From contig JAPMXV010000073.1 in the NCBI GenBank assembly GCA_026936335.1, forward strand, positions 124,001-188,000: a stretch of DNA of 64,000 nucleotides. Reading direction: 5' to 3'. Under the pieces are notes generated by a model. That model searched no databases. It worked only from the letters and a program-made list of their open reading frames with translations, and was not told the origin of the DNA. The position numbers were made by a program, and so were the translations under genes. Position 1 is the stretch's first letter. Every line of letters starts with the position of its first letter. The stretch is from Mantamonas sphyraenae STR306. Lineage: Eukaryota; Protista; CRuMs. Positions 1 through 64,000 of the stretch are shown here, one piece after another.

Positions 1-116
1 TTGATGGGCCTTTCTCTCTCTCTCCCTCTCTCTCACCCGGTGTCTCTCGTGTGTGTGTTGCAAATGCTCTCTCTCTCTCTCTCCTCACCTCCTCCCCACT
101 TCCCTTCGAATGTGCT

Positions 117-1226
117 TCACTTGCTGCTCTCTTCCGTGAGCGAGTCGATGAGCTCCTGGAGCGGGGCGAGCTCCTTGGTGTCGACGAGGGAAAACTCGTC
201 GAGGAAGAAGTAAAAGTGTTTGAAGCAGGTGTTCAGGTGTGCCTCCTCACCCAGGGAGCAGATCTTCTGGAAGTGAGAGTAGTAAATGTGGGCGTAGACG
301 CGGAAGAGACGCTTGAAAATGTTGCCCACAATGGTTTGGAAGTTCTTGGGAAAGGCCACATCCACCTTGGACGGGAAGATGTCCTCGTCGTCCAGCTGGT
401 CCTGCACCCATGTCATCAGGTAGTCCACATACTCGGGTGCACTCACTTTGATTGCCTTTTTGATCTTGACCCCATCCGCCCACAGGTACTCGTACTTTTG
501 CCCTGCGCTCATCACCGGGCACGACTCCGGTGTGCAAAACTCTGTGATCGACCCGTACAGCAGGTTGATTTGGTTGAAAAAGTCAACCGCTGCATGGGTG
601 AGGATGTGTGTAACAGGATGTGTGTGTGCGTGTACGTGTGCGTGAGTGTGTGCAGTGTTTGTGTCGGTGTGGGGAAGGCGTTTGGGTTTGCGGGAAAACG
701 TGCCCAAGGCCAAGCCCTCTTTGGCTCCTGCCGCCCTTTGCAAACGCACTATTGACTGCCAGCCATTCGTTCAGATCCTCTCCTTCGGGCAGCGTGACGG
801 CAGCTCGCAGGTTGCCCGAACCAAGCGTGGCCTTGGCCTGCTTGTGCAACTCATAGCGCTTGGTGCCGATCTGGAAATTCTTCTTTGGTTTGAACGTCTT
901 GCTTTGGTTGCCACTGCAAGTCACGACACACCGTGTCAGCACACAGAGAGAGAGAGAGAGAGAAAGGGAGGGAGAGAGGGAGAGAGAGAATGAGGGACCT
1001 TGGAAGCCACCGGTCATCCACACACGAGGTGTGTGTGCATTGGAATGGGACGCGGGAGGCTGGCACGGAGAGAGAGCACATATTTTGCAGCGCGCAGTCA
1101 GGAATTTCCCACTGCGTGGCACAGGAGGGAGCGGGCGTGGGGAGAAACACACGCAGTGGCATGTGGGCACATGTGCATGTGCATGGGTTGACAAACGTAC
1201 AAGAGGCCACCGAGGATGCTGGACAT
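117..1226 (-). CDS. MOB1: MOB kinase activator 1 (3 exons: 1226-1201, 913-750, 589-117)
   Basis: Spliced product MSSILGGLF|[12 protein letters not shown]...[28 protein letters not shown]|[12 protein letters not shown]...[15 protein letters not shown]...[13 protein letters not shown]...[12 protein letters not shown] matches the canonical MOB1 sequence. Both introns are GT-AG (gtacgt/gtgcgt donors) and keep frame. Confidence 0.95.
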
Positions 1227-1295
1227 GTTTTGGGAGGATCGGAATGGTGCCACCTGCGCTGGCGTCGACAAAAAGGTCGCGAGAGCGGGTGCGAA

Positions 1296-3410
1296 ATGAG
1301 TCGGACAGAGGAGACGGGACAGGATGTGGTGTTGCACATCCTGGTGGCTGGGTTCCACCATAAGAAGGGCAACCACGTGGAGTTCATCTACCCGGAGCCC
1401 GGAGGAGGGGGCGGAGGCGGAGCCCAGGCGAATGGCGCGGTGGCCAGCGAGGAGGAGACGACGAAGGAGGAGGAGGAGGAGGCCGGAGGGGACACAGACA
1501 CCGCATCCAATGGGGCAACGGAGGGGGGATTGGGAATGGATCAGGTGGTGGTGGAAGAGGATGCGTCTGTGGTGTTGCCTGTGGCATGGGAGGCGTTACC
1601 GTTCCTTGCGTTGCCCGATGGGGCCCACGCGTACGACGAAGACTACACCTACTTCACGCTGCCCGGGTTGAACACGACCACGGCGGGGCCGGGGACGACG
1701 ACGGTGGCGGCGGCGGAGAACGTGTACTGTGTGTCGTGCTTCCAACAAATCCGCATGGAGGATGTGCCGGAGGAGAAGCGTCGCACGGACTGGAAACGAA
1801 GCAGCATCCAAAAGGCGGTGTGTGTGATTGCCCGCGTGCCCTTCTACGCCACTCTGCGCAACAGTTTGCATGCAATCACACGTGCGTACTTCCACGACCA
1901 TTTTGACGACCTGGCCATGTTGAAGGAGTCGCTGGCCACCATGAATGCCAACATTCTGCGTGCGGTGCACGATCCCTCGCAGCTGTACAACGGCTTCTCC
2001 TACCGTGCCTTTGTGTTGCAATACCAACGCGATGCCCTGGTGCTGTTTAAGCTGTTGCTATTGGAACGCCGTACCCTCATGTATGGTTTGCCCGTGCATC
2101 GTGCCTGTGCCACCGTGCTCACCCTTGCCTCCTTGTTCCCGGGAATCATGGAGCTCAGCATGGAGGCCGGTCTCTCCGACCTCAGCATGGACAGCCGTGT
2201 GGAACAGAGGGACGATGTCCATGCCGTGGGACTGCCTTTGGACTTGTTTGCACGTGACGTGTGTGCCCTGGAGCCGTTGGTGTCGTTGCAACAGTTGGAA
2301 GTGGTGCAAACAGCCCCCGCCTACCTGGCCGGCAGCTCCACCCTCATCATGACCAAGGAACAGGTCATGACCAACGATGTCCTCGTCGACTGTGTCATTG
2401 ACACGCCTCCTCGTCAGCGTGTCGAGGTGCGCACACAGGGATTGCCCGAGGTGTTGACTCTCACCACCAGCGATCGTCGCTGGATCGATGCCCTCGTCGA
2501 TGTCGTGCAGACTCGCTCCTCGGCATCGGGTTCATCATCGTCATCGTCATCGTCATCATCGTCTGAGGGTGACAACGAGGGTGTGGGAGTGCCTGGCGCT
2601 GCGTTTCACGACTCTGTGTTTGAAGGCAGCGAGGATTGGGTGCGTGCCCAGTTTCGTGCATACATGCATGGGTTCTTGCAGCACGTGGCACAAGTGGGGG
2701 CCACCCTGCACAGGGACACACATGCCATGTTGGGTGAGGATGCACCACGGTCCATCATTCCATACGAATTCCCAACAGACTCGGTTTCCCTGGCCCCGCT
2801 CGCCGATTACAACCTCTCCTACGTGCGCACCTGGATAGCATCCACCTCCAACTTTCAGCAGTGGATGGCTCAGTTGCCCGAGGATGCACAGCAGTTTCTC
2901 GACATGGAACCCTGTGTGCATCCCGGCCGTGGATTGGCCGGTTCGGGATTTCTGGCTGATCTCGAGGGTGGTTTGAAGGACGTTGGCAGGGGCGTGGGTG
3001 CCATGGTCGACGATGTGGGCTCATGGGCCGAAGGCATGGGTAAAGGCTTGTCTGTGGGTGTCAGCAAAATGTTCCGTAGTGCCAGTGGCAAGGGACAGGG
3101 ACAGGGACAGCAGCATCAGCAGCAGGGAGGAGGCACCTTTGTGATCCCCCCACAGGAGACCGGACAGGAAGAGGGACGGGAAGAGGGACAGCAGCAGCAG
3201 CAGCAGCAGCAGCAAGAAGGAGGTGTGGAAGAGGCACTGTTGGACAAGGTGGGGTCGTGGTGGGGCAAGGTCACGTTGAGTTTCGGGGGAGGGTCCGCAG
3301 AGGCCAAGAGTGGGGGTGCAGCAGAGGAAACACAGGCGGGTGGTGGTGGTGGCCAGCAGGACAACAAGCAAGGGCAGGTGGGTGTGGATGAGAGTGGCAA
3401 TGTGAGGTAG
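1296..3410 (+). CDS. AVL9: AVL9-like DENN-related late secretory pathway protein
   Basis: Motifs [74 protein letters not shown] and [12 protein letters not shown] are AVL9-like. Start assigned to ATG 1296 within ORF 933..3410. Confidence 0.88.
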
Positions 3411-3458
3411 GGCCAGCGCAGGTCGAAGCACAGGAACGCAACACCACGAACAAACACG

Positions 3459-5794
3459 ATGAGTTTGCTTGACACCCTTACCGAGTTGCCTCCTGCCAAA
3501 CAGGCAGCGTACCTTGTGGTTGCCCTTGTGGTCATCTACGTGGTGGTCACCAAGTTGCTCTCCAAGAACAACAAGAAGCGGGCTGTGCGCAGGCGTCAGG
3601 CCATGCCCCTGCCCAAGGCTGACACGGACGGCGTCAAGATCTACCGCGCCGTCAGCAACGCCGGCAGCAGGCCCAAGCCCATTGACGAGCTCCTCGTCAC
3701 CCTCTACCCAGAGGTCACCACCCTTTACGAGGGCTTCCAGTACGTTTGCATGCGCCCATTTGTCCCGCGGGGGGGTGGCATTGCATCGGCAGGCAATCAT
3801 CACTCCGGCCCTCCCACTCACACCCTTTTTTCCTGCAAACGCACAGGCGCGGTCTGCGTGCCTCTCCCGACGGCGACTGCCTCGGCACACGCGCCGGCGA
3901 CGGCCCCTACACCTGGCTGTCCTACAAGCAGGTCAACGAACGCCTCACCAACCTCGGTTCCGCCCTTTACAACGAGCTGGGGCTGCGTCCCGTAAGTGCG
4001 CGCACAAATTTTAGTGATGATTGCTTTTTTCCCGCGTTTTGGCAACCTGCGCCCGCGTTTTTGCCGCATGGCATCCATCTAACCCTTCATCCGCCTCCAC
4101 CACCCCTTGTTTTGGGACACTTGTGTGTTGTTGTTGTTGTTGCGCACGCCATGGTACAGGGTGACAAGGTGGGCATTTACTCGCAGAACCGTGCGGAGTG
4201 GGTGCTGACGGAGCAGGCATGCAACGCCTACTCGTGGACTGTGGTGCCTCTGTACGACACCCTGGGCACAGAGGCGGTGCAGTATGTGCTGAACCTGACC
4301 GAGCTGAGCGTGGTGGTGTGCTCGGCAGAGAACATCGACGCGCTGCTGGAGAACGCAGGCAACGACAACAACCTGACCACGATTGTCAGCATGGACCCTG
4401 TGGACAAGGCCAAGGTGGCTGAGGCCTCCAAGGTGAACATCAACCTGCTCACCATGGCGGCCCTGGAAACGATGGGCAAGGCCAACGTGGTGGATCACCA
4501 ACCGCCTGCGCCCGAGGACCTGGCAACCATTTGCTTCACGTCGGGCACCACGGGCAACCCCAAGGGGGCCATGCTGAACCACCGTTGCATGATTGCAGAC
4601 ATCAGTGGCGTGCTTGCCACGGGCTTTATGATGTACAAGGACGACGTGCACATCTCGTACCTGCCGCTGGCACACATGTTTGAGCGTCTGGTGGAAGGAG
4701 GCATGTTCATGCACGGTGCCGCCGTGGGCTTCTTCCGCGGTGACATCAAGCTGTTGTTTGACGACATCCAAACCCTGCGTCCCACGGTGTTCCCCTCGGT
4801 GCCTCGTCTGTACAACCGCCTGTACGACAAGGTGACGGCGGCCATGAACGCGTCGCCCGTGCGCAAGTGGCTGTTTGAGACGGGTCTCAAGGCCAAGCAG
4901 GAGGGCTTGAAGAACGGCGAGCTGACCCATTGGCTGTGGGATCGTCTGCTGTTTGGCAAGGTGGCTGCCAAGCTGGGCGGACGCGTGCGTGTGATGGCCA
5001 CGGGATCGGCGCCGATTTCGCCGGATCTGATGGCCTTTCTGCGTTGCTGCTTCTCCTGCCAGGTGCACGAGGGCTACGGACAGACGGAGACGGCGGCGGC
5101 GGCGACGGTGACGCTGGAGAACGACTTTGTGGTGGGTCACGTGGGACCGCCGCTGTCGTGTGTGGAGATCAAGCTGGTGCCTGTGCCGGAGATGGGCTAT
5201 GGCAAGGGCGGCAAGAAGGGAGGCGAGGTGTGCTTCCGTGGTCCCTGCGTGTTCCAGGGCTATTACCGCAACGAGAAGAAGACGGCGGAGGCGTTGGACG
5301 AGGACGGCTGGTTGCACTCGGGTGACATTGGCGAGTGGACCACGGTCGGTTGCCTCAAGATCACCGATCGTGTCAAGCACATCTTCAAGCTGTCGCAGGG
5401 CGAGTACGTGGCCCCGGAGAAGCTGGAGCAGGTGTATGTGCGCTCGCAGTACGTGGCCCAGATGTTTGTCACCGGCGTGTCGGTGCAGCCGTACCTGGTG
5501 GCTGTGGCCGTGCTGGACGAGGAGCAACTGGACGCCCTGCGCAAGGCATCGGGTGCCAAGGGAGATCTCCAGGCCTTGTGTGACAGCCCCGCCGTCAACA
5601 AGACCCTGCTGGACGACTTTAACGCCCTGCACAAGGAAGCCAAGCTCAAGGGCTTTGAGCGCATCAAGAAGGTGTACGTGCACGGCGAGCTGTTCTCGGT
5701 GGACAACGACCTCCTCACGCCCACCTTTAAGAACAAGCGTCCCAAGCTGCGCGACTTTTTTGCCGAGCAGATCGACGCCATGTACGCCGAGTGA
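3459..5794 (+). CDS. Long-chain fatty acyl-CoA synthetase (ACSL/LACS type); exons 3459-3739, 3847-3991, 4160-5794
   Basis: N-terminal membrane anchor, AMP-binding TICFTSGTTGNPKG, SYLPLAHMFER, EGYGQTET and GWLHSGDIG..DRVKHIFKLSQGEYVAPEK. Two GT-AG introns join the frames. Confidence 0.93.
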
Positions 5795-5830
5795 TGGGGT
5801 AGGACGGTGTCACTGGCGATCAGTCATCCT

Positions 5831-5926
5831 TGGAAATCAAAACCAGAGTTCCCACCCCACACGTACACACACACACACACACACACAAACATTGATTCAG
5901 TGACGAGGATGGTGACGGTGCGTTGG
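5831..5926. repeat. Direct repeat, left copy (~100 bp incl. CA microsatellite)
   Basis: cagagttcccacccc-(CA)n-caaacattgattcagtgacgagg(a/g)tggtgacggtgcgttgg recurs at 7531-7646. Confidence 0.9.
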
Positions 5927-5939
5927 CGACCCCAACACG

Positions 5940-7352
5940 ATGCAACGCACAGGTGGGGCAGGGTTTGGCAAGAAGAGTTCATCTGAGGCCGGGAACGCAG
6001 GGCGGGGTGGCTTTGGTCGCAACCCTTCCTCTTCTTCCTCCTCTTCCTCCTCTTCCTCCTCCTCGGGTCGCCGTCCACGCAAACGGATGCCCCAAAGACA
6101 ACAAGAGCCGGCACTGAAAACTGCCGTGCGCAGGGGGAGCATGGACACAGTGCAGCAGCTTCTGGACAAGGGTGAACTGGAAGCAACCAGTGATGAAGAT
6201 GCATGTGACCTGTTCACCATCGCTGTGCTCCGGGGCCACGTGGCTGTCGCGGAACTGTTGATGTCGCACGGGGTCACTCTCCACGGCCGTGGCACCGAAC
6301 CGATGCGACTGTGGGACAACCTGGCCCCATCCGAGGAGAAGCAACAATTGGGGTTGCTTCTGGCGCGAGCAGGTGTGGATGTGCACGAGGTGAACCTTGG
6401 CAACGAGCCGCAGGGGGTGGCGATTGCCGCGACCGCAGTCGACGTGGCAAGGATGCCCATTTCATCGATCCCACTGGCCAGATCGGATCAGGGGGAATTG
6501 GATATGAGCCAGCTCAGTGCCAGCATGAAGAAGCGTCCATGGATGGTGGACCAGGTGTGGGCAAGGAACATCACCCTGCAACCAGGCGACCCCATGGAGG
6601 TGTTTGTGTCCCAGCTCCATTCACTGCACTTGCAAGGCAGCGTGTTGGATCGTGTGGCATGGGACCATCTCAAGAGTGGCCTTTTGCAGGCTCAGTGTCC
6701 TGTGCGTGTGCTGGGGTTGCCAAGCGACGGGGTTCCACATGATGTCATGTCTGTGCTGCGACAGTGCCTGACCGTGGGTCCATGGGCTCGTTTGGAGGTT
6801 CTCATGGTGGCGGGTATCCACGACACAGACTTGGATGAGTGCAACTGGCATGTGTGTGATGTCCAGGGGGTCGACAAGCAGAACGCGATCTTGACACGAA
6901 ACTGCGAGGCTGCAGGACGGCTGCGCGTTGCAGCCGAGCAATTGGATTTGGATCAGGTGCGTGAACTTGTGGCCATGGGCGTGGACATCAACACACGCGG
7001 GGGAAAGGTTGCCAGCAGGACGGTGCTGGAGATTGCGGCTGCCAAGGGGGGTGTCAAGGGTGGCGAATTGGTGCAGCTGGCACGCAAGCTGGGAGCACGA
7101 CGCACCTCTGCGGCGGTTCGAGAAGCCAAAAGACGAATCAATGACACGTGGACACAAAACACACATTGGCTGCGTGGATCACATGCATTGGATCAGACAC
7201 TGGAAACAGCGCTTGCCATCAACTTGGAGGAGCGAGAACGAATGTTTACAGCAGGAGGGATGCATGCGTATGAACCCACAGCTTTGTGGTGCACTGTCCC
7301 AGATGAGGTGATGGAGCGGGTGTTGGGATGGGTGGGATCTGCGTGGGATTGA
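5940..7352 (+). CDS. Ankyrin-like + degenerate LRR + ankyrin + conserved C-terminal tail; divergent relative of the 42-60 kb array
   Basis: Ankyrin-like IAVLRGHVAVAELLMSHGV and ELVAMGVDINTRG..RTVLEIAAAKG. C-terminus HWLRGSHALDQTLETALAINLEERERMFTAGGMHAYEPTALWCTVPDEVMERVLGWV aligns by eye with the array tail HWIGWSGVVDEGMEVALVMNGEEREVMFECGGMEGYEASCEWWTVPDEVMERVLGWM. Confidence 0.8.
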   Translation: MQRTGGAGFGKKSSSEAGNAGRGGFGRNPSSSSSSSSSSSSSGRRPRKRMPQRQQEPALKTAVRRGSMDTVQQLLDKGELEATSDEDACDLFTIAVLRGHVAVAELLMSHGVTLHGRGTEPMRLWDNLAPSEEKQQLGLLLARAGVDVHEVNLGNEPQGVAIAATAVDVARMPISSIPLARSDQGELDMSQLSASMKKRPWMVDQVWARNITLQPGDPMEVFVSQLHSLHLQGSVLDRVAWDHLKSGLLQAQCPVRVLGLPSDGVPHDVMSVLRQCLTVGPWARLEVLMVAGIHDTDLDECNWHVCDVQGVDKQNAILTRNCEAAGRLRVAAEQLDLDQVRELVAMGVDINTRGGKVASRTVLEIAAAKGGVKGGELVQLARKLGARRTSAAVREAKRRINDTWTQNTHWLRGSHALDQTLETALAINLEERERMFTAGGMHAYEPTALWCTVPDEVMERVLGWVGSAWD

Positions 7353-7530
7353 CGCAATCCGCCCCCCCCGTGCACAAGCACTGGTGAGCTTGGCACATTG
7401 ACACTGCCATTGGGGGCATCGGGTGCCCCCATGTGGGACGGGAGGAGGGGTAGGAGATGGAATTTGGCACACATGCAGACGGCAAGGAGGGATTTGCGTC
7501 CATCGTTGTCCCGCGTTCTCGACACTTGAA

Positions 7531-7646
7531 TGGAATCCAAGAAAGCAGAGTTCCCACCCCGCAATCACACACACACACACACACACACACTCTCTCTCTC
7601 TCTCACAAACATTGATTCAGTGACGAGGGTGGTGACGGTGCGTTGG
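7531..7646. repeat. Direct repeat, right copy
   Basis: Near-identical to 5831-5926; the microsatellite differs ((CA)n(CT)n). Lies just upstream of the CDP-alcohol transferase start. Confidence 0.9.
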
Positions 7647-7701
7647 TTGATCCAACCCGGTTCCCCCTTGAAGTGCCCCCCCCCCCCGTTCCCGAACAAG
7701 G

Positions 7702-8821
7702 ATGAGCGCTGTACTGCACTTTGTGGAATCGATGCTGCTGGGATTGATCCCTCTGTATGACAAGTACATGTACACACCCATCCAGCTGCTGTCGGCGCCG
7801 TTTGTGCGTCGCACACCACGCTGGGTGACCCTGTTTGGCACCAAGTATGCATGGTTCACCGCCAACACAGTCACCTATTCTCGCATGTTCCTGATTATTC
7901 CGGTGGCGTTTTGCATCCGGTTTGGAATGAACTGGGCCGTGTTCTGGTTGGTGATCCTCCACGACTACCTGGACCACCTGGACGGCATTGTGGCCAAGGA
8001 GCAGAAGAAGATGTACGGCCAGCTGGACGACCCGCTGCTGGGTTCTTTCAACGACGCATTCGGCGACAAGGTGAGTGAGTGGAAGAGAGGTGAGCGGGCA
8101 GGGGGAGGGTGAACGCGGGAAACGAGACGGCAACTTCCAGAGGCCACCGCGTGGACGACAAAGGGAGCTGACATGCGCACACACACACACACTCACACAC
8201 ACTCACACACACACACGCACACATGGATATGGACAATGGACACGTTGATGGGATGTGGAACCACACATGCACACCCTCACGTATGTGTGTGGTGTGCAGG
8301 TTGTGAACGTGAGCACACTGTACTCGCTGCTACTGCTGCACAACTGGACAGCGGATGTGCCCACATGGCAAACGGTGGTGCATTGGGTGGTGTGTTGGTC
8401 TGTGATTGTGGGTGAATTGGTGTTGGGAGTGGTGCGTGTGCAGGACTACTACACCTCCAAGTACGGCAAGGGATTGGCAGCCACCGGAGTGTCCATCAAC
8501 CTGGCTGCCTCCATGGAAGGCAAACTCAAGGAGAAGCTGGAGTCGGTGGGCATGGCTCTGTTGTGTCTGTCCCACCACGACCCAGTGGGCTTCTTCAACC
8601 AACGCCTGGCTGCTTGGGTCATGCTGGCCATCTCCGTTCGCTTCTCCTACGCCTCCTACCAACACAAGATGGAACAACGTCGCGTGGCACGTGCCTCTGC
8701 CTCTCCAGCCTCACAGGCGGACACGGGCAAGGTGGAGGAAGAGGCAGCAGGCCAAGAGGTGGCGGCAGAGGACAACGACGACAACGCAAGCGTGGCATCC
8801 GCTCATCGCAAGATCGAATGA
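7702..8821 (+). CDS. CDP-alcohol phosphatidyltransferase family protein (exons 7702-8070, 8300-8821)
   Basis: TANTVTYSR, then signature DHLDGIVAK...GSFNDAFGDK (DxxDGxxAR..GxxxDxxxD), and hydrophobic helices. Phase-0 intron gtgagt...tgcag. Confidence 0.85.
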
Positions 8822-8945
8822 GAGAGCGCCAGTGGCCAAGGAAAGGAAAGGAAAAGGAAGGAGGAACATAGGAAGCAGAAGAGAGGATGGGATGGGATGG
8901 GATGGAGTGAGTGAGTGCCCATGCATCGCCAACAAAAAACGGACA

Positions 8946-9857
8946 ATGTCAACGAGCACGGTGGAGGCCATCGCACAGGAGTTGGAGGAACAATCCGAGT
9001 TGGAATTGTTTGCATTTGGGGAGTGCTTTGTGTATGCGGCCAAAGCCACGGGCACATCGATGGCACAGCGGGCACAGGATTGGGGCCTGAAGGACCCGCT
9101 TGCGGTGTGTTCCATCAAGGTGGTCAGCAAGGGCAGCGTCGGGTACATTCGACTGTACGACCTGGACACGGAGGAACTGTTTGCACAGGCGGTGATGGAT
9201 GGCCTGAGCAGTGAGTGTTTGGAACGGACGGCGGACAGCAGCCGGTACTTTGTGTGCCAGGTGCGAAGTGACGACGGCAAGAAAGCCTTTCTGGGCTTCG
9301 GGTTCAGGGACAGGGACAGTAGCGACGCCTTTCTCACCTCCATGGACTTTCATGATCGACATATTAACCTGGAGCGCAGGCGCAAGGAGGAGGCGGACGA
9401 GGACAAGGCGCTGGAGGCCCAGGAAGCGAAAGAGGAAGGGAATGAGCAGCAGCAGCAGCAGGAGAAGGAAGGCAGGAAGCCACGCAAGAAAAAGCACGAT
9501 TTCTCACTCGGGGCTGGGACAATCACCCTGTCTGTGGCAGGGAACAAGGGTCATGAGCCAAAGAAGAGTCCAAGGGGTGGGAAGAGTGGTGGTGGTGGTG
9601 GTGGACTGGGCCTTGCGCCTCCGCCGGAAGAAGGCAGCCCGTTGCACACACGCAAGCATGTCAAGACGACACAAGAGACAAGTGAGACACAGGGGAAGGA
9701 GACAGGGGCACAGGAGGAGGAGAGGGGACAGAGTAGCAGCACGGGCCAGCAGAAGGCAGGGAAGAAGGAGGAAGAGGGGGAGGTGGAGTGGGGGGAATTC
9801 GCAGAGGGGACCAGTGTCGATGTGGAAGAGGGTGATGATGAATGGGCGGCTTTTTGA
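8946..9857 (+). CDS. NECAP: Adaptin ear-binding coat-associated protein (NECAP/PHear domain), intact copy
   Basis: ECFVY, RAQDW, EELFAQ, ERTADSSRYFV, GKKAFLGFGFRDR, DFSL..GTITL, LAPPP and the C-terminal acidic WxxF motif (DDEWAAF). Confidence 0.9.
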   Translation: MSTSTVEAIAQELEEQSELELFAFGECFVYAAKATGTSMAQRAQDWGLKDPLAVCSIKVVSKGSVGYIRLYDLDTEELFAQAVMDGLSSECLERTADSSRYFVCQVRSDDGKKAFLGFGFRDRDSSDAFLTSMDFHDRHINLERRRKEEADEDKALEAQEAKEEGNEQQQQQEKEGRKPRKKKHDFSLGAGTITLSVAGNKGHEPKKSPRGGKSGGGGGGLGLAPPPEEGSPLHTRKHVKTTQETSETQGKETGAQEEERGQSSSTGQQKAGKKEEEGEVEWGEFAEGTSVDVEEGDDEWAAF

Positions 9858-10433
9858 TGCAGCCATCACACACGTGGGCATGGAGTCATCCGGAATGATT
9901 GATGGCCAAATACAGGGCAGGGCATGTGGTGCATCGACCAGTTGACAAGGATGATCCACAACGATGATTCTGCACAAACTGAATCTCATGAGAGGGAACG
10001 TGGGAACACACACAGGCACAGTCCATGGCAGGTCATTTGTGTGGCCAATTGGACATGGCACAGAGGATGGTGGGTGGGAAGGACGAAGTGGATGAATAGG
10101 GCAGTTGGGGATGGTGATGGGGGTTGATGAATGGCAGAGTTGGATGCGTGATTGAGTCACACATGAGCAGGGAACAACAATGGTTTTCCGTTGCGGATGA
10201 CCATGGATGAGGGAGTGCTGCGCATGGGTGACCACACTTTTCCTGTACAAGTAACGGTAGGTGGGAATGGCCATGGAGGGTTGGAAAGGGAGAGAGGGGT
10301 TGTGTGTGTGTGATTGTGTGTGTGTGTGCGTGTGGTGGGGGAAGGGTCTTTGGGTTTTGGGAGGAAACCCTCTCGCGTCACACCCAAGTCGTTGGCTGCT
10401 TGCTCACGAGGTGGGCGAACAGACACGAGTACG

Positions 10434-12921
10434 ATGAGTAGAGAACTGAGCCAACAGGAATGGAAAGAGTTGCTACAGGCCGGCGATGAGCAAGCGATCA
10501 GTCAAGCCTTGGCAGGCGCGGGCAAGGTGAGTGTTGTTGTGGAGCGCAGTGGACCACAAGTGATGTGGTCATGAATAGCAGTAGAATTGGACTAACAGCA
10601 CATTGCAGGTGCTAGACCTCATGGACAACCAGATTGGTGCCGAAGGGGCAGCTGCGTTGGGAACGGGACTGGCGCAGAACAGCACATTGCAGCAGCTGTA
10701 CCTCACTAGCAACCAGATTGGTGACGAAGGGGCATCAGCGTTGGGCACGGGACTGGCACAGAACAGCACATTGCAGTGGCTGTACCTCAGTGACAACCAG
10801 ATTGGTGCCGAGGGGGCAGCAGCGTTGGGTACGTTACTGGCACAGAACAGCACATTGCAGTGGCTGGACCTCAGAAGCAACCAGATTGGTGCCGAAGGGG
10901 CAGCAGCGTTGGGTACGTTACTGGCACAGAACAGCACATTGCAGTGGCTGGACCTCAGAAGCAACCAGATTGGTGCCGAAGGGGCAGCAGCGTTGGGTAC
11001 GTTACTGGCACAGAACTGCACATTGCAGCAGCTGGTCCTCAGTAGCAACAAGATTGGTGACGAAGGGGCAGCAGCGTTGGGCACGGGACTGGCACAGAAC
11101 AGCACATTGCAGTGGCTGGACCTCAGAAGCAACCAGATTGGTGCCGAAGGGGCAGCAGCGTTGGGTACGTTACTGGCACAGAACTGCACATTGCAGCAGC
11201 TGGTCCTCAGTAGCAACAAGATTGGTGACGAAGGGGCAGCAGCGTTGGGCACGGGACTGGCACAGAACAGCACATTGCAGCAGCTGTACCTCAGTAGCAA
11301 CCAGATTGGTGCCGAAGGGGCAGCTGCGTTGGGCATGGGACTGGCACAGAACAGCAGCTGCTGGTGTCTCTCTGGTGTTGACCATCCTGATCTGCAGGCC
11401 AAGATCGAACAAAACAAAGCACAGGCTGAGTCCTTCCTGTCCACTGCCCGTGACGGCGACACAAATACCATGGCGAAGTTGCTGGCATGGGGAGTGCCTG
11501 TGAACACTTGGGCGGACCGGAAGAACACTGCCCTTGGCATTGCTGTAGAGAAGGGTGACATCGACCTGTGCGCATGGCTGCTTGAGCGTGGTGCAAATCC
11601 CTACCTTCGACCTGATGACTCCAAACCCAACGCCCTTGATCTCGCCCATCGCAAGGGAAACACTGCCATCATTGATCTACTGGTGTCGCAGATGAGCTTG
11701 TCACACCCGCCTAGATCGCCTTCGCCACCGGTGATTGACGTTGAGTCGCATCTGGAGATTGCATGGTCAGACTTGCGACAGGGCGAGCTGATAGGAGAGG
11801 GTGGGTTTGCGTTTGTGTACAAAGGAATGCTGCGTGGAAGCACACCGGTGGCAATCAAGATGATGAAGGTGCAGGTGATGGATGAGGCACACACAGCCGC
11901 ATTCCACCACGAGGTGTCGGCGATGAAGCATCTGCGGCATCGCAATGTGTTGATGCTGCATGGGGTGTGCATGGAACAGCAGCAGGTGTGCATGGTGACG
12001 GAACTGTGTGAAATGGGGTCGCTGAACGCGCTGTTGCACGCCGAGGTGCGAGAGGAGCCACTGTCTGAGGCGATGAAGCTGCAGATTGCACTGGATGTGG
12101 CACAGGGGATGGCGTACCTGCATGGGTACCATCAGCCGATCATGCATCGGGATCTGAAACCGGAGAATGTGCTGCTGGATGAGCGGGGCGTGGCGAAAGT
12201 GAGCGACTTTGGCCTGAGCAGGAGCAAGGAGCACACAAAGACAAAGACCAAGGCAGGAGTGGGCACATGGCAGTACAGCGCACCCGAGGTGCTGTTTCAG
12301 GACGACAGTGGTGGTGGAGGCAACCAAGGCAAGAAGAAGAAGAAGAAGAAGAAGCGTGGACTCAAGAATGATTCGTCATCGTCATCGTCGTCGTCATTGG
12401 AGTCGACATCATCGGGATCAGGGCCCTCGCATGGGTCACGGGGCAGTGAAGACGCGGGGGCACAGGCGTCGATTGACGAAAAGGTGGATGTGTACTCATT
12501 TGCGATGCTGTTGTGGGAGCTGGTGCATGAAGAGCGTCCATACGAGTACGAGGAAACGTACAGCCTGGAGAACCACGTGGTGGAGTGGGTCAAAGACAGG
12601 GACGTGCGAGAGGAAATCGACGAGGATGTTTGTCCGTCGTGGGCGGCGGCGCTGATCCAGCGGTGTTGGCAGACTGACCCTGCGGGACGACCGACGTTTG
12701 AGGAGATTGTGGAGGAGCTGAGGAAGGCAAAGGTGGAGGAGAAAGGGCAAGGGGGTGGAGAACGTGTGCACAGTGAGCTGGTGGAGCTGGTGCACGGGAT
12801 TCATGCATTGCTGGTGGCGCAGGGAAAGGATGGGATGCTGCTGCAGGTGTCACTGGACGAGTTTCGACAGGAGTTTCGTCATTCGCAGGGCGAGGTGGAG
12901 GATGAGGAGGATGGTGTGTGA
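10434..12921 (+). CDS. LRR(9)-ankyrin-TKL-type protein kinase, copy 1 (exons 10434-10526, 10609-12921)
   Basis: 31-codon first exon, gtgagt donor, ACTAAC...ttgcag acceptor. 9 x 28-aa RI-like LRRs, ankyrin (NTALGIAVEKGDIDLCAWLLERGANP), kinase motifs GEGGFAFV, VAIK, HRDLKPEN, DFG, GTWQYSAPE, DVYSFA. Confidence 0.9.
10603..11358 (+). repeat. 9 x 84-bp coding LRR tandem repeat
   Basis: Unit ttgcagNNgctgNNcctcNNNNNNaaccagattggtgmcgaaggggcagcwgcgttgggcacgggactggcacagaacagcaca; 756 bp = 9 x 84. Confidence 0.95.
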
Positions 12922-13552
12922 CAAGACAAAGGAGATGGGCATGGTGGATGACCCAGGGCTGTGTGGCAAGGAATGGATTGTCAACGCCAGTCCGTGTTTC
13001 TCAGATACGCAAGCGCCTCCTGAATGACCATGCACAGAGGCCACAAGAGACAACAACGCACCACTGAACAGCAAATGGAATGCGTGCATGGCCATGCAAG
13101 CTTGTTGGCCGATGATCATCACCACGATCAAGTCTTCCAAGTCGGCGTTGTGTGTGTGATCCTACAATATACATTCTGCTTCGTTGCTGTCGCTGCTATG
13201 ATTCTGCCATGTGCGCCTGATGCAACAATGCCCACACTCCGGCAATTCGGCACCATGGAAGCTACTCCGAGACATTGCTGTCGAGCTTTGCGGCCAGCAT
13301 GGTCTCAAACTCGTCAGCCACGACCCCATTGAAGGATGATGTCCATGCCTTTTCAGGGTTCTTGTATGTGGTGGGTCGTTCTGGAGTGAGGTGGAAGGCG
13401 GGGACGCGGGGCAGGGTGGTGATGAAGGTGTGTCAGGGGTTTGGGTGCTGTGAGAGGACACCAGGGGATCACCAAGGGGGGAACACATGTCCTATCGATC
13501 TCATGTATGCGTGTGCATGGTATGATGCACTGTGCATCACAGTGCAATTTTC

Positions 13553-14299
13553 ATGGACGTGTGTGTGGGCAGCGTCAGCTACATTCGACTGTACGACCTG
13601 GACACGGAGGAACTGTTTGCACAGGCGGTGATGGATGGCCTGAGCAGTGAGTGTTTGGAACGGACGGCGGACAGCAGCCGGTACTTTGTGTGCCAGGTGC
13701 GAAGTGACGACGGCAAGAAAGCCTTTCTGGGCTTCGGGTTCAGGGACAGGGACAGTAGCGACGCCTTTCTCACCTCCATGGACTTTCATGATCGACATAT
13801 TAACCTGGAGCGCAGGCGCAAGGAGGAGGCGGACGAGGACAAGGCGCTGGAGGCCCAGGAAGCGAAAGAGGAAGGGAATGAGCAGCAGCAGCAGCAGCAG
13901 CAGCAGGAAGGCAGGAAGCCACGCAAGAAAAAGCACGATTTCTCACTCGGGGCTGGGACAATCACCCTGTCTGTGGCAGGGAACAAGGGTCATGAGCCAA
14001 AGAAGAGTCCAAGGGGTGGGAAGAGTGGTGGTGGTGGTGGTGGAGGACTGGGCCTTGCGCCTCCGCCGGAAGAAGGCAGCCCGTTGCACACACGCAAGCA
14101 GGTCAAGACGACACAAGAGACAAGTGAGACACAGGGGAAGGAGACAGGGGCACAGGAGGAGGAGAGGGGACAGAGTAGCAGCACGGGCCAGCAGAAGGCA
14201 GGGAAGAAGGAGGAAGAGGAGGAGGTGGAGTGGGGGGAATTCGCAGAGGGGACCAGTGTCGATGTGGAAGAGGGTGATGATGAATGGGCGGCTTTTTGA
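13553..14299 (+). pseudogene. 5'-truncated NECAP duplicate (open frame retained; junction supplies an ATG at 13553)
   Basis: Near-identical to NECAP from GSV(G/S)YIRL onward; lacks roughly the first 60 codons. Confidence 0.8.
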
Positions 14300-14905
14300 T
14301 GCAGCCATCACACACGTGGGCATGGAGTCATCCATCATGTAATGATTGGTGGTCAAATACAGGCTGTGGTGCATCGACCAGTTGACAAGGATGATCCACA
14401 ACGATGATTCTGCACAAACTGAATCTCATCAGAGGGAACGTGGGAACACACACAGGCACAGTCCATGGCAGGTCATTTGTGTGGCCACTTGGACATGGCA
14501 CAGAGGATGGTGGGTGGGAAGGTAGAAGTGGATGAATGTAGGGCTGTTGGGGATGGTGATGGGGGTTGATGAATGACAGAGTTGGATGCGTGATTGAGTC
14601 ACACATGAGCAGGGAACAACAATGGTTTTCCGTTGCGGATGACCATGGATGAGGGAGTGCTGCGCATGGGTGACCACACTTTTCCTTCACAAGCAACGGT
14701 GGGTTGGAATGGCCATGGAGGGTTGGAAAGGGAGAGAGGGGTTGTATGTGTGTGTATGTGTGTGTGTGATTGTGTGTGTGTGATTGTGTGTGTGTGTGTG
14801 CGTGTGGTGGGGGAAGGGTCTTTGGGTTTTGGGAGGAAAACCCTCTCGCACAGCTCCGAGTCTTTGGCTGCTTGCTCACGCGGTGGGCGCACAGACACGG
14901 TTGCG

Positions 14906-17159
14906 ATGAGTAGAGCACTGAGCAAACAGGAATGGAAAGGGTTGCTACAGGCCGGCGATGAGCAAGCGATCAGTCAAGCCTTGGCAGGCGCGGGCACGGT
15001 GAGTGTTGTTGTGGAGCGCAGAACTCGTTGCCACTTGGACCACAAGTGATGAGGTCATGTCATGAATAGCAGTGGAATTGGAAACTAACAGCACGTTGCA
15101 GAAGCTGTACCTCATGAACAACCAGATTGGTGACGAAGGGGCAGCTGCGTTGTGCACGGGACTGGCACAGAACAGCACATTGCAGCTGCTGTACCTCATG
15201 AACAACCAGATTGGTGCCGAAGGGGCAGCTGCGTTGGGCACGGGACTGGCACAGAACAGCACATCGCAGCTGCTGTACCTCATGAACAACCAGATTGGGG
15301 ATGAAGGGGCAGCTGCGTTGGGCACGGGACTGGCACAGAACAGCACATTGCAGCAGCTGGACCTCGAAAACAACCAGATTGGTGACGAAGGCGCAGCTGC
15401 GTTGGGCACGGGACTGGCACAGAACAGCACATTGCAGCAACTGGACCTCAGTCGCAACCAGATTGGTGACGAAGGGGCAGCAGCGTTGGGCACGGGACTG
15501 GCACAGAACAGCGCATTGCAGAAGCTGGAGCTCAATGGCAATCAGATCGGCGCCGAAGGGGCAGCTGCGTTGGGCACGGGACTGGCACAGAACAGCAGCT
15601 GCTGGTGTCTCTCTGGTGTTGACCATCCTGATCTGCAGGCCAAGATCGAACAAAACAAAGCACAGGCTGAGTCCTTCTTGTCCGCTGCCCGTGACGGCGA
15701 CACAGAAACCATGGCCGAGTTGCTGGCATGGGGAGTGCCTGTGAACACTTGGGCGGACCGGAAGAACACTGCCCTTGGCATTGCTGTCGAGAAGGGTGAC
15801 ATCGACCTGTGCGCATGGCTGCTTGAGCGTGGGGCAAATCCCTACCTTCGAACTAATGGCTCCAAACCCAACGCCCTTGATATCGCCCATCGCAAGGGGA
15901 ACACTGCCATCATTGATCTACTGATGACGCAGATGTTGTCACACCCGCCTAGATCGCCATCACCACCGGTGATTGACGTGGAGTCGCATCTGGAGATTGC
16001 ATGGTCAGACTTGCGACAGGGCGAGCTGATAGGAGAGGGTGGGTTTGCGTTTGTGTACAAAGGAATGCTGCGTGGAAGCACACCGGTGGCAATCAAGATG
16101 ATGAAGGTGCAGGTGATGGATGAGGCACACACAGCCGCATTCCACCACGAGGTGTCGGCGATGAAGCATCTGCGGCATCGCAATGTGTTGATGCTGCATG
16201 GGGTGTGCATGGAACAGCAGCAGGTGTGCATGGTGACGGAACTGTGTGAAATGGGGTCGCTGAACGCGCTGTTGCACGCCGAGGTGCGAGAGGAGCCACT
16301 GTCTGAGGCGATGAAGCTGCAGATTGCACTGGATGTGGCACAGGGGATGGCGTACCTGCATGGGTACCATCAGCCGATCATGCATCGGGATCTGAAACCG
16401 GAGAATGTGCTGCTGGATGAGCGGGGCGTGGCGAAAGTGAGCGACTTTGGCCTGAGCAGGAGCAAGGAGCACACAAAGACAAAGACCAAGGCAGGAGTGG
16501 GCACATGGCAGTACAGCGCACCCGAGGTGCTGTTTCAGGACGACAGTGGTGGTGGAGGCAACCAAGGCAAGAAGAAGAAGAAGAAGAAGAAGCGTGGACT
16601 CAATGATTCGTCATCGTCGTCATCGTCGTCGTCATTGGAGTCGACATCATCGGGATCAGGGCCCTCGCATGGGTCACGGGGCAGTGAAGACGCGGGGGCA
16701 CAGGCGTCGATTGACGAAAAGGTGGATGTGTACTCATTTGCGATGCTGTTGTGGGAGCTGGTGCATGAAGAGCGACCATACGAGTACGAGGAAACGTACA
16801 GCCTGGAGAACCACGTGGTGGAGTGGGTCAAAGACAGGGACGTGCGAGAGGAAATCGACGAGGATGTTTGTCCGTCGTGGGCGGCGGCGCTGATCCAGCG
16901 GTGTTGGCAGACTGACCCTGCGGGACGACCGACGTTTGAGGAGATTGTGGAGGAGCTGAGGAAGGCAAAGGTGGAGGAGAAAGGGCAAGGGGGTGGAGAA
17001 CGTGTGCACAATGAGCTGGTGGAGCTTGTGCACGGGATGCATGCATTGCTGGTGGCGCAGGGAAAGGATGGGATGCTGCTGCAGGTGTCACTGGACGAGT
17101 TTCGACAGGAGTTTCGTCATTCGCAGGGCGAGGTGGAGGATGAGGAGGATGGTGTGTGA
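14906..17159 (+). CDS. LRR(6)-ankyrin-TKL kinase, copy 2 (exons 14906-14998, 15102-17159)
   Basis: Same architecture as copy 1; 6 LRRs at 15096-15599; kinase nearly identical. Confidence 0.9.
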
Positions 17160-17861
17160 CAAGACAATGCAGAATGCGTTGCAATTCTGCCGCAGTGGTA
17201 TAAAATGAGCCAGGAGTTAACAGTCTATTTCACCATGACATAGGAGATGGGCATGGTGGATGACCCTGGACCGTGTGGCAAGGAATGGATTGTCAACGCC
17301 AGTCCATGTTTCTCAGATACGCAAGCGCCTCCTGAATGACCATGCACAGAGGCCACAAGAGACAACAACGCACCACTGAACAGCAAATAGAGTTCGTGCA
17401 TGGCCATGCGTGCTTGTTGGCGGACGATCACCACGATCAAGTCTTCCAAGTCGACTTTGTGTGTGTGATCCTTCAATGTACATTCTGCTTCGTTGCTGTC
17501 GCTGCTATGATTCTGCCATGTGCGCCTGATGCAACAATGCCCACACTCCGGCATTCGGCGTCATGAAAGCTACTCCGAGACATTGCTGTCGAGCTTTGCG
17601 GCCAGCATGGTCTCAAACTCGTCAGCCACGACCCCATTGAAGGATGATGTCCATGCCTTTTCAGGGTTCTTGTATGTGGTGGGTCGTTCTGGAGTGAGGT
17701 GGAAGGCGGGGACGCGGGGCGGGGTGGTGATGAAGGTGTGTCAGGGGTTTGGGTGCTGTGAGAGGACACCAGGGGATCACCAAGGGGGAATACACATGTC
17801 CTATCGATCTCATGTATGCGTGTGCATGGTATGATGCACTGTGCATCACAGTGCAATTTTC

Positions 17862-18608
17862 ATGGACGTGTGTGTGGGCAGCGTCAGCTACATTCGACTG
17901 TACGACCTGGACACGGAGGAACTGTTTGCACAGGCGGTGATGGATGGCCTGAGCAGTGAGTGTTTGGAACGGACGGCGGACAGCAGCCGGTACTTTGTGT
18001 GCCAGGTGCGAAGTGACGACGGCAAGAAAGCCTTTCTGGGCTTCGGGTTCAGGGACAGGGACAGTAGCGACGCCTTTCTCACCTCCATGGACTTTCATGA
18101 TCGACATATTAACCTGGAGCGCAGGCGTAAGGAGGAGGCGGACGAGGACAAGGCGCTGGAGGCCCAGGAAGCGAAAGAGGAAGGGAATGAGCAGCAGCAG
18201 CAGCAGGAGAAGGAGGGCAGGAAGCCACGCAAGAAAAAGCACGATTTCTCACTCGGGGCTGGGACAATCACCCTTTCTGTGGCAGGGAACAAGGGTCATG
18301 AGCCAAAGAAGAGTCCAAGGGGTGGGAAGAGTGGTGGTGGTGGTGGTGGTGGTGGACTGGGCCTTGCGCCTCCGCCGGAAGAAGGCAGCCCGTTGCACAC
18401 ACGCAAGCAGGTCAAGACGACACAAGAGACAAGTGAGACACAGGGGAAGGATACAGGGGCACAGGAGGAGGAGAGGGGACAGAGTAGCAGCACGGGCCAG
18501 CAGAAGGCAGGGAAGAAGGAGGAAGAGGAGGAGGTGGAGTGGGGGGAATTCGCAGAGGGGACCAGTGTCGATGTGGAAGAGGGTGATGATGAATGGGCGG
18601 CTTTTTGA
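17862..18608 (+). pseudogene. 5'-truncated NECAP duplicate, second
   Basis: As 13553-14299; both truncated copies carry the same substitutions relative to the intact gene (GSVSY, RKQVK, EEEEVEW). Confidence 0.8.
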
Positions 18609-19203
18609 TGCAGCCATCACACACGGTGGCATGGAGTCATCCGGAATGATTTATGGTCAAATACAGGGCAGGGCATGTGGTGCATCGACCAGTTGACAAG
18701 GATGATCCACAACGATGATTCTGCACAAACTGAATCTCATGAGAGGGAACGTGGGAACACACACAGGCACAGTCCATGGCAGGTCATTTGTGTGGCCACT
18801 TGGACATGGCACAGAGGATGGTGGGTGGGAAGGACGAAGTGGATGAATGTAGGGCTGTTGGGGATGGTGATGGGGGTTGATGAATGGCAGAGTTGGATGC
18901 GTGATTGAGTCACACATGAGCAGGGAACAACAATGGTTTTCCGTTGCGGATGACCATGGATGAGGGAATGCTGCGCATGGGTGACCACACTTTACCTGTA
19001 CAAGTAACGGTAGGTGGGAATGGCCATGGAGGGTTGGAAAGGGAGAGAGGGGTTGTGTGTGTGTGTATGTGTGTGTGTGTGTGATTGTGTGTGTGTGTGC
19101 GTGTGGTGGGGGAAGGGTCTTTGGGTTTTGGGAGGAAACCCTCTCGCACAGCTCCGAGTCTTTGGCTGCTTGCTCACGCGGTGGGCGCACAGACACGAGT
19201 ACG

Positions 19204-22200
19204 ATGAGTAGAGAACTGCACGAACAGGAATGGAAAGAGTTGCTACAGGCCGGCGATGAGCAAGCGATCAGTCAAGCCTTGGCAAGCGCGGGCAAGGTGA
19301 GTGTTGTTGTGGAGCGCAGTGGACCACAAGTGATGTGGTCATGAATAGCAGTAGAATTGGAAACTAACAGCACATTGCAGGAGCTGGACCTCTGGAACAA
19401 CCAGATTGGGGACAAAGAGGCAGCAGCGTTGGGCACGGGACTGGCACAGAACAGCACATTGCAGCAGCTGTACCTCAGTGACAACCAGATTGGTGACGAA
19501 GGGGCAGCAGCGTTGGGCACGGGACTGGCACAGAACAGCACATTGCAGCAGCTGTACCTCATGAACAACCAGATTGGGGACAAAGAGGCAGCAGCGTTGG
19601 GCACGGGACTGGCACAGAACAGCACATTGCAGCAGCTGTACCTCAGTGACAACCAGATTGGTGACGAAGGGGCAGCTGCGTTGGGCACGGGACTGGCACA
19701 GAACAGCACATTGCAGCAGCTGTACCTCAATTCCAACCAGATTGGTGACGAAGGGACAGCAGCGTTGGGCACGGGACTGGGACAGAACAGCACATTGCAG
19801 AAGCTGTACCTCAATTACAACCAGATTGGTGACGAAGGGGCAGCTGCGTTGGGTACGGGACTGGGACAGAACAGCACATTGCAGAAGCTGTACCTCAATT
19901 ACAACCAGATTGGTGACGAAGGGGCAGCAGCGTTGGGCACGGGACTGGGACAGAACAGCACATTGCAGCAGCTGTACCTCAGTAACAACCAGATTGGTGC
20001 CGAAGGGGCAGCTGCGTTGGGCACGGGACTGGCACAGAACAGCACATTGCAGTGGCTGAACCTCAGTTACAACCAGATTGGTGCCGAAGGGGCAGCAGCG
20101 TTGGGCACGGGACTGGCACAGAACAGCACATTGCAGCAGCTGTACCTCAGTGACAACCAGATTGGTGACGAAGGGGCAGCTGCGTTGGGCACGGGACTGG
20201 CACAGAACAGCACATTGCAGCAGCTGTACCTCAATGGCAACCAGATTGGTTACGAAGGGGCAGCTGGGTTGGGCACGGGGCTGGCACAGAACAGCACATT
20301 GCAGCGGCTGGACCTCAATGGCAACCAGATTGGTGACGAAGGGGCAGCAGCGTTGGGTACGGGACTGGCACAGAACAGTACAATGCAGGTGCTGTTCCTG
20401 AGAAGAAACCAGATTGGTGACGAAGGGGCAGCAGCGTTGGGCACGGGACTGGCACAGAACAGCACATTGCAGAAGCTGGACCTCACTAGCAACCAGATTG
20501 GTGACGAAGGGGCAGCTGGGTTGGGCACGGGGCTGGCACAGAACAGCACATTGCAGCGGCTGGACCTCAATGGCAACCAGATTGGTGACGAAGGGGCAGC
20601 AGCGTTGTGCACGGGACTGGCACAGAACAGCACATTGCAGCAGCTGTACCTCCGTATCAACCAGATTGGTGACGAAGGGGCAGCAGCGTTGGGCACGGGA
20701 CTGGCACAGAACAGCACATTGCAGAAGCTGGACCTCACTAGCAACCAGATTGGTGACGAAGGGGCAGCTGGGTTGGGCACGGGGCTGGCACAGAACAGCA
20801 CATTGCAGCGGCTGGACCTCAATGGCAACCAGATTGGTGACGAAGGGGCAGCAGCGTTGGGCACGGGACTGGCACAGAACAGCACATTGCAGCAGCTGTA
20901 CCTCAATTCCAACCAGATTGGCGCCGAAGGGGCAGCAGCGTTGGGCACGGGACTGGCACAGAACAGCAGCTGCTGGTGTCTCTCTGGTGTTGACTATCCT
21001 GATCTGCAGGCTAAGATCGAACAAAACAAAGCACACGCTGAGTCCTTCTTGTCCGCTGCCCGTGACGGCGATACAGAATCCATGGCCGAGTTGCTGGCGT
21101 TGGGAGTGCCTGTGGACACTTGGCCGAACGGGGAGAACACTGCCCTTGGCATTGCTGTCGAGAAGGGTGACATCGACCTGTGCGCATGGCTGCTTGAGCG
21201 TGGGGCAAATCCCTACATTCGACCTGCAGGCTTCAATCCCAACGCCCTTGATCTCGCCCATCGCAAGGGGAATACTGCCATCATTGATCTACTGGAGTCG
21301 CAGATGAACTTGTCACACCCGCCTAGATCGCCATCGCCACCGGTGATTGACGTGGAGTCGCATCTGGAGATTGCATGGTCAGAGTTGCGACAGGGCGAGC
21401 TGATAGGAGAGGGTGGGTTTGCGTTTGTGTACAAAGGAATGCTGCGTGGAAGCACACCGGTGGCAATCAAGATGATGAAGGTGCAGGTGATGGATGAGGC
21501 ACACACGGCAGCATTCCACCACGAGGTGTCGGCGATGAAGCATCTGCGGCATCGTAATGTGTTGATGCTGCATGGGGTGTGCATGGAACAGCAGCAGGTG
21601 TGCATGGTGACGGAACTGTGTGAGATGGGGTCGCTGAACGCGCTGTTGCACGCCGAGGTGCGAGAGGAGCCACTGCCTGAGGCGATGAAGCTGCAGATTG
21701 CACTGGATGTGGCACAGGGGATGGCGTACCTGCATGGGTACCATCAGCCGATCATGCATCGGGATCTGAAACCGGAGAATGTGCTGCTGGATGAGCGGGG
21801 CGTGGCGAAAGTGAGCGACTTTGGACTGAGCAGGAGCAAGGAGCACACAAAGACAAAGACCAAGGCAGGAGTGGGCACATGGCAGTACAGCGCACCCGAG
21901 GTGCTGTTTCAGGACGACGGTGGTGGTGGAGGCAACCAAGGCAAGAAGAAGAAGAAGAAGAAGAAGCGTGGACTCAAGAATGATTCGTCATCGTCGTCAT
22001 CGTCGTCGTCATTGGAGTCGACATCATCGGGATCAGGGCCCTCGCATGGGTCACGGGGCAGTGAAGACGCGGGGGCACAGGCGTCGATTGACGAAAAGGT
22101 GGATGTTTACTCATTTGCGATGCTGCTGTGGGAGCTGGTGCATGAAGAGCGACCATACGAGTACGAGGAATCTTACAGCCTGGAGAACCATTTGGTGGAG

Positions 22201-22536
22201 TGGATCCAAGACAGGGACATGCGAGAGGAAATCGACGAGGATGTTTGTCCGTCGTGGGCGGCGGCGCTGATCCAGCGGTGTTGGCAGACTGACCCTGCGG
22301 GACGACCAACGTTTGAGGAGATTGTGGAGGAGCTGAGGAAGGTAAAGGTGGAGGAGAAAGGGCAAGGGGGTGGAGAGCGTGTGCACAGTGAGCTGGTGGA
22401 GCTGGTGCACGGGATTCATGCATTGCTGGTGGCGCAGGGAAAGGATGGGATGCTGCTGCAGGTGTCACTGGACGAGTTTCGACAGGAGTTTCGTCATTCG
22501 CAGGGCGAGGTGGAGGATGAGGAGGATGGTGTGTGA
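19204..22536 (+). CDS. LRR(19)-ankyrin-TKL kinase, copy 3 (exons 19204-19296, 19381-22536)
   Basis: 19 x 84 bp LRRs at 19375-20970. Ankyrin region diverged (VDTWPNGENTAL vs VNTWADRKNTAL); kinase nearly identical to copies 1 and 2. Confidence 0.9.
19375..20970 (+). repeat. 19 x 84-bp coding LRR tandem repeat
   Basis: 1596 bp = 19 x 84, counted from the translation. Confidence 0.95.
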
Positions 22537-24075
22537 CAAGACAATGCAGAATGCGTTGCAATCCCGATCACGCTGCTGGATTCTGCCGCAGGGGTAAACC
22601 ATGAGCCAGGAGTTTCAAGTCTATTTCACCATGACATAGGAGATGGGCATGGTGGATGACCCAGGGCTGTGTGGCAAGGAATGGGTTGTCAACGCCAGTC
22701 CGTTCTTCTCAGAGTCGCAAGCGACTCCTCAATGACCATGCACAGAGGCCACAAGAGACAACAACGCACCACTGAACAGCAAATGGAATGCGTGCATGAC
22801 CATGCAAGCTTGTTGGCCGATGATCATCACGATCAAGTCTTCCAAGTCGACTTTGTGTGTGTGATCCTACAATGTACATTCTGCTTCGTTGCTGTCGCTG
22901 CTATGATTCTGCACTGTGCGCCTGATGCAACAATGCCCACACTTCGGCAATTCGGCACCATGAAAGCTACTCCGAGACATTGCTGTCGAGCTTTGCGGCC
23001 AGCATGGTCTCAAACTCGTCAGCCACGACCCCATTGAAGGATGATGTCCATGCCTTTTCAGGGTTCTTGTATGTGGTGGGTCGTTCTGGAGTGAGGTGGA
23101 AGGCGGGGACGCGGGGCGGAGTGGTGATGAAGGTGTGTCAGGGGTTTGGGTGCTGTGAGAGGGCACCAGGGGATCACCAAGGGGGGAACACATGTCGTAT
23201 CGGTCTCATGTATGTCTGTGCATGGTATGATACACTGTACATCACAGTGCATGGTCATGGACGTGTATGTGGGCCGGCAGAGGGTATTCACCCACCCCAG
23301 CTCCACAACAAAACTCACCCTCCTCCTTCACTTCAGGGTCCTGGATCTGTTGGATCACCTTTGCATACTCATTGTTGAGGTACTTTGCCGCAGCAACACT
23401 GTTGAATTCCATCCTCTCTTGTACGCGTGTGTGCGGCGGGTGTTTGGCTTTGTCGCCGCACCGCACCCTGCGCCATCGCCACCAGAAGTTTTTCAAGTTT
23501 AAATCACAGATTAAAATTTGACTTCAACATACCTATTACATCACGACTCCCTCATCATCGTGGACAGCGCCATGTTATCTCAGGCTGTGTGCGAATTCGG
23601 GAGTCCAAAGCAACGGCGTGCTCGCACGTCGAGATCGCAGACACACTGACCGGCCCAGTGCGTGCCCACGGGTGCTTAGCGGCCTCGTGGGTGCCATTGC
23701 TGTTAGGCTGGATTTACTGTGGTCTACATCCACCCACCCTTCTCCTCCATGCTAGCATGGTCCCATGAGAGTGCGTGGGTTTTCCCCTCCTTGCATGCGG
23801 AAAGCGCTCCCGCCTTGGTTTTCCCCGCTTCCTTTCAACCCTTGCATCCACCCAGATTCCCATCTGCTGTTTGCATGCGTGTCTATCCTCCCCTTTGCCA
23901 TGTTTGTGTGTGTGTGTGTGTCTACCGTCCATGTGTGTGTTTCGCTCTCCTTGCCTTCAGGAACCCCTCCACACACCCACTGAACAATGAGAACAATGAG
24001 AACAATGAACAATGAACCAAGGCGAATCAATCTCCTCATCTGTACATTCCACGCCTTGTTGGGCATGGTGTTCCC

Positions 24076-25188
24076 TCACATGACACCCGATTCCCGTAGT
24101 TTCAGCATCACCTCCAGCGTCTTGACATCCGAAGCGTCCTTGTCGAAACCCAGCTCTGCCATGAGCCTGCAAAACCCGTTGATGCTGCACAGAGAGATAG
24201 AAAAAGGACACATGCGTGTGTGTGTCAGTGTCAGCGTCGGCATCACCATCATCACCCTCATCACCCCCCCCTAACCCCCCCCCTCCACAACCCACAAGTT
24301 GGTGGCAAACAACTCGATGACATCCAATGCCACGAGATCGTCCAAGAAATCGTGTTCGAGTCCCTGGAGACCCTTCTCCTCGGCCACCTGCTGGCAGAGG
24401 TCGAGGAAACCCTGAAAGTCGAGGGAATAGGTGGCTTCCACCTGGAGCACACGGTGGACCAGACGCAGGGCATCACTGGACACAAAGACGACGTCGGGAT
24501 ACAGGTCAGGGTAGGAACGACGCATGAACGGGGCTGTGAGGAGGGCTGTGAACCACTGAACAAACGTATCCACCCCATGCTGTTGCACATCCATCCACAT
24601 CTTCAGGGTGCAATACGCCTGGATGCGTGATTGGAACTCATGGGCAACCCCCTGGGCCTCACGTGCACAACACATCTCCACAAAGTCGTGGAGGGCAGCA
24701 AGGGAAATCTTGCCCAGCTTCTCGCTGTCCAACACATAAAGCACCCCCACGTGCGAAAACTCCAGGTGGAAATCGTACAGATCTTCCATGCGTAGCATCT
24801 GCTCCAGGTACAGATGATCTTCGTCGCCGTCAAATGACACCGAAGTGACCATGGCCTCCGGTACCGTCCTGCCTTTCTTGGCAGCCTTCTTGTTGCCCAG
24901 CCGTTTGCTCATTCCGTTGCTCCCTGGACGGCTCAACACACGTCGACTGTTGCTCCCTGTGCTGCTGCTTCGTGGCCGTGTGCCATTGGAGCCTGTCGAT
25001 GTGCTTCCGTGCATGCTGCTGTGTTCGTTCATCTCTGAGGGCCCGTCCTCGTCGTCTGAGGAAACCACAGACACCTCTGTGTCCGTCGCATCCACATCGT
25101 CGTCATATCCCAATTCCGTTTTCAGTGCCAACAGACGCAGAAACTCGTTTTCCACGTGGTCGTGTGCTTCCGACACAATGTTGCCCAT
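24076..25188 (-). CDS. Hypothetical protein with EF-hand-like motif and possible N-myristoylation site (exons 25188-24296, 24184-24076)
   Basis: Starts MGNIVS; EF-hand-like LYVLDSEKLGKISLAALHDF; a GT-AG intron joins FATNF|INGFCRLM in frame. Confidence 0.65.
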
Positions 25189-25628
25189 TGTGTCGATCCC
25201 CCTCCACCAAACTTGGTCCACGGTGCGCCGCGCTGGCTCACGCAACCCCCGCCTACACACACACACACACACACCTGTGAGTTAAATCCACACACGAACA
25301 CACACACACGCACACACCCAAGTCACCCATCCGCCAATTGAGCTACGCACGTGTCCGACACACATGGTGTCGGCGAGGATCATCAACCTTTTGGGTGACG
25401 CGTGATGTTGTCTCGAGAGCACCCTGCAGCTCAGCACCACTCCTGCGCAGCACACCGTGTCTCGAGCACATCGCGCCCTCCTGTGCTCTCGTGGACACAA
25501 TCGTGCACCCCAGATGAGGCTGTGGCAGAGGGTTGGGAGCCGAGCGCGAGGATTTTGCGCGCGTTTTTCGCGCCAAAAAAAAGTGGGCGTGGGGCGACAA
25601 GGGCAGCTGACACAGGATTGGGGAGCAG

Positions 25629-26387
25629 ATGGTTGTCAAGATCACAGACGTGCAGGTAAAGGATAACCCGGCGTCGTTTGTGGACGATATCACGCTGGAG
25701 ATCAGCTTCGAGTCGAGTGAGGCGTTGAAGGAGGACCTGGAGTGGCGGCTGATCTACGTGGGGGACGCAGACTCGGAGGACTACGACCAGGTGTTGGAAG
25801 AGGTCATGGTGGGACCCATTGGCATGGGTGCATCCAAGTTTACTCTGTCTGCACCTGCACCAGACCCTGCAAAGATCAAGCGGGCTGACCTGCTGGGCGT
25901 CACCGTCATCCTGCTCATCGGAGTGTACAAAGATCAGGAGTTTGTCCGTGTGGGCTACTACGTCAACAACCACATCGAAGTGGAGGGAGGCGAGATGGCA
26001 GAGGTGGAAATGAGCGACGTGGAGGGCGAGGAGGCAGAGGTGACGGCCTCGGCGCAGGGAGGCAGCACCATGACGACGCTGCTCCCTCCTGGGCCTGTGG
26101 ACTATGCGGCCATCCACAGACACATTGTGAGCGACCAACCACGTGTCACACGCTTCTCTGGTGTGACCTGGGATGACGAGGAGCAAGATGTGCTTGTGGA
26201 GGGCGGCGAGGAGGAGGAGTTTGACGACGAGGAGATCCAGGACGAGGAGGGCGAGGAGGAGGAGGATTATGAGGAAGAGGGCGAAGAAGAAGACGAGTGG
26301 CTCGCTGGCAAGACCACGTCCACGATGAGCAGCAGCAACTACAACGATGAGGAAGAGGAGAACGTGAGTGCGAATCGAAAGCCATAA
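25629..26387 (+). CDS. ASF1: Histone H3-H4 chaperone ASF1 with acidic tail
   Basis: VQVKDNPASF, DLEWRLIYVG.ADSEDYDQVLEEVMVGPI, LLGVTVILL, QEFVRVGYYVNN, PRVTRF..W. Confidence 0.95.
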   Translation: MVVKITDVQVKDNPASFVDDITLEISFESSEALKEDLEWRLIYVGDADSEDYDQVLEEVMVGPIGMGASKFTLSAPAPDPAKIKRADLLGVTVILLIGVYKDQEFVRVGYYVNNHIEVEGGEMAEVEMSDVEGEEAEVTASAQGGSTMTTLLPPGPVDYAAIHRHIVSDQPRVTRFSGVTWDDEEQDVLVEGGEEEEFDDEEIQDEEGEEEEDYEEEGEEEDEWLAGKTTSTMSSSNYNDEEEENVSANRKP

Positions 26388-26458
26388 ATTTTGATTCAGG
26401 CACAAATCAAGACATTGTCCGGTTAGATCCCATTTTCGTATCAATCAAAATTCATGTG

Positions 26459-27352
26459 TCACCTGGTGCCCACCTGTGGTTGCCCTGCCCCAGCAGCCCC
26501 GTGGCCCTGTCCCTCGCCCTCGGGGTCATCCAAGAAGCCCGTAATGATCATGACGAGGACAAAGGCGACGATGTAGTACCAATACTTGCGGAGGATGTTG
26601 GAGACGGGCGAGCCGCTCATGTCCTCGCCGTTGTTTGCGCCGTAGGGAGAGTCTGTGTCACCTTGGTTGCCATCTGTAGGAGCAGGTTTGGCCTCCAGGG
26701 TGGGGCGTGTGCCCTCCTGGGGCGTATGGACACGCACAAGAGTCTGGAGACGTGCGTCGGCGGCGCTTGCACGGAGCTTGTCTGCAAGGGCGGCGCGTTC
26801 GTCAGCAGACATGCGTGTGCAGTCGGGAGAGCCACGTGTGCGGTAGGAGAGGCTGTGGAGGACGCCGTGGTGATCGACATGGAGATGGAGGGAGTCTGCA
26901 TAGTTGCCACGGACGAGGGCACATGCCGGGACCCAGGCCATGACGTGGTGACGACCATTGTGGATGCGAACACGATAGACGCCTGCGTTGTGGATGAGAG
27001 TGGCCAACTGGAGGAGCTGATTGATGTGCAGTCTGTTTGCAGGAGCGTGTGCGTCCTTGACAACGGCGGCGGTGAAGAGGGCCGGGGCGGCGCTCTGGGA
27101 GTAGTACGATGGTGGCCTGGTCTGCCTGGTCTGGGCCACATGGGCACGTGGGGTGAAGGAGTGCATGTCCAACGAGTGTTCCAACACCCAAGGACCAGGC
27201 GAGGATGGCGTGTCGGTGTCCTTCACTGGCGTATCGTGTGTGGTGGCGGCCAGGACAGGAGGGGTGGCACCCAGCAGCACCAAGGAGCAGGTGACGATGA
27301 TGACCCCAATGCACGCCTGTGAGGAACAGGAGGAGGAGGAGGAGGATGGCAT
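26459..27352 (-). CDS. EMC10: ER membrane protein complex subunit 10-like
   Basis: Signal peptide, LEHSLD..FTPR, YRVRI, VPACAL, DSLHLHVD..G, and C-terminal RKYWYYIVAFVLVM membrane anchor. Start may be 27352 or 27391. Confidence 0.75.
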   Translation of the reverse strand: MPSSSSSSCSSQACIGVIIVTCSLVLLGATPPVLAATTHDTPVKDTDTPSSPGPWVLEHSLDMHSFTPRAHVAQTRQTRPPSYYSQSAAPALFTAAVVKDAHAPANRLHINQLLQLATLIHNAGVYRVRIHNGRHHVMAWVPACALVRGNYADSLHLHVDHHGVLHSLSYRTRGSPDCTRMSADERAALADKLRASAADARLQTLVRVHTPQEGTRPTLEAKPAPTDGNQGDTDSPYGANNGEDMSGSPVSNILRKYWYYIVAFVLVMIITGFLDDPEGEGQGHGAAGAGQPQVGTR

Positions 27353-27432
27353 TGGGGGATGGAAGGAAGGTTGGGGTTTGGTGGTTTGCATGCGACGGCG
27401 GAGTCAAAAAAGAGAGAGAACGAACACACACG

Positions 27433-29764
27433 ATGCAGGTGACACTGAAGACGACGGATGGGAAAAAGACAAGTGTGCTTGTGGAGGAAGAGGCGAGTGT
27501 GGATGAGTTGCAGGGGATGATTGAAAGCACGTGTGGCATCCCTGTGTCCCAGCAGAGGGTGATCTTCAGGGGCAAGGTGCTCAAGCCCGGCACGGCCCTG
27601 GCCGCGTACAAACTCAGCGACGGCTGCACGCTCAACGTGGTGCGCATGAAACGCAAAAAGGCAAAGGAGGACAGCACACAGGGACAGCAAGGCACGGGTG
27701 GGAGCACAACAAGCACACGTAGCAGCAACACGGGTAATTCGCAGACGACGCAGTCGCAGGCGGAAGGTGGCATGCCTCCGCCGCCTCCCCCGAATCCGTT
27801 TGCCTTTATGATGGGACAGGGGGGTGGTGGAGCACAGGCCATGCCAGGGATGGGTATGGATCCCAGTGCCATGAACAATCTGATCCAAAACATGTCACAG
27901 ATGGCAGGACAGATGATTCAGCAGGTGCAAACGTTGAACCAGCAGCAGCAGCAGCATCGCACAAACACCCAAGGGGCAGCAGGAGCAGGAGGAAGAGCAC
28001 GTGCACCACAACAACCATCATCCACAGGAACAGGTGGTGGGAGACATGCATCGCCACAGGGTATGGGTGGTGATGATGAAGGACAGGAGGTGGATTTGGA
28101 GGCGTTGGCAGACGAGTTGCATGGTGTGGAGAGCAAAACACGTGTGCAGCAGGCGGTGGAAGGGAAGCAACGGGGAAGCACACGAGCACGGGAGTTGGCA
28201 CAACACATGCGCACACTGAGTGCACATCTGGAACAGACGGCGAATTGGTTGGATGGGGGTCATGTGGATGGTGCGGGGATGGAAGAGGAGAGGGCCGGTG
28301 GTGGGAATGACCAACACCAACACGAGAACGGCGACAACGACGACGACGACGATGATTTGGACGACCTTCTCAACGCAGCATTGGCCAATCTGGGAGGACA
28401 GGGATTGGGGAATGGCAACACAGGAGGTAGCATGCATACTACGCGTACAACAAGCAGGACAACAGGAGGGAATGGGAATGGGAACGGGAATGGGAATGTC
28501 GACAACGCAGGAGGAGGAGGAGGAGGAGGAGCAACAGCAGCAGCCAATCCATTGGCCAATATGATCAATCAGATGATGCAACCGGGGTCACCCATGCTCA
28601 ACATGATCAATCAGATGTTCAACCCACAACAGCAACAGCAGCAACAACAACAACAGGGGAATGGGGGTGGGCATGAGGAAGAGGAAGAGGAGGAAGAAGA
28701 GGAGGAATTGGAGGAGGCAGAGGTGCACGAGGATGACTTTACACACCTTGTTCTGCTTCCTGTGGGCCGTGCATTGGATGCCCATGATCTCGAAGCCCTT
28801 GTGGTGGACCATGATTGGACAGTGTTGCATCCTCACTTCCAACGCATCCGTCAGAACCTGTACCGGGCAAACAGCGATTCGTTTGGTCGTGCTGTGGCCA
28901 ATCATCTCCACGGACCCGTTCCCGTGGCGTCCTCCTCGTCCTCGTCCTCGTCCTCCCAACACAACGCCTCACATCAGGCACTGGCTGCGTTCTGTGCCAC
29001 CAACACACGGGATGCCTTTGCCGCCCTGCATGGGTTGGCCCAACAGCACGCATCGACCACCGACCCGGCGTTGTTTTTTGCCGACCTTGCCGAGTGGTTG
29101 TCCCTGTTTACCGGCGTCAGCATGTATGCTCTGAGTCAGCGACACCCACATGGAGAAGAGGCACTGTTCCGTGCCATGGTGGCATCCCCTCTGTGGGAAC
29201 AGGTGCCCCACCATGGCCACCACCACCACCACCACCTCATCATCATCCGACATAACTCACAAACAACGTCGCATGCGCATCCTGGCCGCCCTCTGCCAAC
29301 ACATGGCTCGGTTGCACTCCACGCATCGTGAGCGTAATGGCATGTCTCCTGTGCCCATGCAACCGTGGCATCGTGAGTTGCCCGATGATGTGCGTGACGA
29401 ATGGGTGTCTCAGATGCGATCGGATGCCATCACACAAGCGTGCTCTCCACCGCAGCCTCCGTTCAGTGACGCCTACCTCAAGGGATCCAACCTGGCTGCA
29501 CGCAAGCGTGTGCGACGTGTGCATCGTGCAGGCACCAACCAGCACACCCTGTTGGATCAGCACCTGGCAGAAGCCGGATGCAACGAAGCCACCCTGGCCA
29601 CCCTCCCAGACTCGCTTCGCCTTCGCTACCTCGAGATGACACGCAGATACGTTGCCAATCGGCTCTCTGGCGACATCGACTACCAACAGGAACGCAGTCG
29701 TGGCAACATGCAACAGGTGCACGACGTGTTTGTCGCCAACGACAAGGAAAATGACGACGAGTAG
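27433..29764 (+). CDS. BAG6: BAG6/Scythe-like protein (N-terminal ubiquitin-like domain, C-terminal BAG6-type region); frame break near 29203-29332
   Basis: UBL MQVTLKTTDGK...QQRVIFRGKVL. C-terminus EWVSQMRSDAITQ..PPQPPFSDAYLKG...RKR...RLSGDIDY resembles BAG6 (EWVPII..D..Q...PQPPLSDAYL.G). The two ORFs (27319-29331, 29150-29764) need one frame change. Confidence 0.75.
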
Positions 29765-29839
29765 GGCATAGACACAATAGAGGGGTTCATGAAACAACAC
29801 ACACGTGTGCATTTTTTGGGTTCACCCTCTTTCCTCCAT

Positions 29840-30540
29840 CTAGAAGGGATCGTCGTCGTCGTCGTCGTCGTTGAGCAGGAAGGAATCGTAGTTGCTGTTG
29901 CGATTGAGTGGGATGCGCAGTTTGCGTGCGTACGCCTGTGTCAACGCCTCCAGCGTGTCAAAGTGACTCTTCTTGTCCACAGTGTAGCCCTTGCCCGGGG
30001 CATTCTCGATGGGTTGGCCCACAATTTCCCTGTTGCCCTGCCTGCGTCGCACAAAGGTGACGATAAACTGGCCGGGGAAGGAGTTGCTGAAGCGCAACAG
30101 AAAGGTGCCCACGTCGCAGTTCTGCAGCTTCTTGGCCGCTTCGTTGCTGGCCAAATCGCCGTGGAACCAGGGTTTGTTCAGCGTGTCCCTGGCCCTGCTC
30201 ATGCAGTCGCCGTAGGGACCGAACCACTTGAGAAACACGTTGAAGCTCTCCTGGGTCACAAAGTCCAAGTACTCCTTGTTGCGTGTGTCCACCAGGTACT
30301 CCTTCAAATCGTCCATTCCTGCGCTGGTGATGTTGAACTGGCCCTGCATCGCCTCGGAAAACTCGTTCCACGCCACAAACAGGTTGCCCCCAAACGTTTC
30401 TATCCACATCCGTTGCGCCTCACTGTCTTGGATGTCCACCGTCTTCGTATTCACACCTCCGCCGTTGTTGTTGTTGCTGTTGCTGTTGTTGCTGTTGTTG
30501 TTGCCGCTGCTGTTGCTGCCATTGTTGTTTCCATCGCTGT

Positions 30541-30572
<32 letters not shown>

Positions 30573-30623
30573 TTTGTGCTGCCTGTGCTTCCACGTGCAC
30601 CTGCCTGCATGCCATTGCCCCCA

Positions 30624-30656
<33 letters not shown>

Positions 30657-33351
30657 CCAGCTCCACTCTGCACACCTCGTGTCATGTTCCCTCCTGCACC
30701 CTCCCCATCCTGCACATCCCCTCCGCCACTACTCCTGCCACTGGCGCTGGCAGTGCCACCGCTGCTGATGCTACTCTCGCCTGCCTCTGCCTCACTCGTC
30801 ATAATATCATACAGTTCCGACAGCGTGCGACCAGGCACGGCGTTGTACTTTGCGGCTGCGTGCAGGATGCTCAGCGGGTTGCCTCCCAAGTGTTCCATCA
30901 CCGCATGTGCTGCCAGCAGATCCAACGCACTCAGGCTGCGTCCGTTGGCCGGTTTGACCCCCTTGGGCGGTGCTCCGTTTGCATCCAGCAACTCCTCCAA
31001 CTTGATTTGGTTCGATCCACGTGAGGTCAGCTTGTTGAACAGAATGGCTGCGTCGCGGCCGGGCAGCGGACTCAACTGGTAGCCGTTGGGTGCCAGGTAG
31101 GCGGGTGTGTCCAGGTTGTGCCTCAGGGTCATGAGCACATGCAGGTGACCGAACCGTTGCAAGAGCGAGCCGATGTACTCGTTGAGTGCAAGTCCCTCGT
31201 GGTCCAACAGACTGTCGATGTCGTCCAGAATCAACAGGGCCTTTTCGTCCTTTTCGTTCAACTGGTCCCAAATCATGTCCTTGAGATCCATGAGATCGGG
31301 GCTGCTGCTGCTGCTGCTGCTGTTTGTCGTCTGCAGTGCCATGGCACGTCCTATGCGCTTGCAACACCCGAGCATGGACTTGATGCCGCGCATCTCCGCC
31401 CAGATGACTCCTCCCTCAAAGTAGCGCCGTTCGTTGACATACTGTGCCAGTGCCTTGGCCACGGTGGATTTGCCGATGCCCTGGTCCCCAAACAGCGTGG
31501 TGAACCTGCCCTTGGTCAGCGTCTGCACCACCTTGTACAAATCCACCTGCCGTCCCACAAAGTCGTCCGGAAACGGCAGCAGGTTGTTGTGTGGGATGGG
31601 CGACAACTCCTGCAGGCCACTGTCGGGCAAGCCCTCAAAGATGATTTCGTCGTGGTTGCCATCTTCCGGCAGGAGCAGAAACAGCTTGGCCGCCTCCTCC
31701 GGATGGGGCAACCCTTTGGAGGGTGGCAAGGCAGCCACCGTCTGTTTGGCAATGTCGTAGCTGGTCTGCACCGAACGTCCCTTGACCAGTGCATGGTAGA
31801 AGAAGAGGGAAAACTTCATCGCCGCGGTGTCTTCCACCTGCTTGTCCTGCTGCACAGCCACCACATGAGGCACTCCGGCCTCCACAAACTTCTGTCCTGC
31901 CACCCCGGAGTAGCACGCACTCACAAACACAAACCGCACCCCACTCGACGAGTCACTCCCTCCCGTCACGTCGTCCCCCGCACTAAACAGCTGCTTCAGC
32001 GTCTCCACCTTTAGGTCGTGCAATCCTCCCGAATCGTTTTCAACTGTGTGTGTGGGGGGTGGGTTGGGTGGGTGGGTTGGGTGAGTGGGTGTGAGGAGGA
32101 GGAGGGAGAAGTGGCAGTGAGATCTCGCCCTGGTTCAAATCGCCTTTTCTCACCCCTCCGGGAGTTTGGGGAGGGGGAGAGGAGGGGAGGATGGGTGCAG
32201 GATGGGAGGATGAAAGAAGGGAGCACATACACGCGAGACAGGAAGGGAAGCCATGGCCGCTGTAATGAAAAGCGCGGCACCCGGTGCTGATGAGAAAGCG
32301 AAAGTTCTCGACAGTGGCAATGTCCTGGCGCACACGCAGGCCCTTCTTTGTGTTCTTGAGAATCTTGAGGAGACCATCGGATTCCTGGCGTAGATTGAGC
32401 ATCTGCAAGGGACGGAAGGTGTTGTTGTCGTTGAAGACCAGGGGCGCGGCAAAGAGCATGCACAGATCAATCTCGCTTTGCTGGTAGTCATACGACGCAG
32501 GCGTACTGCTGCTGCTGCTGCTCGATGATGTGATCCCACCTCCTCCCAACAGAGTGGATGCCGTGCTACTGTCCACCATGGACAACAACGACAGCAACTC
32601 GTTGGGGTTGGTTTGGAAGTTCATGTTGCCCAGTCCCAGCTGCGCCAGTGCCTTGAGGTCCGATTCCGTGATGGAACGGCCCCCCAGCGTCATGCTGATG
32701 GCCTCACGCAACCCTTCGCTCTGTGTTTCTCTGTGGTTGTGATGGGTGGGTGTGTGGGGTGAGGGAGGGTGTGTGTGGTGGTGTGTTGCGTGGTGGGGGA
32801 CGATGGGTGTGCAAGCGCCAAAAAACGCAGAGGCCCAGCGGGACGGCGGCGGAAAAACGGTGCCGTGTGGACGTGGTGAGGACATAGAGGGGGGCCATGG
32901 ACACACGTACTGGAGGGAAGGAGAGGAATCACTGCGTGATTGACCAAGCGTGCTTTCGCTCTGGGTGTGCAGGAGGGACGTGCGTGCGCCGTGCTTGTTG
33001 TCGCCTTCTTGGGAGGGCGATTCGGCCTTGGGCCGCAAAGGGGAGCCTGGAAACGCCGTGTCCACGCTGTACCGTGTCACCTTGACCACATCCTCATCCA
33101 CCTCACGTAGCTCCTCCTCAGAGCTTTCTGCGCCCACCAGACCACCGTGTGTCTCGTTGTCCTGCGACTGAAACGGGGAACACGCGCGGGCGGCGGGGGA
33201 TGGGGCGTGGAAGGGGCAAAAAGGGGATCACACACCCAGACACAGGCACCACACACACAATGTCAGCAGGCATCCGGTGAGAATGGTGGCATCAAAGAGA
33301 GAGAATGCGGGTGTGGGGTGGTGTGGGACAACAACTCACCATGGTTTGCAT
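29840..33351 (-). CDS. CHAT (caspase-like) - STAND/NB-ARC-type P-loop ATPase - S/N linker - EF-like linker + SH2 protein (exons ~33351-33340, 33167-32911, 32730-32231, 32043-29840)
   Basis: CHAT: LFAAPL..LNLRQE..AT....FHYSGHG..LAFE and FVFVSACYS..F..AGVPHVV..F...FYHAL..G.SV..SY..AK. STAND: FVGR, GDQGIGKS, LLILDDID, GGNPL. SH2: WFHG..EA..KL....GTFLLRFS. The first exon is uncertain. Confidence 0.85.
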
Positions 33352-33546
33352 GCACCTGCGCCATTGGAGGCACACAGCTGCAGACGGAGGAAAGGCCCCG
33401 AAAGACGACCCCCCGACGCCGCACCCTTCATTCTCACACACTCTCTCTTTTCCATCCCAAGCCGTCCATCGCACGCCACACGTGTGCCTCTACATACATA
33501 GAACACAAGAACACAACACAACACAACACGAGAGACACAGAGTACG

Positions 33547-36051
33547 ATGGCACCCATGGCAAGGGGATCCTCCGTCCTCCACCTCCTCCTCCTGCTTTTC
33601 CTTCTGCTGCTTCTCCTGCAACCCAGTCCCACCCATGCCCTCGTCGTCAAGGACGAAACCATCTCTGTCGATGAATTCAAAATCTTCCGCACCTTTGGGT
33701 TTGCCCAAGGAGGTACGTGTTTGCCACCCCGCCCTTCCTCCTCCTCGGCCCCGGCCCCGATTTTGTTGTTTTCCGCTCCTCCTCCCCTGCCTCTGCGTTC
33801 CGCTATCGTCGCCTCGTTCACCGCTTTGCTGACTCGTGCTGCCATTGCACAATTGCCCACAGGCACCATCGATCTCCAAGCAACCGTGACAGAAGCCAAG
33901 CGGGTAGGTGTGCCCCCTGCGTCGTGCCTTTTCGCCGTTCCCGGCGCCTTGTGTGTGTGCCTCCGCCTCTCAAATATCCCCCCGCCTGTGCCCCTTTTTC
34001 CTTCTCCTGCACCTGTACACGTCCACTCCACACACCCGCCCCCGTCCCACGGCTGCATGTTGTATGTGTGCATCCCTTGCGTGGGTATTTGTTTGTCATT
34101 GACCGCGGCAACAGGTGTCCGTCGAGGCAGAAAGACTAACTCTGGCCTTTGTGTGCCTCCATTTTGCTGATGGGCTTCCCCCGCGGCGCTTTCTGCCGGC
34201 CGCCTTCCCGCCTTCCTTCCGACGGCCTTTGCGACCCATCCACCCACCCACACATACACACTACACACGTGTATGGGGACACATGGACACACACACCGCT
34301 CATGTGTACAGGAAGCACGCTTCCTGCTGTGTACAGATGCGAGCCTGTCGCGGCAAACGTCGCAGGCGATCCGGAAGAACGTGTGTGCGGACAAGGCGAA
34401 AGACGTGGGGTGTGAGACGTACAACACGACGTTCACTTCTGGGCTGCCGACACGGTATGTGCACACGGTGTCGACGACGGCACAGTACCATCTGACGGTG
34501 GTGAACTGTGGGCTGTTGACGGCGAAGCTGAGTGCAGATTACACACTGTTGAACCCGGGCAAGAAACAGCTCGGGGTTGGGGTGGCACCCTTGCCACAGG
34601 TGTTTTCATTCATCAGTCTGTCGTGGATTGTGTTGGGTGGCCTGTACGCGGTGGTGGTGTCTGTGTACAAGAAGTACAGTGTGCGTCTGCACCAGGCCCT
34701 GTTGCTGGTGTGTGCCCTCAAGTTGGCCGTGAATGTCAACAACCTGGCCTACTGGCGCGTGTGTGAACTCACGGGCCAGTGTCTGGACACCATCATCTAC
34801 GTGCGCTCCTTCCTCATGGCCGTGGCCGAGAGTGTGTTCTTTGCCACCATGCTCCTGTTGTCCAAGGGATGGTGTGTGGTGCGCAACGGACTGCCCGACA
34901 ACGAACGGCGTGGCCTGCTCCTGACCATGTGTCTCCTGGCCGCCTCCCTCCTCTTCTTCTCCCTCTTTTCCGGCTACTCCTACATCCTCTCCCTCATGCT
35001 CATGTACTTCTTCATGTTTCCCTACCTCCACAGCAGTGTCACCCAGAACACCGCCTCCATGCAGGCCCAGGTGCGCATCATCCGCTCCCTGGACAACGCC
35101 GTCAACCGCTGGGAGGTCCTCGATCTCATCAACGCCAAACTCCACCTCTTTGTCCGCCTCCGCCACGCCGTCGTCACCTACCTCTGTGCCTTTCTGGTGG
35201 CCAGTTCCGTGCGCATCTTTGTGCCCTGGGACATGGAGTGGCTCAACTTTCTCGTCCACGAGGGCATTGTCGTCCTCATGTACGCCGTCGTCTGTGTCTA
35301 CCTCCGTCCCACCCTCGACAATCCCTTCTACACCGTCATTCCCGACCTGCGCACGGGCGACGAGGAGGAACAGGCGTTGGACCAAAAGTCCCTGCGTTGG
35401 CGCTACCTCCTCATCGATCTGCCCGACCACAACGGCAAGGGTCCACACACCCTCCTCGGTGCCATGACAAGCACCGCCGTCAAACGCAAACGGGCACAGG
35501 CTGCAGAGGAGGCTGGGTTGAGTTTGGGTGCGGACGATTACTACGGCGGGTCGTCGTCGTCCTCGTCGTCATCCTCCTCGTCGTCATCTTCGTCCGCTTA
35601 CGCCTCCTCCTCGGGCCATGCGATGATTGGCATGAGCAGGTTGGGTGGAGGACGTGGAGGGCGTGGAGGACGCTTGGTGGATCGACTCAACTTGTCGCCG
35701 GCTGCCTTGGAGGCGTTGCAGGCGGCTGGGATCGATCCAGAGTTGGAACCGGAACTGGCGGTGGCCATTGCCGCTTCGTTGAGCGACGAAACACAGCTGC
35801 AACTGTATATCAGTGAACGGGATGGCGCTGCGGCGTCGTCATCCGCTGGTGGTGGGAATGGCAGCAGTGATGTCGACGATGACGACGACGATGATGATGA
35901 TGATGATGATGAGACGGAGGAGGAGGGTGAGGAAGATGACGACGACAGCAGCCACGGGCATTCCTCCGACGAGGACACAACCGTGCGTTCCAACAGCAGT
36001 CCACACAGCGGAAGCGACGAAGCTGAAGTGCAAGTGGTCGTGAGGCTGTAG
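33547..36051 (+). CDS. GOST/GPR107-108/TMEM87-like seven-TM protein with acidic tail (exons ~33547-33712, 33863-33903, 34312-36051)
   Basis: Signal peptide, TFGFAQGG.I, YHLTVVNC, YTLLNPG..QL..G..PLPQ, LLLSKGWCVVR and seven hydrophobic segments. Confidence 0.75.
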
Positions 36052-36141
36052 GCAGACAGACAGGCAGACGAATGGACGAACGGACACACACACACAATGG
36101 ACTCATCTACATTTCATGTTGCACTCTCTCTGTTGCACTCA

Positions 36142-39100
36142 TCACCGCAGGGCGGCCTCTTCAATGGCATATTGTCGCACACACTTGCGCATGACCTTGC
36201 TGGCCTGGTGGTAGGCATCAAAGGCAGCATCCTCATCGACAGCAGCCTGGAGGGCATCGAGCCAGGTGTCGATGTGTTCTGCAATGCGGTCGCCGTGGCG
36301 ATCAAAGAATTCGTTGCGCCACTCGTGTGCCACCCAATCCATGAGCCCACGAGCGAGTTCGAGGATGCCCTGTGCCATGGCCCACTGCGCCTGGGTGTCT
36401 TCAAAAATGTACACGTGGAGGAGGGCATGGAGGGCCTCCTGCACGAGGGGGATGAGGGCATCCATGTCCAGCCTGCCACTCTCCTCATCGTCACGGCTGG
36501 GACCCTGGGCAAAGAGTTTGTGCAGGGACATGGCACAGCCTGTGACCACCTGTTGGTCCAAGGTACGCACACCGGCGACAGATAGCCTGAGGAGGGTGGC
36601 CACATGATCGGTGCCGATGGCCCACACACGTGCTGCATGCTCGCGTGTGACCCCCTCCAGGGTGAGCGACACCCACCGTGCGTACTTGAGATAGGACAGG
36701 GCCACGTCGGGTGGCACACAGCCCAGCATGCGCAACACAGAACGAAGCATGTCTGCGGGTGCCTCGTCTCCAAACACGTCAAACACAGCCACGTTCACAT
36801 TGCCCTGGGCCATACACAAACCCATCACACGGGCACACACGGCCACCTGTTTCAACACAAGCGTGCGTTCCTCCTCGCTGTGGCCATGGGGATGGTGCCC
36901 GTGGTGGTGGTGGTCCTTCCCGCTGCCACTGCCACTGCCTCTGCCTCTGCCCCCGTCACCGTCCTCCTCCTGCTCCTCCTGGTCCAGTGTCATCCACTCT
37001 TTGGCCCAGCCTGAAAAGATGTCCAGCAGGCGGGCGGTGTATTGGAAGGCGACGGTGGCAAAGGCCGCCTTGTGTGCGCGGGCAAACTTTTGCCCGCGAG
37101 GCTGCCACAGATCGACCAGCAGCTTGAGCAGGGGCAGGGTGACGTCGTGGTCACCCGCACGTTGGTGCATCACCTCACACAGGAGATCAAACACGCCTTC
37201 GTCCTCAAACAGCGCACACACGGAATCCATCTGCTCGGCGGTGCGCACCCCTTGCATCACACCGCGCAGATCACGCAGGCTGCCGGCCACCACAATCGAC
37301 ACCTGTTCCTCGTCCTCGTCATCGTGCTGCTCGTCCTGCTCGTCTGCGTTGGTGGCTGCCCACAGGTCTTTGATGCTGGGGGTGGCGAGATCGACGAGAC
37401 GATTGGGTCGCAGGTGAGCCAAGGCGCGCAGAAACAGCGTACGCATGCGTGCGTTGGCTCGCTCACGCATAAACACAAAGTTTTCGGGGTCCGCATGGGA
37501 CACCAGCACGTCCACGAGTTCCAGGTCACGCAGGAGGGTGACGTTGACCTGGGATTGGGCCACTTCAAAGAGCACCTTGAGCACGCGTGCCACGACGTCG
37601 ACGCTGCCCTGGCCCCAATCGCGCAGCAGCCATAGGAGGGAGGAGACGTATTGGAGCAGCATGGAACGGGTGTCAAACACATCCTCGCAGCCGCCACGTG
37701 TGCAGGCTGCGTAGAAAGAGGCGCCGGCTTTGTGGAGATCGGTGACGTAGCTCTTGCGCAGTTGGGTCATGAAAAACACAAGGGCCAGAGTGAGACGCTC
37801 GTGGTGCTCGCTTCCACCCAGGAGATCGCCCACGTGTTCGTCGCCGTGCATCTCTTCCATCTCGGCCATAAAGTGTAGGACCCCGCCTACCATGCGTCCG
37901 TCGAGAGCTTCGTGGTCGTCCGAACTCAATGTGCTGCCTGCCAGACGAGCCACAGTGCGTGCGCCGAGCATCGAACCCAGGATGTAATGCAACCAGGTGA
38001 GTTGTGCCTCACAGGATTGCACCGCCTCGGCGTCGCCCTTATCCACCGCGGCGTCAAACGTCCCGTACAGCTGCTCCTGCAGATCCAGGCACTCTTCGGC
38101 CACGTCTGCGTAGTCGCACCCGGCCAGGACGGGGATGGATTCGAGTTGGAGCACCTGCTGGTCCAGGTCGTCCAGGAGGTTGACTTCGGCAAAGCGCAGG
38201 CGTGATTGGATGTACTGTTTGAGCACGTTGGGTGCATACTGTGTCAGGTCGGTGGTGCCACTGTTGGTCAGCACCAGGTTGGACCACAGTCGCAGGAGGT
38301 AGTACAGGGACGGCTCCTGCCACGTTGTGGTGCTGAAGGAATTGAGGGTGAGTTCGGAGACGGCCTCCAACCACCGGGTGTAGGTCTTGCCACGCTCAGC
38401 CATGCTGGCGGTTGTGTGTACATACTTGAGTCGTGCGTTGAAGCGAACCAAGTTGAGGACCACGTCCTCGTCGTCCATCTTGCTGTACAGCTCGTCCATC
38501 ATCATGGCGGACCCAAACAGCAGCTTCTCCAACACCACACCGAGTTGAGCGCCATGAAAGGAGGGATGCACACCGGCCACCAACACGAGACATTCCATGG
38601 CCACAGCCGCGGCACTTCCCTCCAAGGACTCTTCGACCCACTCGAACAACCGGTCGGTGAGTTCGGCAAAGTCGACCTCCTCCCGCCAATCTGGATGCAA
38701 GCGGATGGCAGCCATGTCCGATTGCACCTCCATGTTGCCCTTTCCTGTGATGTCAAACTCCAGGCAGGCGATGATGAGGTGTACGCCACAGAGCCACCTG
38801 TCGTCCTTGATCTCGTCCATGGGATCCTCCGGGTTGTAGTCCACCTCCTTGTAGTACGGATGGTCGTTGAAGCCAAAGAACACATCGATGCCACACAACA
38901 TCAGCTGTTTGAGTGCACCGTCGCGGAATGAGGCGGCTGCAGAACGGTGGTTGTGCGACGAGGACAGGCCACGTGCTTCGTAGTTGAACTCATCCACAAG
39001 CGCCTGAAGCACACGCATGCTTGTAAACAGGCTCACTTCAGGATCCTCTTCCAACGTACGAATCACCTGCATTGGATACTGTCGGATGTCAAGCGAGTCC

Positions 39101-39600
39101 AGCCACGACAGCTTGATGATCCGCACCAGCATGTGAATCAGCGGCGTCACCACCTCTTTCATGGGTGGTTTCGCAATCAACCTGTCCAGAGTGGGCACTG
39201 AGTCCATGGGTGGGTGTCAGGATGGGTGGGGGGTGTGCGGTGGGCGGTGGTGGGTGGTGGTGTGAGGTGCGAGAGCTGGGACGACGGACGGCCAGCGTCG
39301 CATGTCTTTACAGTGTGCAGAGACACACACGAGGGTTGCCAGGGTGCACTTACCCAACTGAAGGACGTCATCCACAGCATAGGTGTTCCAGGCGCTGGTC
39401 ATATCGTTGGTAAAAGCGACGAGCGCCCACTGGAGGGCGAAAAAGTTTGTGCTGTGAGTGAGGATGTCGACCAGCTGCTGCAGATTCTCGGAAGTGGCCA
39501 GCTCCTCCAATTCCTCCTCTGCCGCAATCTGCTGTTCTCGGCTGCGGCCGACGAGTGCATCCTCACACAACTGTTCCAACGCTGGCAAATTGTCGACCAT
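36142..39600 (-). CDS. XPO7: Exportin-7 / RanBP16-17 family (exons 39600-39354, 39197-36142)
   Basis: LEQLCE..AE, HRSAAASFRD, EAQLTWLHYILG..LGAR, HEALDG, LRDLRG, LPLLKLL, GNVNVAVFDVFGD, LSYLKY. Phase-1 intron gtaagt..ctcag. Confidence 0.8.
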
Positions 39601-39671
39601 GCGGGGGGGGGGATGGTGGTGGAAGGTGAGCGATTGGGTTGCGTTGGTTTGGGCAAGTGTGGAGAAGGAGG

Positions 39672-42192
39672 ATGCAAGCACGTCCATTGTCGCCCATGGC
39701 ACGGGTGAGCAAGGTGAAGCGGTCGACGTCGCAACGGACGCCGAAGCAGCTGGGAGACAAGGAGAGGCGAAGGAGGATGCGGGCAAGGGAGGAACGTCTT
39801 CAGGAACGACGTGCGGCGCAGGCCAGAGAGCAGGCAAGGGCAAGAACGGCAGAGGAATATCTGGGGCCCTCTGCACGTGGGTTTCGCATGATTGCACGTG
39901 GTCGTGTGGATGATAGGATGGCCAGGGTGCAACGGGAGGCGGAGAAGATGAGGACCATACAGCTGCGCAGGCAGAGGGAGATGTTGGAGGTGAGTGGGGA
40001 GTGGGGAAGGAGAGGAGAGGAGGAGACGGGGGAGGAAAGGGTGGGGTGTGGGGTGGGGTGGGTGGGTGGGTGGGGTGGCAGGGGAGGGAGAGTGGGGGTG
40101 GTGGATTCGTGGACGACCGTTGCCGGGGGAGATGGGGCCGGGAAACTGACATTCGGGTGGCTGGCACACATACACACACACATGCACACAGAGGGAGTAT
40201 GCAGACAGGATGGCCATGATCCAAGCGGACATTGAAACAAAGGAGGAGAGGAAGAAAGCGGTGGAGGAGTATCGGGAGGCGGTGCAGAAGGACCGAGTGA
40301 TTGCAGGAAAGATGCGGGATCTGAAGGCCAAGAACAGGGTGCAACGGAAGCATGTGGAGCGGGAACTGGCACTGGAACGCCAGTTGGAAAGGGAGCGACA
40401 GAGGGAGAAGCAGATAGCCAAGGAGGCCAAGCGGAGACGGAGGGCAAAGAAGAAGGAGGAGAAGGAGCGACGAAGACGTGCGTTGGAACACACAATCCAC
40501 ACCGAAGAACGGTTCATTCGGGAGGCGATTGCACGGAGGAGGAGGATTGAGGAGGAGGATGTGGCGACACGGCAGATACTGTATGGGGAGTCGAGCAAGT
40601 GGAAGTTGTACGGAACACATCGACTGCCGCCGCTGACGACGTCGATTGGGGCCCACGAGGTGTACACGGTGCAGCAGGTGCACAAAGAGGCGATGCGCGT
40701 GCCGGTGGTGGGTGGGAAGGGTGTGGAGGTGGATGCAGACGACGAGGAGGAGCAGAACAAGCGGAAGTGGCAGGCGTTCAAGTACAGCGTGTATGGGGGC
40801 AAGGAGAAGTTTGATCAGATGGTGAGCACGGTGAGGGAACTGAATGCGATGGAGGCGGAGGAGGCAAGGAGGCAGTTTACGCTGATGAACACGACCGAGG
40901 CAGAGATGGAACGGGTGGTGCGATCGAGTTTGAGTCGAGGCAACGCATCGCGTGAGGCAGAGCTGCTTCGGAGCAACAAGCAGGCACGGCAGGAATTTGT
41001 GGTGCGGCAACACGAGGCGAAACGGCCGTCGTTCAGGGGAGGCAACGCAAGCAGCTTCATTGTGGTGGAGGAGGACCATGAGGTGGACCTGGTGGGGATT
41101 GGGGATGGTGGGGGGGATGAAGAGGGTGGCGGTGTGCTGGAGGAGGTGTTGGCAGAAACGTTGGAGAGGATGCGTGTGGAGGCAGGGAGTGGTGAGGAGG
41201 AGGAGGACGGAGAGGACGGGGAGGAATTGATGGAGGTTGCACCGGGGTACTTGGTGCAGGTGCAGAGGGGAGAGGGAAGGCGAACGGGAGATGGGCACAG
41301 GGAGAAGGGCCTGGAGGAGGACGGGGATAGCAGTGACAGCGATGATGAGACTGGGAGGAGGAGTGGGAGACGGACGGGGGATGGGGCCGGGGTGTCGTTT
41401 GAGAGCATGGAGGCACGGAAGGAAAGGCGGAGGAGTGAGGCAGGGATGGTGTTGCACACAGAGAGGATGGATGGGGAAGGGGATGATGGGTGGCAGGAGG
41501 AGGAAGAGGAGATGGTGTTGTTGGGATCGGCGAGCACGTCGTCGAGAGGGGCGACGGGAGTGGTGATGCGGCCGGTGGAGTCGGGGATGGGGTCGATGGG
41601 GAGTGAGGGGAGTGGGAGGGGAAGCAGAGGCGTGGGCAATGACACGCCGTTGAGCATGGGGAGCACGGGGAGTGACGGAGGAGTGGGTGGTGGTCGGATG
41701 TTGGGAGTGGGGACGCCTGAGAGGCTGCATTTGAAGCGGGGCAACAGTCATGCGGGGCTGGAGGCGTTGATGAGGCATCTGGGGGATGGGCCAGGTGGAG
41801 AGGGTGGAGAGGGCGGTGGTGGTGGAGGAGGGAAGGGTGGGCGCGGGAGGAGCATGAGCATGCGGGATGCACAGAGGGAGGCGATGGGGAGGAGTGGGAG
41901 GAGGAGGAGCAGTGTGGTGGGGAGGGGAGGGATGGTGGGGAGGCTGGAGAGGAGGGGAAGTGAGAGTGTGTTGTTGCAGGTGGGTGGGGGTGGTGGGGAT
42001 GGGATGGGTGGGATGTGACCGGGAGGGGGAAGGGGAGGAATGGAAGGTTGGTTTTGGTGGGTGTGTTGGGTGGGGTTTGGAAGGTTTGAGGGGGTGGGGC
42101 AGCTCCGCGAGGTGATCGTGGGACAGGACGAGGAGGAGGAAGACAGCGATGATGAGGATGAGGAGAGTGGCAAGGCGGAGGGTGGAAAGTGA
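39672..42192 (+). CDS. Coiled-coil, low-complexity hypothetical protein (exons 39672-39989, 40192-41979, probably 42103-42192)
   Basis: E/R/K-rich helical ORFs joined in frame by GT-AG introns; no recognisable domain. Confidence 0.6.
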
Positions 42193-42541
42193 CAGGAGCT
42201 GCATGAGCAGGCACTAGCGAGATGGTGGTGATGGCCGGGGGAGGGTGAGGAGGGAGTGGTGGGAATGAATGTTGGTATTGGTTGGGTGGGGTTTGGCAGG
42301 GAGGGGTTGGTGGTGGGAGGGAGGGAGGAAAGGAGGGAGGTGGGTGTGTGTTTGGTGCTCGGATGCACCGGGTGGACCACTGGAACTTGCAAGTGGAACA
42401 AGGTTGGTGTGCAGAGGGAGGGATGTGACTGTGGATTGGGGCTGGGTCATGGGAGGGGCGTTGTGGAAGGGCAAAAGGAGGAAGCCGAGATGGGTGTGAC
42501 GTGCTAGCGCTCACGCTGGACGCAGGACCAGTTGGTTGACC

Positions 42542-44726
42542 ATGAGCACACAGACGAAAGTGGACTGGCATTCACTGCTGCAGAACGGTGATGAGGAGCG
42601 CATTGGAGCGGCGTTGGCAGAGGCGGGTGAGGTATGTTTGTGCGGAGGGAAGGGAGGGGAAAGTCGTGGACGTGTCAGACGAAACGCATGGAGAGAGTAG
42701 GGTTTGGGACGATGGTTTCCTGAGATACGGGATGTGATCGCTGACACGAGTGGTGCAGCATTTGAACCTCGGGGAAAGGATCACGGACAATCTGGCAAAG
42801 GCACTGGCAAAGAACAGCAGCTTGAAGTCACTGAGACTTCGCAGCAACGTCATTGGGGAAGAGGAAGCAGCCGAACTGGCGCAGGCGCTGAGGGAGAACA
42901 GCAGTTTGGAGCACCTGGAAATGTACCAGAACAGCCTTGGCTACAGAGGGGTAGCAGCATTGGCAGACGCACTGTGTGAGAACAGCACCCTGCGGAGCTT
43001 GCACATCGGGAGCAACAGCATCGGTGACGAAGGTGCAGCAGAACTGGCCAAGGCTGTGGTTGTGAACAGCTGCCTGCAGGAGCTGAGCCTCGGCTTCAAC
43101 GACATCGGAGTCGAAGGGGCAGCAGCACTGGCAAGTACTCTGTGTGAGAACAACAGCTTGCAGACACTGGACCTCAGCCACAACACCATCGGTATAGAGG
43201 GTGTAACAGCACTGAGCAAGGCACTTTGCAAGAATAGTAGCTTGCTGACCTTGGAGCTTTACCACAACAACGTCGGGCACGAAGGAGCAACAGTGCTGGG
43301 AAAGGCACTGTGTGACAACAACAGCTTGCAGACACTGGACCTCAGACACAATGACATTGGTGCAGAGGGAGCAACAGCGCTGAGCGAGGCACTTTGCAAC
43401 AACAGCAGCTTGCTGTCCTTGCAGCTGTACTACAACAACGTCGGGCACGAGGGTGCATCAGCACTGGCGACGGTTCTTTCTGTGAACGACACCTTGCGGA
43501 CACTGGATCTGGACAGCAACGATATCGGGGACGAGGGAACATCCGCGCTGGCCAAGGCACTGTGTGACAACAACAGCCTGCAGACACTGATTCTCAATCG
43601 CAATAGCATCGGTGCAGAAACTGCAACTAAACTGAGCATGGCACTGTGCAACAACAGCAGCTTGCTGACACTGACTCTCGACGGCAACTCCATCGGTGCA
43701 GCTGGTGCACTAGCACTGAGCAAGGCACTGTGCACCAACAGCAGCTTGCAGACATTGCATCTCTACAAATCCAACGTCGGGGACGAGGGAGTAGCAGCGC
43801 TGGCACAGGCGCTGAGTGGGAACAGCACCTTGCGTCGCCTAAACATTGAGGGCAACGTCATCGGGGCCGAAGGGGCTGCAGCACTGGCAAAGGCACTGAC
43901 GGAAAACAACAGCTTGCAGAGACTGGGCCTTGGGGACAGCAACATCAGGGATGAAGAAGCATCAGCACTGGCGCAGGGACTGGGTGAAAACAACAGCTTG
44001 CAGACACTCATACTCAGCAGGAACAGCATCGGAGACAAAGGAGCAGCTGCTCTGGCGCAGGCACTGAGCAAGAACAGCACCTTGCAGAGACTGAATCTCA
44101 GAAACAATGTTATCAGCGCAGCAGGAGCAGTGGCACTGGCACAGGCGCTTGTTGAGAACAGCACCTTGCAGGAGCTGGAACTCGCGGCCAACTTCATCTT
44201 GAAGAAGGGAATTTCGGCTCTGGCAGTTGCGATGGAAGACAATCGATCAAGCTGGAAGATTGGCACCGGATCCCTAGTGTATGATCCACTGCGGTCACTG
44301 TTGGAGAGGAACAATGAGCGGCATGTGGAGTTTGTGCAGTGTGGGGATGTGAAGAGGATGGCTGGGCTGAGGGAGTGGGGTGTGCCCGTGGACACGCTTG
44401 CTGCACGTGAGGAGACGGCATTGGATAGAGCGGTGAAACAAGGGAATGATGAGGTGGTGGAGGCATTGCGGGGCTGGGGTGCTACAGTGAGTGAAAAGAC
44501 CGTGAAGTTGGTGAGGGAGGGAGGATGGAGGAAGGAGTGGCATTGGATCGGGTGGAGTGGGGTGGTGGATGAGGGGATGGAAGTGGCGTTGGTGATGAAT
44601 GGGGAGGAGAGGGAAGTGATGTTTGAGTGTGGGGGGATGGAAGGGTATGAGGCGAGTTGTGATTGGTGGACGGTGCCAGATGAGGTGATGGACAGGGTGT
44701 TGGGGTGGATGGGCAAGGGAGGGTGA
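42542..44726 (+). CDS. LRR(~18)-ankyrin-F-box-like-tail protein, copy A (exons 42542-42631, 42759-44726)
   Basis: 30-codon exon MSTQTKVDWHSLLQNGDEERIGAALAEAGE, gtatgt donor, CTGAC..tgcag acceptor. 28-aa RI-like LRRs, Ank ETALDRAVKQGNDEVVEALRGWGA, tail WWTVPDEVMDRVLGWM. Confidence 0.88.
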
Positions 44727-45007
44727 GGAGAGAGTGATGGGAATGAATGGTGGATTTGGGTTGGGTGGGGTTTGGCATTGGAGGGGATGGGGGTTGGGAA
44801 GGGGAAAGGTGGGAGTTGTGCCCTGCTCGGATGCACTGGGTGGACCACTGGAACTTGGAAAGAGACAAGGTTGGTGTGCAGAGGGAGGGATGCGACTGTG
44901 CATGGGGCTGGGTCATGGAAGGGGCGTTGTGGAAGGGCAAAAGGAGGAAGCCGAGATGGGTGTGACGTGCTGGAGCTCACACGGGACGCAGGACCAGTTT
45001 GTTGAGC

Positions 45008-47144
45008 ATGGGCTCAAAGAACATGGATAGTTGGAAGGAACTACTGCAGAGTGGTGATGAAGAGCGCATTGCAGTGGCATTGGCAGAGGCGGGTGAGGTA
45101 TGTTTGTGCGGCGGGAAGGGAGGGGGAAGTCGTGGACGTGTCACAGACGAGGAGGGGGGTGAGGGGAGACACGAACGCATGGAGAGAGTAGGGTTTGGAC
45201 GATGGTTGCGTGAGATACGGGATGTGATCGCTGACACGAGTGTTGCAGCAATTGACCCTGTGGGAGAGGATCAGGGGCAATCTGATGGTGACACTGGCCA
45301 AGGCACTGGCAAAGAACAGCAGCTTGAAGTCACTAAACCTTGGCGGCAGCGGTATCGGGGAGGAGGAAGCAGCCGAACTGGCGCAGGCGCTGAGGGAGAA
45401 CAGCAGTTTGGAGCACCTGGAAATGTACCAGAACAGCCTTGGCTACAGGGGGGTAGCAGCATTGGCAGACGCACTGTGTGAGAACAGCACCCTGCGGAGC
45501 TTGAACATTGGAGGCAGCAACATCGGTGACGAAGGTGCAGCAGAACTGGCCAAGGCTGTGGTTGTGAACAGCTGCCTGCAGGAGCTGAGCCTTTGTTTCA
45601 ACAACATCGGAGCCGAAGGGGCAGCAGCACTGGCAAATACTCTTTGTGAGAACAACAGCTTGCAGAGGCTGAACCTCAGCCACAACACCATCGGTATAGA
45701 GGGTGCAACAGCACTGAGCAAGGCACTGTGCAACAACAGCACCTTGGTGACCTTGCTGCTCTACAGAACCAAGGTTGGGGACGAGGGAGCGACGGCGCTG
45801 GCAAGGACTCTTTCTGTCAACGACACCTTGCGCAAACTGGACCTGGATAGCAACGGCATCGGGGAAGAGGGGGCATCAGCGCTGGCAAAGATTCTCTGTG
45901 AAAACAACAGCTTGCAGACACTGAATCTCAACCGCAATAGCATCGGTGCAGAAACTGCAACTAAACTGAGCATGGCACTTTGTGAAAACAGCAGCTTGAA
46001 GACCTTGCATCTCTACTCCAACAACATCGGTCCCGAGGGAGCAGCAGCGCTGGCACAGGCGCTGTGTGAGAACAGCATCTTGCAGACACTGAATCTCAAC
46101 AGCAACGACATCGGTGCAGAGGGTGCACTAGCACTGAGCAAGGCACTGTGCACCAACAGCAGCTTGCAGACATTGCAGCTTCACCACACCAAAATCGGGG
46201 ACGAGGGAGCGTCGGCGCTTGCACAGGCCATGTACGTGAACAGCACCTTGCGTCGCCTAAACATTGAGGGCAACGTCATCGGGGCCGAAGGGGCTGCAGC
46301 ACTGGCAAAGGCACTAACGGAAAACAACAGCTTGCAGAGACTGGACCTTGGTGACAACAACATCAGGGATGAAGAAGCATCAGCACTGGCGCAGGGACTG
46401 GGTGATAGCAGCAGCCTGCAGACACTCTTCCTCAGCAAGAACAACATCGGGGACAAAGGAGCAGCTGCTCTGGCGCAGGCGCTGAGCAAGAACAGCACCT
46501 TGCAGAGACTGGATCTGAGAAACAATGTTATCGGGACAGCAGGAGCAGTGGCACTGGCACAGGCGCTTGTTGAGAACAGCACCTTGCAGGCACTGGAACT
46601 CGGAGCCAACTTCATCTTGAAGAAGGGAATTTCGGCTCTGGCAGTTGCGATGGAAGACAATCGATCGTGCTGGAGGATTGACACCGGATCCTTCGTGTAT
46701 GATCCACTGCAATCGCTGTTGGAGAGGAACAAGGAGCGGCATGTGGAGTTTGTGCAGTGTGGGGATGTGGAGAAGATGGCTGCGTTGAGGGAGTGGGGTG
46801 TGCCTGTGGACACGCTCGCTGCACGTGAGGGGACGGCATTGGAACGAGCGGTGAAGCAAGGGAATGATGAGGTGGTGGAGGCATTGCGGGACTGGGGTGC
46901 TACAGTGAGTGAAGAGACCGTGAAGTTGGTGAGGGAGGAAGGGTGGAGGAAGGAGTGGCATTGGATTGGGTGGAGTGGGGTGGTGGATGAGGGGATGGAA
47001 GTGGCGTTGGTGATGAATGGGGAGGAGAGGGAAGTGATGTTTGAGTGTGGAGGGATGGAGGGGTATGAGGCGAGTTGTGAGTGGTGGACGGTGCCGGATG
47101 AGGTGATGGAGAGGGTGTTGGGGTGGATGGGCAAGGGAGGGTGA
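45008..47144 (+). CDS. LRR(~17)-ankyrin-tail protein, copy B (exons 45008-45097, 45249-47144)
   Basis: Same architecture; closest to copy A. Confidence 0.88.
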
Positions 47145-47428
47145 GGGAGAATGAATGGTGGCATTGGGTGGTGGGGGTTGGCATTGGAGGGGTGGGTGGG
47201 AGGGAGGGGGGAGAAAGGAGGGAGTTGTGCGTCTGCTGCTCGGATGCACTGGATGGCCCATTGGAACTTGGATAGAGACAAGGTTGGTGTGCAAGAAGGG
47301 AAGAGCGTGCAGCAGGGAGGTATGGGGCTGGGTCATGAGAGTGGGCGCTGTGTAAAGTGCAAAAAGGGGGGCCGAGATGGGTGTGACGTGCTGGAGCTCA
47401 CACGGGACGCAGGACCAGCTGGTTGGCC

Positions 47429-49116
47429 ATGAGCGCACAGATCAGGAGTGTGTGGAGGGCTCTGTTGTGGTATGGTGACGAGGAGCGCATTGAAGCGGCC
47501 TTGGCAGATGCGGGGGAGGTGAGTTTGCGATTAGAGGGAAATGAAGTCGGTTGGCCGTGGTGGGGAGTGAGGGAGGAGAGTTGCGTGAAATGTGGGACCA
47601 CTGGGTTCGCAAGTGACAGCTGACACGAATGATGCAGGACTTGAGTCTGCAAATGCTGGATATTGGTTCCGCCGAAGCAAAGTCACTGGCAAGGGCACTC
47701 GCTGCGAACAGCAGCTTACAGACGTTATCCCTCAGAATGAACGACATTGGGGATGAAGGTGCATCGGCGCTGGCCAAGGCTTTGGCAGCTAACCGCACGT
47801 TGCTGTCCCTGGCCTTGACCAACAATGCAATCGGCGTCGACGGAGCAACAGCACTGGCACAGGCACTGAATGAGAACAACAGCTTGCAGAGGCTGTACCT
47901 CGGCGGTAACAACATCGGATCAGAGGGAGCAGCATCACTCGCCAAGGCAATGGATATGAAGAGCAGCTTGCAGATGTTGGAACTCAGTGACAACAATGTC
48001 GAGTCAGAAGGGGCAGCAGCACTGGGTCAGGCGCTGAGAGAGAACAGCAGCCTAAAGGCACTGGACCTCAGAAGCAACAGCATTGGGGCAGAAGGGGCAG
48101 CAGCGTTGGCACATGCGCTTTCTGAGAACCGCAGCTTGCTGAGACTGGACGTCAGCAACAACAGCATCGAGGCAGAAGGAGCAGTATTACTGGCACAGGC
48201 ACTAGTTGAGAACCGCAGCTTGCTGAGACTGGACCTTGGGGCCAATGGCATCGGGGATGTGGGAGCAGAAGCAATGGCCCAGTCAATGTGCGAGAACAGT
48301 AGCTTGCAGACACTGCATCTCAGCAAGAACAACATCGGAGCAGAAGGGGCGGAAGCACTGGCGCAGGCGCTGAATGGGAACAGCACCTTGCAATCAGTTA
48401 CCCTTGATGGGAACAATATCGGGGCAGAAGGAGCAGCTGCACTGGCACAGGCACTCTGTGTGAACAGCAGCTTGCAATTCCTGGACCTTCGCATGAACAG
48501 GATCGGGATACCAGGGGCGGTGGCACTGACCCAGGCACTGGATGTGAACAGAAGGTTGCAGAGACTTGTCCTGGGCTCGAACGGCTTCTTGAAAGACGGG
48601 ACGGGAGCAATGGCCAAGGCGATGGAAAACAATCGATCGTGCTGGGCGATCCACTTCGGATTCGGTGTCGATGAAGCGCTGCAATCGCTGTTGAAGAGGA
48701 ACAAGGATCGGCATGTGGAGTTTGTGGAGTGTGGAGATGTGGAGAGGATGGCTGCGCTGAGGGAGTGGGGTGTGCCTGTAGACACGCTTGCTGCACGTGA
48801 GGAGACTGCGTTGGAGAGAGCGGTGAAGCAAGGGAATGATGAGGTGGTGGAGGCATTGCGGGGCTGGGGTGCTACAGTGAGGGAAGAGACGGTGAAGTTG
48901 GTGAGGGAGGAAGGATGGAGGAAGGAGTGGCATTGGATTGGGTGGAGTGGGGTGGTGGATGAGGGGATGGAAGTGGCGTTGGTGATGAATGGGGAGGAGA
49001 GGGAAGTGATGTTTGAGTGTGGAGGGATGGAAGGGTATGAGGCGAGTTGTGATTGGTGGACGGTGCCGGATGAGGTGATGGACAGGGTGTTGGGGTGGAT
49101 GGGGAAGGGAGAGTGA
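47429..49116 (+). CDS. LRR(~12)-ankyrin-tail protein, copy C (exons 47429-47518, 47638-49116)
   Basis: Same architecture; gtgagt donor. Confidence 0.88.
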
Positions 49117-49319
49117 GGAGAGAGTGATGGGAATGAATGGTGGATTTGGGTGGTGGGAAGGGTTGGATTGGAGGGTTGGGTGGGTGGAGGGGGGGGGAGA
49201 GGAGGGAGTTGTGTGTCTGGTGCTCGGATGCACTGGGTGGCCCACTGGAACTTGGATAGAGGCAAGGTTGGTCGGTGGTGTCTGTGTGGGAAGGGTGATG
49301 GTGGTGGAGAAGAGTGTGG

Positions 49320-49445
49320 AAGGGAGCAGTGGAGGAGGGGAGCACGTGAGAACGGGAGGGGAGCAGTGGAGGAGGGGAGCACGTGAGAACGGGAGGGGAG
49401 CACGTGGGAACGGGAGGGGAGCACGTGGGAACGGGAGGGGAGCTG
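49320..49445. repeat. Short ~21-bp tandem repeat (gggaggggagcacgtgrgaac) upstream of copy D
   Basis: Four CACGTG-containing units read directly; they replace the proximal spacer found upstream of the other copies. Confidence 0.8.
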
Positions 49446-49473
49446 ACACAAGGGGATCCAGGTCGATTTGATC

Positions 49474-51424
49474 ATGAGCACAACACATGAGGTGGACTGG
49501 GAGACACTGCTGCAGATCGGTGATCAGGAACGCATTGGGGAGGCATTGGAAGAAGCGGGGGAGGTAAGTTTGTAGTTTTGCAGGTTGGCTTCTGGGAAAG
49601 GCGGGTCTATGGCTGACACAGATGCTGTAGACCTTGGAACTACACGGCATGGAGACCAAAGGTGCGTCCGTGGTTCGCGCACTGATGGCAATGAGCCATT
49701 TGCGAGCACAGGCGTCTCTGAAGAACGGCAACGGCGAGATGGAAGCATCAGCGGGGGGGTCACAAGCACAGGGACAGAGACGGAACGTGATTAGGAACAA
49801 AATCAGCGACAGAGGTGCAGCCGTGCTGGCCGTGGCGTTGAGTGAGAACAGCAGGTTGACGACGCTGAACCTCGAGAGCAACAGCATCGGGCCAGAAGGG
49901 GCAGCAGCGCTTGCAACGGCAGTACGAAAGAACAGGAGCTTGCTGACGCTGATCCTTGCAAGGAACGAAATCGGGGCAGGAGGGGCGGAAGCACTGGCGG
50001 GGGCACTGGGGGAGAACGGAACCTTGCGCACACTGAACGTCGTTGCCAACAGGATCAACGACGAAGGGGCGGCAGCACTGGCACGTGCACTCAATGGGAA
50101 CAGCTCCTTGAGAAGGTTGGATCTCGACAGCAACTGCATCGGGGCAGAAGGGGCAACAGCACTGGCGGAGGCACTAAGAGAGAATAGCAGCTTGAAGAGA
50201 TTGGATCTGGACAGCAACCACATCGGGGCAATTGGGGCAGTCGCCTTGGCAAAGGCACTGGCAGAGAATAGCAGCTTGCAGACACTGTCACTTCACATGA
50301 TCAACATTGGGGGAGAAGGAGTCGAAGCAATTTTCAAGGCACTGCAAAGGAACAACTGCTTGCAGACACTGGACCTCGCCAGCACCTGGATCCAAGGGGA
50401 AGGGGCAGCAGCACTGGCAGAGGCACTGAGTGGGAACAGCAGCTTGAAGACGCTGAAACTCAGTAGCAACAGGTTTGGAGACGAAGGGGCAGCATCACTG
50501 GCGCAAGGACTGGCTGAGAACAGCAGCTTGCAGACACTGGACCTCCGCCAAACCCGCATTGGGCCAGAAGGAGCCGCTGCACTGGCACAGGTGCTGAGTG
50601 AGAACGACAGTTTGCAAACAGTCAACCTTGACCTCAACAACATCGGAGCAGAAGGGGCGGAAGCACTGGCGCAGGCCCTGAATGTGAACAGCACCTTGCA
50701 ATCAGTTACCCTTGATGGGAACAACATCGGGGCAGAAGGAGCAGCTGCACTGGCACAGGCACTCTGTGTGAACAGCACCTTGCAATTCCTGGACCTTCGC
50801 ATGAACAGGATCGGGACACAAGGGGCGATGGCACTGGTCCAGGCACTGGATGTGAACAGAAGCTTGCAGAGACTTGTCCTGGGCTCGAACGGCTTCTTGA
50901 AAGACGGGACGGGAGCAATGGCCAAGGCGATGGAAAACAATCGATCGTGCTGGGCGATCCACGTCGGATTCGGTGTCGATGAAGCGTTGCAATCTCTGTT
51001 GAAGAGGAACAAGGAGCGGCATGTGGAGTTTGTGAAATGTGGGGATGTACAGAGGATGGCTGCGCTGAGGGAGTGGGGTGTGCCTGTGGACACGCTTGCT
51101 GCACGTGAGGAGACTGCGTTGGAGAGAGCGGTGAAGCAAGGGAATGATGAGGTGGTGGAGGCATTGCGGGGCTGGGGTGCTACAGTGAGGGAAGAGACGG
51201 TGAAGTTGGTGAGGGAGGCAGGATGGAGGAGGGAGTGGCATTGGATTGGGTGGAGTGGGGTGGTGGATGAGGGGATGGAAGTGGCGTTGGTGATGAATGG
51301 GGAGGAGAGGGAAGTGATGTTTGAGTGTGGGGGGATGGAAGGGTATGAGGCGAGTTGTGCGTGGTGGACGGTGCCAGATGAGGTGATGGAGAGGGTGTTG
51401 GGGTGGATGGGCAAGGGAGGGTGA
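49474..51424 (+). CDS. LRR(~13 regular + degenerate N-terminal)-ankyrin-tail protein, copy D (exons 49474-49563, 49631-51424)
   Basis: gtaagt donor, ctgtag acceptor; first two repeats irregular; last LRRs match copy C. Confidence 0.86.
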
Positions 51425-51723
51425 GGAGGGAATGATGGGAATGAATGTTGGCATTGGGTGGATGGGGGTTGGCATTGGAGGGGATGGGGGGTGGGAAGGG
51501 GAAAGGAGGGAGTTGTGCCCTGCTCGGATGCACTGGGTGGACCACTGGAACTTGGGAAGAGAGACAAGGTTGGTGTTGAGTAGGGGGAAGAGTGTGCAGA
51601 GGGAGGGATGTGACTGTGGATGGGCTGGGTCATGGGAGGGGTGTTGTGGAAGGGCAAAACGAGGAAGCTGAGTTGCTTGTGACGTGCTGGGGCTCACACG
51701 GACGCAGGGCCAGTTGGTTGACC

Positions 51724-53236
51724 ATGGACACAGAGCCATCACTGTATTGGAAGGAATTGCTGCAGAGCGGTGATGAGGAGCGCATTGGAGTGGCATTGGC
51801 AGAGGCCGGGGAGGTGAGTTTGCGAGAAGAGGGCAACGAAGTCGGTTGGCCGTGGTGGGGAGTGAGGAAGGAGAGGCGTGTGAATGTGGGACCGCTGGGT
51901 GCGCATGTGACAGCTGACACGGATTGTGTAGGAGATGTGGCTGCAAATGATGGATTTTGGTCCCGCCGAAGTGAAATCCCTGGCAAAGGCACTGGCTGGG
52001 AACAGCAACTTGCAGAGGTTGAACCTCGGTATCAATGACATAGGGGACGAAGGTGCCTCGGAACTGGCCAAGGCTTTGGCAGCGAACAGCAGCTTGTTGT
52101 CCCTGGCCTTGAGCAGCAATGCAATCGGCGTCGACGGAGCAACAGCACTGGCACAGGCGCTGAATGAGAACAACAGCCTGCTGAGGCTGTACCTCACAAG
52201 AAACAGCATCAAGGCACAAGGGGCAGCAGCTTTGGCACAGGCACTGGGTAAGAACAGCAGGTTGCAGGTGTTGGAACTCCACAGCAACAGCATCGGGGAT
52301 GAGGGAGCAGCAGCACTGGGGCAGGCACTGAGTGAGACCAGATGGTTGCATACACTGGACCTCAGAAACAATAGCATCGGGGCAGCAGGAGCAGCAGCTT
52401 TGGCACAAGGACTGGGTGAGAACAGAAGTCTCCGGCAACTGAATCTTGGCAACAACAACTTCGGGGACGAAGGGGCAGCAGCAATTGGACAGGCACTGAG
52501 GGAGAACAGTAGCTTGCAGACACTGAATCTCGACGACAACAACGTCGGAGCAGAAGGGGCAACAGCACTTGGGCAGGCACTGAGTCAGAACAGCACCTTG
52601 CAGACAATGTTCCTCAACACCAACAGCCTCGGAGAAGAAGGCGCATCCGCTCTGGCTGAGGGACTGAGTGAGAACAGCACCTTGCAGAGACTGTACCTTG
52701 ACCAGAACAAGATCGGAGAAGAAGGAGTGTCGGCTCTGGCCAAGGCGATGGACAGCAATCGATCGTGCTGGCAGATGGAGGTCGGAGCCGTTGTCGATGA
52801 GGCATTGCAGGCACTGTTGAAGGGGAACAAGGAACGGCATGTGGAGTTTGTGCAGTGTGGGGATGTGGAGAGGATGGCTGCGCTGAGGGTGTGGGGTGTG
52901 CCTGTAGACACGGCACGTTGGGAGACGGCATTGGAACGAGCGGTGAAGCAAGGGAATGATGAGGTGGTGGAGGCATTGCGGGACTGGGGTGCTACAGTGA
53001 GTGAAGAGACCGTGAAGTTGGTGAGGGAGGGAGGATGGAGGAAGGAGTGGCATTGGATAGGGTGGAGTGGGGTGGTGGATGAGGGGATGGAGGTGGCGTT
53101 GGTGATGAATGGGGAGGAGAGGGAAGTGATGTTTGAGTGTGGAGGGATGGATGGGTATGAGGCGAGTTGTAAGTGGTGGACGGTGCCAGATGAGGTGATG
53201 GAGAGGGTGTTGGGGTGGATGGGCAAGGGAGGGTGA
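51724..53236 (+). CDS. LRR(~10)-ankyrin-tail protein, copy E (exons 51724-51813, 51932-53236)
   Basis: Same architecture; 5' end resembles copy C. Confidence 0.88.
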
Positions 53237-53504
53237 GGGGGAATGAATGTTGGTATTTGGTGGGTTGGTGGGTGGGAGGGGAAAGGTGGGAGTTGGGTGT
53301 CTGCTGCTCGTATGCACTGGGTGGCCCACTGGAACTTGGAAAGAGACAAGGTTGGTGTGCAAGGAGGGAAGAGTGTGCACAGGGAGGGATGCGACTGTGG
53401 ATGGGACTGGGTCATGGGAGGGGTGTTGTGGAAGGGCAAAAAGCGGACGCTGAATTGGTTGTGACGTGCGAGCTCACACGGGACGCAGGACCAGTTGATT
53501 GACC

Positions 53505-55393
53505 ATGGGCACACAGAAGAAAGTGAACTGGAAGGAACTGCTGCAGAGCGGTGATGAAGAGCGCATTGTTGTGGCGTTGGAAGAGGCGGGCGAGGTATGT
53601 TTGTGCGAGGCAACGTCTCCCGTGCGTGGGTATGGGCGGTGGTGACTGACACACCTGTGAAGACATTGAAACTGAGTTGGCTGGGCATTACGGCAGAGGA
53701 GGCAGTTGCACTGGCCACAGCACTGGCTGAGAACAGCAGTGTGCGCACGCTGAACCTCAACGTCAACAATACCTTCGGAGCAGAGGGGGCAGCAGCACTG
53801 GCACAGGCATTGTGTGTGAACAACAGCTTGCAGACAGTGAATCTCATCGGAAGTAGCATCGGGGACGAAGGAGCAGCGGCACTGGCACACGCACTGGGCG
53901 AGAACAGCAGCTTGCTCGCGCTGTGGCTTCAGGAGAACCACATCGCGTACGAAGGAGCTGCAGCGTTGGCCGAGGGATTGAGTGCCAACTGCAGCCTGCA
54001 GACACTAAGCTTTTCCGACAACACAGTTGGGGCAGAAGGAGCAGCTCTTCTGGCACAGGCGTTGTGTGTGAACGGCACCTTGCGGACGCTTGACTTGCAC
54101 GGCAACAGAATCGGTGACAAGGGAGCAGCAGCACTCGCAAAGTCACTGTGTGGTAACCAAAGCTTGCAGCAGCTGATTGTGAACAACAATGGCATCGGTG
54201 CAGAAGCAGCAGCAGAACTGGCCGCGGCACTTCGATGGAACAGCACTTTGCAGACACTGGGCCTTCAAAACAACAGAATCGGTGATGAAGGAACAGCAGC
54301 ACTGGCACAAACACTGGGTAGGAACAATGGCTTGCAGACACTGGAGCTCGACAAGAACAGAATTGGATCAGAAGGAGCAGCAGCACTGGGGCAGGCACTG
54401 AGTGAGAACAGCAGCTTGCTGGCACTGAGTGTAACCGACAACAACATCGGGGCAAAAGGGTCAGCAGCACTGGCACACGGTCTTGCTGTGAACAGTCGCT
54501 TGCAGGCACTGTTTCTCAGCAAGAACGGCATCGGAGACGAAGGTGCAGCAGCGCTTGTGCAGGCACTGAGTTCGAACAGTAGCTTGCAGACACTGCTTCT
54601 GAGCTTGAACAGCATCGGGGACACAGGGACAGCAGCGCTGGCACAGGCACTGGGTAGGAACAGTGGCTTGCAGCAAGTGAATCTCAACAACAACAACATT
54701 GGCGTACATGGGGCAACAGCACTAGCACAGGCACTGAGTGAGAACAGCACCTTGCAGACATTGCTCCTCAACAGCAACAGCATCGGGGAAGAAGGTTCTT
54801 CCGCTCTGGCTGAGGGATTGAGTGAGAACAGCAGCTTGCAAAGACTGTTCCTCAACCAAAACAAGATCGGGGAAGAAGGTGCATCCGCTCTGGCCAGGGC
54901 GATGGAAGACAATCGATCGTGCTGGGAGATTGAGTTTCGAATCGTCGACTCCAATCTGAAAGCACTGTTGAAGAGGAACAAGGATCGGCATGTGGAGTTT
55001 GTGGAGTGTGGTGATGTGGAGAGGATGGCTGCGCTGAGGGAGTGGGGTGTGCCCGTGGACACGCTTGCTACGTGGGCAGACACGGCATTGGAACGAGCGG
55101 TGAAGGGAGGAAATGATGAGGTGGTGGAGGCATTGCGGGGCTGGGGTGCTCAAGTGAGGGAAAAGACGGTGGAGTTGGTGAGGGAGGCAGGATGGAGGAG
55201 GAAGTGGCATTGGATTGGGTGGAGTGGGGTGGTGGATGAGGGGATGGAAGTGGCGTTGGTGATGAACGGGGAGGAGAGGGAAGTGATGTTTGAGTGTGGG
55301 GGGATGGAAGGGTATGAGGCGAGTTGTGAGTGGTGGACGGTGCCGGATGAGGTGATGGAGAGGGTGTTGGGGTGGATGGCCAAGGGAGGGTGA
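53505..55393 (+). CDS. LRR(~15)-ankyrin-tail protein, copy F (exons 53505-53594, 53663-55393)
   Basis: Same architecture; 68-nt intron. Confidence 0.88.
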
Positions 55394-55678
55394 GGAGGGA
55401 TTGATGGGAATGAATGGTGGCATTGTTTGGGTGTGGGTTGGCGTTGGGGGGATTGGTGGGTGGGGTGGGGGGGGAGGAGGGAGTTGTGTGGCTGGTGCTC
55501 GGATGCACTGGGTGGACCACGGGAACTTGCAAGTGGGACGAGGTTGGTGTGCACAGGGAGGGATGTGACTGTGGATGGGACTGGATCATGAGAGGGCGTT
55601 GTGGAAGGGCAAAAGGAGGAAGCCGAGATGGGTGTGACGTGCTGAAGCTCACACGGACGCAGGACCAGTTGGTTGACC

Positions 55679-57479
55679 ATGAGCACACAGATGGATGTAG
55701 ATTGGAAAGAGTTGCTGCAGAGCGGTGATGAGGAGCGCATTGCAGTGGCATTGGCAGAGGCGGGGGAGGCAAGTTTGCGCTGCGCGAAGGGAGGGGGAAT
55801 TCGTGGACGTGTCACAGACGAGGAGGGTTGAGAGGGGAGACACGAACGCATGGAGAGAGTAGATTATGGTCGATGGTTGCGTGAGATACGGGATGTGATC
55901 GCTGACACGAGTGGTGCAGCATTTGAGCCTGGGGAACAAGATCGTTGACAAACTGATGGTGACACTGGCCAAGGCACTGGCAAAGAACAGCAGTTTGAAG
56001 TCACTGAACCTTCGCAGCAACGTTATCGGGGACGAGGAAGCAGCAGAGCTGGCGCAGGCGCTGAGGGAGAACAGAAGTTTGGACCGCCTGGAACTCTACA
56101 AGAACAGCCTTGGCTACAGAGGGGTAGCAGCATTGGCAGACGCACTGTGTGTGAACAACACGCTGCGGAGCTTGAGCATCGGGAACGACAACATCGGAGA
56201 CGAAGTGGCAGCAGCACTGGCCAAGGTTCTTGTTGGGAACAGCTGCCTGCAGGAGCTGAGCCTTTGCTTCAACAACATCGGAGCCGAAGGGGCAGCAGCA
56301 CTGGCCGGGGCACTCTGTGTCAACAGTAGCTTGCAAATATTGCTTCTCAGCATGAACGGCATCGGAGACGAAGGTGCAGCAGCACTAGGGCAAGCACTGA
56401 GTAAGAACAGCAGCCTGAACACAATGTTGCTCATCAAGAACGGAATCGGGGACGAAGGGGCATCAGAACTGGCACAGGGACTGCGCGAGAACAGCAGCTT
56501 GTTGAGGCTTTTGCTCCAGGAAAATCGGATCGGAGACGAAGGTGCAGCAGCGTTGGCCAAGGCATTGCGTGCCAACAGCAGCGTGCAGACACTGAACTTG
56601 ACCGACAACAATGTTGGGGCAGAAGGAGCCTCAGCTCTGGCTAGGGGACTGTGTGAGAACAGCACTTTGCGGACACTGGACCTCAACAGGAACAGAATTG
56701 GATCAGAAGGAGCAGCGGCACTGGGGCATGCACTAAGAAAGAACAGCAGCTTGCGTGCACTGGGTCTCAGCGACAACAACATCGGGGCAGCAGCTGCAGC
56801 AGCAATGACCGGGGCTCTCTGTGTGAACAGTGGCTTGCAGACACTGTTCCTATCCATGAACAGCCTCGGGGACGAAGGTGCAGCAGCTCTGGCTGAAGGA
56901 CTATCTCAGAACAGCACCTTGCAGAGACTCTACCTCGCCAGCAACAGCATCGAGGTGGAAGGTGCATCCGCTTTGGCCAAGGCGATGGAAGACAACCGGT
57001 CGTGCTGGAAGATTCAGATCAGAGTCGACGACGCTGTAGCGCTGCAATCGCTGTTGGAGAGGAACAAGGAGCGGCATGTGGAGTTTGTGGAATGTGGAGA
57101 TGTACAGAGGATGGCTGCGCTGAGGGAGTGGGGGGTGCCTGTAGACACGCTTGCTGCACGTGAGGGGACGGCGTTGCAACGAGCGGTGAAGCAAGGGAAT
57201 GATGAGGTGGTGGAGGCATTGCAAGGCTGGGGTGCTACAGTGAGGGAAGAGACGGTGAAGTTGGTGAGGGAGGTAGGATGGAGGAGGGAGTGGCATTGGA
57301 TTGGGTGGAGTGGGGTGGTGGATGAGGGGATGGAAGTGGCGCTGGTGATGAATGGGGAGGAGAGGGAAGTGATGTTTGAGTGTGGTGGGATGGATGGGTA
57401 TGAGGCGAGTTGTGAGTGGTGGACGGTGCCGGATGAGGTGATGGAGAGGGTGTTGGGGTGGATGGCCAAGGGAGGGTGA
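55679..57479 (+). CDS. LRR(~13)-ankyrin-tail protein, copy G (exons 55679-55768, 55920-57479; GC-AG intron)
   Basis: Donor is GAG|gcaagt at the position where the other copies have GT. Confidence 0.82.
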
Positions 57480-57776
57480 GGAGGGAATGAATGGTGGCAT
57501 TGGGTTGGGTGGGGTTTGGCATTGGAGGGGATGTGGGTGGGAGGGGGAGAAAGGAGAGCAGTGTTGGGTGTCTGCTGCTCGGATGCGAAGGGTGGACCAC
57601 TGGAACTTGGATAGAGACAAGGTTGGTGTGCAAGGAGGGAAGAGTGTGCAGAGGGAGGGATGCGACTGTGGATGGGCCTGGGTCATGGGAGGGGTGTTGT
57701 GGAAGGCAAAAAGTGGATGCGGAATTCAGTGTGACATTCTGAAGCTCACATGGGACGCAGGACCAGTTGGATGACC

Positions 57777-59920
57777 ATGGGCACACAGACGAAAGTGAAC
57801 TGGAAGGAACTGCTGCAGAGCGGTGATGAGGAGCGCATTGGGGTGGCGTTGGAAGAGGCGGGGGAGGTATGTTTCGGGGCGGCAGGTTTCCCGTGCGTGG
57901 GCATGGGTGGTGGTGACTGACACCCGTGTTGCAGACATTGCAACTGAGTTGGCTGGGCATCAGAGCAGAGGAGGTAGTTGCACTGGCCACAGCACTGGCG
58001 GTGAACAGCAGTGTGCGCACGCTGAACCTCGACTTCAACAAATCCTTCGGAGCCGAGGGGGCAGCAGCACTGGCACAGGCATTGTGTGTGAGCAACAGCT
58101 TGCAGACAGTGAATCTCTACGGGAACCGCATTGGGGACGAAGGAGCAGCGGCACTGGCACTGGCACTGGGTGAGAACAGCAGCTTGCTGGCGATTTGGCT
58201 CCAGAACAACCGCATCGGATACGAAGGAGCAGCAGCGTTGGCCAAGGGATTGAGTGCCAGCTGCAGCTTGCAGACACTGAGCTTATCCGACAACACACTT
58301 GGAGCAGAAGGAGCAGCAGCACTGGCACAGGCGTTGTGTGTGAACAGCACCTTGCGAATGCTTGACGTGCACGACAACAGAATCGGTGACAAGGGAGCAG
58401 CAGCACTCGCAAAGTCACTGTGTGGCAACCAAAGCTTGCAGCAGCTGATTGTGAACAACAATGGCATCGGTGCAGAAGCAGCAGCAGAACTGGCCGGAGC
58501 ACTCAGTTTGAACAGCACTTTGCAGACACTGGGCCTTCAAAGCAACAGAATCGGTGACACAGGAACAGCAGCACTGGCACAGGCACTATGTGGCAACTGC
58601 AACTTGATGGAACTGCGTCTCAGCGCCAACCAGATTGGTGACACAGGAGGAGCAGCACTGGGGCAGGCACTGAGTGAGAACAGCAGCTTGCTGGCACTGA
58701 GCCTCAGCGACAACAACATCGGGGCAGAAGGGTCAGCAGAACTGGCACACGGTCTTGCTGTGAACAGTCGCTTGCAGACACTGTTTCTCAGCAAGAACGG
58801 CATCGGCGACGAAGGGGCAACAGCACTTGGGCAGGCACTGAGTTCGAACAGTTGCTTGCAGACACTGCTTCTGAGCATGAACAGCATCGGGGACACAGGG
58901 GCAGCAGCGCTTGGGCAGACACTGACTGAGAACAGCAGCTTGAAGACCATCTACCTCGACAGAAACAGCATTGGGGCAGAAGGAGCCTCAGGTCTGGCTA
59001 GGGGACTGTGTGAGAACAGAAGCTTGCGGAGACTTTACCTCAATCAGAACAGCATCGGTGCAGAAGGAGAATCAGCTCTGGCTAGGGGACTGAGTCAGAA
59101 CAGCAGCTTGCAAAGACTAGGCCTCAGTATGAACAACCTCGGGGCGGAAGGGACAGCGGCAATGGCACAGGCGTTGAGTGAGAACAACAGCTTGCAGCAT
59201 CTGAATCTCAACGACAACAACATCGGGGAAAAGGGGGCAACAGCGTTGGCTCAGGCGCTGAGTGTGAACAGCGCCTTGCACACAATGCTCCTCGACAACA
59301 ACAGCGTCGGGGAAGAAGGTGCATCAGCTCTGGCTGAGGGACTGAGTAAGAACAGCACCTTGCAGAGACTGTACCTCGGCAGAAACAGCATCGAGGAGGC
59401 AGGTGCATCCGCTCTGGCAAAGGCGATGGAAGACAATCGATCGTGCTGGCAGATTCAGATCGGAGCCGTTGTCGATGAGACATTGCAGGCACGGTTGAAG
59501 AGGAACAAGGATCGGCATGTGGAGTTTGTGCAGTGTGGGGATGTGAAGAGGATGGCTGCGCTGAGGGAGTGGGGTGTGCCTGTGGACACACTTGCTGCAC
59601 GTGAGGTGACGGCGTTGCAACGAGCGGTGAAGGAAGGGAATGATGAGGTGGTTGAGGCATTGCGGGACTGGGGTGCGAATGTGAGGGAAGAGACGGTGGA
59701 GTTGGTGAGGGAGGCAGGATGGAGGAAGGAGTGGCATTGGATTGGGTGGAGTGGGGTGGTGGATGAGGGGATGGAAGTGGCGTTGGTGATGAACGGGGAG
59801 GAGAGGGAAGTGATGTTTGAGTGTGGAGGGATGGATGGGTATGAGGCGAGTTGTGCGTGGTGGACGGTGCCAGATGAGGTGATGGAGAGGGTGTTGGGGT
59901 GGATGGCCAAGGGAGGGTGA
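57777..59920 (+). CDS. LRR(~18)-ankyrin-tail protein, copy H (exons 57777-57866, 57935-59920)
   Basis: Same architecture; closest to copy F. Confidence 0.88.
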
Positions 59921-60095
59921 GCAGTTTTGGGTGGAATGAAGACTGCAATGGAACGATGATGATGACCCACCTCACACACACAATCAATCATTCCCTTTCT
60001 CTTCCCCATCCATGTCTTCCATAACCTCCCCCCCCGATCCCGCCCCCTTCCCAACCACCTCAACCAACACCAAACACCCCATCCGACACCCACCC

Positions 60096-61629
60096 ATGTC
60101 CAACACGTTTGAAACCAAGGCACAGAAGGAGACTTCGGGACTCAAGAGCCACGCCGGCTTGTCTGCCGTCCCTGCGTCGGGCGTCGACGTCAACTCGACC
60201 ATCAAGAGCTACCTGGCCGTCCACGACGATTCCAAGGGCGACAAGAGCGAGGAGCGCAAGACCACGTCCCTGGACATGGTCAACGCCTACTACGATCTGG
60301 TCACCGAGTTTTACATCCACGGGTAAGTTGTGACACAAGCCAGCGGTGTGGGAAAGGGCGCACGGCGTGGTTTTTTTGTGTGTGGTTGGCCAGGTTGGGT
60401 CCAGGAACGAACGGCCGAAAAAAAACGCAACCGGTGGAGTGTTGCCCACGGGCTGACACAGAGGATGGTGGGGATGATGGGACACATGGACAAACATGCA
60501 GATGGGGCGAGGGATTCCACTTTGCATCCCGTGCTGTGGGAGAGACGTTCCTGGAGTCGATCAAGCGCCATGAGTACTGGCTTGGGCACATGCTTCAGGC
60601 GCAGCCGGGCGACAAGATTGTGGACCTTGGGTGCGGCATTGGCGGACCCATGCGCAACGTGTCTCGGTAAGTGTGGGAGTGGGAAGGGTGTGGAGAGGAG
60701 GATGGCGTGGATGGGGGGTGGTTATGGATGGGCGATGGGCGGGGGCGAGAGGCGAGGAAAAGTCGAGGGACATACACGCCGGAAAGGGTGGTTGGGAGGC
60801 TGACGCGGGCGGGACACACACACACAGCTTTCTGAACCACGGTGTGACGAAGGAGGAGGACCTTGTGCACATTGTGGGTGCCAACAACAACGCGCACCAG
60901 GTGAGTGGAGAGGGTGAGGGTGGGAAACGCGTGGGCGAACTGGCTTTTCGTGAACTTTCCCGTTTCGGGTGGACCTGGAAAGGACGCTGACGGCGAATGG
61001 GGACACAGATTGCCAAGGGCAAGCAGTACAACATCGACGCAGGACTGGACCACTGCTGCAGCTTCCTGAAGTGCAGCTTCATGGACATGCCTGTGGAGGA
61101 CGGAGAGTTTGACCGTGCGTTTGCAGTGGAGGCAACGTGCCATGCACCGGACAAGAACGAGCTGTACGCAGAGATCTTCCGTGTGCTGAAGCCCGGAGGC
61201 ACGTTCTTCAGCTACGAGTGGTGCTTGACGCCGCGATACGACCCGCAGAACCGTGAGCACCAGGAGATCAAGAAGGGGATCGAGGTGGGAGATGGTCTGC
61301 CGGACATGGACACGATGGAGTACACGATCGAGTGCCTGGAAAAGGCCGGGTTTGAGATTGTGTTTGAGCGTGACGTGGCTCTGGACAGCCCCGTGCCCTG
61401 GTACGAGTCGCTGTCGCCGTCGTTCACTCTGGAGGGCTTCCGTCGCACATGGGCAGGTCGCATGACGACGCGTGTGGCTGTGAGCATCCTGGAGGCACTG
61501 TGGCTGGCACCCAAGGGCACGACAGAGACGAGTGACATGCTGAACGCAGCAGCCGACGCTCTGGTGGCAGGTGGTGAGACGGGCATCTTTACGCCCATGT
61601 ACGCCATTCTGGTGCGCAAGCCCGAGTAA
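60096..61629 (+). CDS. SMT1: Sterol C24-methyltransferase (SMT/ERG6 family); exons 60096-60322, 60502-60666, 60828-60900, 61009-61629
   Basis: VNAYYDLVTEFYIHG|WGEGFHFA, SAM motif IVDLGCGIGGPMR, AVEATCHAPD, RVLKPGG..YEW, IEVGDGLP, LVAGGETGIFTPMY. Three in-frame GT-AG introns. Confidence 0.92.
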
Positions 61630-61886
61630 GGAGGGAGTGAGGGGATGGGAATGGGAGTGGGAGATGGTATGCTGCATATGACGGCAGAAGCTCGCTCGCT
61701 ACCGGACTCTCGCCCAAAGCAAGGATCCGCCCCAGTGCTGGTGTTGGCAACACAGCAAGAGACAGAGAGAGAGGAGTGGAGAGGAGAGGAGATGTTGCAA
61801 AGTGGGACCAGCAATGGAGGCGTTGATCATCCTCACTTTCCCCTCAAAGGCACCCTCCACTCCTTCCTGTCACAGCACAGCGCAAC

Positions 61887-63824
61887 TCAGATTTCCATTT
61901 CATCGTTCTCCTCCCCTTCTTGCTCGAGCACAATCACCCCATTGTCGTCTGTTGTGACGCCACGATCGTCATGCAAGGGAGGCAACACACCCTCTGTGCT
62001 GCCTGCCTCAGAGCGTCGTGGTGACCTGCTGGAGCCGAAAAACTCGCGTTGTCGCCTGCGCTTCTCCTTGTTCTCTTGTTCTTCCTGTGCGTGCACACGT
62101 TCGACGACGTCCTGGAAAAACTGCATGCAGAACATACAAATGTTGACTGGTTCGTACATGCGCGAGGGAATGCGAAAGAGGGCCTTCTCGTCGACGCCCC
62201 ACTCGCGCCGTTTCTTCTTGGCCACGGTGACCCAAGGCAACTGCATCTTCATCCAATCGTTGCGAAAGGATTGGTCGCACACCTCGCAGCGTGTGGTGGT
62301 GCCTCGCTTGCTGATGACAGGCTTGGGAGGCGATGTGGTTTGTGCAAACTTGTCGGGACTTGCCTTGTGCACCACATCCACAGAGAGGTCGTTGCGATGT
62401 TGCATGTCCCTCACCAGCTCCTCCAATTCCGACTTCATCAGCATTTCCTGCCGTGCAAATTCCCTCTGCATCGCCGCACGCTCTTCCTTCTCTGCGTTCA
62501 GTTGCGCCACGCGTGCTTCGTACTCTGCAATGCTGGCTTCCAAACGTGCCTTTTCCGCCTCCTCCTTCGCCTGCAGGTTGCGCACCGCCTGCGCATGTCG
62601 TCCCTCTCGCTTTCTGCTCAATTCTGCCAGGCGTGCGCGCTGCCGTTCCATCTCTGCCGCCGCCTTTTCTCGTCGGTCGTCCTCCTGCACCCGCTTCGCT
62701 TCCAATTCGGCCGCCTGTTCCTCGCGCAGCTTCTGCAATCGATCACGCAGCTCCTGCGACCGCTCCTCCGCCTGTCTGCGGCTCTGTTCGATCTTGCGCT
62801 GCTTTTTTGCCGCCAGCCGGTCGATGCGCTTTCGTGTGTTGGCTGCCTCCTTGGCTGCCTTGCGCTCCTGTGCCCGTTGTCGCTTCTGAAACTCCCGTTG
62901 CGACTCTTTGAACTTTTGGTGGGTCTTTTGGTTGCGCTTGTGAAACTTGTTGGCCACCCGCTCTCGTTGCGCCTCCGCTGCCGCCGCACGTGCTTCGTAC
63001 TTGCGTTTGATTTCCTGTTCACGTTCCCTCTGTGCGGCCGCTTTGGCCCTCCGTCGCTCCTGTGCCTCTTCCTGCCGCAACGACTCTCGGTACGCCGCCT
63101 CGTCCGCCTCCAACGCCAGGATGCGCTTCCGTTGCCGTTCTCGCGCCTCCTCCTCACGCACACGTTTACGGTGTTCCTCGTTGTCCATCAACCCAAGCTT
63201 CTTTTCCTTCGACACACTGTGGTGCGGCGCCACGTGGTCATTGGGTGTCGCGTGCGCGGTGTGTGCGGTGCATCAGTGCAAACACGGTGTCAGTTGTAAC
63301 GGCTCTCCCTCTTTGCACCCCTCCGTCTCGCCACACACTCACCGTGCACGCTTTTCCTCTTGAATCAGCTTGATTTTCACTTTGGTGCGCACTGCAGTCG
63401 ACGAAATCGACGTCGTGGACATCCCAGAGCCTGGTGAGAGGACTTCCAAGGCACGTGATCCCACGCCCCCTGTGTTTTGTCCTCGGATGGTCACCTTGCT
63501 CCCTTCTCCTCGTTCCAATGCCTCCTCCAAATCCTTCTCTGCTTCTCGTTTGAGTCTCTCACGAAGTGCCATGGCGTTGGCTCGCTGTCTGTCGCGGCGG
63601 CGCTCGTTGGCCCGGATGGTCGTTTCCAACTTGGCCCCATTGGACAGCTGCTTTACCTGGTTGGCTTTGGCCCGTTTGATGCGCTCTACATTGCGTTTGT
63701 GCCGCCGTTGCACCTCTGCTTGCATCCGTTCCTGTCGCGACGGCGTCAATCCGGGCGAGTGCAGGATTGACACCGGGCTCTGCGTCTGTCCAGGGGTCTT
63801 TGATGATCGCACGTGACGCTGCAT
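61887..63824 (-). CDS. Coiled-coil protein with C-terminal CxxC...CxxC putative zinc site (exons ~63824-63343, 63216-61887)
   Basis: Long E/R/K/Q heptad-rich ORFs joined by a phase-2 intron; CEVCDQSF...ICMFCMQF. Start uncertain. Confidence 0.65.
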
Positions 63825-64000
63825 GTTCACGTGTCAACACCAAAACAAGAATAAGTTGCGGGAGGAGAGAAGGTGTGGGGTGGCAGCAAGTGGTGTGGTG
63901 TTGGAAGGGATCGCGCGGGTGAGGATGATTGATCAACGCCTCCATTCCTGGTCCCACTTTGCAACATCTCCTCTCCTCTCCTCTCCTTTCCTCTCTGTCT

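Follow-up and report, generated by a model that had tools for sequence, protein, structure and literature searches.

Tandem LRR-ankyrin genes of Mantamonas sphyraenae with two alternative C-terminal modules and signatures of diversifying selection on the concave LRR face

Two tandem clusters in a 64,000-nucleotide stretch of Mantamonas sphyraenae DNA (the window, meaning the whole stretch analyzed) hold 11 intact two-exon genes, three (A-C) in cluster 1 and eight (D-K) in cluster 2. New here are diversifying selection on the concave face of their LRRs and on the cluster-1 ankyrin loops, and shuffling of LRR units between paralogues. The binding surfaces have very probably been diversified by natural selection, which would make these proteins instruments of diversifying recognition. 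We lean towards a lineage-specific cytosolic recognition family with two outputs, evolved for fast-changing foreign ligands; that the ligand is foreign, i.e. that the function is defense, is favored to the same modest degree, and the immune role is one that we infer. Features are as follows (LRR counts include the first partial repeat).

5940-7352, + strand: gene 12, single ORF of 470 aa; N-terminal ankyrins; cap-like stretch from 6837; ankyrin; tail motif at 7293
9131-23274, + strand: cluster-1 tandem triplication; units start at 9131, 13567 and 17876 and are ~91-95% identical
10434-12921, + strand: gene A, exon 1 10434-10526, exon 2 10609-12921; 9 LRRs; cap from 11350; ankyrins; predicted TKL kinase from ~11776
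14906-17159, + strand: gene B, exon 1 14906-14998, exon 2 15102-17159; 6 LRRs; cap from 15591; ankyrins; predicted TKL kinase
19204-22536, + strand: gene C, exon 1 19204-19296, exon 2 19381-22536; 19 LRRs; cap from 20962; ankyrins; predicted TKL kinase
42542-44726, + strand: gene D, exon 1 42542-42631, exon 2 42759-44726; 18 LRRs; cap from 44241; ankyrin; one-helix F-box-like tail motif at 44670
45008-47144, + strand: gene E, exon 1 45008-45097, exon 2 45249-47144; 17 LRRs; cap from 46659; tail motif at 47088
47429-49116, + strand: gene F, exon 1 47429-47518 (most divergent), exon 2 47638-49116; 12 LRRs; cap from 48631; tail motif at 49060
49474-51424, + strand: gene G, exon 1 49474-49563, exon 2 49631-51424; ~14 LRRs; cap from 50939; tail motif at 51368
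51724-53236, + strand: gene H, exon 1 51724-51813, exon 2 51932-53236; 10 LRRs; cap from 52757; tail motif at 53180
53505-55393, + strand: gene I, exon 1 53505-53594, exon 2 53663-55393; 15 LRRs; cap from 54911; tail motif at 55337
55679-57479, + strand: gene J, exon 1 55679-55768 (GC donor), exon 2 55920-57479; 13 LRRs; cap from 56994; tail motif at 57423
57777-59920, + strand: gene K, exon 1 57777-57866, exon 2 57935-59920; 18 LRRs; cap from 59435; tail motif at 59864
10403-57776, + strand: CT[C/G]AC plus CAG before the start codons of the 11 genes, at 10403, 14875, 19173, 42510, 44976, 47397, 49443, 51693, 53473, 55648 and 57745

Spliced gene models were searched and analyzed exon by exon. 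All 11 genes begin with a first exon of 30-31 codons, followed in the same order by a phase-0 intron (at an identical insertion point), RI-type LRRs of 28 aa, a cap and ankyrin repeats; the cap and ankyrin motifs are present in every gene. A TKL kinase then follows in three genes and a 70-aa tail in the other eight, and the tail recurs in gene 12. The RI-like assignment is given by 28-aa repeats with Pfam LRR_6 matches above threshold; among solved structures, the LRRs have some of their best matches in axonemal proteins and ribonuclease inhibitor, and they also match NLRP and NOD-type structures. Pfam returned LRR_6, Ank and PK_Tyr_Ser-Thr for the cluster-1 genes scanned (A and C). For the four cluster-2 genes scanned (D, G, H and K) it returned LRR_6 with Ank weak or missing, and here the ankyrin is supported by an HMMER search of protein libraries and by fold search. 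Exon 1 continues directly into the strand that opens the first LRR, as a terminal cap would; it is not itself an LRR unit, an assignment that was considered and rejected. The least typical first exons are those of F and G, and the first 72 aa of the LRR part of G are degenerate, with the frame still open. F, the third copy of cluster 2, is probably what the earlier note on this DNA called “copy C”.

A hydropathy scan found no signal peptide or hydrophobic leader (exon 1 maximum 0.26) and no TM-like stretch, save one borderline LRR window in J; the part behind the LRRs, scanned for a TM segment or GPI anchor, reached a maximum of 1.07. By this measure the proteins of both clusters look cytosolic. 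Thus the structural description in the earlier note was recovered throughout: shared first exon, intron position, LRRs numbering 6 to 19, cap, ankyrin and cytosolic look. Its kinase was also recovered in A-C, where the Gly loop, VAIK, HRDLK, DFG and APE motifs are all intact and the nearest solved relatives (CTR1, TNNI3K, Roco4 and MLK4) are TKL kinases; from motifs and similarity, the domain is predicted to be a TKL protein kinase.

In cluster 1, the four concave-face LRR positions gave dN/dS of ~3.7-6 (dN 0.615 versus dS 0.099), with synonymous change at face codons no higher than elsewhere; these values, like those below, come from counting methods applied to recombining paralogues of one genome. 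A tree-free minimum count yielded 25.5 non-synonymous changes at the four codons versus 13.5 synonymous changes overall (P=2.4e-5). For the cluster-2 face, 38 independent pairs gave omega 1.45 (CI 1.06-1.92, P=0.008). Positions with dN/dS above 1 are LRR positions 6, 8, 10 and 11, and the LRR framework is at ~0.4 (0.37 in cluster 2). In IQ-TREE codon runs the face codons produced a much longer tree. The cluster-1 ankyrin loops, delimited after viewing the alignment, gave omega 3.8 (P=7e-4), and the cluster-1 kinase 0.21; purifying selection acts on framework, kinase and tail linker. The variable LRR surface proposed earlier is borne out in both clusters. Of the conditions that the earlier note named as refuting its idea, two were put to the test, and neither went against it. 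LRR units are also shuffled between paralogues: the LRRs of gene J are a mosaic of D/E-like and I/K-like repeats, and gene G is a mosaic as well. The non-synonymous excess on the LRR face, taken with this shuffling, is therefore read as the mark that an arms race leaves on a recognition repertoire.

Common ancestry of the exon 1-LRR-cap-ankyrin chassis is supported by profile comparison. An HMM of the cluster-2 first exons, run in six frames, matched exactly 11 exons, with the cluster-1 copies at E 2e-8 to 4e-7 and the next-best match at E above 4, so the similarity between clusters that the earlier note had claimed is significant for exon 1. None of 5000 shuffles reached the pairwise exon-1 scores. 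With copies K and H, the cluster-1 cap plus ankyrin gave a better score than any of the 150 best library ankyrin proteins; with D it did not. Synonymous sites are saturated between the clusters, no LRR unit is common to the two arrays, and by both comparisons there is no sign of exchange. This argues that the kinase/tail difference is one old replacement of the C-terminal domain and not the swapping implied by the term “swappable” effectors. The near-invariance of the effectors stands only in part as a mark of constraint: purifying selection acts, and part of the constancy reflects recent duplication or conversion (kinase dS 0.04, cluster-1 introns 98% identical, cluster-2 tail DNA 96% identical). 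Each cluster-1 unit also carries a passenger, the 3' part of a NECAP-like gene. An assembly artefact was rejected, with cluster-1 copies ~5-9% apart, cluster-2 copies far more, and all frames intact.

Gene 12 keeps the ankyrin and tail, as had been claimed, with 41% identity to the array ankyrin plus tail over 135 aa (E 1e-24). It lacks the exon-1 motif, and the ~three beta-alpha units in its middle are possibly degenerate LRRs; neither an HMM nor a profile test gave them significance as such. Its end matches a single Pfam family, F-box_5 (positions 3-21 of 42; 12-13.5 bits versus a cut-off of 25.5; E 0.05-0.16). The K tail and exon 2 of D, G, H and K gave no F-box or PRANC match in Pfam. The protein ends ~18 aa past the motif start, and one helix is predicted there with low confidence, in place of the three (cellular) or two (poxviral) helices of an F-box. 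Structure predictions for the tail and gene 12 were of low confidence, and fold searches with them returned ankyrins or noise and no F-box. Of the earlier “F-box-like tail”, therefore, the conserved tail of D-K and gene 12 stands, and the F-box likeness comes down to a single-helix motif with a sub-threshold match in gene 12; the ubiquitin-ligase adaptor role built on that match was overstated. Docking of the motif on Skp1 is tentative, somewhat short of an even chance. If it does dock, the tail may send bound targets for destruction. There is a precedent in cowpox CP77, where a C-terminal one-helix F-box behind ankyrins binds Skp1 (PMC4353913).

The intron after exon 1 is 67-151 nt long and in phase 0, with a GT donor (GC in J), a CTRAC branch 17-18 nt before the intron end, and a YAG acceptor (AAG in I); unrelated genes of the window have introns with similar splice signals. 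A branch-like CT[C/G]AC plus CAG is also conserved immediately 5' of the start codon in all 11 genes and is probably the 3' end of a 5'-UTR intron. The same signals admit the idea that cluster 2 is partly one transcription unit, in which a GTGAGG overlapping the stop codon serves as a donor spliced to the acceptor of the next copy, yielding multi-module polyproteins or alternative modules off one upstream exon. Such a donor-like GTGAGG is found at 7/7 cluster-2 junctions and also 5' of gene D, branch and acceptor precede every start codon, and 5/7 junctions would be in frame without a stop. However, the F-G junction is out of frame and H-I contains a stop. A single giant gene was rejected as a general model of cluster 2. 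The five open junctions, moreover, go back to a single ancestor, the acceptor phase differs between the clusters, and the 268-357 nt spacers are ample for a compact genome in which two neighboring genes lie only 48 nt apart. Both the splicing and its products are considered improbable.

Across the collections searched, exon 1, cap and tail had no relatives. A length-limited search of cap, ankyrin and tail against 5.8 billion proteins gave nothing specific, the tail region as part of a full-length query had no specific relative, and in an exhaustive HMMER search of 1.84 billion representatives the best 150 matches listed were to the ankyrin and none contained the LRR unit or the tail; weaker matches to the tail alone may rank lower than these. 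Contigs of viral, metagenome and prokaryotic origin held no specific relatives, nor did plasmids; prokaryotic contig matches were generic 28-aa LRRs that lacked exon 1, cap and tail. Large protein collections were queried without the kinase, and other LRR-ankyrin-kinase proteins may exist there.

Judged by predicted architecture, the array proteins are not NLRs, ROCOs, receptor kinases or VLRs, and their design resembles that of brown-algal LRR-ROCOs. With animal and plant NLRs they share a cytosolic look, RI-type LRRs (NLRP, NOD-type), and a variable sensor, here under diversifying selection, joined to a constant output; the output is C-terminal here, however, and the genes scanned have no NACHT/NB-ARC. 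Among A, C, D, G, H, K and gene 12, none has a Pfam match to an NTPase family, and the 11 full translations leave no room for one. The same scan gave no match to Roc or COR either, and the kinase starts within ~30 aa of the ankyrin. Brown-algal LRR-ROCOs (Ectocarpus, Saccharina) are alike in having intracellular LRR arrays, a constant module, repeat shuffling and four selected sites, which are concave and under positive selection in those candidate receptors (PMC11378527); in both families the immune role is putative. They differ in their ROC-COR GTPase and in having one 72-bp exon per repeat, whereas the 28-aa repeats here lie inside one exon and ankyrin plus kinase or tail is added. The earlier term “undescribed” thus holds for exon 1, cap and tail and not for variable-LRR candidate receptors in general. 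Ankyrin-TKL and LRR-TKL kinases (TNNI3K, Roco4/LRRK, CTR1-like, plant LRR receptor kinases) also fuse a TKL kinase to repeats; here the order is LRR-ANK-kinase, with no ROC-COR or transmembrane segment, and the repeats are diversifying. Poxviral and bacterial ANK/F-box (PRANC) proteins, including CP77 (PMC4353913), are multicopy and share the ankyrin, linker and truncated F-box-like C-terminal helix, but the array genes are nuclear, contain introns, have no PRANC match and place only ~two ankyrins behind a long variable LRR array, with Skp1 binding putative. Chlamydial NEX1/PEX1 LRR-F-box/BTB families share tandem expansion, widely varying LRR number and a constant ubiquitin-adaptor module (putative here); they are bacterial, their adaptor is N-terminal and Pfam-detectable, and purifying selection is reported (PMC4209131).

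In the mechanism we propose, exon 1 would cap the N-terminus of a ribonuclease-inhibitor-type horseshoe whose concave sheet, with the ankyrin loops, would bind fast-changing foreign cytosolic proteins (from viruses, endoparasites or ingested bacteria). Binding by A-C would lift autoinhibition of the TKL kinase, or cluster it, and so start a signal; in D-K and gene 12 the F-box-like motif would most likely act by docking Skp1, so that the bound protein is ubiquitinated and degraded. Tandem duplication would have driven the evolution of the family, together with unequal crossing-over between 84-bp LRR units and positive selection at the binding face, its two outputs stemming from the one old replacement. 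Among the points against this account are that flagellar and cytoskeletal proteins often carry this type of LRR and that no NTPase switch is present to account for activation. A bolder version, an independently evolved, NTPase-free intracellular immune repertoire of a deep-branching protist with one chassis, a kinase alarm and SCF destruction of foreign proteins, both under arms-race selection and possibly with cluster-2 read-through splicing, is doubtful.

Fungal incompatibility receptors detect polymorphic self proteins after cell contact or fusion. Allorecognition or kin/mating discrimination of this kind, with variable faces binding polymorphic self proteins and triggering kinase signaling or degradation, would likewise produce both diversifying selection and shuffled repeats, and a post-fusion check is compatible with a cytosolic location. 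We consider it unlikely: at least 11 simultaneous paralogues suit many ligands better than allelic matching, and no linked polymorphic partner gene was seen within the window. The proteins could instead be offensive effectors delivered to a host or prey cell, the LRR-ankyrin part binding targets, the tail hijacking the host SCF and exon 1 acting as a delivery header, as thought for the function of poxviral ANK/F-box and chlamydial LRR/F-box proteins. Exon 1 is indeed a separate conserved N-terminal unit, the best-known truncated C-terminal F-boxes behind ankyrins are those of viruses and intracellular bacteria (PMC4353913), and amoeba-infecting chlamydiae have tandem LRR/F-box expansions (PMC4209131). 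Yet exon 1 joins the first LRR strand directly, as a cap would, the scan for a leader was negative, and the chlamydial families showed no positive selection in the study that describes them (PMC4209131), which leaves this reading decidedly unlikely. Ordinary structural or regulatory LRR proteins of flagellar or cytoskeletal type, with neutral birth-and-death, relaxed surfaces and effectors homogenized by gene conversion, would explain the axonemal and ribonuclease-inhibitor matches and the clearly homogenized 3' ends (conversion or recent duplication), and the passenger NECAP fragments show that duplication here can be blind. This is highly improbable, and its neutral form is largely refuted by the face-position tests: relaxation can raise dN/dS to 1 at most, against the 3.7-6 seen here, the frames of all 11 genes are intact, and variable and invariant codons alternate too closely for conversion tracts to tell them apart.

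Recognition of intracellular invaders by single-celled eukaryotes is a largely open field, for which the locus offers a concrete candidate: an orphan family with positively selected binding residues and two different outputs on the same sensor. If immune, the family would add one more independent origin of receptors built on variable LRRs, in this case lacking the NTPase switch of NLRs and the GTPase switch of ROCOs. Skp1 binding by the tail would mean that a host deploys ankyrins followed by a minimal C-terminal F-box, a layout whose known examples come mainly from viruses and intracellular bacteria.

Between the clusters, the gene at 29840-33137 had been described as an NLR-like protease. 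A CHAT domain with His and Cys motifs and a NACHT/NB-ARC domain are present, along with EF-hand and SH2; sensor repeats (LRR, TPR or WD40) are absent, and nothing ties the gene to the arrays. The window also encodes an ASF1 that is ~46% identical to its best full-length matches.

The 11 array genes, A to C in cluster 1 (LRR-ankyrin-TKL kinase) and D to K in cluster 2 (LRR-ankyrin with a C-terminal module of 70 residues, the "tail"), constitute a real and undescribed family. Spliced models were analyzed exon by exon. Each gene begins with a first exon of 30 to 31 codons, followed by a phase 0 intron of 67 to 151 nt, in which the donor is GT (GC in J), the acceptor is YAG (AAG in I) and a CTRAC branch lies 17 to 18 nt before the intron end; similar splice signals are present in the introns of exportin-7 and sterol methyltransferase. 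Exon 2 encodes 6 to 19 repeats of 28 residues, then a cap, then an ankyrin domain, and the reading frames are open in all 11 genes. In Pfam, genes A and C matched LRR_6, ankyrin and protein kinase; D, G, H and K matched LRR_6, and their ankyrin signal was weak or absent. Associated features are as follows.

10403, 42510 and 57745 (examples), forward strand: branch-like motif plus acceptor CAG, 30 to 35 nt 5′ of the start codon in 11 of 11 array genes
13567-14299 and 17876-18608: two 5′-truncated copies of the NECAP-like gene (8946-9857), frames open, passengers of the cluster 1 triplication
29840-33137 (provisional start), reverse strand: multi-exon gene encoding a CHAT protease, NACHT/NB-ARC NTPase, Cbl-type EF-hand and SH2

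Common ancestry of the two clusters, as the earlier note had proposed from exon 1 and ankyrin similarity, was borne out by profile comparison. An HMM of the cluster 2 first exons, run against six frames, matched the 11 exons alone; those of cluster 1 scored E values of 2e-8 to 4e-7, with the next match above 4, and none of 5000 shuffles reached the pairwise exon 1 scores. Cap plus ankyrin are 40% identical between clusters (E 1e-13). Against genes K and H, the cluster 1 cap plus ankyrin outscores each of the 150 top ankyrin proteins from a library of 1.84 billion; against gene D, it falls slightly short of two library proteins. The split between clusters is old, because synonymous sites are saturated (pS 0.81) and no pair of LRR units across clusters exceeds 76% framework identity. 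The C-terminal module was replaced once, so that the effectors described as "swappable" reflect one old replacement; ongoing swaps leave no sign.

In established LRR structure, residues at repeat positions 6, 8, 10 and 11 are exposed on the beta-strand. Among the 31 LRR units of cluster 1, each of these face positions carries 6 to 7 different residues while neighboring positions are invariant. Pairwise dN at the face codons is 0.615 versus dS of 0.099; synonymous change is at the same level there as in the framework, which gives no indication of local hypermutation. A tree-free minimum count gave 25.5 non-synonymous changes in the four face codons versus 13.5 synonymous changes in all 28. Values of omega for the face were about 3.7 in cluster 1 (P=2.4e-5 by this count; framework below 1) and 1.45 in cluster 2 (bootstrap 1.06-1.92, P=0.008; framework 0.37, 38 independent close pairs), and should be considered approximate because they come from counting methods applied to paralogues that recombine. 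The direction of the effect is clear in both clusters. The cluster 1 ankyrin loops, which were delimited after inspection, have diversified as well, with 12.5 non-synonymous versus 0.5 synonymous changes (P=7e-4), against a kinase omega of 0.21.

LRR repeats have also been shuffled: A and C each contain identical units more than once, the last repeats are common to G and F, and J is a mosaic of first repeats like those of D/E and later repeats like those of I/K. The first 72 residues of gene G exon 2 (49631-49846) have lost the LRR pattern in a frame that is still open.

The description of effectors as nearly invariant holds in part. Purifying selection is evident (omega 0.2-0.25 for the kinase, 0.18 for the tail linker; gene 12, the divergent single-ORF gene at 5940-7352, versus K gives 0.34 at dS above 1), but some of the constancy reflects youth or conversion. 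Cluster 1 is a recent triplication, with introns 98% identical and kinase dS of 0.04, in which the 3′ part of the NECAP-like gene was copied along. In cluster 2, the LRRs are about 70% identical at the DNA level and the tail 96%, with silent divergence dropping in parallel, a pattern suggesting that the 3′ end has undergone conversion or crossing-over.

The kinases of A to C belong to the TKL group as originally assigned, since all catalytic motifs are present and the closest relatives of solved structure are CTR1, TNNI3K, Roco4 and MLK4. Past their APE motif, the kinases carry a low-complexity insert of ~55 residues (in A, at about 12300-12450) with an eight-lysine run, a possible nuclear-localization or membrane-binding patch. 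The tail is an orphan. Of its "F-box-like" label there survive one terminal helix, predicted at low confidence, and a match of the last 19 residues of gene 12 to positions 3-21 of Pfam F-box_5, the sole family matched; this match (E 0.05-0.16) reaches half the cut-off, the gene K tail gave no F-box_5 match in Pfam, and fold and PDB searches added nothing. Cowpox CP77 binds Skp1 through a C-terminal F-box of which just the first helix is left (PMC4353913), which makes an adaptor reading plausible; we put the tail as a candidate Skp1/ubiquitin-ligase adaptor at somewhat under an even chance.

Most likely, the array proteins act in the cytosol and use their LRR face and ankyrin loops to track changing foreign proteins; A to C would convert binding into kinase signaling, and D to K would pass what they bind to an SCF ligase. 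The present data support recognition itself; the ligand identity and both outputs (kinase signaling and SCF hand-over) are what we infer, and the two-arm immune reading is a candidate. Rivals to it are allorecognition, a role as offensive effectors, and a neutral expansion in which the genes encode structural LRR proteins; this repeat type is found in axonemal proteins too. For cluster 2, read-through splicing is a further rival, compatible with the five of seven junctions that are open but not with the two that are broken. The branch/acceptor motif before the start codons may mark a 5′-UTR intron, read-through splicing or trans-splicing; no conserved donor was found in cluster 1. A similar motif lies immediately 5′ of the ASF1 start (25629).

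By the defining features tested, the array genes fall outside NLRs, ROCOs, receptor kinases and VLRs. The design does have precedents. Brown-algal LRR-ROCO candidates work in like manner: their repeats are shuffled too, and four sites on the concave face are under selection (PMC11378527). The tail recalls the layout of poxviral ANK/F-box (PMC4353913) and chlamydial LRR/F-box families (PMC4209131). A narrow literature search found no description of the exon 1-LRR-cap-ankyrin-kinase/tail architecture, and no relatives of exon 1, cap or tail were found within the reach of searches that covered proteins, viral, metagenome and prokaryotic contigs, and plasmids. One low-coverage contig of a bacterial MAG (L001, 29-925) encodes a 28-residue LRR array variable at the same face positions, without cap, ankyrin or tail, and is possibly a eukaryotic contaminant.

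Gene 12 keeps the ankyrin and tail, as claimed (41% identity, E 1e-24). It lacks exon 1 and has additional ankyrins at its N-terminus; the middle contains about three beta-alpha units, which may be decayed LRRs but fail sequence tests. Flanking the gene are direct repeats of ~100 bp (5840-5939 and 7542-7659) derived from sequence 5′ of the neighboring gene, a CDP-alcohol phosphatidyltransferase, which suggests that gene 12 was inserted or duplicated and took over a promoter.

The "NLR-like protease" between the clusters does combine CHAT (His near 32255, Cys near 31915, with a probable intron at 32230-32044 between them) with NACHT/NB-ARC, but a domain scan found no sensor repeats, its neighbors are housekeeping genes and no evidence connects it to the arrays. 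It is a STAND protease in which a possible phosphotyrosine reader replaces sensor repeats, unusual by itself.

The window is eukaryotic and compact, with 55-60% GC and short introns. Housekeeping genes are Avl9, an AMP-binding enzyme, a NECAP-like protein, ASF1, a ubiquitin-like protein, a GOST seven-TM protein, exportin-7 and sterol methyltransferase. Of eight window proteins looked up, none had an entry in the collections, and ASF1 shares only about 46% identity with its top full-length matches; the source is a divergent, unsampled protist and not human. A reverse-strand C-terminus at 117-770 is, we presume, MOB1-like and might serve as a marker to place the organism. Genes are packed very tightly, with only 48 nt from the Avl9 stop to the next same-strand start (3410-3459). 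Positive GC skew is strong at 40000-60000, up to 0.65 per kb, and is highest within cluster 2, in its G-rich tails and spacers. At about 42225-42260, 5′ of gene D, the final codons of the tail occur in a short duplicate together with the entire inter-gene spacer, either the remnant of a lost gene copy or microhomology that seeded the array.

Follow-up and report, generated by a model that had tools for sequence, protein, structure and literature searches.

What do long runs of nearly identical leucine-rich repeats (LRR), placed in front of a protein kinase, do in a unicellular flagellate, and do they spell out a code? We address this question in a window of 64,000 nucleotides (the whole stretch of DNA analysed) from the marine predator Mantamonas sphyraenae STR306. 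An earlier note had read positions 10603-20970 as a TALE-like repeat code on a kinase; the genes continue to 22536, and their LRR part is separated from the kinase by an ankyrin module. There are three tandem genes (A, B and C), each with two exons and each encoding LRR, then ankyrin, then a TKL-type kinase. The features are as follows.

9135-23275, + strand: three tandem copies of one unit (3' part of a NECAP-like gene, LRR-ankyrin-kinase gene and 3' flank)
10434-10526, + strand: gene A exon 1 (31 codons, hydrophilic, without a signal-peptide-like stretch)
10527-10608, + strand: gene A intron (GT..AG, phase 0)
10594-11349, + strand: LRR array A (9 units of 84 bp)
11350-11680, + strand: gene A LRR C-cap, linker helix and ankyrin repeats
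11755-12921, + strand: gene A TKL-type kinase (intact motifs, short C-terminal tail)
13575-14299, + strand: NECAP-like (PF07933) copy, 5'-truncated, co-duplicated
14906-14998, + strand: gene B exon 1 (predicted)
15087-15590, + strand: LRR array B (6 units; gene B exon 2 from 15102)
15591-17159, + strand: gene B cap, ankyrin and kinase
17884-18608, + strand: third NECAP-like copy
19204-19296, + strand: gene C exon 1 (predicted)
19366-20961, + strand: LRR array C (19 units, with block duplications; gene C exon 2 from 19381)
20962-22536, + strand: gene C cap, ankyrin and kinase

The full-length NECAP-like copy ends at 9857, and the triplication junctions lie near 13570 and 17880, each at a short GGGC microhomology. 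The flanks of the triplicated copies have diverged by 2-3% upstream and 3-6% downstream, and at this locus collapsed Illumina contigs are ~2-3x deeper than copy-specific ones. A CHAT-NACHT-SH2 gene lies ~7 kb downstream of the kinase genes. In gene A, both a branch-point-like CTAAC and the acceptor fall inside the first LRR unit, and in all three genes the first five codons of unit 1 are intronic; the LRR units of each array sit within a single open frame, that is, one exon. The spliced junction of gene A was found in run X3, the same junction being absent from the genome, which supports expression of gene A; no spliced junction of genes B and C was found in the public data that showed that of gene A.

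Judged by motifs and Pfam, all three genes fit the TKL group of protein kinases: the Gly loop, VAIK lysine, HRD, DFG and APE are present in A, B and C (Pfam kinase PF07714, E=4e-55). The gene A kinase carries a poly-Lys/poly-Ser insert at ~12301-12470, and hairpin residues in the stretch from C-cap to ankyrin repeats vary between paralogues. Pfam found no NACHT or NB-ARC domain in gene A, which sets it apart from the NLRs (STAND), and no TAL family was among the Pfam matches. The signal peptide and transmembrane helix of plant LRR receptor-like kinases are also lacking, the maximum 19-residue hydropathy being 1.1. From their sequence, the products are predicted to be cytoplasmic kinases with LRR sensor arms. 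The homology searches and the fold prediction used exon 2, and exon 1 was looked at separately.

Variation in the arrays is concentrated on few positions. The repeat numbers given in the earlier note, 9, 6 and 19 units of 84 bp, were confirmed by TRF (10594-11356, 9.1 copies; 15087-15597, 6.1; 19366-20968, 19.1), and its residue lists proved exact: Q/K/W/R/V/L/E at codon 6, Y/D/V/E/N/F at codon 8, and 16 diresidues at codons 10-11 among the 29 distinct DNA sequences into which the 34 units fall. Entropy at codons 6, 8, 10 and 11 is 2.3, 1.7, 2.5 and 2.5 bits, and at most 0.5 bits elsewhere, except for an A/D dimorphism at codon 16 (1.1 bits), so that the claim of four variable codons holds with this fifth position added. 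The near-invariant scaffold that had been described holds in that variation falls mainly on four codons, but units still differ at 3-5 of 72 scaffold bases (pS ~0.105). DNA identity among the units of one gene is 0.89-0.91, which would count as high internal conservation (>85% identity over at least 100 residues) when judged, as here, on DNA rather than protein. The four sites form 23 different words in the 29 units and hold 23 of the 39 alternative amino-acid alleles; chance would give 13.6 for the top four of 28 positions (none of 200,000 draws reached 23) and 17.6 for the top four of 16 tolerant positions (p=0.006).

There is a nonsynonymous excess at the four sites and purifying selection on the scaffold. 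At the four sites, which in this family were chosen for their variability, pN is 0.436 and its ratio to pS (0.105) is 4.2 (bootstrap 2.7-10), while scaffold pN is 0.038 (pN/pS ~0.36). A minimum-change count gives 28 nonsynonymous changes at the four sites against 18 synonymous changes overall (p=3e-4). Replication comes from two other LRR families of the same genome, F2 and F3, where with sites fixed beforehand the ratio is weaker, at 1.95 (1.5-2.8) and 1.4 (1.2-1.8), respectively, and ~2.8 among close pairs. All these ratios come from counting methods, with non-independent pairwise values and site tests that recombination can inflate.

The repeat is of the RI-like (LRR_6/NLRC3-type) kind (Pfam LRR_6, E=1e-61), 28 residues long with an LxxLxLxxN strand and a helix. 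The predicted model (pLDDT 95) has a strand-helix unit every 28 residues, and its closest folds are NOD2 and ribonuclease inhibitor. Codons 6-8 lie on the beta-strand of this model and codons 10-11 just past it, so the four variable residues of each repeat are predicted to line the concave strand and following loop of an RI/NOD2-like horseshoe, on one surface as the earlier note had expected. The few codons per repeat that counting methods indicate as positively selected would thus be located, by predicted structure, on the binding face. They are rich in Y/W/F and N/S/G (K+R 11%, D+E 14%), without net positive charge.

The arrays themselves turn over. Units A4, A5 and A7 are identical in DNA, as are A6 and A8; within array C, C14-15 is about the same as C17-18, C4 equals C10, and C6 is about C7. 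These patterns support array turnover by unit and block duplication, as read from one strain and one assembly. Free reordering by unequal crossover, as had been suggested, goes too far: identical units occur within genes only, never across genes, and units cluster partly by gene. For the best match of a unit in another gene, flank divergence would predict 1.7-2.5 of 84 bases, whereas the observed mean is 6-7.5; the arrays are therefore not simply orthologous copies, although gene conversion keeping kinases and flanks alike could make array turnover seem faster than it is. The unit tree mixes A, B and C with 9 gene changes (minimum 2, shuffled 13.2), at low support, and recent triplication predicts mixing too.

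Comparison with relatives in the genome indicates that the genes are chimeric: a non-kinase family supplied the 5' end and the type of LRR, and a kinase family the ankyrin-kinase part. The scaffold distance of the A/B/C units is 0.14 to F2 and 0.33 to F3, and promoter and exon 1 are ~70% alike to F2 genes, while the ankyrin joins the kinase family in the tree (SH-aLRT 92). A sensor module has apparently been swapped between output domains. In one paralogue, an Hsp70 domain replaces most of the LRR array. A whole-protein homologue search gave no close relative; the best full-length match, P0007, is 35% identical and lies on a bacterial contig, and since its ankyrin-kinase part is merely 29% identical we do not claim it as a sign of gene transfer. 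The only matches to a query of cap and ankyrin were generic ankyrin proteins, nothing informative was found in the Atlas or Pfam for the C-terminal tail of a paralogue, and the 'F-box-like' ending of the non-kinase families had no Pfam F-box match at E<=0.1. Our literature search found no account of these genes, and 'leucine' is absent from the main text of the genome paper (PMC10492846).

The design is already known, with clear precedents, from fungal and algal candidate immune receptors. In each repeat of the Podospora NWD genes, four codons on the binding surface are under positive selection (PMC1805685, PMC4986451, PMC12222747); like A/B/C, NWD/HNWD genes (HET-D, HET-E, HET-R) and other fungal NLRs of high internal conservation have near-identical units in variable number, and NWD-type repeats are exchanged within and between genes. 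However, the A/B/C repeat is an RI-like LRR rather than WD40, ANK or TPR (no LRR was found in fungal NLRs; PMC4986451), and these genes combine an N-terminal sensor with a kinase output, without NACHT/NB-ARC, in a unicellular flagellate. In Ectocarpus LRR, the selected sites 15, 17, 19 and 20 on the concave face are spaced 2-2-1, as are codons 6, 8, 10 and 11 of A/B/C, and LRR-ROCO and LRR-kinase genes, which also have kinase outputs, shuffle LRR units among paralogues, with an immune role proposed (PMC3341825, PMC11378527). Each 24-aa Ectocarpus LRR is a separate exon, whereas the A/B/C units are 28 aa, ~90% identical in DNA and held in one exon, and the A/B/C kinase is preceded by an ankyrin module. 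Tetrahymena, a unicellular bacterivore, has 90-bp-exon LRR genes with massive LRR expansion, variable unit number, unequal crossing over and subtelomeric/pericentromeric clustering, but there the units are exon-based and 30 aa long, with retrotransposon involvement (PMC6564038, the main text of which lacks the term 'positive selection'); the one-repeat-per-exon structure of Ectocarpus and Tetrahymena is not found in A/B/C. The same 28-aa RI-like repeat occurs in coral NLRC3-like NLRs, Pelomyxa 'NLRC3' and Rickettsia LRR proteins (P0011, P0046, P0060, P0021), next to other partner domains (NACHT, TPR); scaffold identity is 0.79-0.91, and these repeats vary mostly where the A/B/C units do. Plant LRR receptor-like kinases also couple a variable concave LRR face to a TKL-group kinase, but A/B/C are RI-like rather than of the plant-specific LRR type, and lack signal peptide and membrane helix.

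We consider that A, B and C are probably intracellular non-self sensor kinases in an arms race, diversified by repeat turnover and positive selection. The ligands would most likely be proteins or glycans of prey, of viruses or of bacteria living inside the cell. With 84-bp units so nearly identical, unequal crossover and gene conversion would copy, delete and mix repeats while holding the scaffold uniform, and point mutations at the binding face would be selected; adjacent repeats would therefore form a composite, antibody-like surface. Ligand binding may lift autoinhibition or cluster the kinases, leading to autophosphorylation and, from there, to a defence or prey-handling response.

It is unlikely that the genes instead act in an allorecognition-like way, telling kin or self from non-self among cells or alleles, or recognise a guarded, fast-evolving self protein, even though Podospora HET-D/E, the closest mechanistic precedent, reads a polymorphic self protein (PMC12222747). 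The nearby CHAT-NACHT-SH2 gene and the Hsp70-carrying paralogue would suit guard or decoy logic. However, the protein is cytosolic, without a membrane helix, we know of no cell fusion in the Mantamonas lineage, and the LRR repertoire is very large, with 2116 candidates at first look, which fits many foreign ligands better.

Quite unlikely is a neutral by-product, by slippage expansion with relaxed exposed residues, or by a local mutational hotspot or DGR-like mutagenesis. Relaxation yields pN/pS of up to 1, not ~4, even if change is always tolerated best at the exposed positions of an LRR and the recent tandem duplications, with truncated genes beside them, point to unstable DNA. The variable codons retain their third base (NNG/NNC), resembling DGR template codons, but pS of ~0.1 predicts fixed third positions. 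At codons 7 and 9, which lie between the variable codons, the fourfold site differs in a single one of the 29 units in each case; of the five third-position adenines in the scaffold, four vary in 0-2 units, codon 20 being a dimorphism; because these fourfold sites and synonymous adenines are mostly invariant, there is no local or A-specific hypermutation. Single-step intermediates, moreover, are mostly found in the pool. With variation restricted to four codons, DGR-like or hotspot mutagenesis was rejected.

A stronger version of the sensor reading, very unlikely in our estimate, has a deep-branching unicellular eukaryote with combinatorial receptors in which homogenised LRR units would be reshuffled so quickly that clones differ, whole arrays would be swapped among kinase and other outputs, and repeats would add up well enough to give a partly programmable code for a linear ligand.

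More improbable still is the TALE-like code of the earlier note, in which the diresidue of each repeat would recognise a single monomer in a linear nucleic acid, peptide or glycan and repeat order would spell the target. TAL effectors do share tandem near-identical repeats, a variable adjacent residue pair and differing repeat number with A/B/C, and the uniform scaffold with swappable units suits such a code. An NLRC-type LRR can bind DNA (PMC12370184), and the poly-Lys stretch of the kinase is a possible nuclear signal. Codons 10 and 11 co-travel (16 pair types against 20 in shuffles, p=0.006), but shared descent would be expected to link adjacent codons. TAL repeats are helical, 33-35 aa long and form a superhelix, whereas the unit here is a 28-aa LRR fused to a eukaryotic kinase; the variable sites number four or five rather than one pair, and with K+R below D+E they are ill-suited to base reading. 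Instead of a small alphabet, at least 101 diresidues occur in 288 units genome-wide (Chao1 ~132), with family-specific dominant pairs. Adjacent LRR strands are close together, and one ligand residue normally contacts several repeats, which also argues against a one-repeat, one-monomer code. Membership in the TAL effectors was rejected on the 28-aa beta/alpha fold, this lack of a small code and the absence of a TAL match in Pfam.

Mis-assembly of repeat numbers, order or triplication is scarcely credible. Assembly of such similar repeats is difficult, arrays of this sort defeat Illumina reads on their own (PMC12222747), and no public contig spans one to make unit order and alleles visible. However, the source assembly is likely PacBio-based (read N50 ~11 kb, ~110x) and Illumina-polished, the three frames are open, the 29 distinct units change on four codons, the copies are 2-6% apart with a collapsed contig depth to match, and an error could affect exact unit order, not the pattern.

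Rather little is understood of the ways in which free-living unicellular eukaryotes detect viruses and intracellular bacteria. A, B and C provide specific candidate receptors in CRuMs, which diverge close to the base of Amorphea. The strategy of homogenised repeats with four selected codons, known from WD40/ANK/TPR in fungi and from exon LRRs in algae, would thereby extend to RI-like LRRs that share one exon and are coupled directly to a kinase. In addition, such a natural uniform scaffold may be of use in binder design.

The three genes in tandem (A, B and C, together family F1), each encoding LRRs, ankyrin repeats and a kinase, carry the three arrays of 84-bp (28-aa) RI-like LRR units where the earlier note had placed them and with the unit numbers it gave; other features lie within and near them.

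10594 onward, + strand: LRR array A, 9 units of 84 bp
15087 onward, + strand: LRR array B, 6 units of 84 bp
19366 onward, + strand: LRR array C, 19 units of 84 bp
12301-12470, with copies at 16539 and 21913: poly-Gly/poly-Lys/poly-Ser insert in the kinase, separating subdomains VIII and IX
29840-32023, - strand: gene for a CHAT-NACHT-Cbl EF hand-SH2 protein, ~7 kb from the kinase cluster
42738-59920: family F4, eight older tandem LRR-ankyrin genes with within-gene DNA identity of ~0.64 and a conserved box-like motif at the end

With units set in register, the residue sets previously listed for codons 6, 8, 10, and 11 were recovered, and per-site entropy in F1 is 1.7-2.5 bits at these codons, with an A/D dimorphism at codon 16 and the remaining codons nearly fixed. 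Arrays A-C contain 29 distinct units, and 23 of the 39 alternative amino-acid alleles fall on the four codons, a clustering greater than chance even with only 16 positions free to vary (p = 0.006). For the set of distinct F1 units, pS is 0.105, against a pN of 0.436 at the four sites, 0.291 when six exposed positions are counted, and 0.038 in the scaffold. Counting the minimum number of changes at each codon, an approach less affected by repeat shuffling, yields 28 nonsynonymous changes at these sites vs. 18 synonymous changes overall (p = 3e-4). Four LRR families were sampled from the genome: F1, F2 and F4 (LRR-ankyrin genes with a short box-like motif at the end), and F3 (LRR-ankyrin-coiled coil-kinase genes). 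At sites fixed beforehand, pN/pS is 1.95 in F2 and 1.4 in F3 (rough bootstrap intervals above 1), and ~2.8 for close pairs. All these pN and pS values are counting estimates from non-independent pairs. There is no sign of targeted hypermutation, because fourfold sites that lie between the variable codons vary no more than those elsewhere and synonymous adenines are mostly fixed. Judged from the sequences, the repeat arrays are real and under diversifying selection.

The AlphaFold model of the LRR-ankyrin part of gene A (pLDDT 95, pTM 0.91) repeats a short strand and a helix every 28 residues, and NOD2 and ribonuclease inhibitor are its best structural matches. The strand is formed by codons 6-8, and codons 10-11 come after it; by the well-established geometry of RI-like horseshoes, these positions would be the concave face and its rim.

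TALE specificity relies on few recurring diresidues, carried in a helical repeat. In contrast, the 29 F1 units have 23 four-site words, and at least 101 diresidues at codons 10-11 occur among the 288 units sampled, with different favourites in each family. The composition of the variable sites (21% Y/W/F, 32% N/S/G, 11% K/R, 14% D/E) resembles antibody loops more closely than a nucleic-acid reader. A nucleic-acid ligand is conceivable, as a shrimp NLRC LRR is reported to bind DNA (PMC12370184), and an extended peptide or glycan ligand could allow partly additive recognition. A TALE-like code is not supported for these repeats, and we consider a true modular code highly improbable. Genes A-C are neither TALE, NLR, RLK, nor exon-shuffled LRR genes.

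Tandem triplication produced the genes; the triplicated unit includes the 3' portion of a NECAP-like gene, and its junctions fall at a short GGGC microhomology. The copies differ by 2-6% in flanks and 1.9-3.8% in the post-LRR coding region, and non-LRR amino-acid differences lie mostly in the cap and ankyrin part, hairpin residues included. Within arrays A and C, identical units and blocks testify to recent duplication inside the array. Genes A, B, and C share no identical unit, and the best cross-gene matches are 7-9% different vs. 2-3% for upstream flanks; therefore, either the arrays have been rewritten since the triplication, or homogenisation has affected the flanks. In the unit tree, the three genes are intermixed with low support, and there are three four-gamete violations among units, every one involving a single synonymous site.

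Each gene model has two exons: the first is 31 codons long, and the second, behind a short phase-0 GT-AG intron, is long and encodes, in order, LRR, cap, ankyrin repeats, and kinase. Unit 1 is partly intronic because the splice acceptor is the end of its first five codons. The acceptor hexamer recurs in frame in nearly every unit (10594-20961), with an adjacent CTAAC at unit 1 only; if these acceptors were used as alternatives, the array would lose units from its N-terminal side, and no alternative junction was seen. A contig from sequencing run X3 joins exon 1 of gene A to the predicted start of exon 2, a junction sequence absent from the genome, and we therefore take X3, which is labelled 'DNA?', to be RNA and gene A to be transcribed and spliced. 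All three genes have intact kinase motifs and no membrane helix. The poly-Gly/poly-Lys/poly-Ser insert might serve as a targeting signal for the nucleus or a membrane; in paralogues elsewhere, an acidic insert takes its place. The nearby CHAT-NACHT-Cbl EF hand-SH2 gene is NLR-like: its effector is protease-like, and the sensor position holds an SH2 domain.

The Mantamonas sphyraenae assembly (25.06 Mb, 78 contigs) has been described as 78 primary contigs with mostly mono-exonic genes, with PacBio plus Illumina data and four runs (PMC10492846). Its RI-like LRR repertoire is very large: a first look gave 2116 candidates, many of them close to contig ends. Many matches are found within 3-8 kb of where a contig starts (e.g. 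C9, C18, C19, C22, C31, C39, C60, C67, C68), which hints at a possible subtelomeric enrichment. In the single F4 gene tried, no Pfam F-box match was found. Closely related F2 blocks occur on three contigs (C76, C77, and C73:48-58 kb); some of their genes form near-identical pairs (L043 and L045), and repeat numbers are unequal. These blocks may be paralogues or separately assembled haplotypes. The F1 genes look chimeric by sequence: they share ~70% identity with F2 genes in the upstream region and exon 1, and their repeats are nearest F2 (scaffold distance 0.14 vs. 0.33 to F3), while their cap and ankyrin part clusters with F3 and with a further kinase paralogue (SH-aLRT 92, in a quick tree with a long-branch warning), and their kinase is ~70% identical to the kinases of both. 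In one paralogue of the same ankyrin-kinase family (L048:3565-7182; G000:C9, ~151.5-155.2 kb), a full N-terminal Hsp70 domain (PF00012, E=2e-169) replaces most of the LRR array, resembling an integrated decoy or sensor domain.

No description of genes A-C was found in the literature. Scaffold identity is at least 0.8 in 7 of the 96 homologues analysed; coral NLRC3-like proteins, Pelomyxa, and one Rickettsia protein have similarly uniform 28-aa repeats, variable mostly at the F1 positions. A bacterial metagenome contig has the same LRR-ankyrin-kinase order but low identity; its gene (L059:8001-10430), only 29-35% identical, lies beside recG and a PARP/SidE-PDE-family gene and appears effector-like. 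Podospora NWD repeats evolve in concert with four selected codons per unit (PMC1805685, PMC4986451), the same number as the variable sites in F1, and this pattern was later extended to ANK and TPR repeats (PMC4986451). In Ectocarpus, the LRR exons of ROCO and kinase genes show selection at four concave sites (PMC3341825), spaced 2-2-1 like the variable sites of F1, and unequal crossing over has varied LRR unit number in Tetrahymena (PMC6564038).

The most probable mechanism is that near-identical units undergo unequal crossover and conversion, which keep the scaffold uniform while changing repeat number and order; that selection favours novel residues at the binding face; and that recombination now and then transfers a sensor array to another output. 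Sequence comparisons support these evolutionary steps (turnover, selection, and sensor swapping); for ligand, kinase activation, and output, we infer that ligand binding in the cytosol would activate the kinase. By analogy with Podospora, Ectocarpus, and Tetrahymena, genes A-C would work like diversifying repeat receptors.

Follow-up and report, generated by a model that had tools for sequence, protein, structure and literature searches.

Eight tandem genes and their neighbours

The window (the whole stretch of DNA that was analysed, 64,000 nt) contains eight intact two-exon genes, all on the + strand, that span positions 42542–59920 and specify proteins with a common order of elements: a 30-aa exon 1, LRRs, a cap, a pair of probable ankyrin repeats and finally a Trp-rich tail of ~75 aa. 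The eight-copy LRR-ankyrin array described in the initial annotation is thus real. Position 42542 is the ATG of gene 1 and opens the conserved 90-nt exon 1, which is phase-0 and whose donor, branch and acceptor sites are conserved in all eight genes; the following intron is 67–151 nt long with a CTGAC branch site. The 30 residues of exon 1 gave no family match.

In the coordinates that follow, the last position of each gene is the end of its long + strand open reading frame (ORF). Gene 1 (42542–44726; exon 1 42542–42631, intron 42632–42758, exon 2 42759–44726) has 17 full LRRs (Pfam LRR_6 E 7.9e-73), and gene 2 (45008–47144; exon 1 45008–45097, exon 2 45249–47144) has 16. Gene 3 (47429–49116; exon 1 47429–47518, exon 2 47638–49116) has 11 (LRR_6 E 3.7e-58) and ends in KGE rather than KGG. 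The LRRs of gene 4 (49474–51424; exon 1 49474–49563, exon 2 49631–51424), about 14 in number, are preceded in the ORF reading by an atypical N-terminal stretch of ~70 aa. Gene 5 (51724–53236; exon 1 51724–51813, exon 2 51932–53236) has nine (LRR_6 E 2.1e-42), and a 2-aa deletion shortens the loop between its two ankyrin repeats. Fourteen LRRs, one of them 29 aa long, were found in gene 6 (53505–55393; exon 1 53505–53594, exon 2 53663–55393), 12 in gene 7 (55679–57479; exon 1 55679–55768, exon 2 55920–57479), whose intron is of the GC-AG type with the donor GCAAGT, and 17 in gene 8 (57777–59920; exon 1 57777–57866, exon 2 57935–59920; LRR_6 E 2.6e-70). Immediately upstream of gene 1 lies a relic of an array unit (42220–42541, + strand) that comprises the last ~25 coding nt and the 3' flank, with 85–86% identity to the corresponding flanks of genes 1 and 6. 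We do not regard the array as a set of pseudogenes, since no ORF or splice signal is disrupted and dN/dS stays below 1. The long ORFs on its antisense strand are Pro/Ser/His-rich, lack family matches and were set aside as compositional artefacts, and the window gave no tRNA or Rfam matches.

Three further + strand genes in the window specify LRR-ankyrin-TKL kinases: one at 10434–12921 (exon 1 10434–10523, large ORF 10603–12921), one at 14906–17159 (exon 1 from about 14906, large ORF 15072–17159) and one at 19204–22536 (exon 1 from 19204, large ORF 19357–22536). They share with the array a homologous exon 1, the LRRs, a cap (NSSCW/NRSCW) and a pair of ankyrin repeats, at 50% identity over 333 aa. 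The two kinds of gene part directly behind ankyrin repeat 2, at the very point where the array proteins enter their tail and the kinases go on with a third ankyrin repeat and then the kinase domain. The best matches of the kinase domains, at 24–43% identity, are spread over oomycetes, labyrinthulids, plants, Thecamonas and Naegleria. To speak of an ankyrin array, as had been done, is an overstatement, since the two repeats of each array protein score 12–19 bits against Pfam Ank cut-offs of 21–27. We nevertheless tentatively assign two repeats per protein, because DARPin/ankyrin PDB matches cover residues 22–78 of the C-terminal block and because this region is homologous to the ankyrin segment of the kinases, which reaches 28–38 bits with Ank_4 (cut-off 22.7).

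A ninth gene with ankyrin repeats and the tail, at 5940–7352 on the + strand, encodes a 470-aa protein without LRRs that is 39% identical to the array proteins over 131 aa. Ank_4 and Ank_2 score above cut-off in the N-terminal part of this paralogue, and the ECGG and SC cysteines of the array tails are not conserved in it.

Variable LRR faces and homogenised 3' ends

The LRRs of the array are strict 28-residue units, with nine to 17 full units and one partial N-terminal unit per gene, and we counted 108 in-register units across the array. LRR_6 matches the array copies at E 2e-42 to 8e-73 (140–235 bits, cut-off 23.4), and these scores, together with repeats of 28–29 residues, place the copies among RI-type LRR proteins. 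Their closest solved relatives in the PDB are the ribonuclease inhibitor RNH1 (E 2.3e-53; 1dfj with gene 5) and the LRR domains of NLRP3/5/14, LRRC34 and RanGAP1. The STAND NTPase that lies N-terminal to the LRRs in NACHT-LRR proteins was not found, as exon 2 opens directly with LRRs.

Between array copies the LRR regions are 51–85% identical; the initial annotation had seen ~10–18 highly divergent LRRs. Its description of a diversified family holds for the binding face of the LRRs, as the differences between copies cluster on the concave side: entropy is highest at repeat positions 8, 10, 11 and 13 (the x of LxLxxNx), and dN/dS is 0.63–2.1 at these variable positions versus 0.23–0.46 at scaffold positions. 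In the youngest pair (genes 1 and 2) the ratio at variable positions is 0.71, near 1 and not clearly above it, and for this reason the variable positions may instead be under relaxed constraint. In the kinase genes, by contrast, the LRRs hardly vary, either inside a gene or from one gene to another (entropy near 0 at 22 of 28 positions).

The 3' ends of the array genes behave in the opposite way and are homogenised, with a dS of 0.10–0.19 in the tail block versus 0.76 in the LRRs. The last 60 codons show a dN/dS of 0.19, and nucleotide identity between copies is 0.92–0.98 from about 425 nt upstream of the stop codon to the stop itself and drops to 0.67 by 25–80 nt beyond, which indicates purifying selection on the tail; because dS is low there, part of the apparent conservation reflects concerted evolution rather than selection.

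The constant C-terminal tail

All eight array proteins end in SC.WWTVPDEVM[ED]RVLGWM[GA]KG[GE] followed by the stop codon, bearing out an earlier claim of a common terminal motif after a near-identical block: identity to copy 1 is 78–91% over the last 180 aa and 87–96% over the last 84 aa. The C-terminal module occupies the final 252 coding nt of every copy (in gene 5, for example, 52982–53233 on the + strand, the last 84 aa). Its terminal 13-aa motif starts at 44673, 47091, 49063, 51371, 53183, 55340, 57426 and 59867 in genes 1 to 8, and at 7296 in the non-LRR paralogue, where it is identical at 13/13 residues despite synonymous differences. The motif expression matched only these nine copies in the six-frame translation, with 0.005–0.04 expected from shuffles, and the pattern is not due to chance. 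Within the tail, which closes with TVPDEVM[ED]RVLGW and five further residues, the terminal amphipathic helix TVPDEVMERVLGW is the most constrained element.

Since the stop codon of the array genes sits in a GTGAG-like string, we considered a hidden downstream exon that would complete an F-box. We dismissed it on two grounds: the divergent paralogue ends at the equivalent point but has no such splice-donor-like string there, and the reading frame of the following exon 1 is interrupted before its ATG. The ending of the paralogue also shows that the module sits at the true C-terminus.

Searches for relatives of the tail covered 1.84 billion representative proteins as well as viral, prokaryotic and metagenome collections and revealed no real relative. 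A word-index search that used the gene 5 tail region gave no match, and an exhaustive HMMER search with the 84-aa tail profile gave two (P0001, a bacterial repeat protein with a GWHF.GWSG motif, and P0002), both short and summed over repeats, which we rejected as chance. Neither a nine-sequence tail profile searched against IMG/VR, GTDB genomes and JGI metagenomes nor a degenerate DNA pattern of the motif searched in metagenomes produced matches. A PDB profile search of the tail at E <= 10 returned only noise, for example a chromodomain at E 1.6, and an NCBIfam scan likewise. Two AlphaFold2 models were of too low confidence to be usable (pLDDT 39.5 and 49.9) and disagreed on the secondary structure of the region before the last helix; with the second of these low-confidence models (pLDDT 49.9), Foldseek found no match below E 0.6.

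Sensor and docking module as the favoured reading

The explanation that we favour, with moderate confidence, is that the array represents a family of cytosolic modular adaptors, restricted to one lineage and amplified in tandem in an intron-containing eukaryote, that combine diversified LRR sensors with a shared docking tail. Each protein would present a copy-specific concave face on an RI/NLR-type LRR horseshoe, and because these residues differ from copy to copy the members would be expected to bind different ligands. The horseshoe would be capped and followed by the two ankyrin repeats and then by the constant tail. As the same chassis of exon 1, LRRs, cap and ankyrin repeats carries a TKL kinase in the neighbouring genes, the tail occupies the position of an output domain, and we infer that it is a non-catalytic docking module through which all array members and the one protein without LRRs reach the same partner. 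The best candidate for that partner would be a Skp1-type cullin-RING adaptor, since the tail helix copies the loop-helix-1 signature of F-boxes.

An alternative that we regard as possible, if unlikely, is that the tail forms an orphan domain in its own right, with no relation to cullin ligases (it might serve oligomerisation, localisation or the binding of a small ligand, for example), and that the array proteins are kinase-less decoys or regulators that compete for the ligands of the LRR-ankyrin kinases. Consistent with such an orphan domain, the tail has a second conserved block, N.EERE.MF..GGM..YE, that together with the terminal helix spans about 45 aa, more than a single helix; this block points to a compact, separate domain and not to a docking helix alone, and the tail shows no homology to any known family at threshold. 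The shared chassis and the clustering of kinase and array genes in one 50-kb region fit the decoy idea. The concentration of the strongest constraint on the terminal amphipathic helix argues against the orphan-domain view, however, and array and kinases probably do not share ligands because the LRR faces of the former are diversified and those of the latter nearly uniform.

The more specific proposal that the terminal helix constitutes a minimal F-box, reduced to helix 1, and binds Skp1, making the eight proteins SCF substrate receptors with a reversed (C-terminal) topology, is rather doubtful. The initial annotation had seen a C-terminal F-box/PRANC-like motif. The C-terminal position stands, as does the loop-helix-1 signature [LV]P.E[LIV][LM]..[IV][FL]..[LM], which 9/9 copies carry and which is otherwise absent from the six-frame translation; the tail motif fits every position of the F-box loop and helix 1 (W at -3, [LV]P.E, hydrophobic residues at 5, 6, 9, 10 and 13). 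The profile side of the claim did not hold, in that the F-box, F-box-like, PRANC and SOCS_box models gave no match at E <= 10 to the tail block or its last 26–45 aa. The sole F-box signal is that of PF18511 (F-box_5), at E 0.027 and 13–14.5 bits against a cut-off of 25.5, which covers profile positions 3–21 of 42 in the last 28 aa of the 5940–7352 paralogue and leaves the other 8/9 copies without any F-box match. No copy reaches the gathering score of an F-box family (PF00646, PF12937 or PF18511) or has the three-helix domain of ~40–50 aa, helices 2 and 3 being absent because the protein ends 5–6 residues after helix 1. Likewise, only one helix fits PRANC (PF09372), a two-helix truncated F-box, though the C-terminal position after ankyrin repeats agrees, and the order of repeats and then box is that of poxvirus and Orientia Ank/F-box proteins. 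A precedent exists in cowpox CP77, which binds Skp1 although helix 1 is all that is left of its F-box, and most F-box contacts with Skp1 come from the loop and helix 1 (review PMC4353913). Against this, the scans gave equally strong matches to unrelated families (PRiA4_ORF3, E 0.007; a DNA polymerase model, E 0.018), and the PDB profile search at E <= 10 returned no F-box chain. The resemblance of the tail helix to F-box helix 1 is at noise level, the F-box reading is tentative, and the earlier suggestion that the proteins tag foreign proteins for degradation is speculation.

Two further origins of the tail are far less probable. The tail could be what is left, in degenerate form, of the last third of a PRiA4_ORF3/MM3350-like domain (PF07929), a view that we consider very improbable. 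This would account for consistent sub-threshold matches in the LRR copies (E 0.007–0.19, profile positions about 101–162 of 173), but these reach only 12–16.5 bits against a cut-off of 26.6, fall short of the ~170-aa domain and are not independent because the eight copies are near-identical; the divergent paralogue, without the ECGG and SC cysteines, has no such match, the PDB profile search gave no MM3350 chain and the exhaustive HMMER search no PRiA4-type protein. Cellular Cul2/5 receptors carry their box C-terminally, behind repeat domains, and a BC-box-like helix that binds Elongin C, as in ankyrin-SOCS-box proteins, would fit this layout and, loosely, the pattern [STP]-hydrophobic-x3-x-x3-[VIL]; it is nonetheless highly unlikely, given Val instead of the near-invariant Leu at position 2, Val instead of Cys/Ser/Ala at position 6, no SOCS_box or VHL-box match at E <= 10, and no room for a Cul2 or Cul5 box because the protein ends.

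Should the shared docking tail of the favoured reading engage a ubiquitin ligase, the array would be the first cellular family with a C-terminal helix-1-only F-box layout, which to our knowledge has so far been found in poxvirus and Orientia effectors. A single LRR sensor chassis would then feed two outputs, kinase or degradation, in a protist, with a bearing on the origin of modular immune-type receptors. In its fullest form, which we think improbable, this would amount to a class of its own of cullin-RING substrate receptors in a unicellular eukaryote, with a reversed topology in which a one-helix C-terminal F-box lies behind a diversifying LRR sensor of the RI type and two ankyrin repeats, a cellular counterpart of poxvirus/Orientia Ank-PRANC proteins, and in which the alternative kinase wiring of the chassis would turn recognition into phosphorylation or degradation in a manner resembling innate immunity. 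Even if the F-box reading fails, the locus cleanly illustrates in nature how domains are swapped on a conserved chassis and how one gene can combine opposite evolutionary regimes, its LRR face diversifying while concerted evolution homogenises its 3' end.

Among known systems, ankyrin-SOCS-box (ASB) proteins, which are cellular substrate receptors, resemble the array in having a repeat domain followed by a short C-terminal element, in their case a box that docks to a ligase, and ASB11 is among the weak ankyrin matches; the array differs in lacking a SOCS_box match and a Cul5 box. FBXL proteins (Skp2, TIR1/COI1) likewise combine an LRR domain with the LP.E-helix-1 signature, and only the TIR1-type F-box_5 model responds to the tail, but the FBXL F-box is N-terminal with three helices whereas the array element is C-terminal, has one helix and lies 11 bits under the F-box_5 cut-off. 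The poxvirus/Orientia PRANC proteins, especially cowpox CP77, share with the array the formation of multi-copy families with repeats first and a short F-box-like element at the extreme C-terminus. The array proteins, in contrast, have no PRANC profile match, use LRRs for recognition with only two ankyrin repeats, and are specified by cellular genes with spliceosomal introns and no relative in IMG/VR or GTDB genomes. With RI/NLR-type (LRR_6) proteins the array shares strict 28-residue repeats and concave-face variability; it differs from them in that it has no NACHT or other NTPase domain and adds two ankyrin repeats and an orphan tail, in tandem genes whose 3' ends are kept alike.

Architecture of the array and its neighbours

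The eight-gene LRR-ankyrin array described in the initial annotation (window 42542-59920, + strand) was confirmed, and could be extended by a ninth ankyrin-tail copy and by three LRR-ankyrin-TKL kinase genes. Each array gene begins with a 90-nt, phase 0 exon that encodes a conserved peptide containing W.ELLQSGDEERI, followed by an intron of 67-151 nt and a single large exon 2 specifying, in order, the LRRs, a cap (N-R-S-C-W), two ankyrin repeats and a Trp-rich tail of ~75 residues. There are 9-17 complete LRRs and one partial LRR per gene, with a unit of exactly 28 residues except for one 29-residue unit in each of genes 6 and 8. The C-terminal string reported originally was present in 8/8 tails. 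Exon 2 or its parts served as the query in our searches; exon 1, scanned on its own, gave no family matches. Although each ankyrin repeat of the array copies falls below the Pfam threshold, both are backed by hits to DARPins and ankyrins, and by the homologous ankyrin region of the neighbouring kinases, which scores above threshold.

Individual array members show peculiarities. The gene 7 intron (55769-55919) has a GC donor (GCAAGT) where the other seven have GT, and is otherwise conserved (CTGAC branch site, gtgcag acceptor). Gene 4 has ~70 atypical N-terminal residues (49631-49840, +) ahead of its first regular LRR and lacks the usual partial repeat; this stretch may contain an extra small intron or a diverged repeat. 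Upstream of gene 1, a relic at 42220-42541 retains ~25 nt from the end of an array unit's coding sequence together with its 3' flank (85% identical to the 3' flank of gene 1) and delimits the amplified unit; it directly follows an unrelated gene for a charged, low-complexity protein (40210-42192). Very long Pro/Ser/His-rich ORFs (up to 892 aa) opposite the array (42750-59987, - strand) lack any family match, and we rejected them as genes because they look like by-products of a G/A-rich coding-strand bias (strong GC skew over the array, G > C, 0.24-0.42).

The kinases (10434-22536, +) have homologues of the array's exon 1, LRRs, cap and pair of ankyrin repeats (50% identical across 333 residues) and diverge directly past ankyrin repeat 2; the tail thus occupies the place of the kinases' catalytic output. 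Their kinase domains have best matches of only 24-43% identity among 5.8 billion proteins. A two-gene unit of NECAP/DUF1681 and kinase is tandemly triplicated at 8406-22536 (+), with the NECAP/DUF1681 copies (8406-9857, 13532-14299 and 17841-18608, all +) alternating with near-identical kinases whose main difference is the count of LRRs (about 8, 6 and 19 units).

The window has a G+C content of 55-62%, spliceosomal introns (donors GTATGT/GTGAGT/GTAAGT, CTGAC branch sites, YAG acceptors) and eukaryotic housekeeping genes encoding Avl9, an acyl-CoA synthetase-type AMP-binding enzyme, NECAP/DUF1681, exportin-7, a GOST 7TM protein and a sterol methyltransferase; its own proteins were not found in the protein databases searched. 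One ORF (29840-32023, -) combines a weak CHAT match, a NACHT/NB-ARC-type STAND NTPase, a Cbl N2 EF-hand-like domain and an SH2 domain, an out-of-the-ordinary architecture that hints at phosphotyrosine signalling; taken with the TKL kinases, it would fit a unicellular amorphean (Amoebozoa or Holozoa). A 670-aa ORF in which a ubiquitin-like domain at the N-terminus is the sole recognised domain (27319-29331, +) and a sterol C-methyltransferase fragment shortly 3' of the array (60997-61629, +) have no obvious link to it.

Diversified repeats and a constant 3' end

Shannon entropy across 108 in-register array repeats was below 1.2 bits at scaffold positions N1, L4, L7, L9, N12, I14, G15, G18, A19, A21, L22, A23 and L26, and reached 3.1-3.6 bits at positions 8, 10, 11 and 13, the exposed x residues of the beta-strand motif LxLxxNx. 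Pairwise dN/dS was 0.63-2.1 at variable positions (position 6 included) and 0.23-0.46 at scaffold positions. In contrast, the kinase LRR units (10603-22536, +) are almost uniform (22 of 28 positions have entropy near 0), a pattern opposite to that of the array, suggesting that the repeats were recently amplified or homogenised within each gene.

As initially described, divergent LRRs adjoin a near-identical C-terminal block: mean pairwise nucleotide identity rises from ~0.70 in the LRRs to 0.92 at ~425 nt 5' of the stop and 0.98 at -215 to -66, and drops to 0.67 within 25-80 nt 3' of the stop. Synonymous divergence follows (dS 0.76 in the LRR region overall, 0.19 in the C-terminal block, and 0.10, with dN/dS 0.19, in the last 60 codons). 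Old pairs show the contrast sharply (genes 5 and 8: dS 0.63 for the LRRs, 0.10 for the tail block); in the youngest pair, genes 1 and 2, the two regions agree (about 0.15-0.25). The old-pair contrast and the identity jump argue that the near-identity partly reflects concerted evolution (gene conversion) of 3' ends. Since the non-coding flanks are not kept alike, purifying selection is superimposed on this.

Identity of the C-terminal tail

The ninth copy is a 470-aa LRR-less protein (5940-7352, +) whose C-terminus corresponds to the array's ankyrin-tail module (39% identity, 131 residues, E 2e-21). It keeps 13/13 residues of the terminal motif TVPDEVMERVLGW, though four codons carry synonymous differences. 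A second block, N.EERE.MF..GGM..YE, is retained as well, whereas cysteines present in the array copies are not. Because its stop lies one residue from the array position, with no donor-like context, the motif is truly C-terminal.

No relatives of the tail were found in a word-indexed set of 5.8 billion proteins, in an exhaustive HMMER search of 1.84 billion representatives (two matches were chance, their scores summed over repeats), or in IMG/VR, GTDB (one genome per species) and JGI metagenomes; a degenerate-DNA scan with the motif gave no matches. As far as public data go, the module is lineage-restricted, and a PRANC-type viral or bacterial origin finds no support. The best-surviving alternative to an adaptor function is that the tail would be an orphan, self-contained domain, with the kinase-less proteins acting as decoys.

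Second comes the proposal that the tail is specifically a Skp1-binding F-box, which we consider unlikely. Supporting it, all nine copies of the motif agree with the F-box loop-helix-1 signature at every position, and the corresponding regular expression retrieved only these nine from the six-frame translation (expected count 0.005-0.04). According to a review (PMC4353913), the C-terminal F-box of poxviral ankyrin proteins keeps two of three helices, loop and helix 1 make most Skp1 contacts, and CP77, whose F-box is cut down to helix 1, retains Skp1 binding. Pfam F-box_5 matched the last 28 residues of the ninth copy (profile positions 3-21 of 42, E 0.027, 14.5 bits), but this is 11 bits under the family cut-off and none of the eight array copies matched. 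Models for F-box, F-box-like, PRANC and SOCS_box gave no response at E <= 10. Unrelated families matched equally well in the same scans (PRiA4_ORF3, E 0.007-0.19; a DNA-polymerase model, E 0.018), which locates their noise floor. A profile search of the PDB with the tail found no F-box chain, F-box helices 2 and 3 are absent, and AlphaFold2 models (pLDDT 39.5 and 49.9) reproduced the terminal helix alone, the remainder being contradictory; Foldseek with the low-confidence model gave no interpretable match. On this evidence, F-box identity is a reasonable lead, though unproven and unlikely. A BC-box ranks third, and a PRiA4_ORF3 remnant last, its weak matches being confined to array copies with none in the ninth copy.

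A proposed modular adaptor model

The original interpretation is supported in part: the diversified LRR face and constant C-terminal module stand, whereas the F-box is unproven. We give roughly even chances to a general model in which the array encodes modular adaptors. Recognition would proceed via the diversified LRR face, and the constant ankyrin-tail module would dock to one common partner. This docking module would serve both the array and the non-LRR protein, and a kinase could take its place on a shared framework of exon 1, LRRs, cap and ankyrin repeats. Among known systems, the array is an RI-type LRR receptor family carrying an orphan tail that possibly resembles F-box helix 1.
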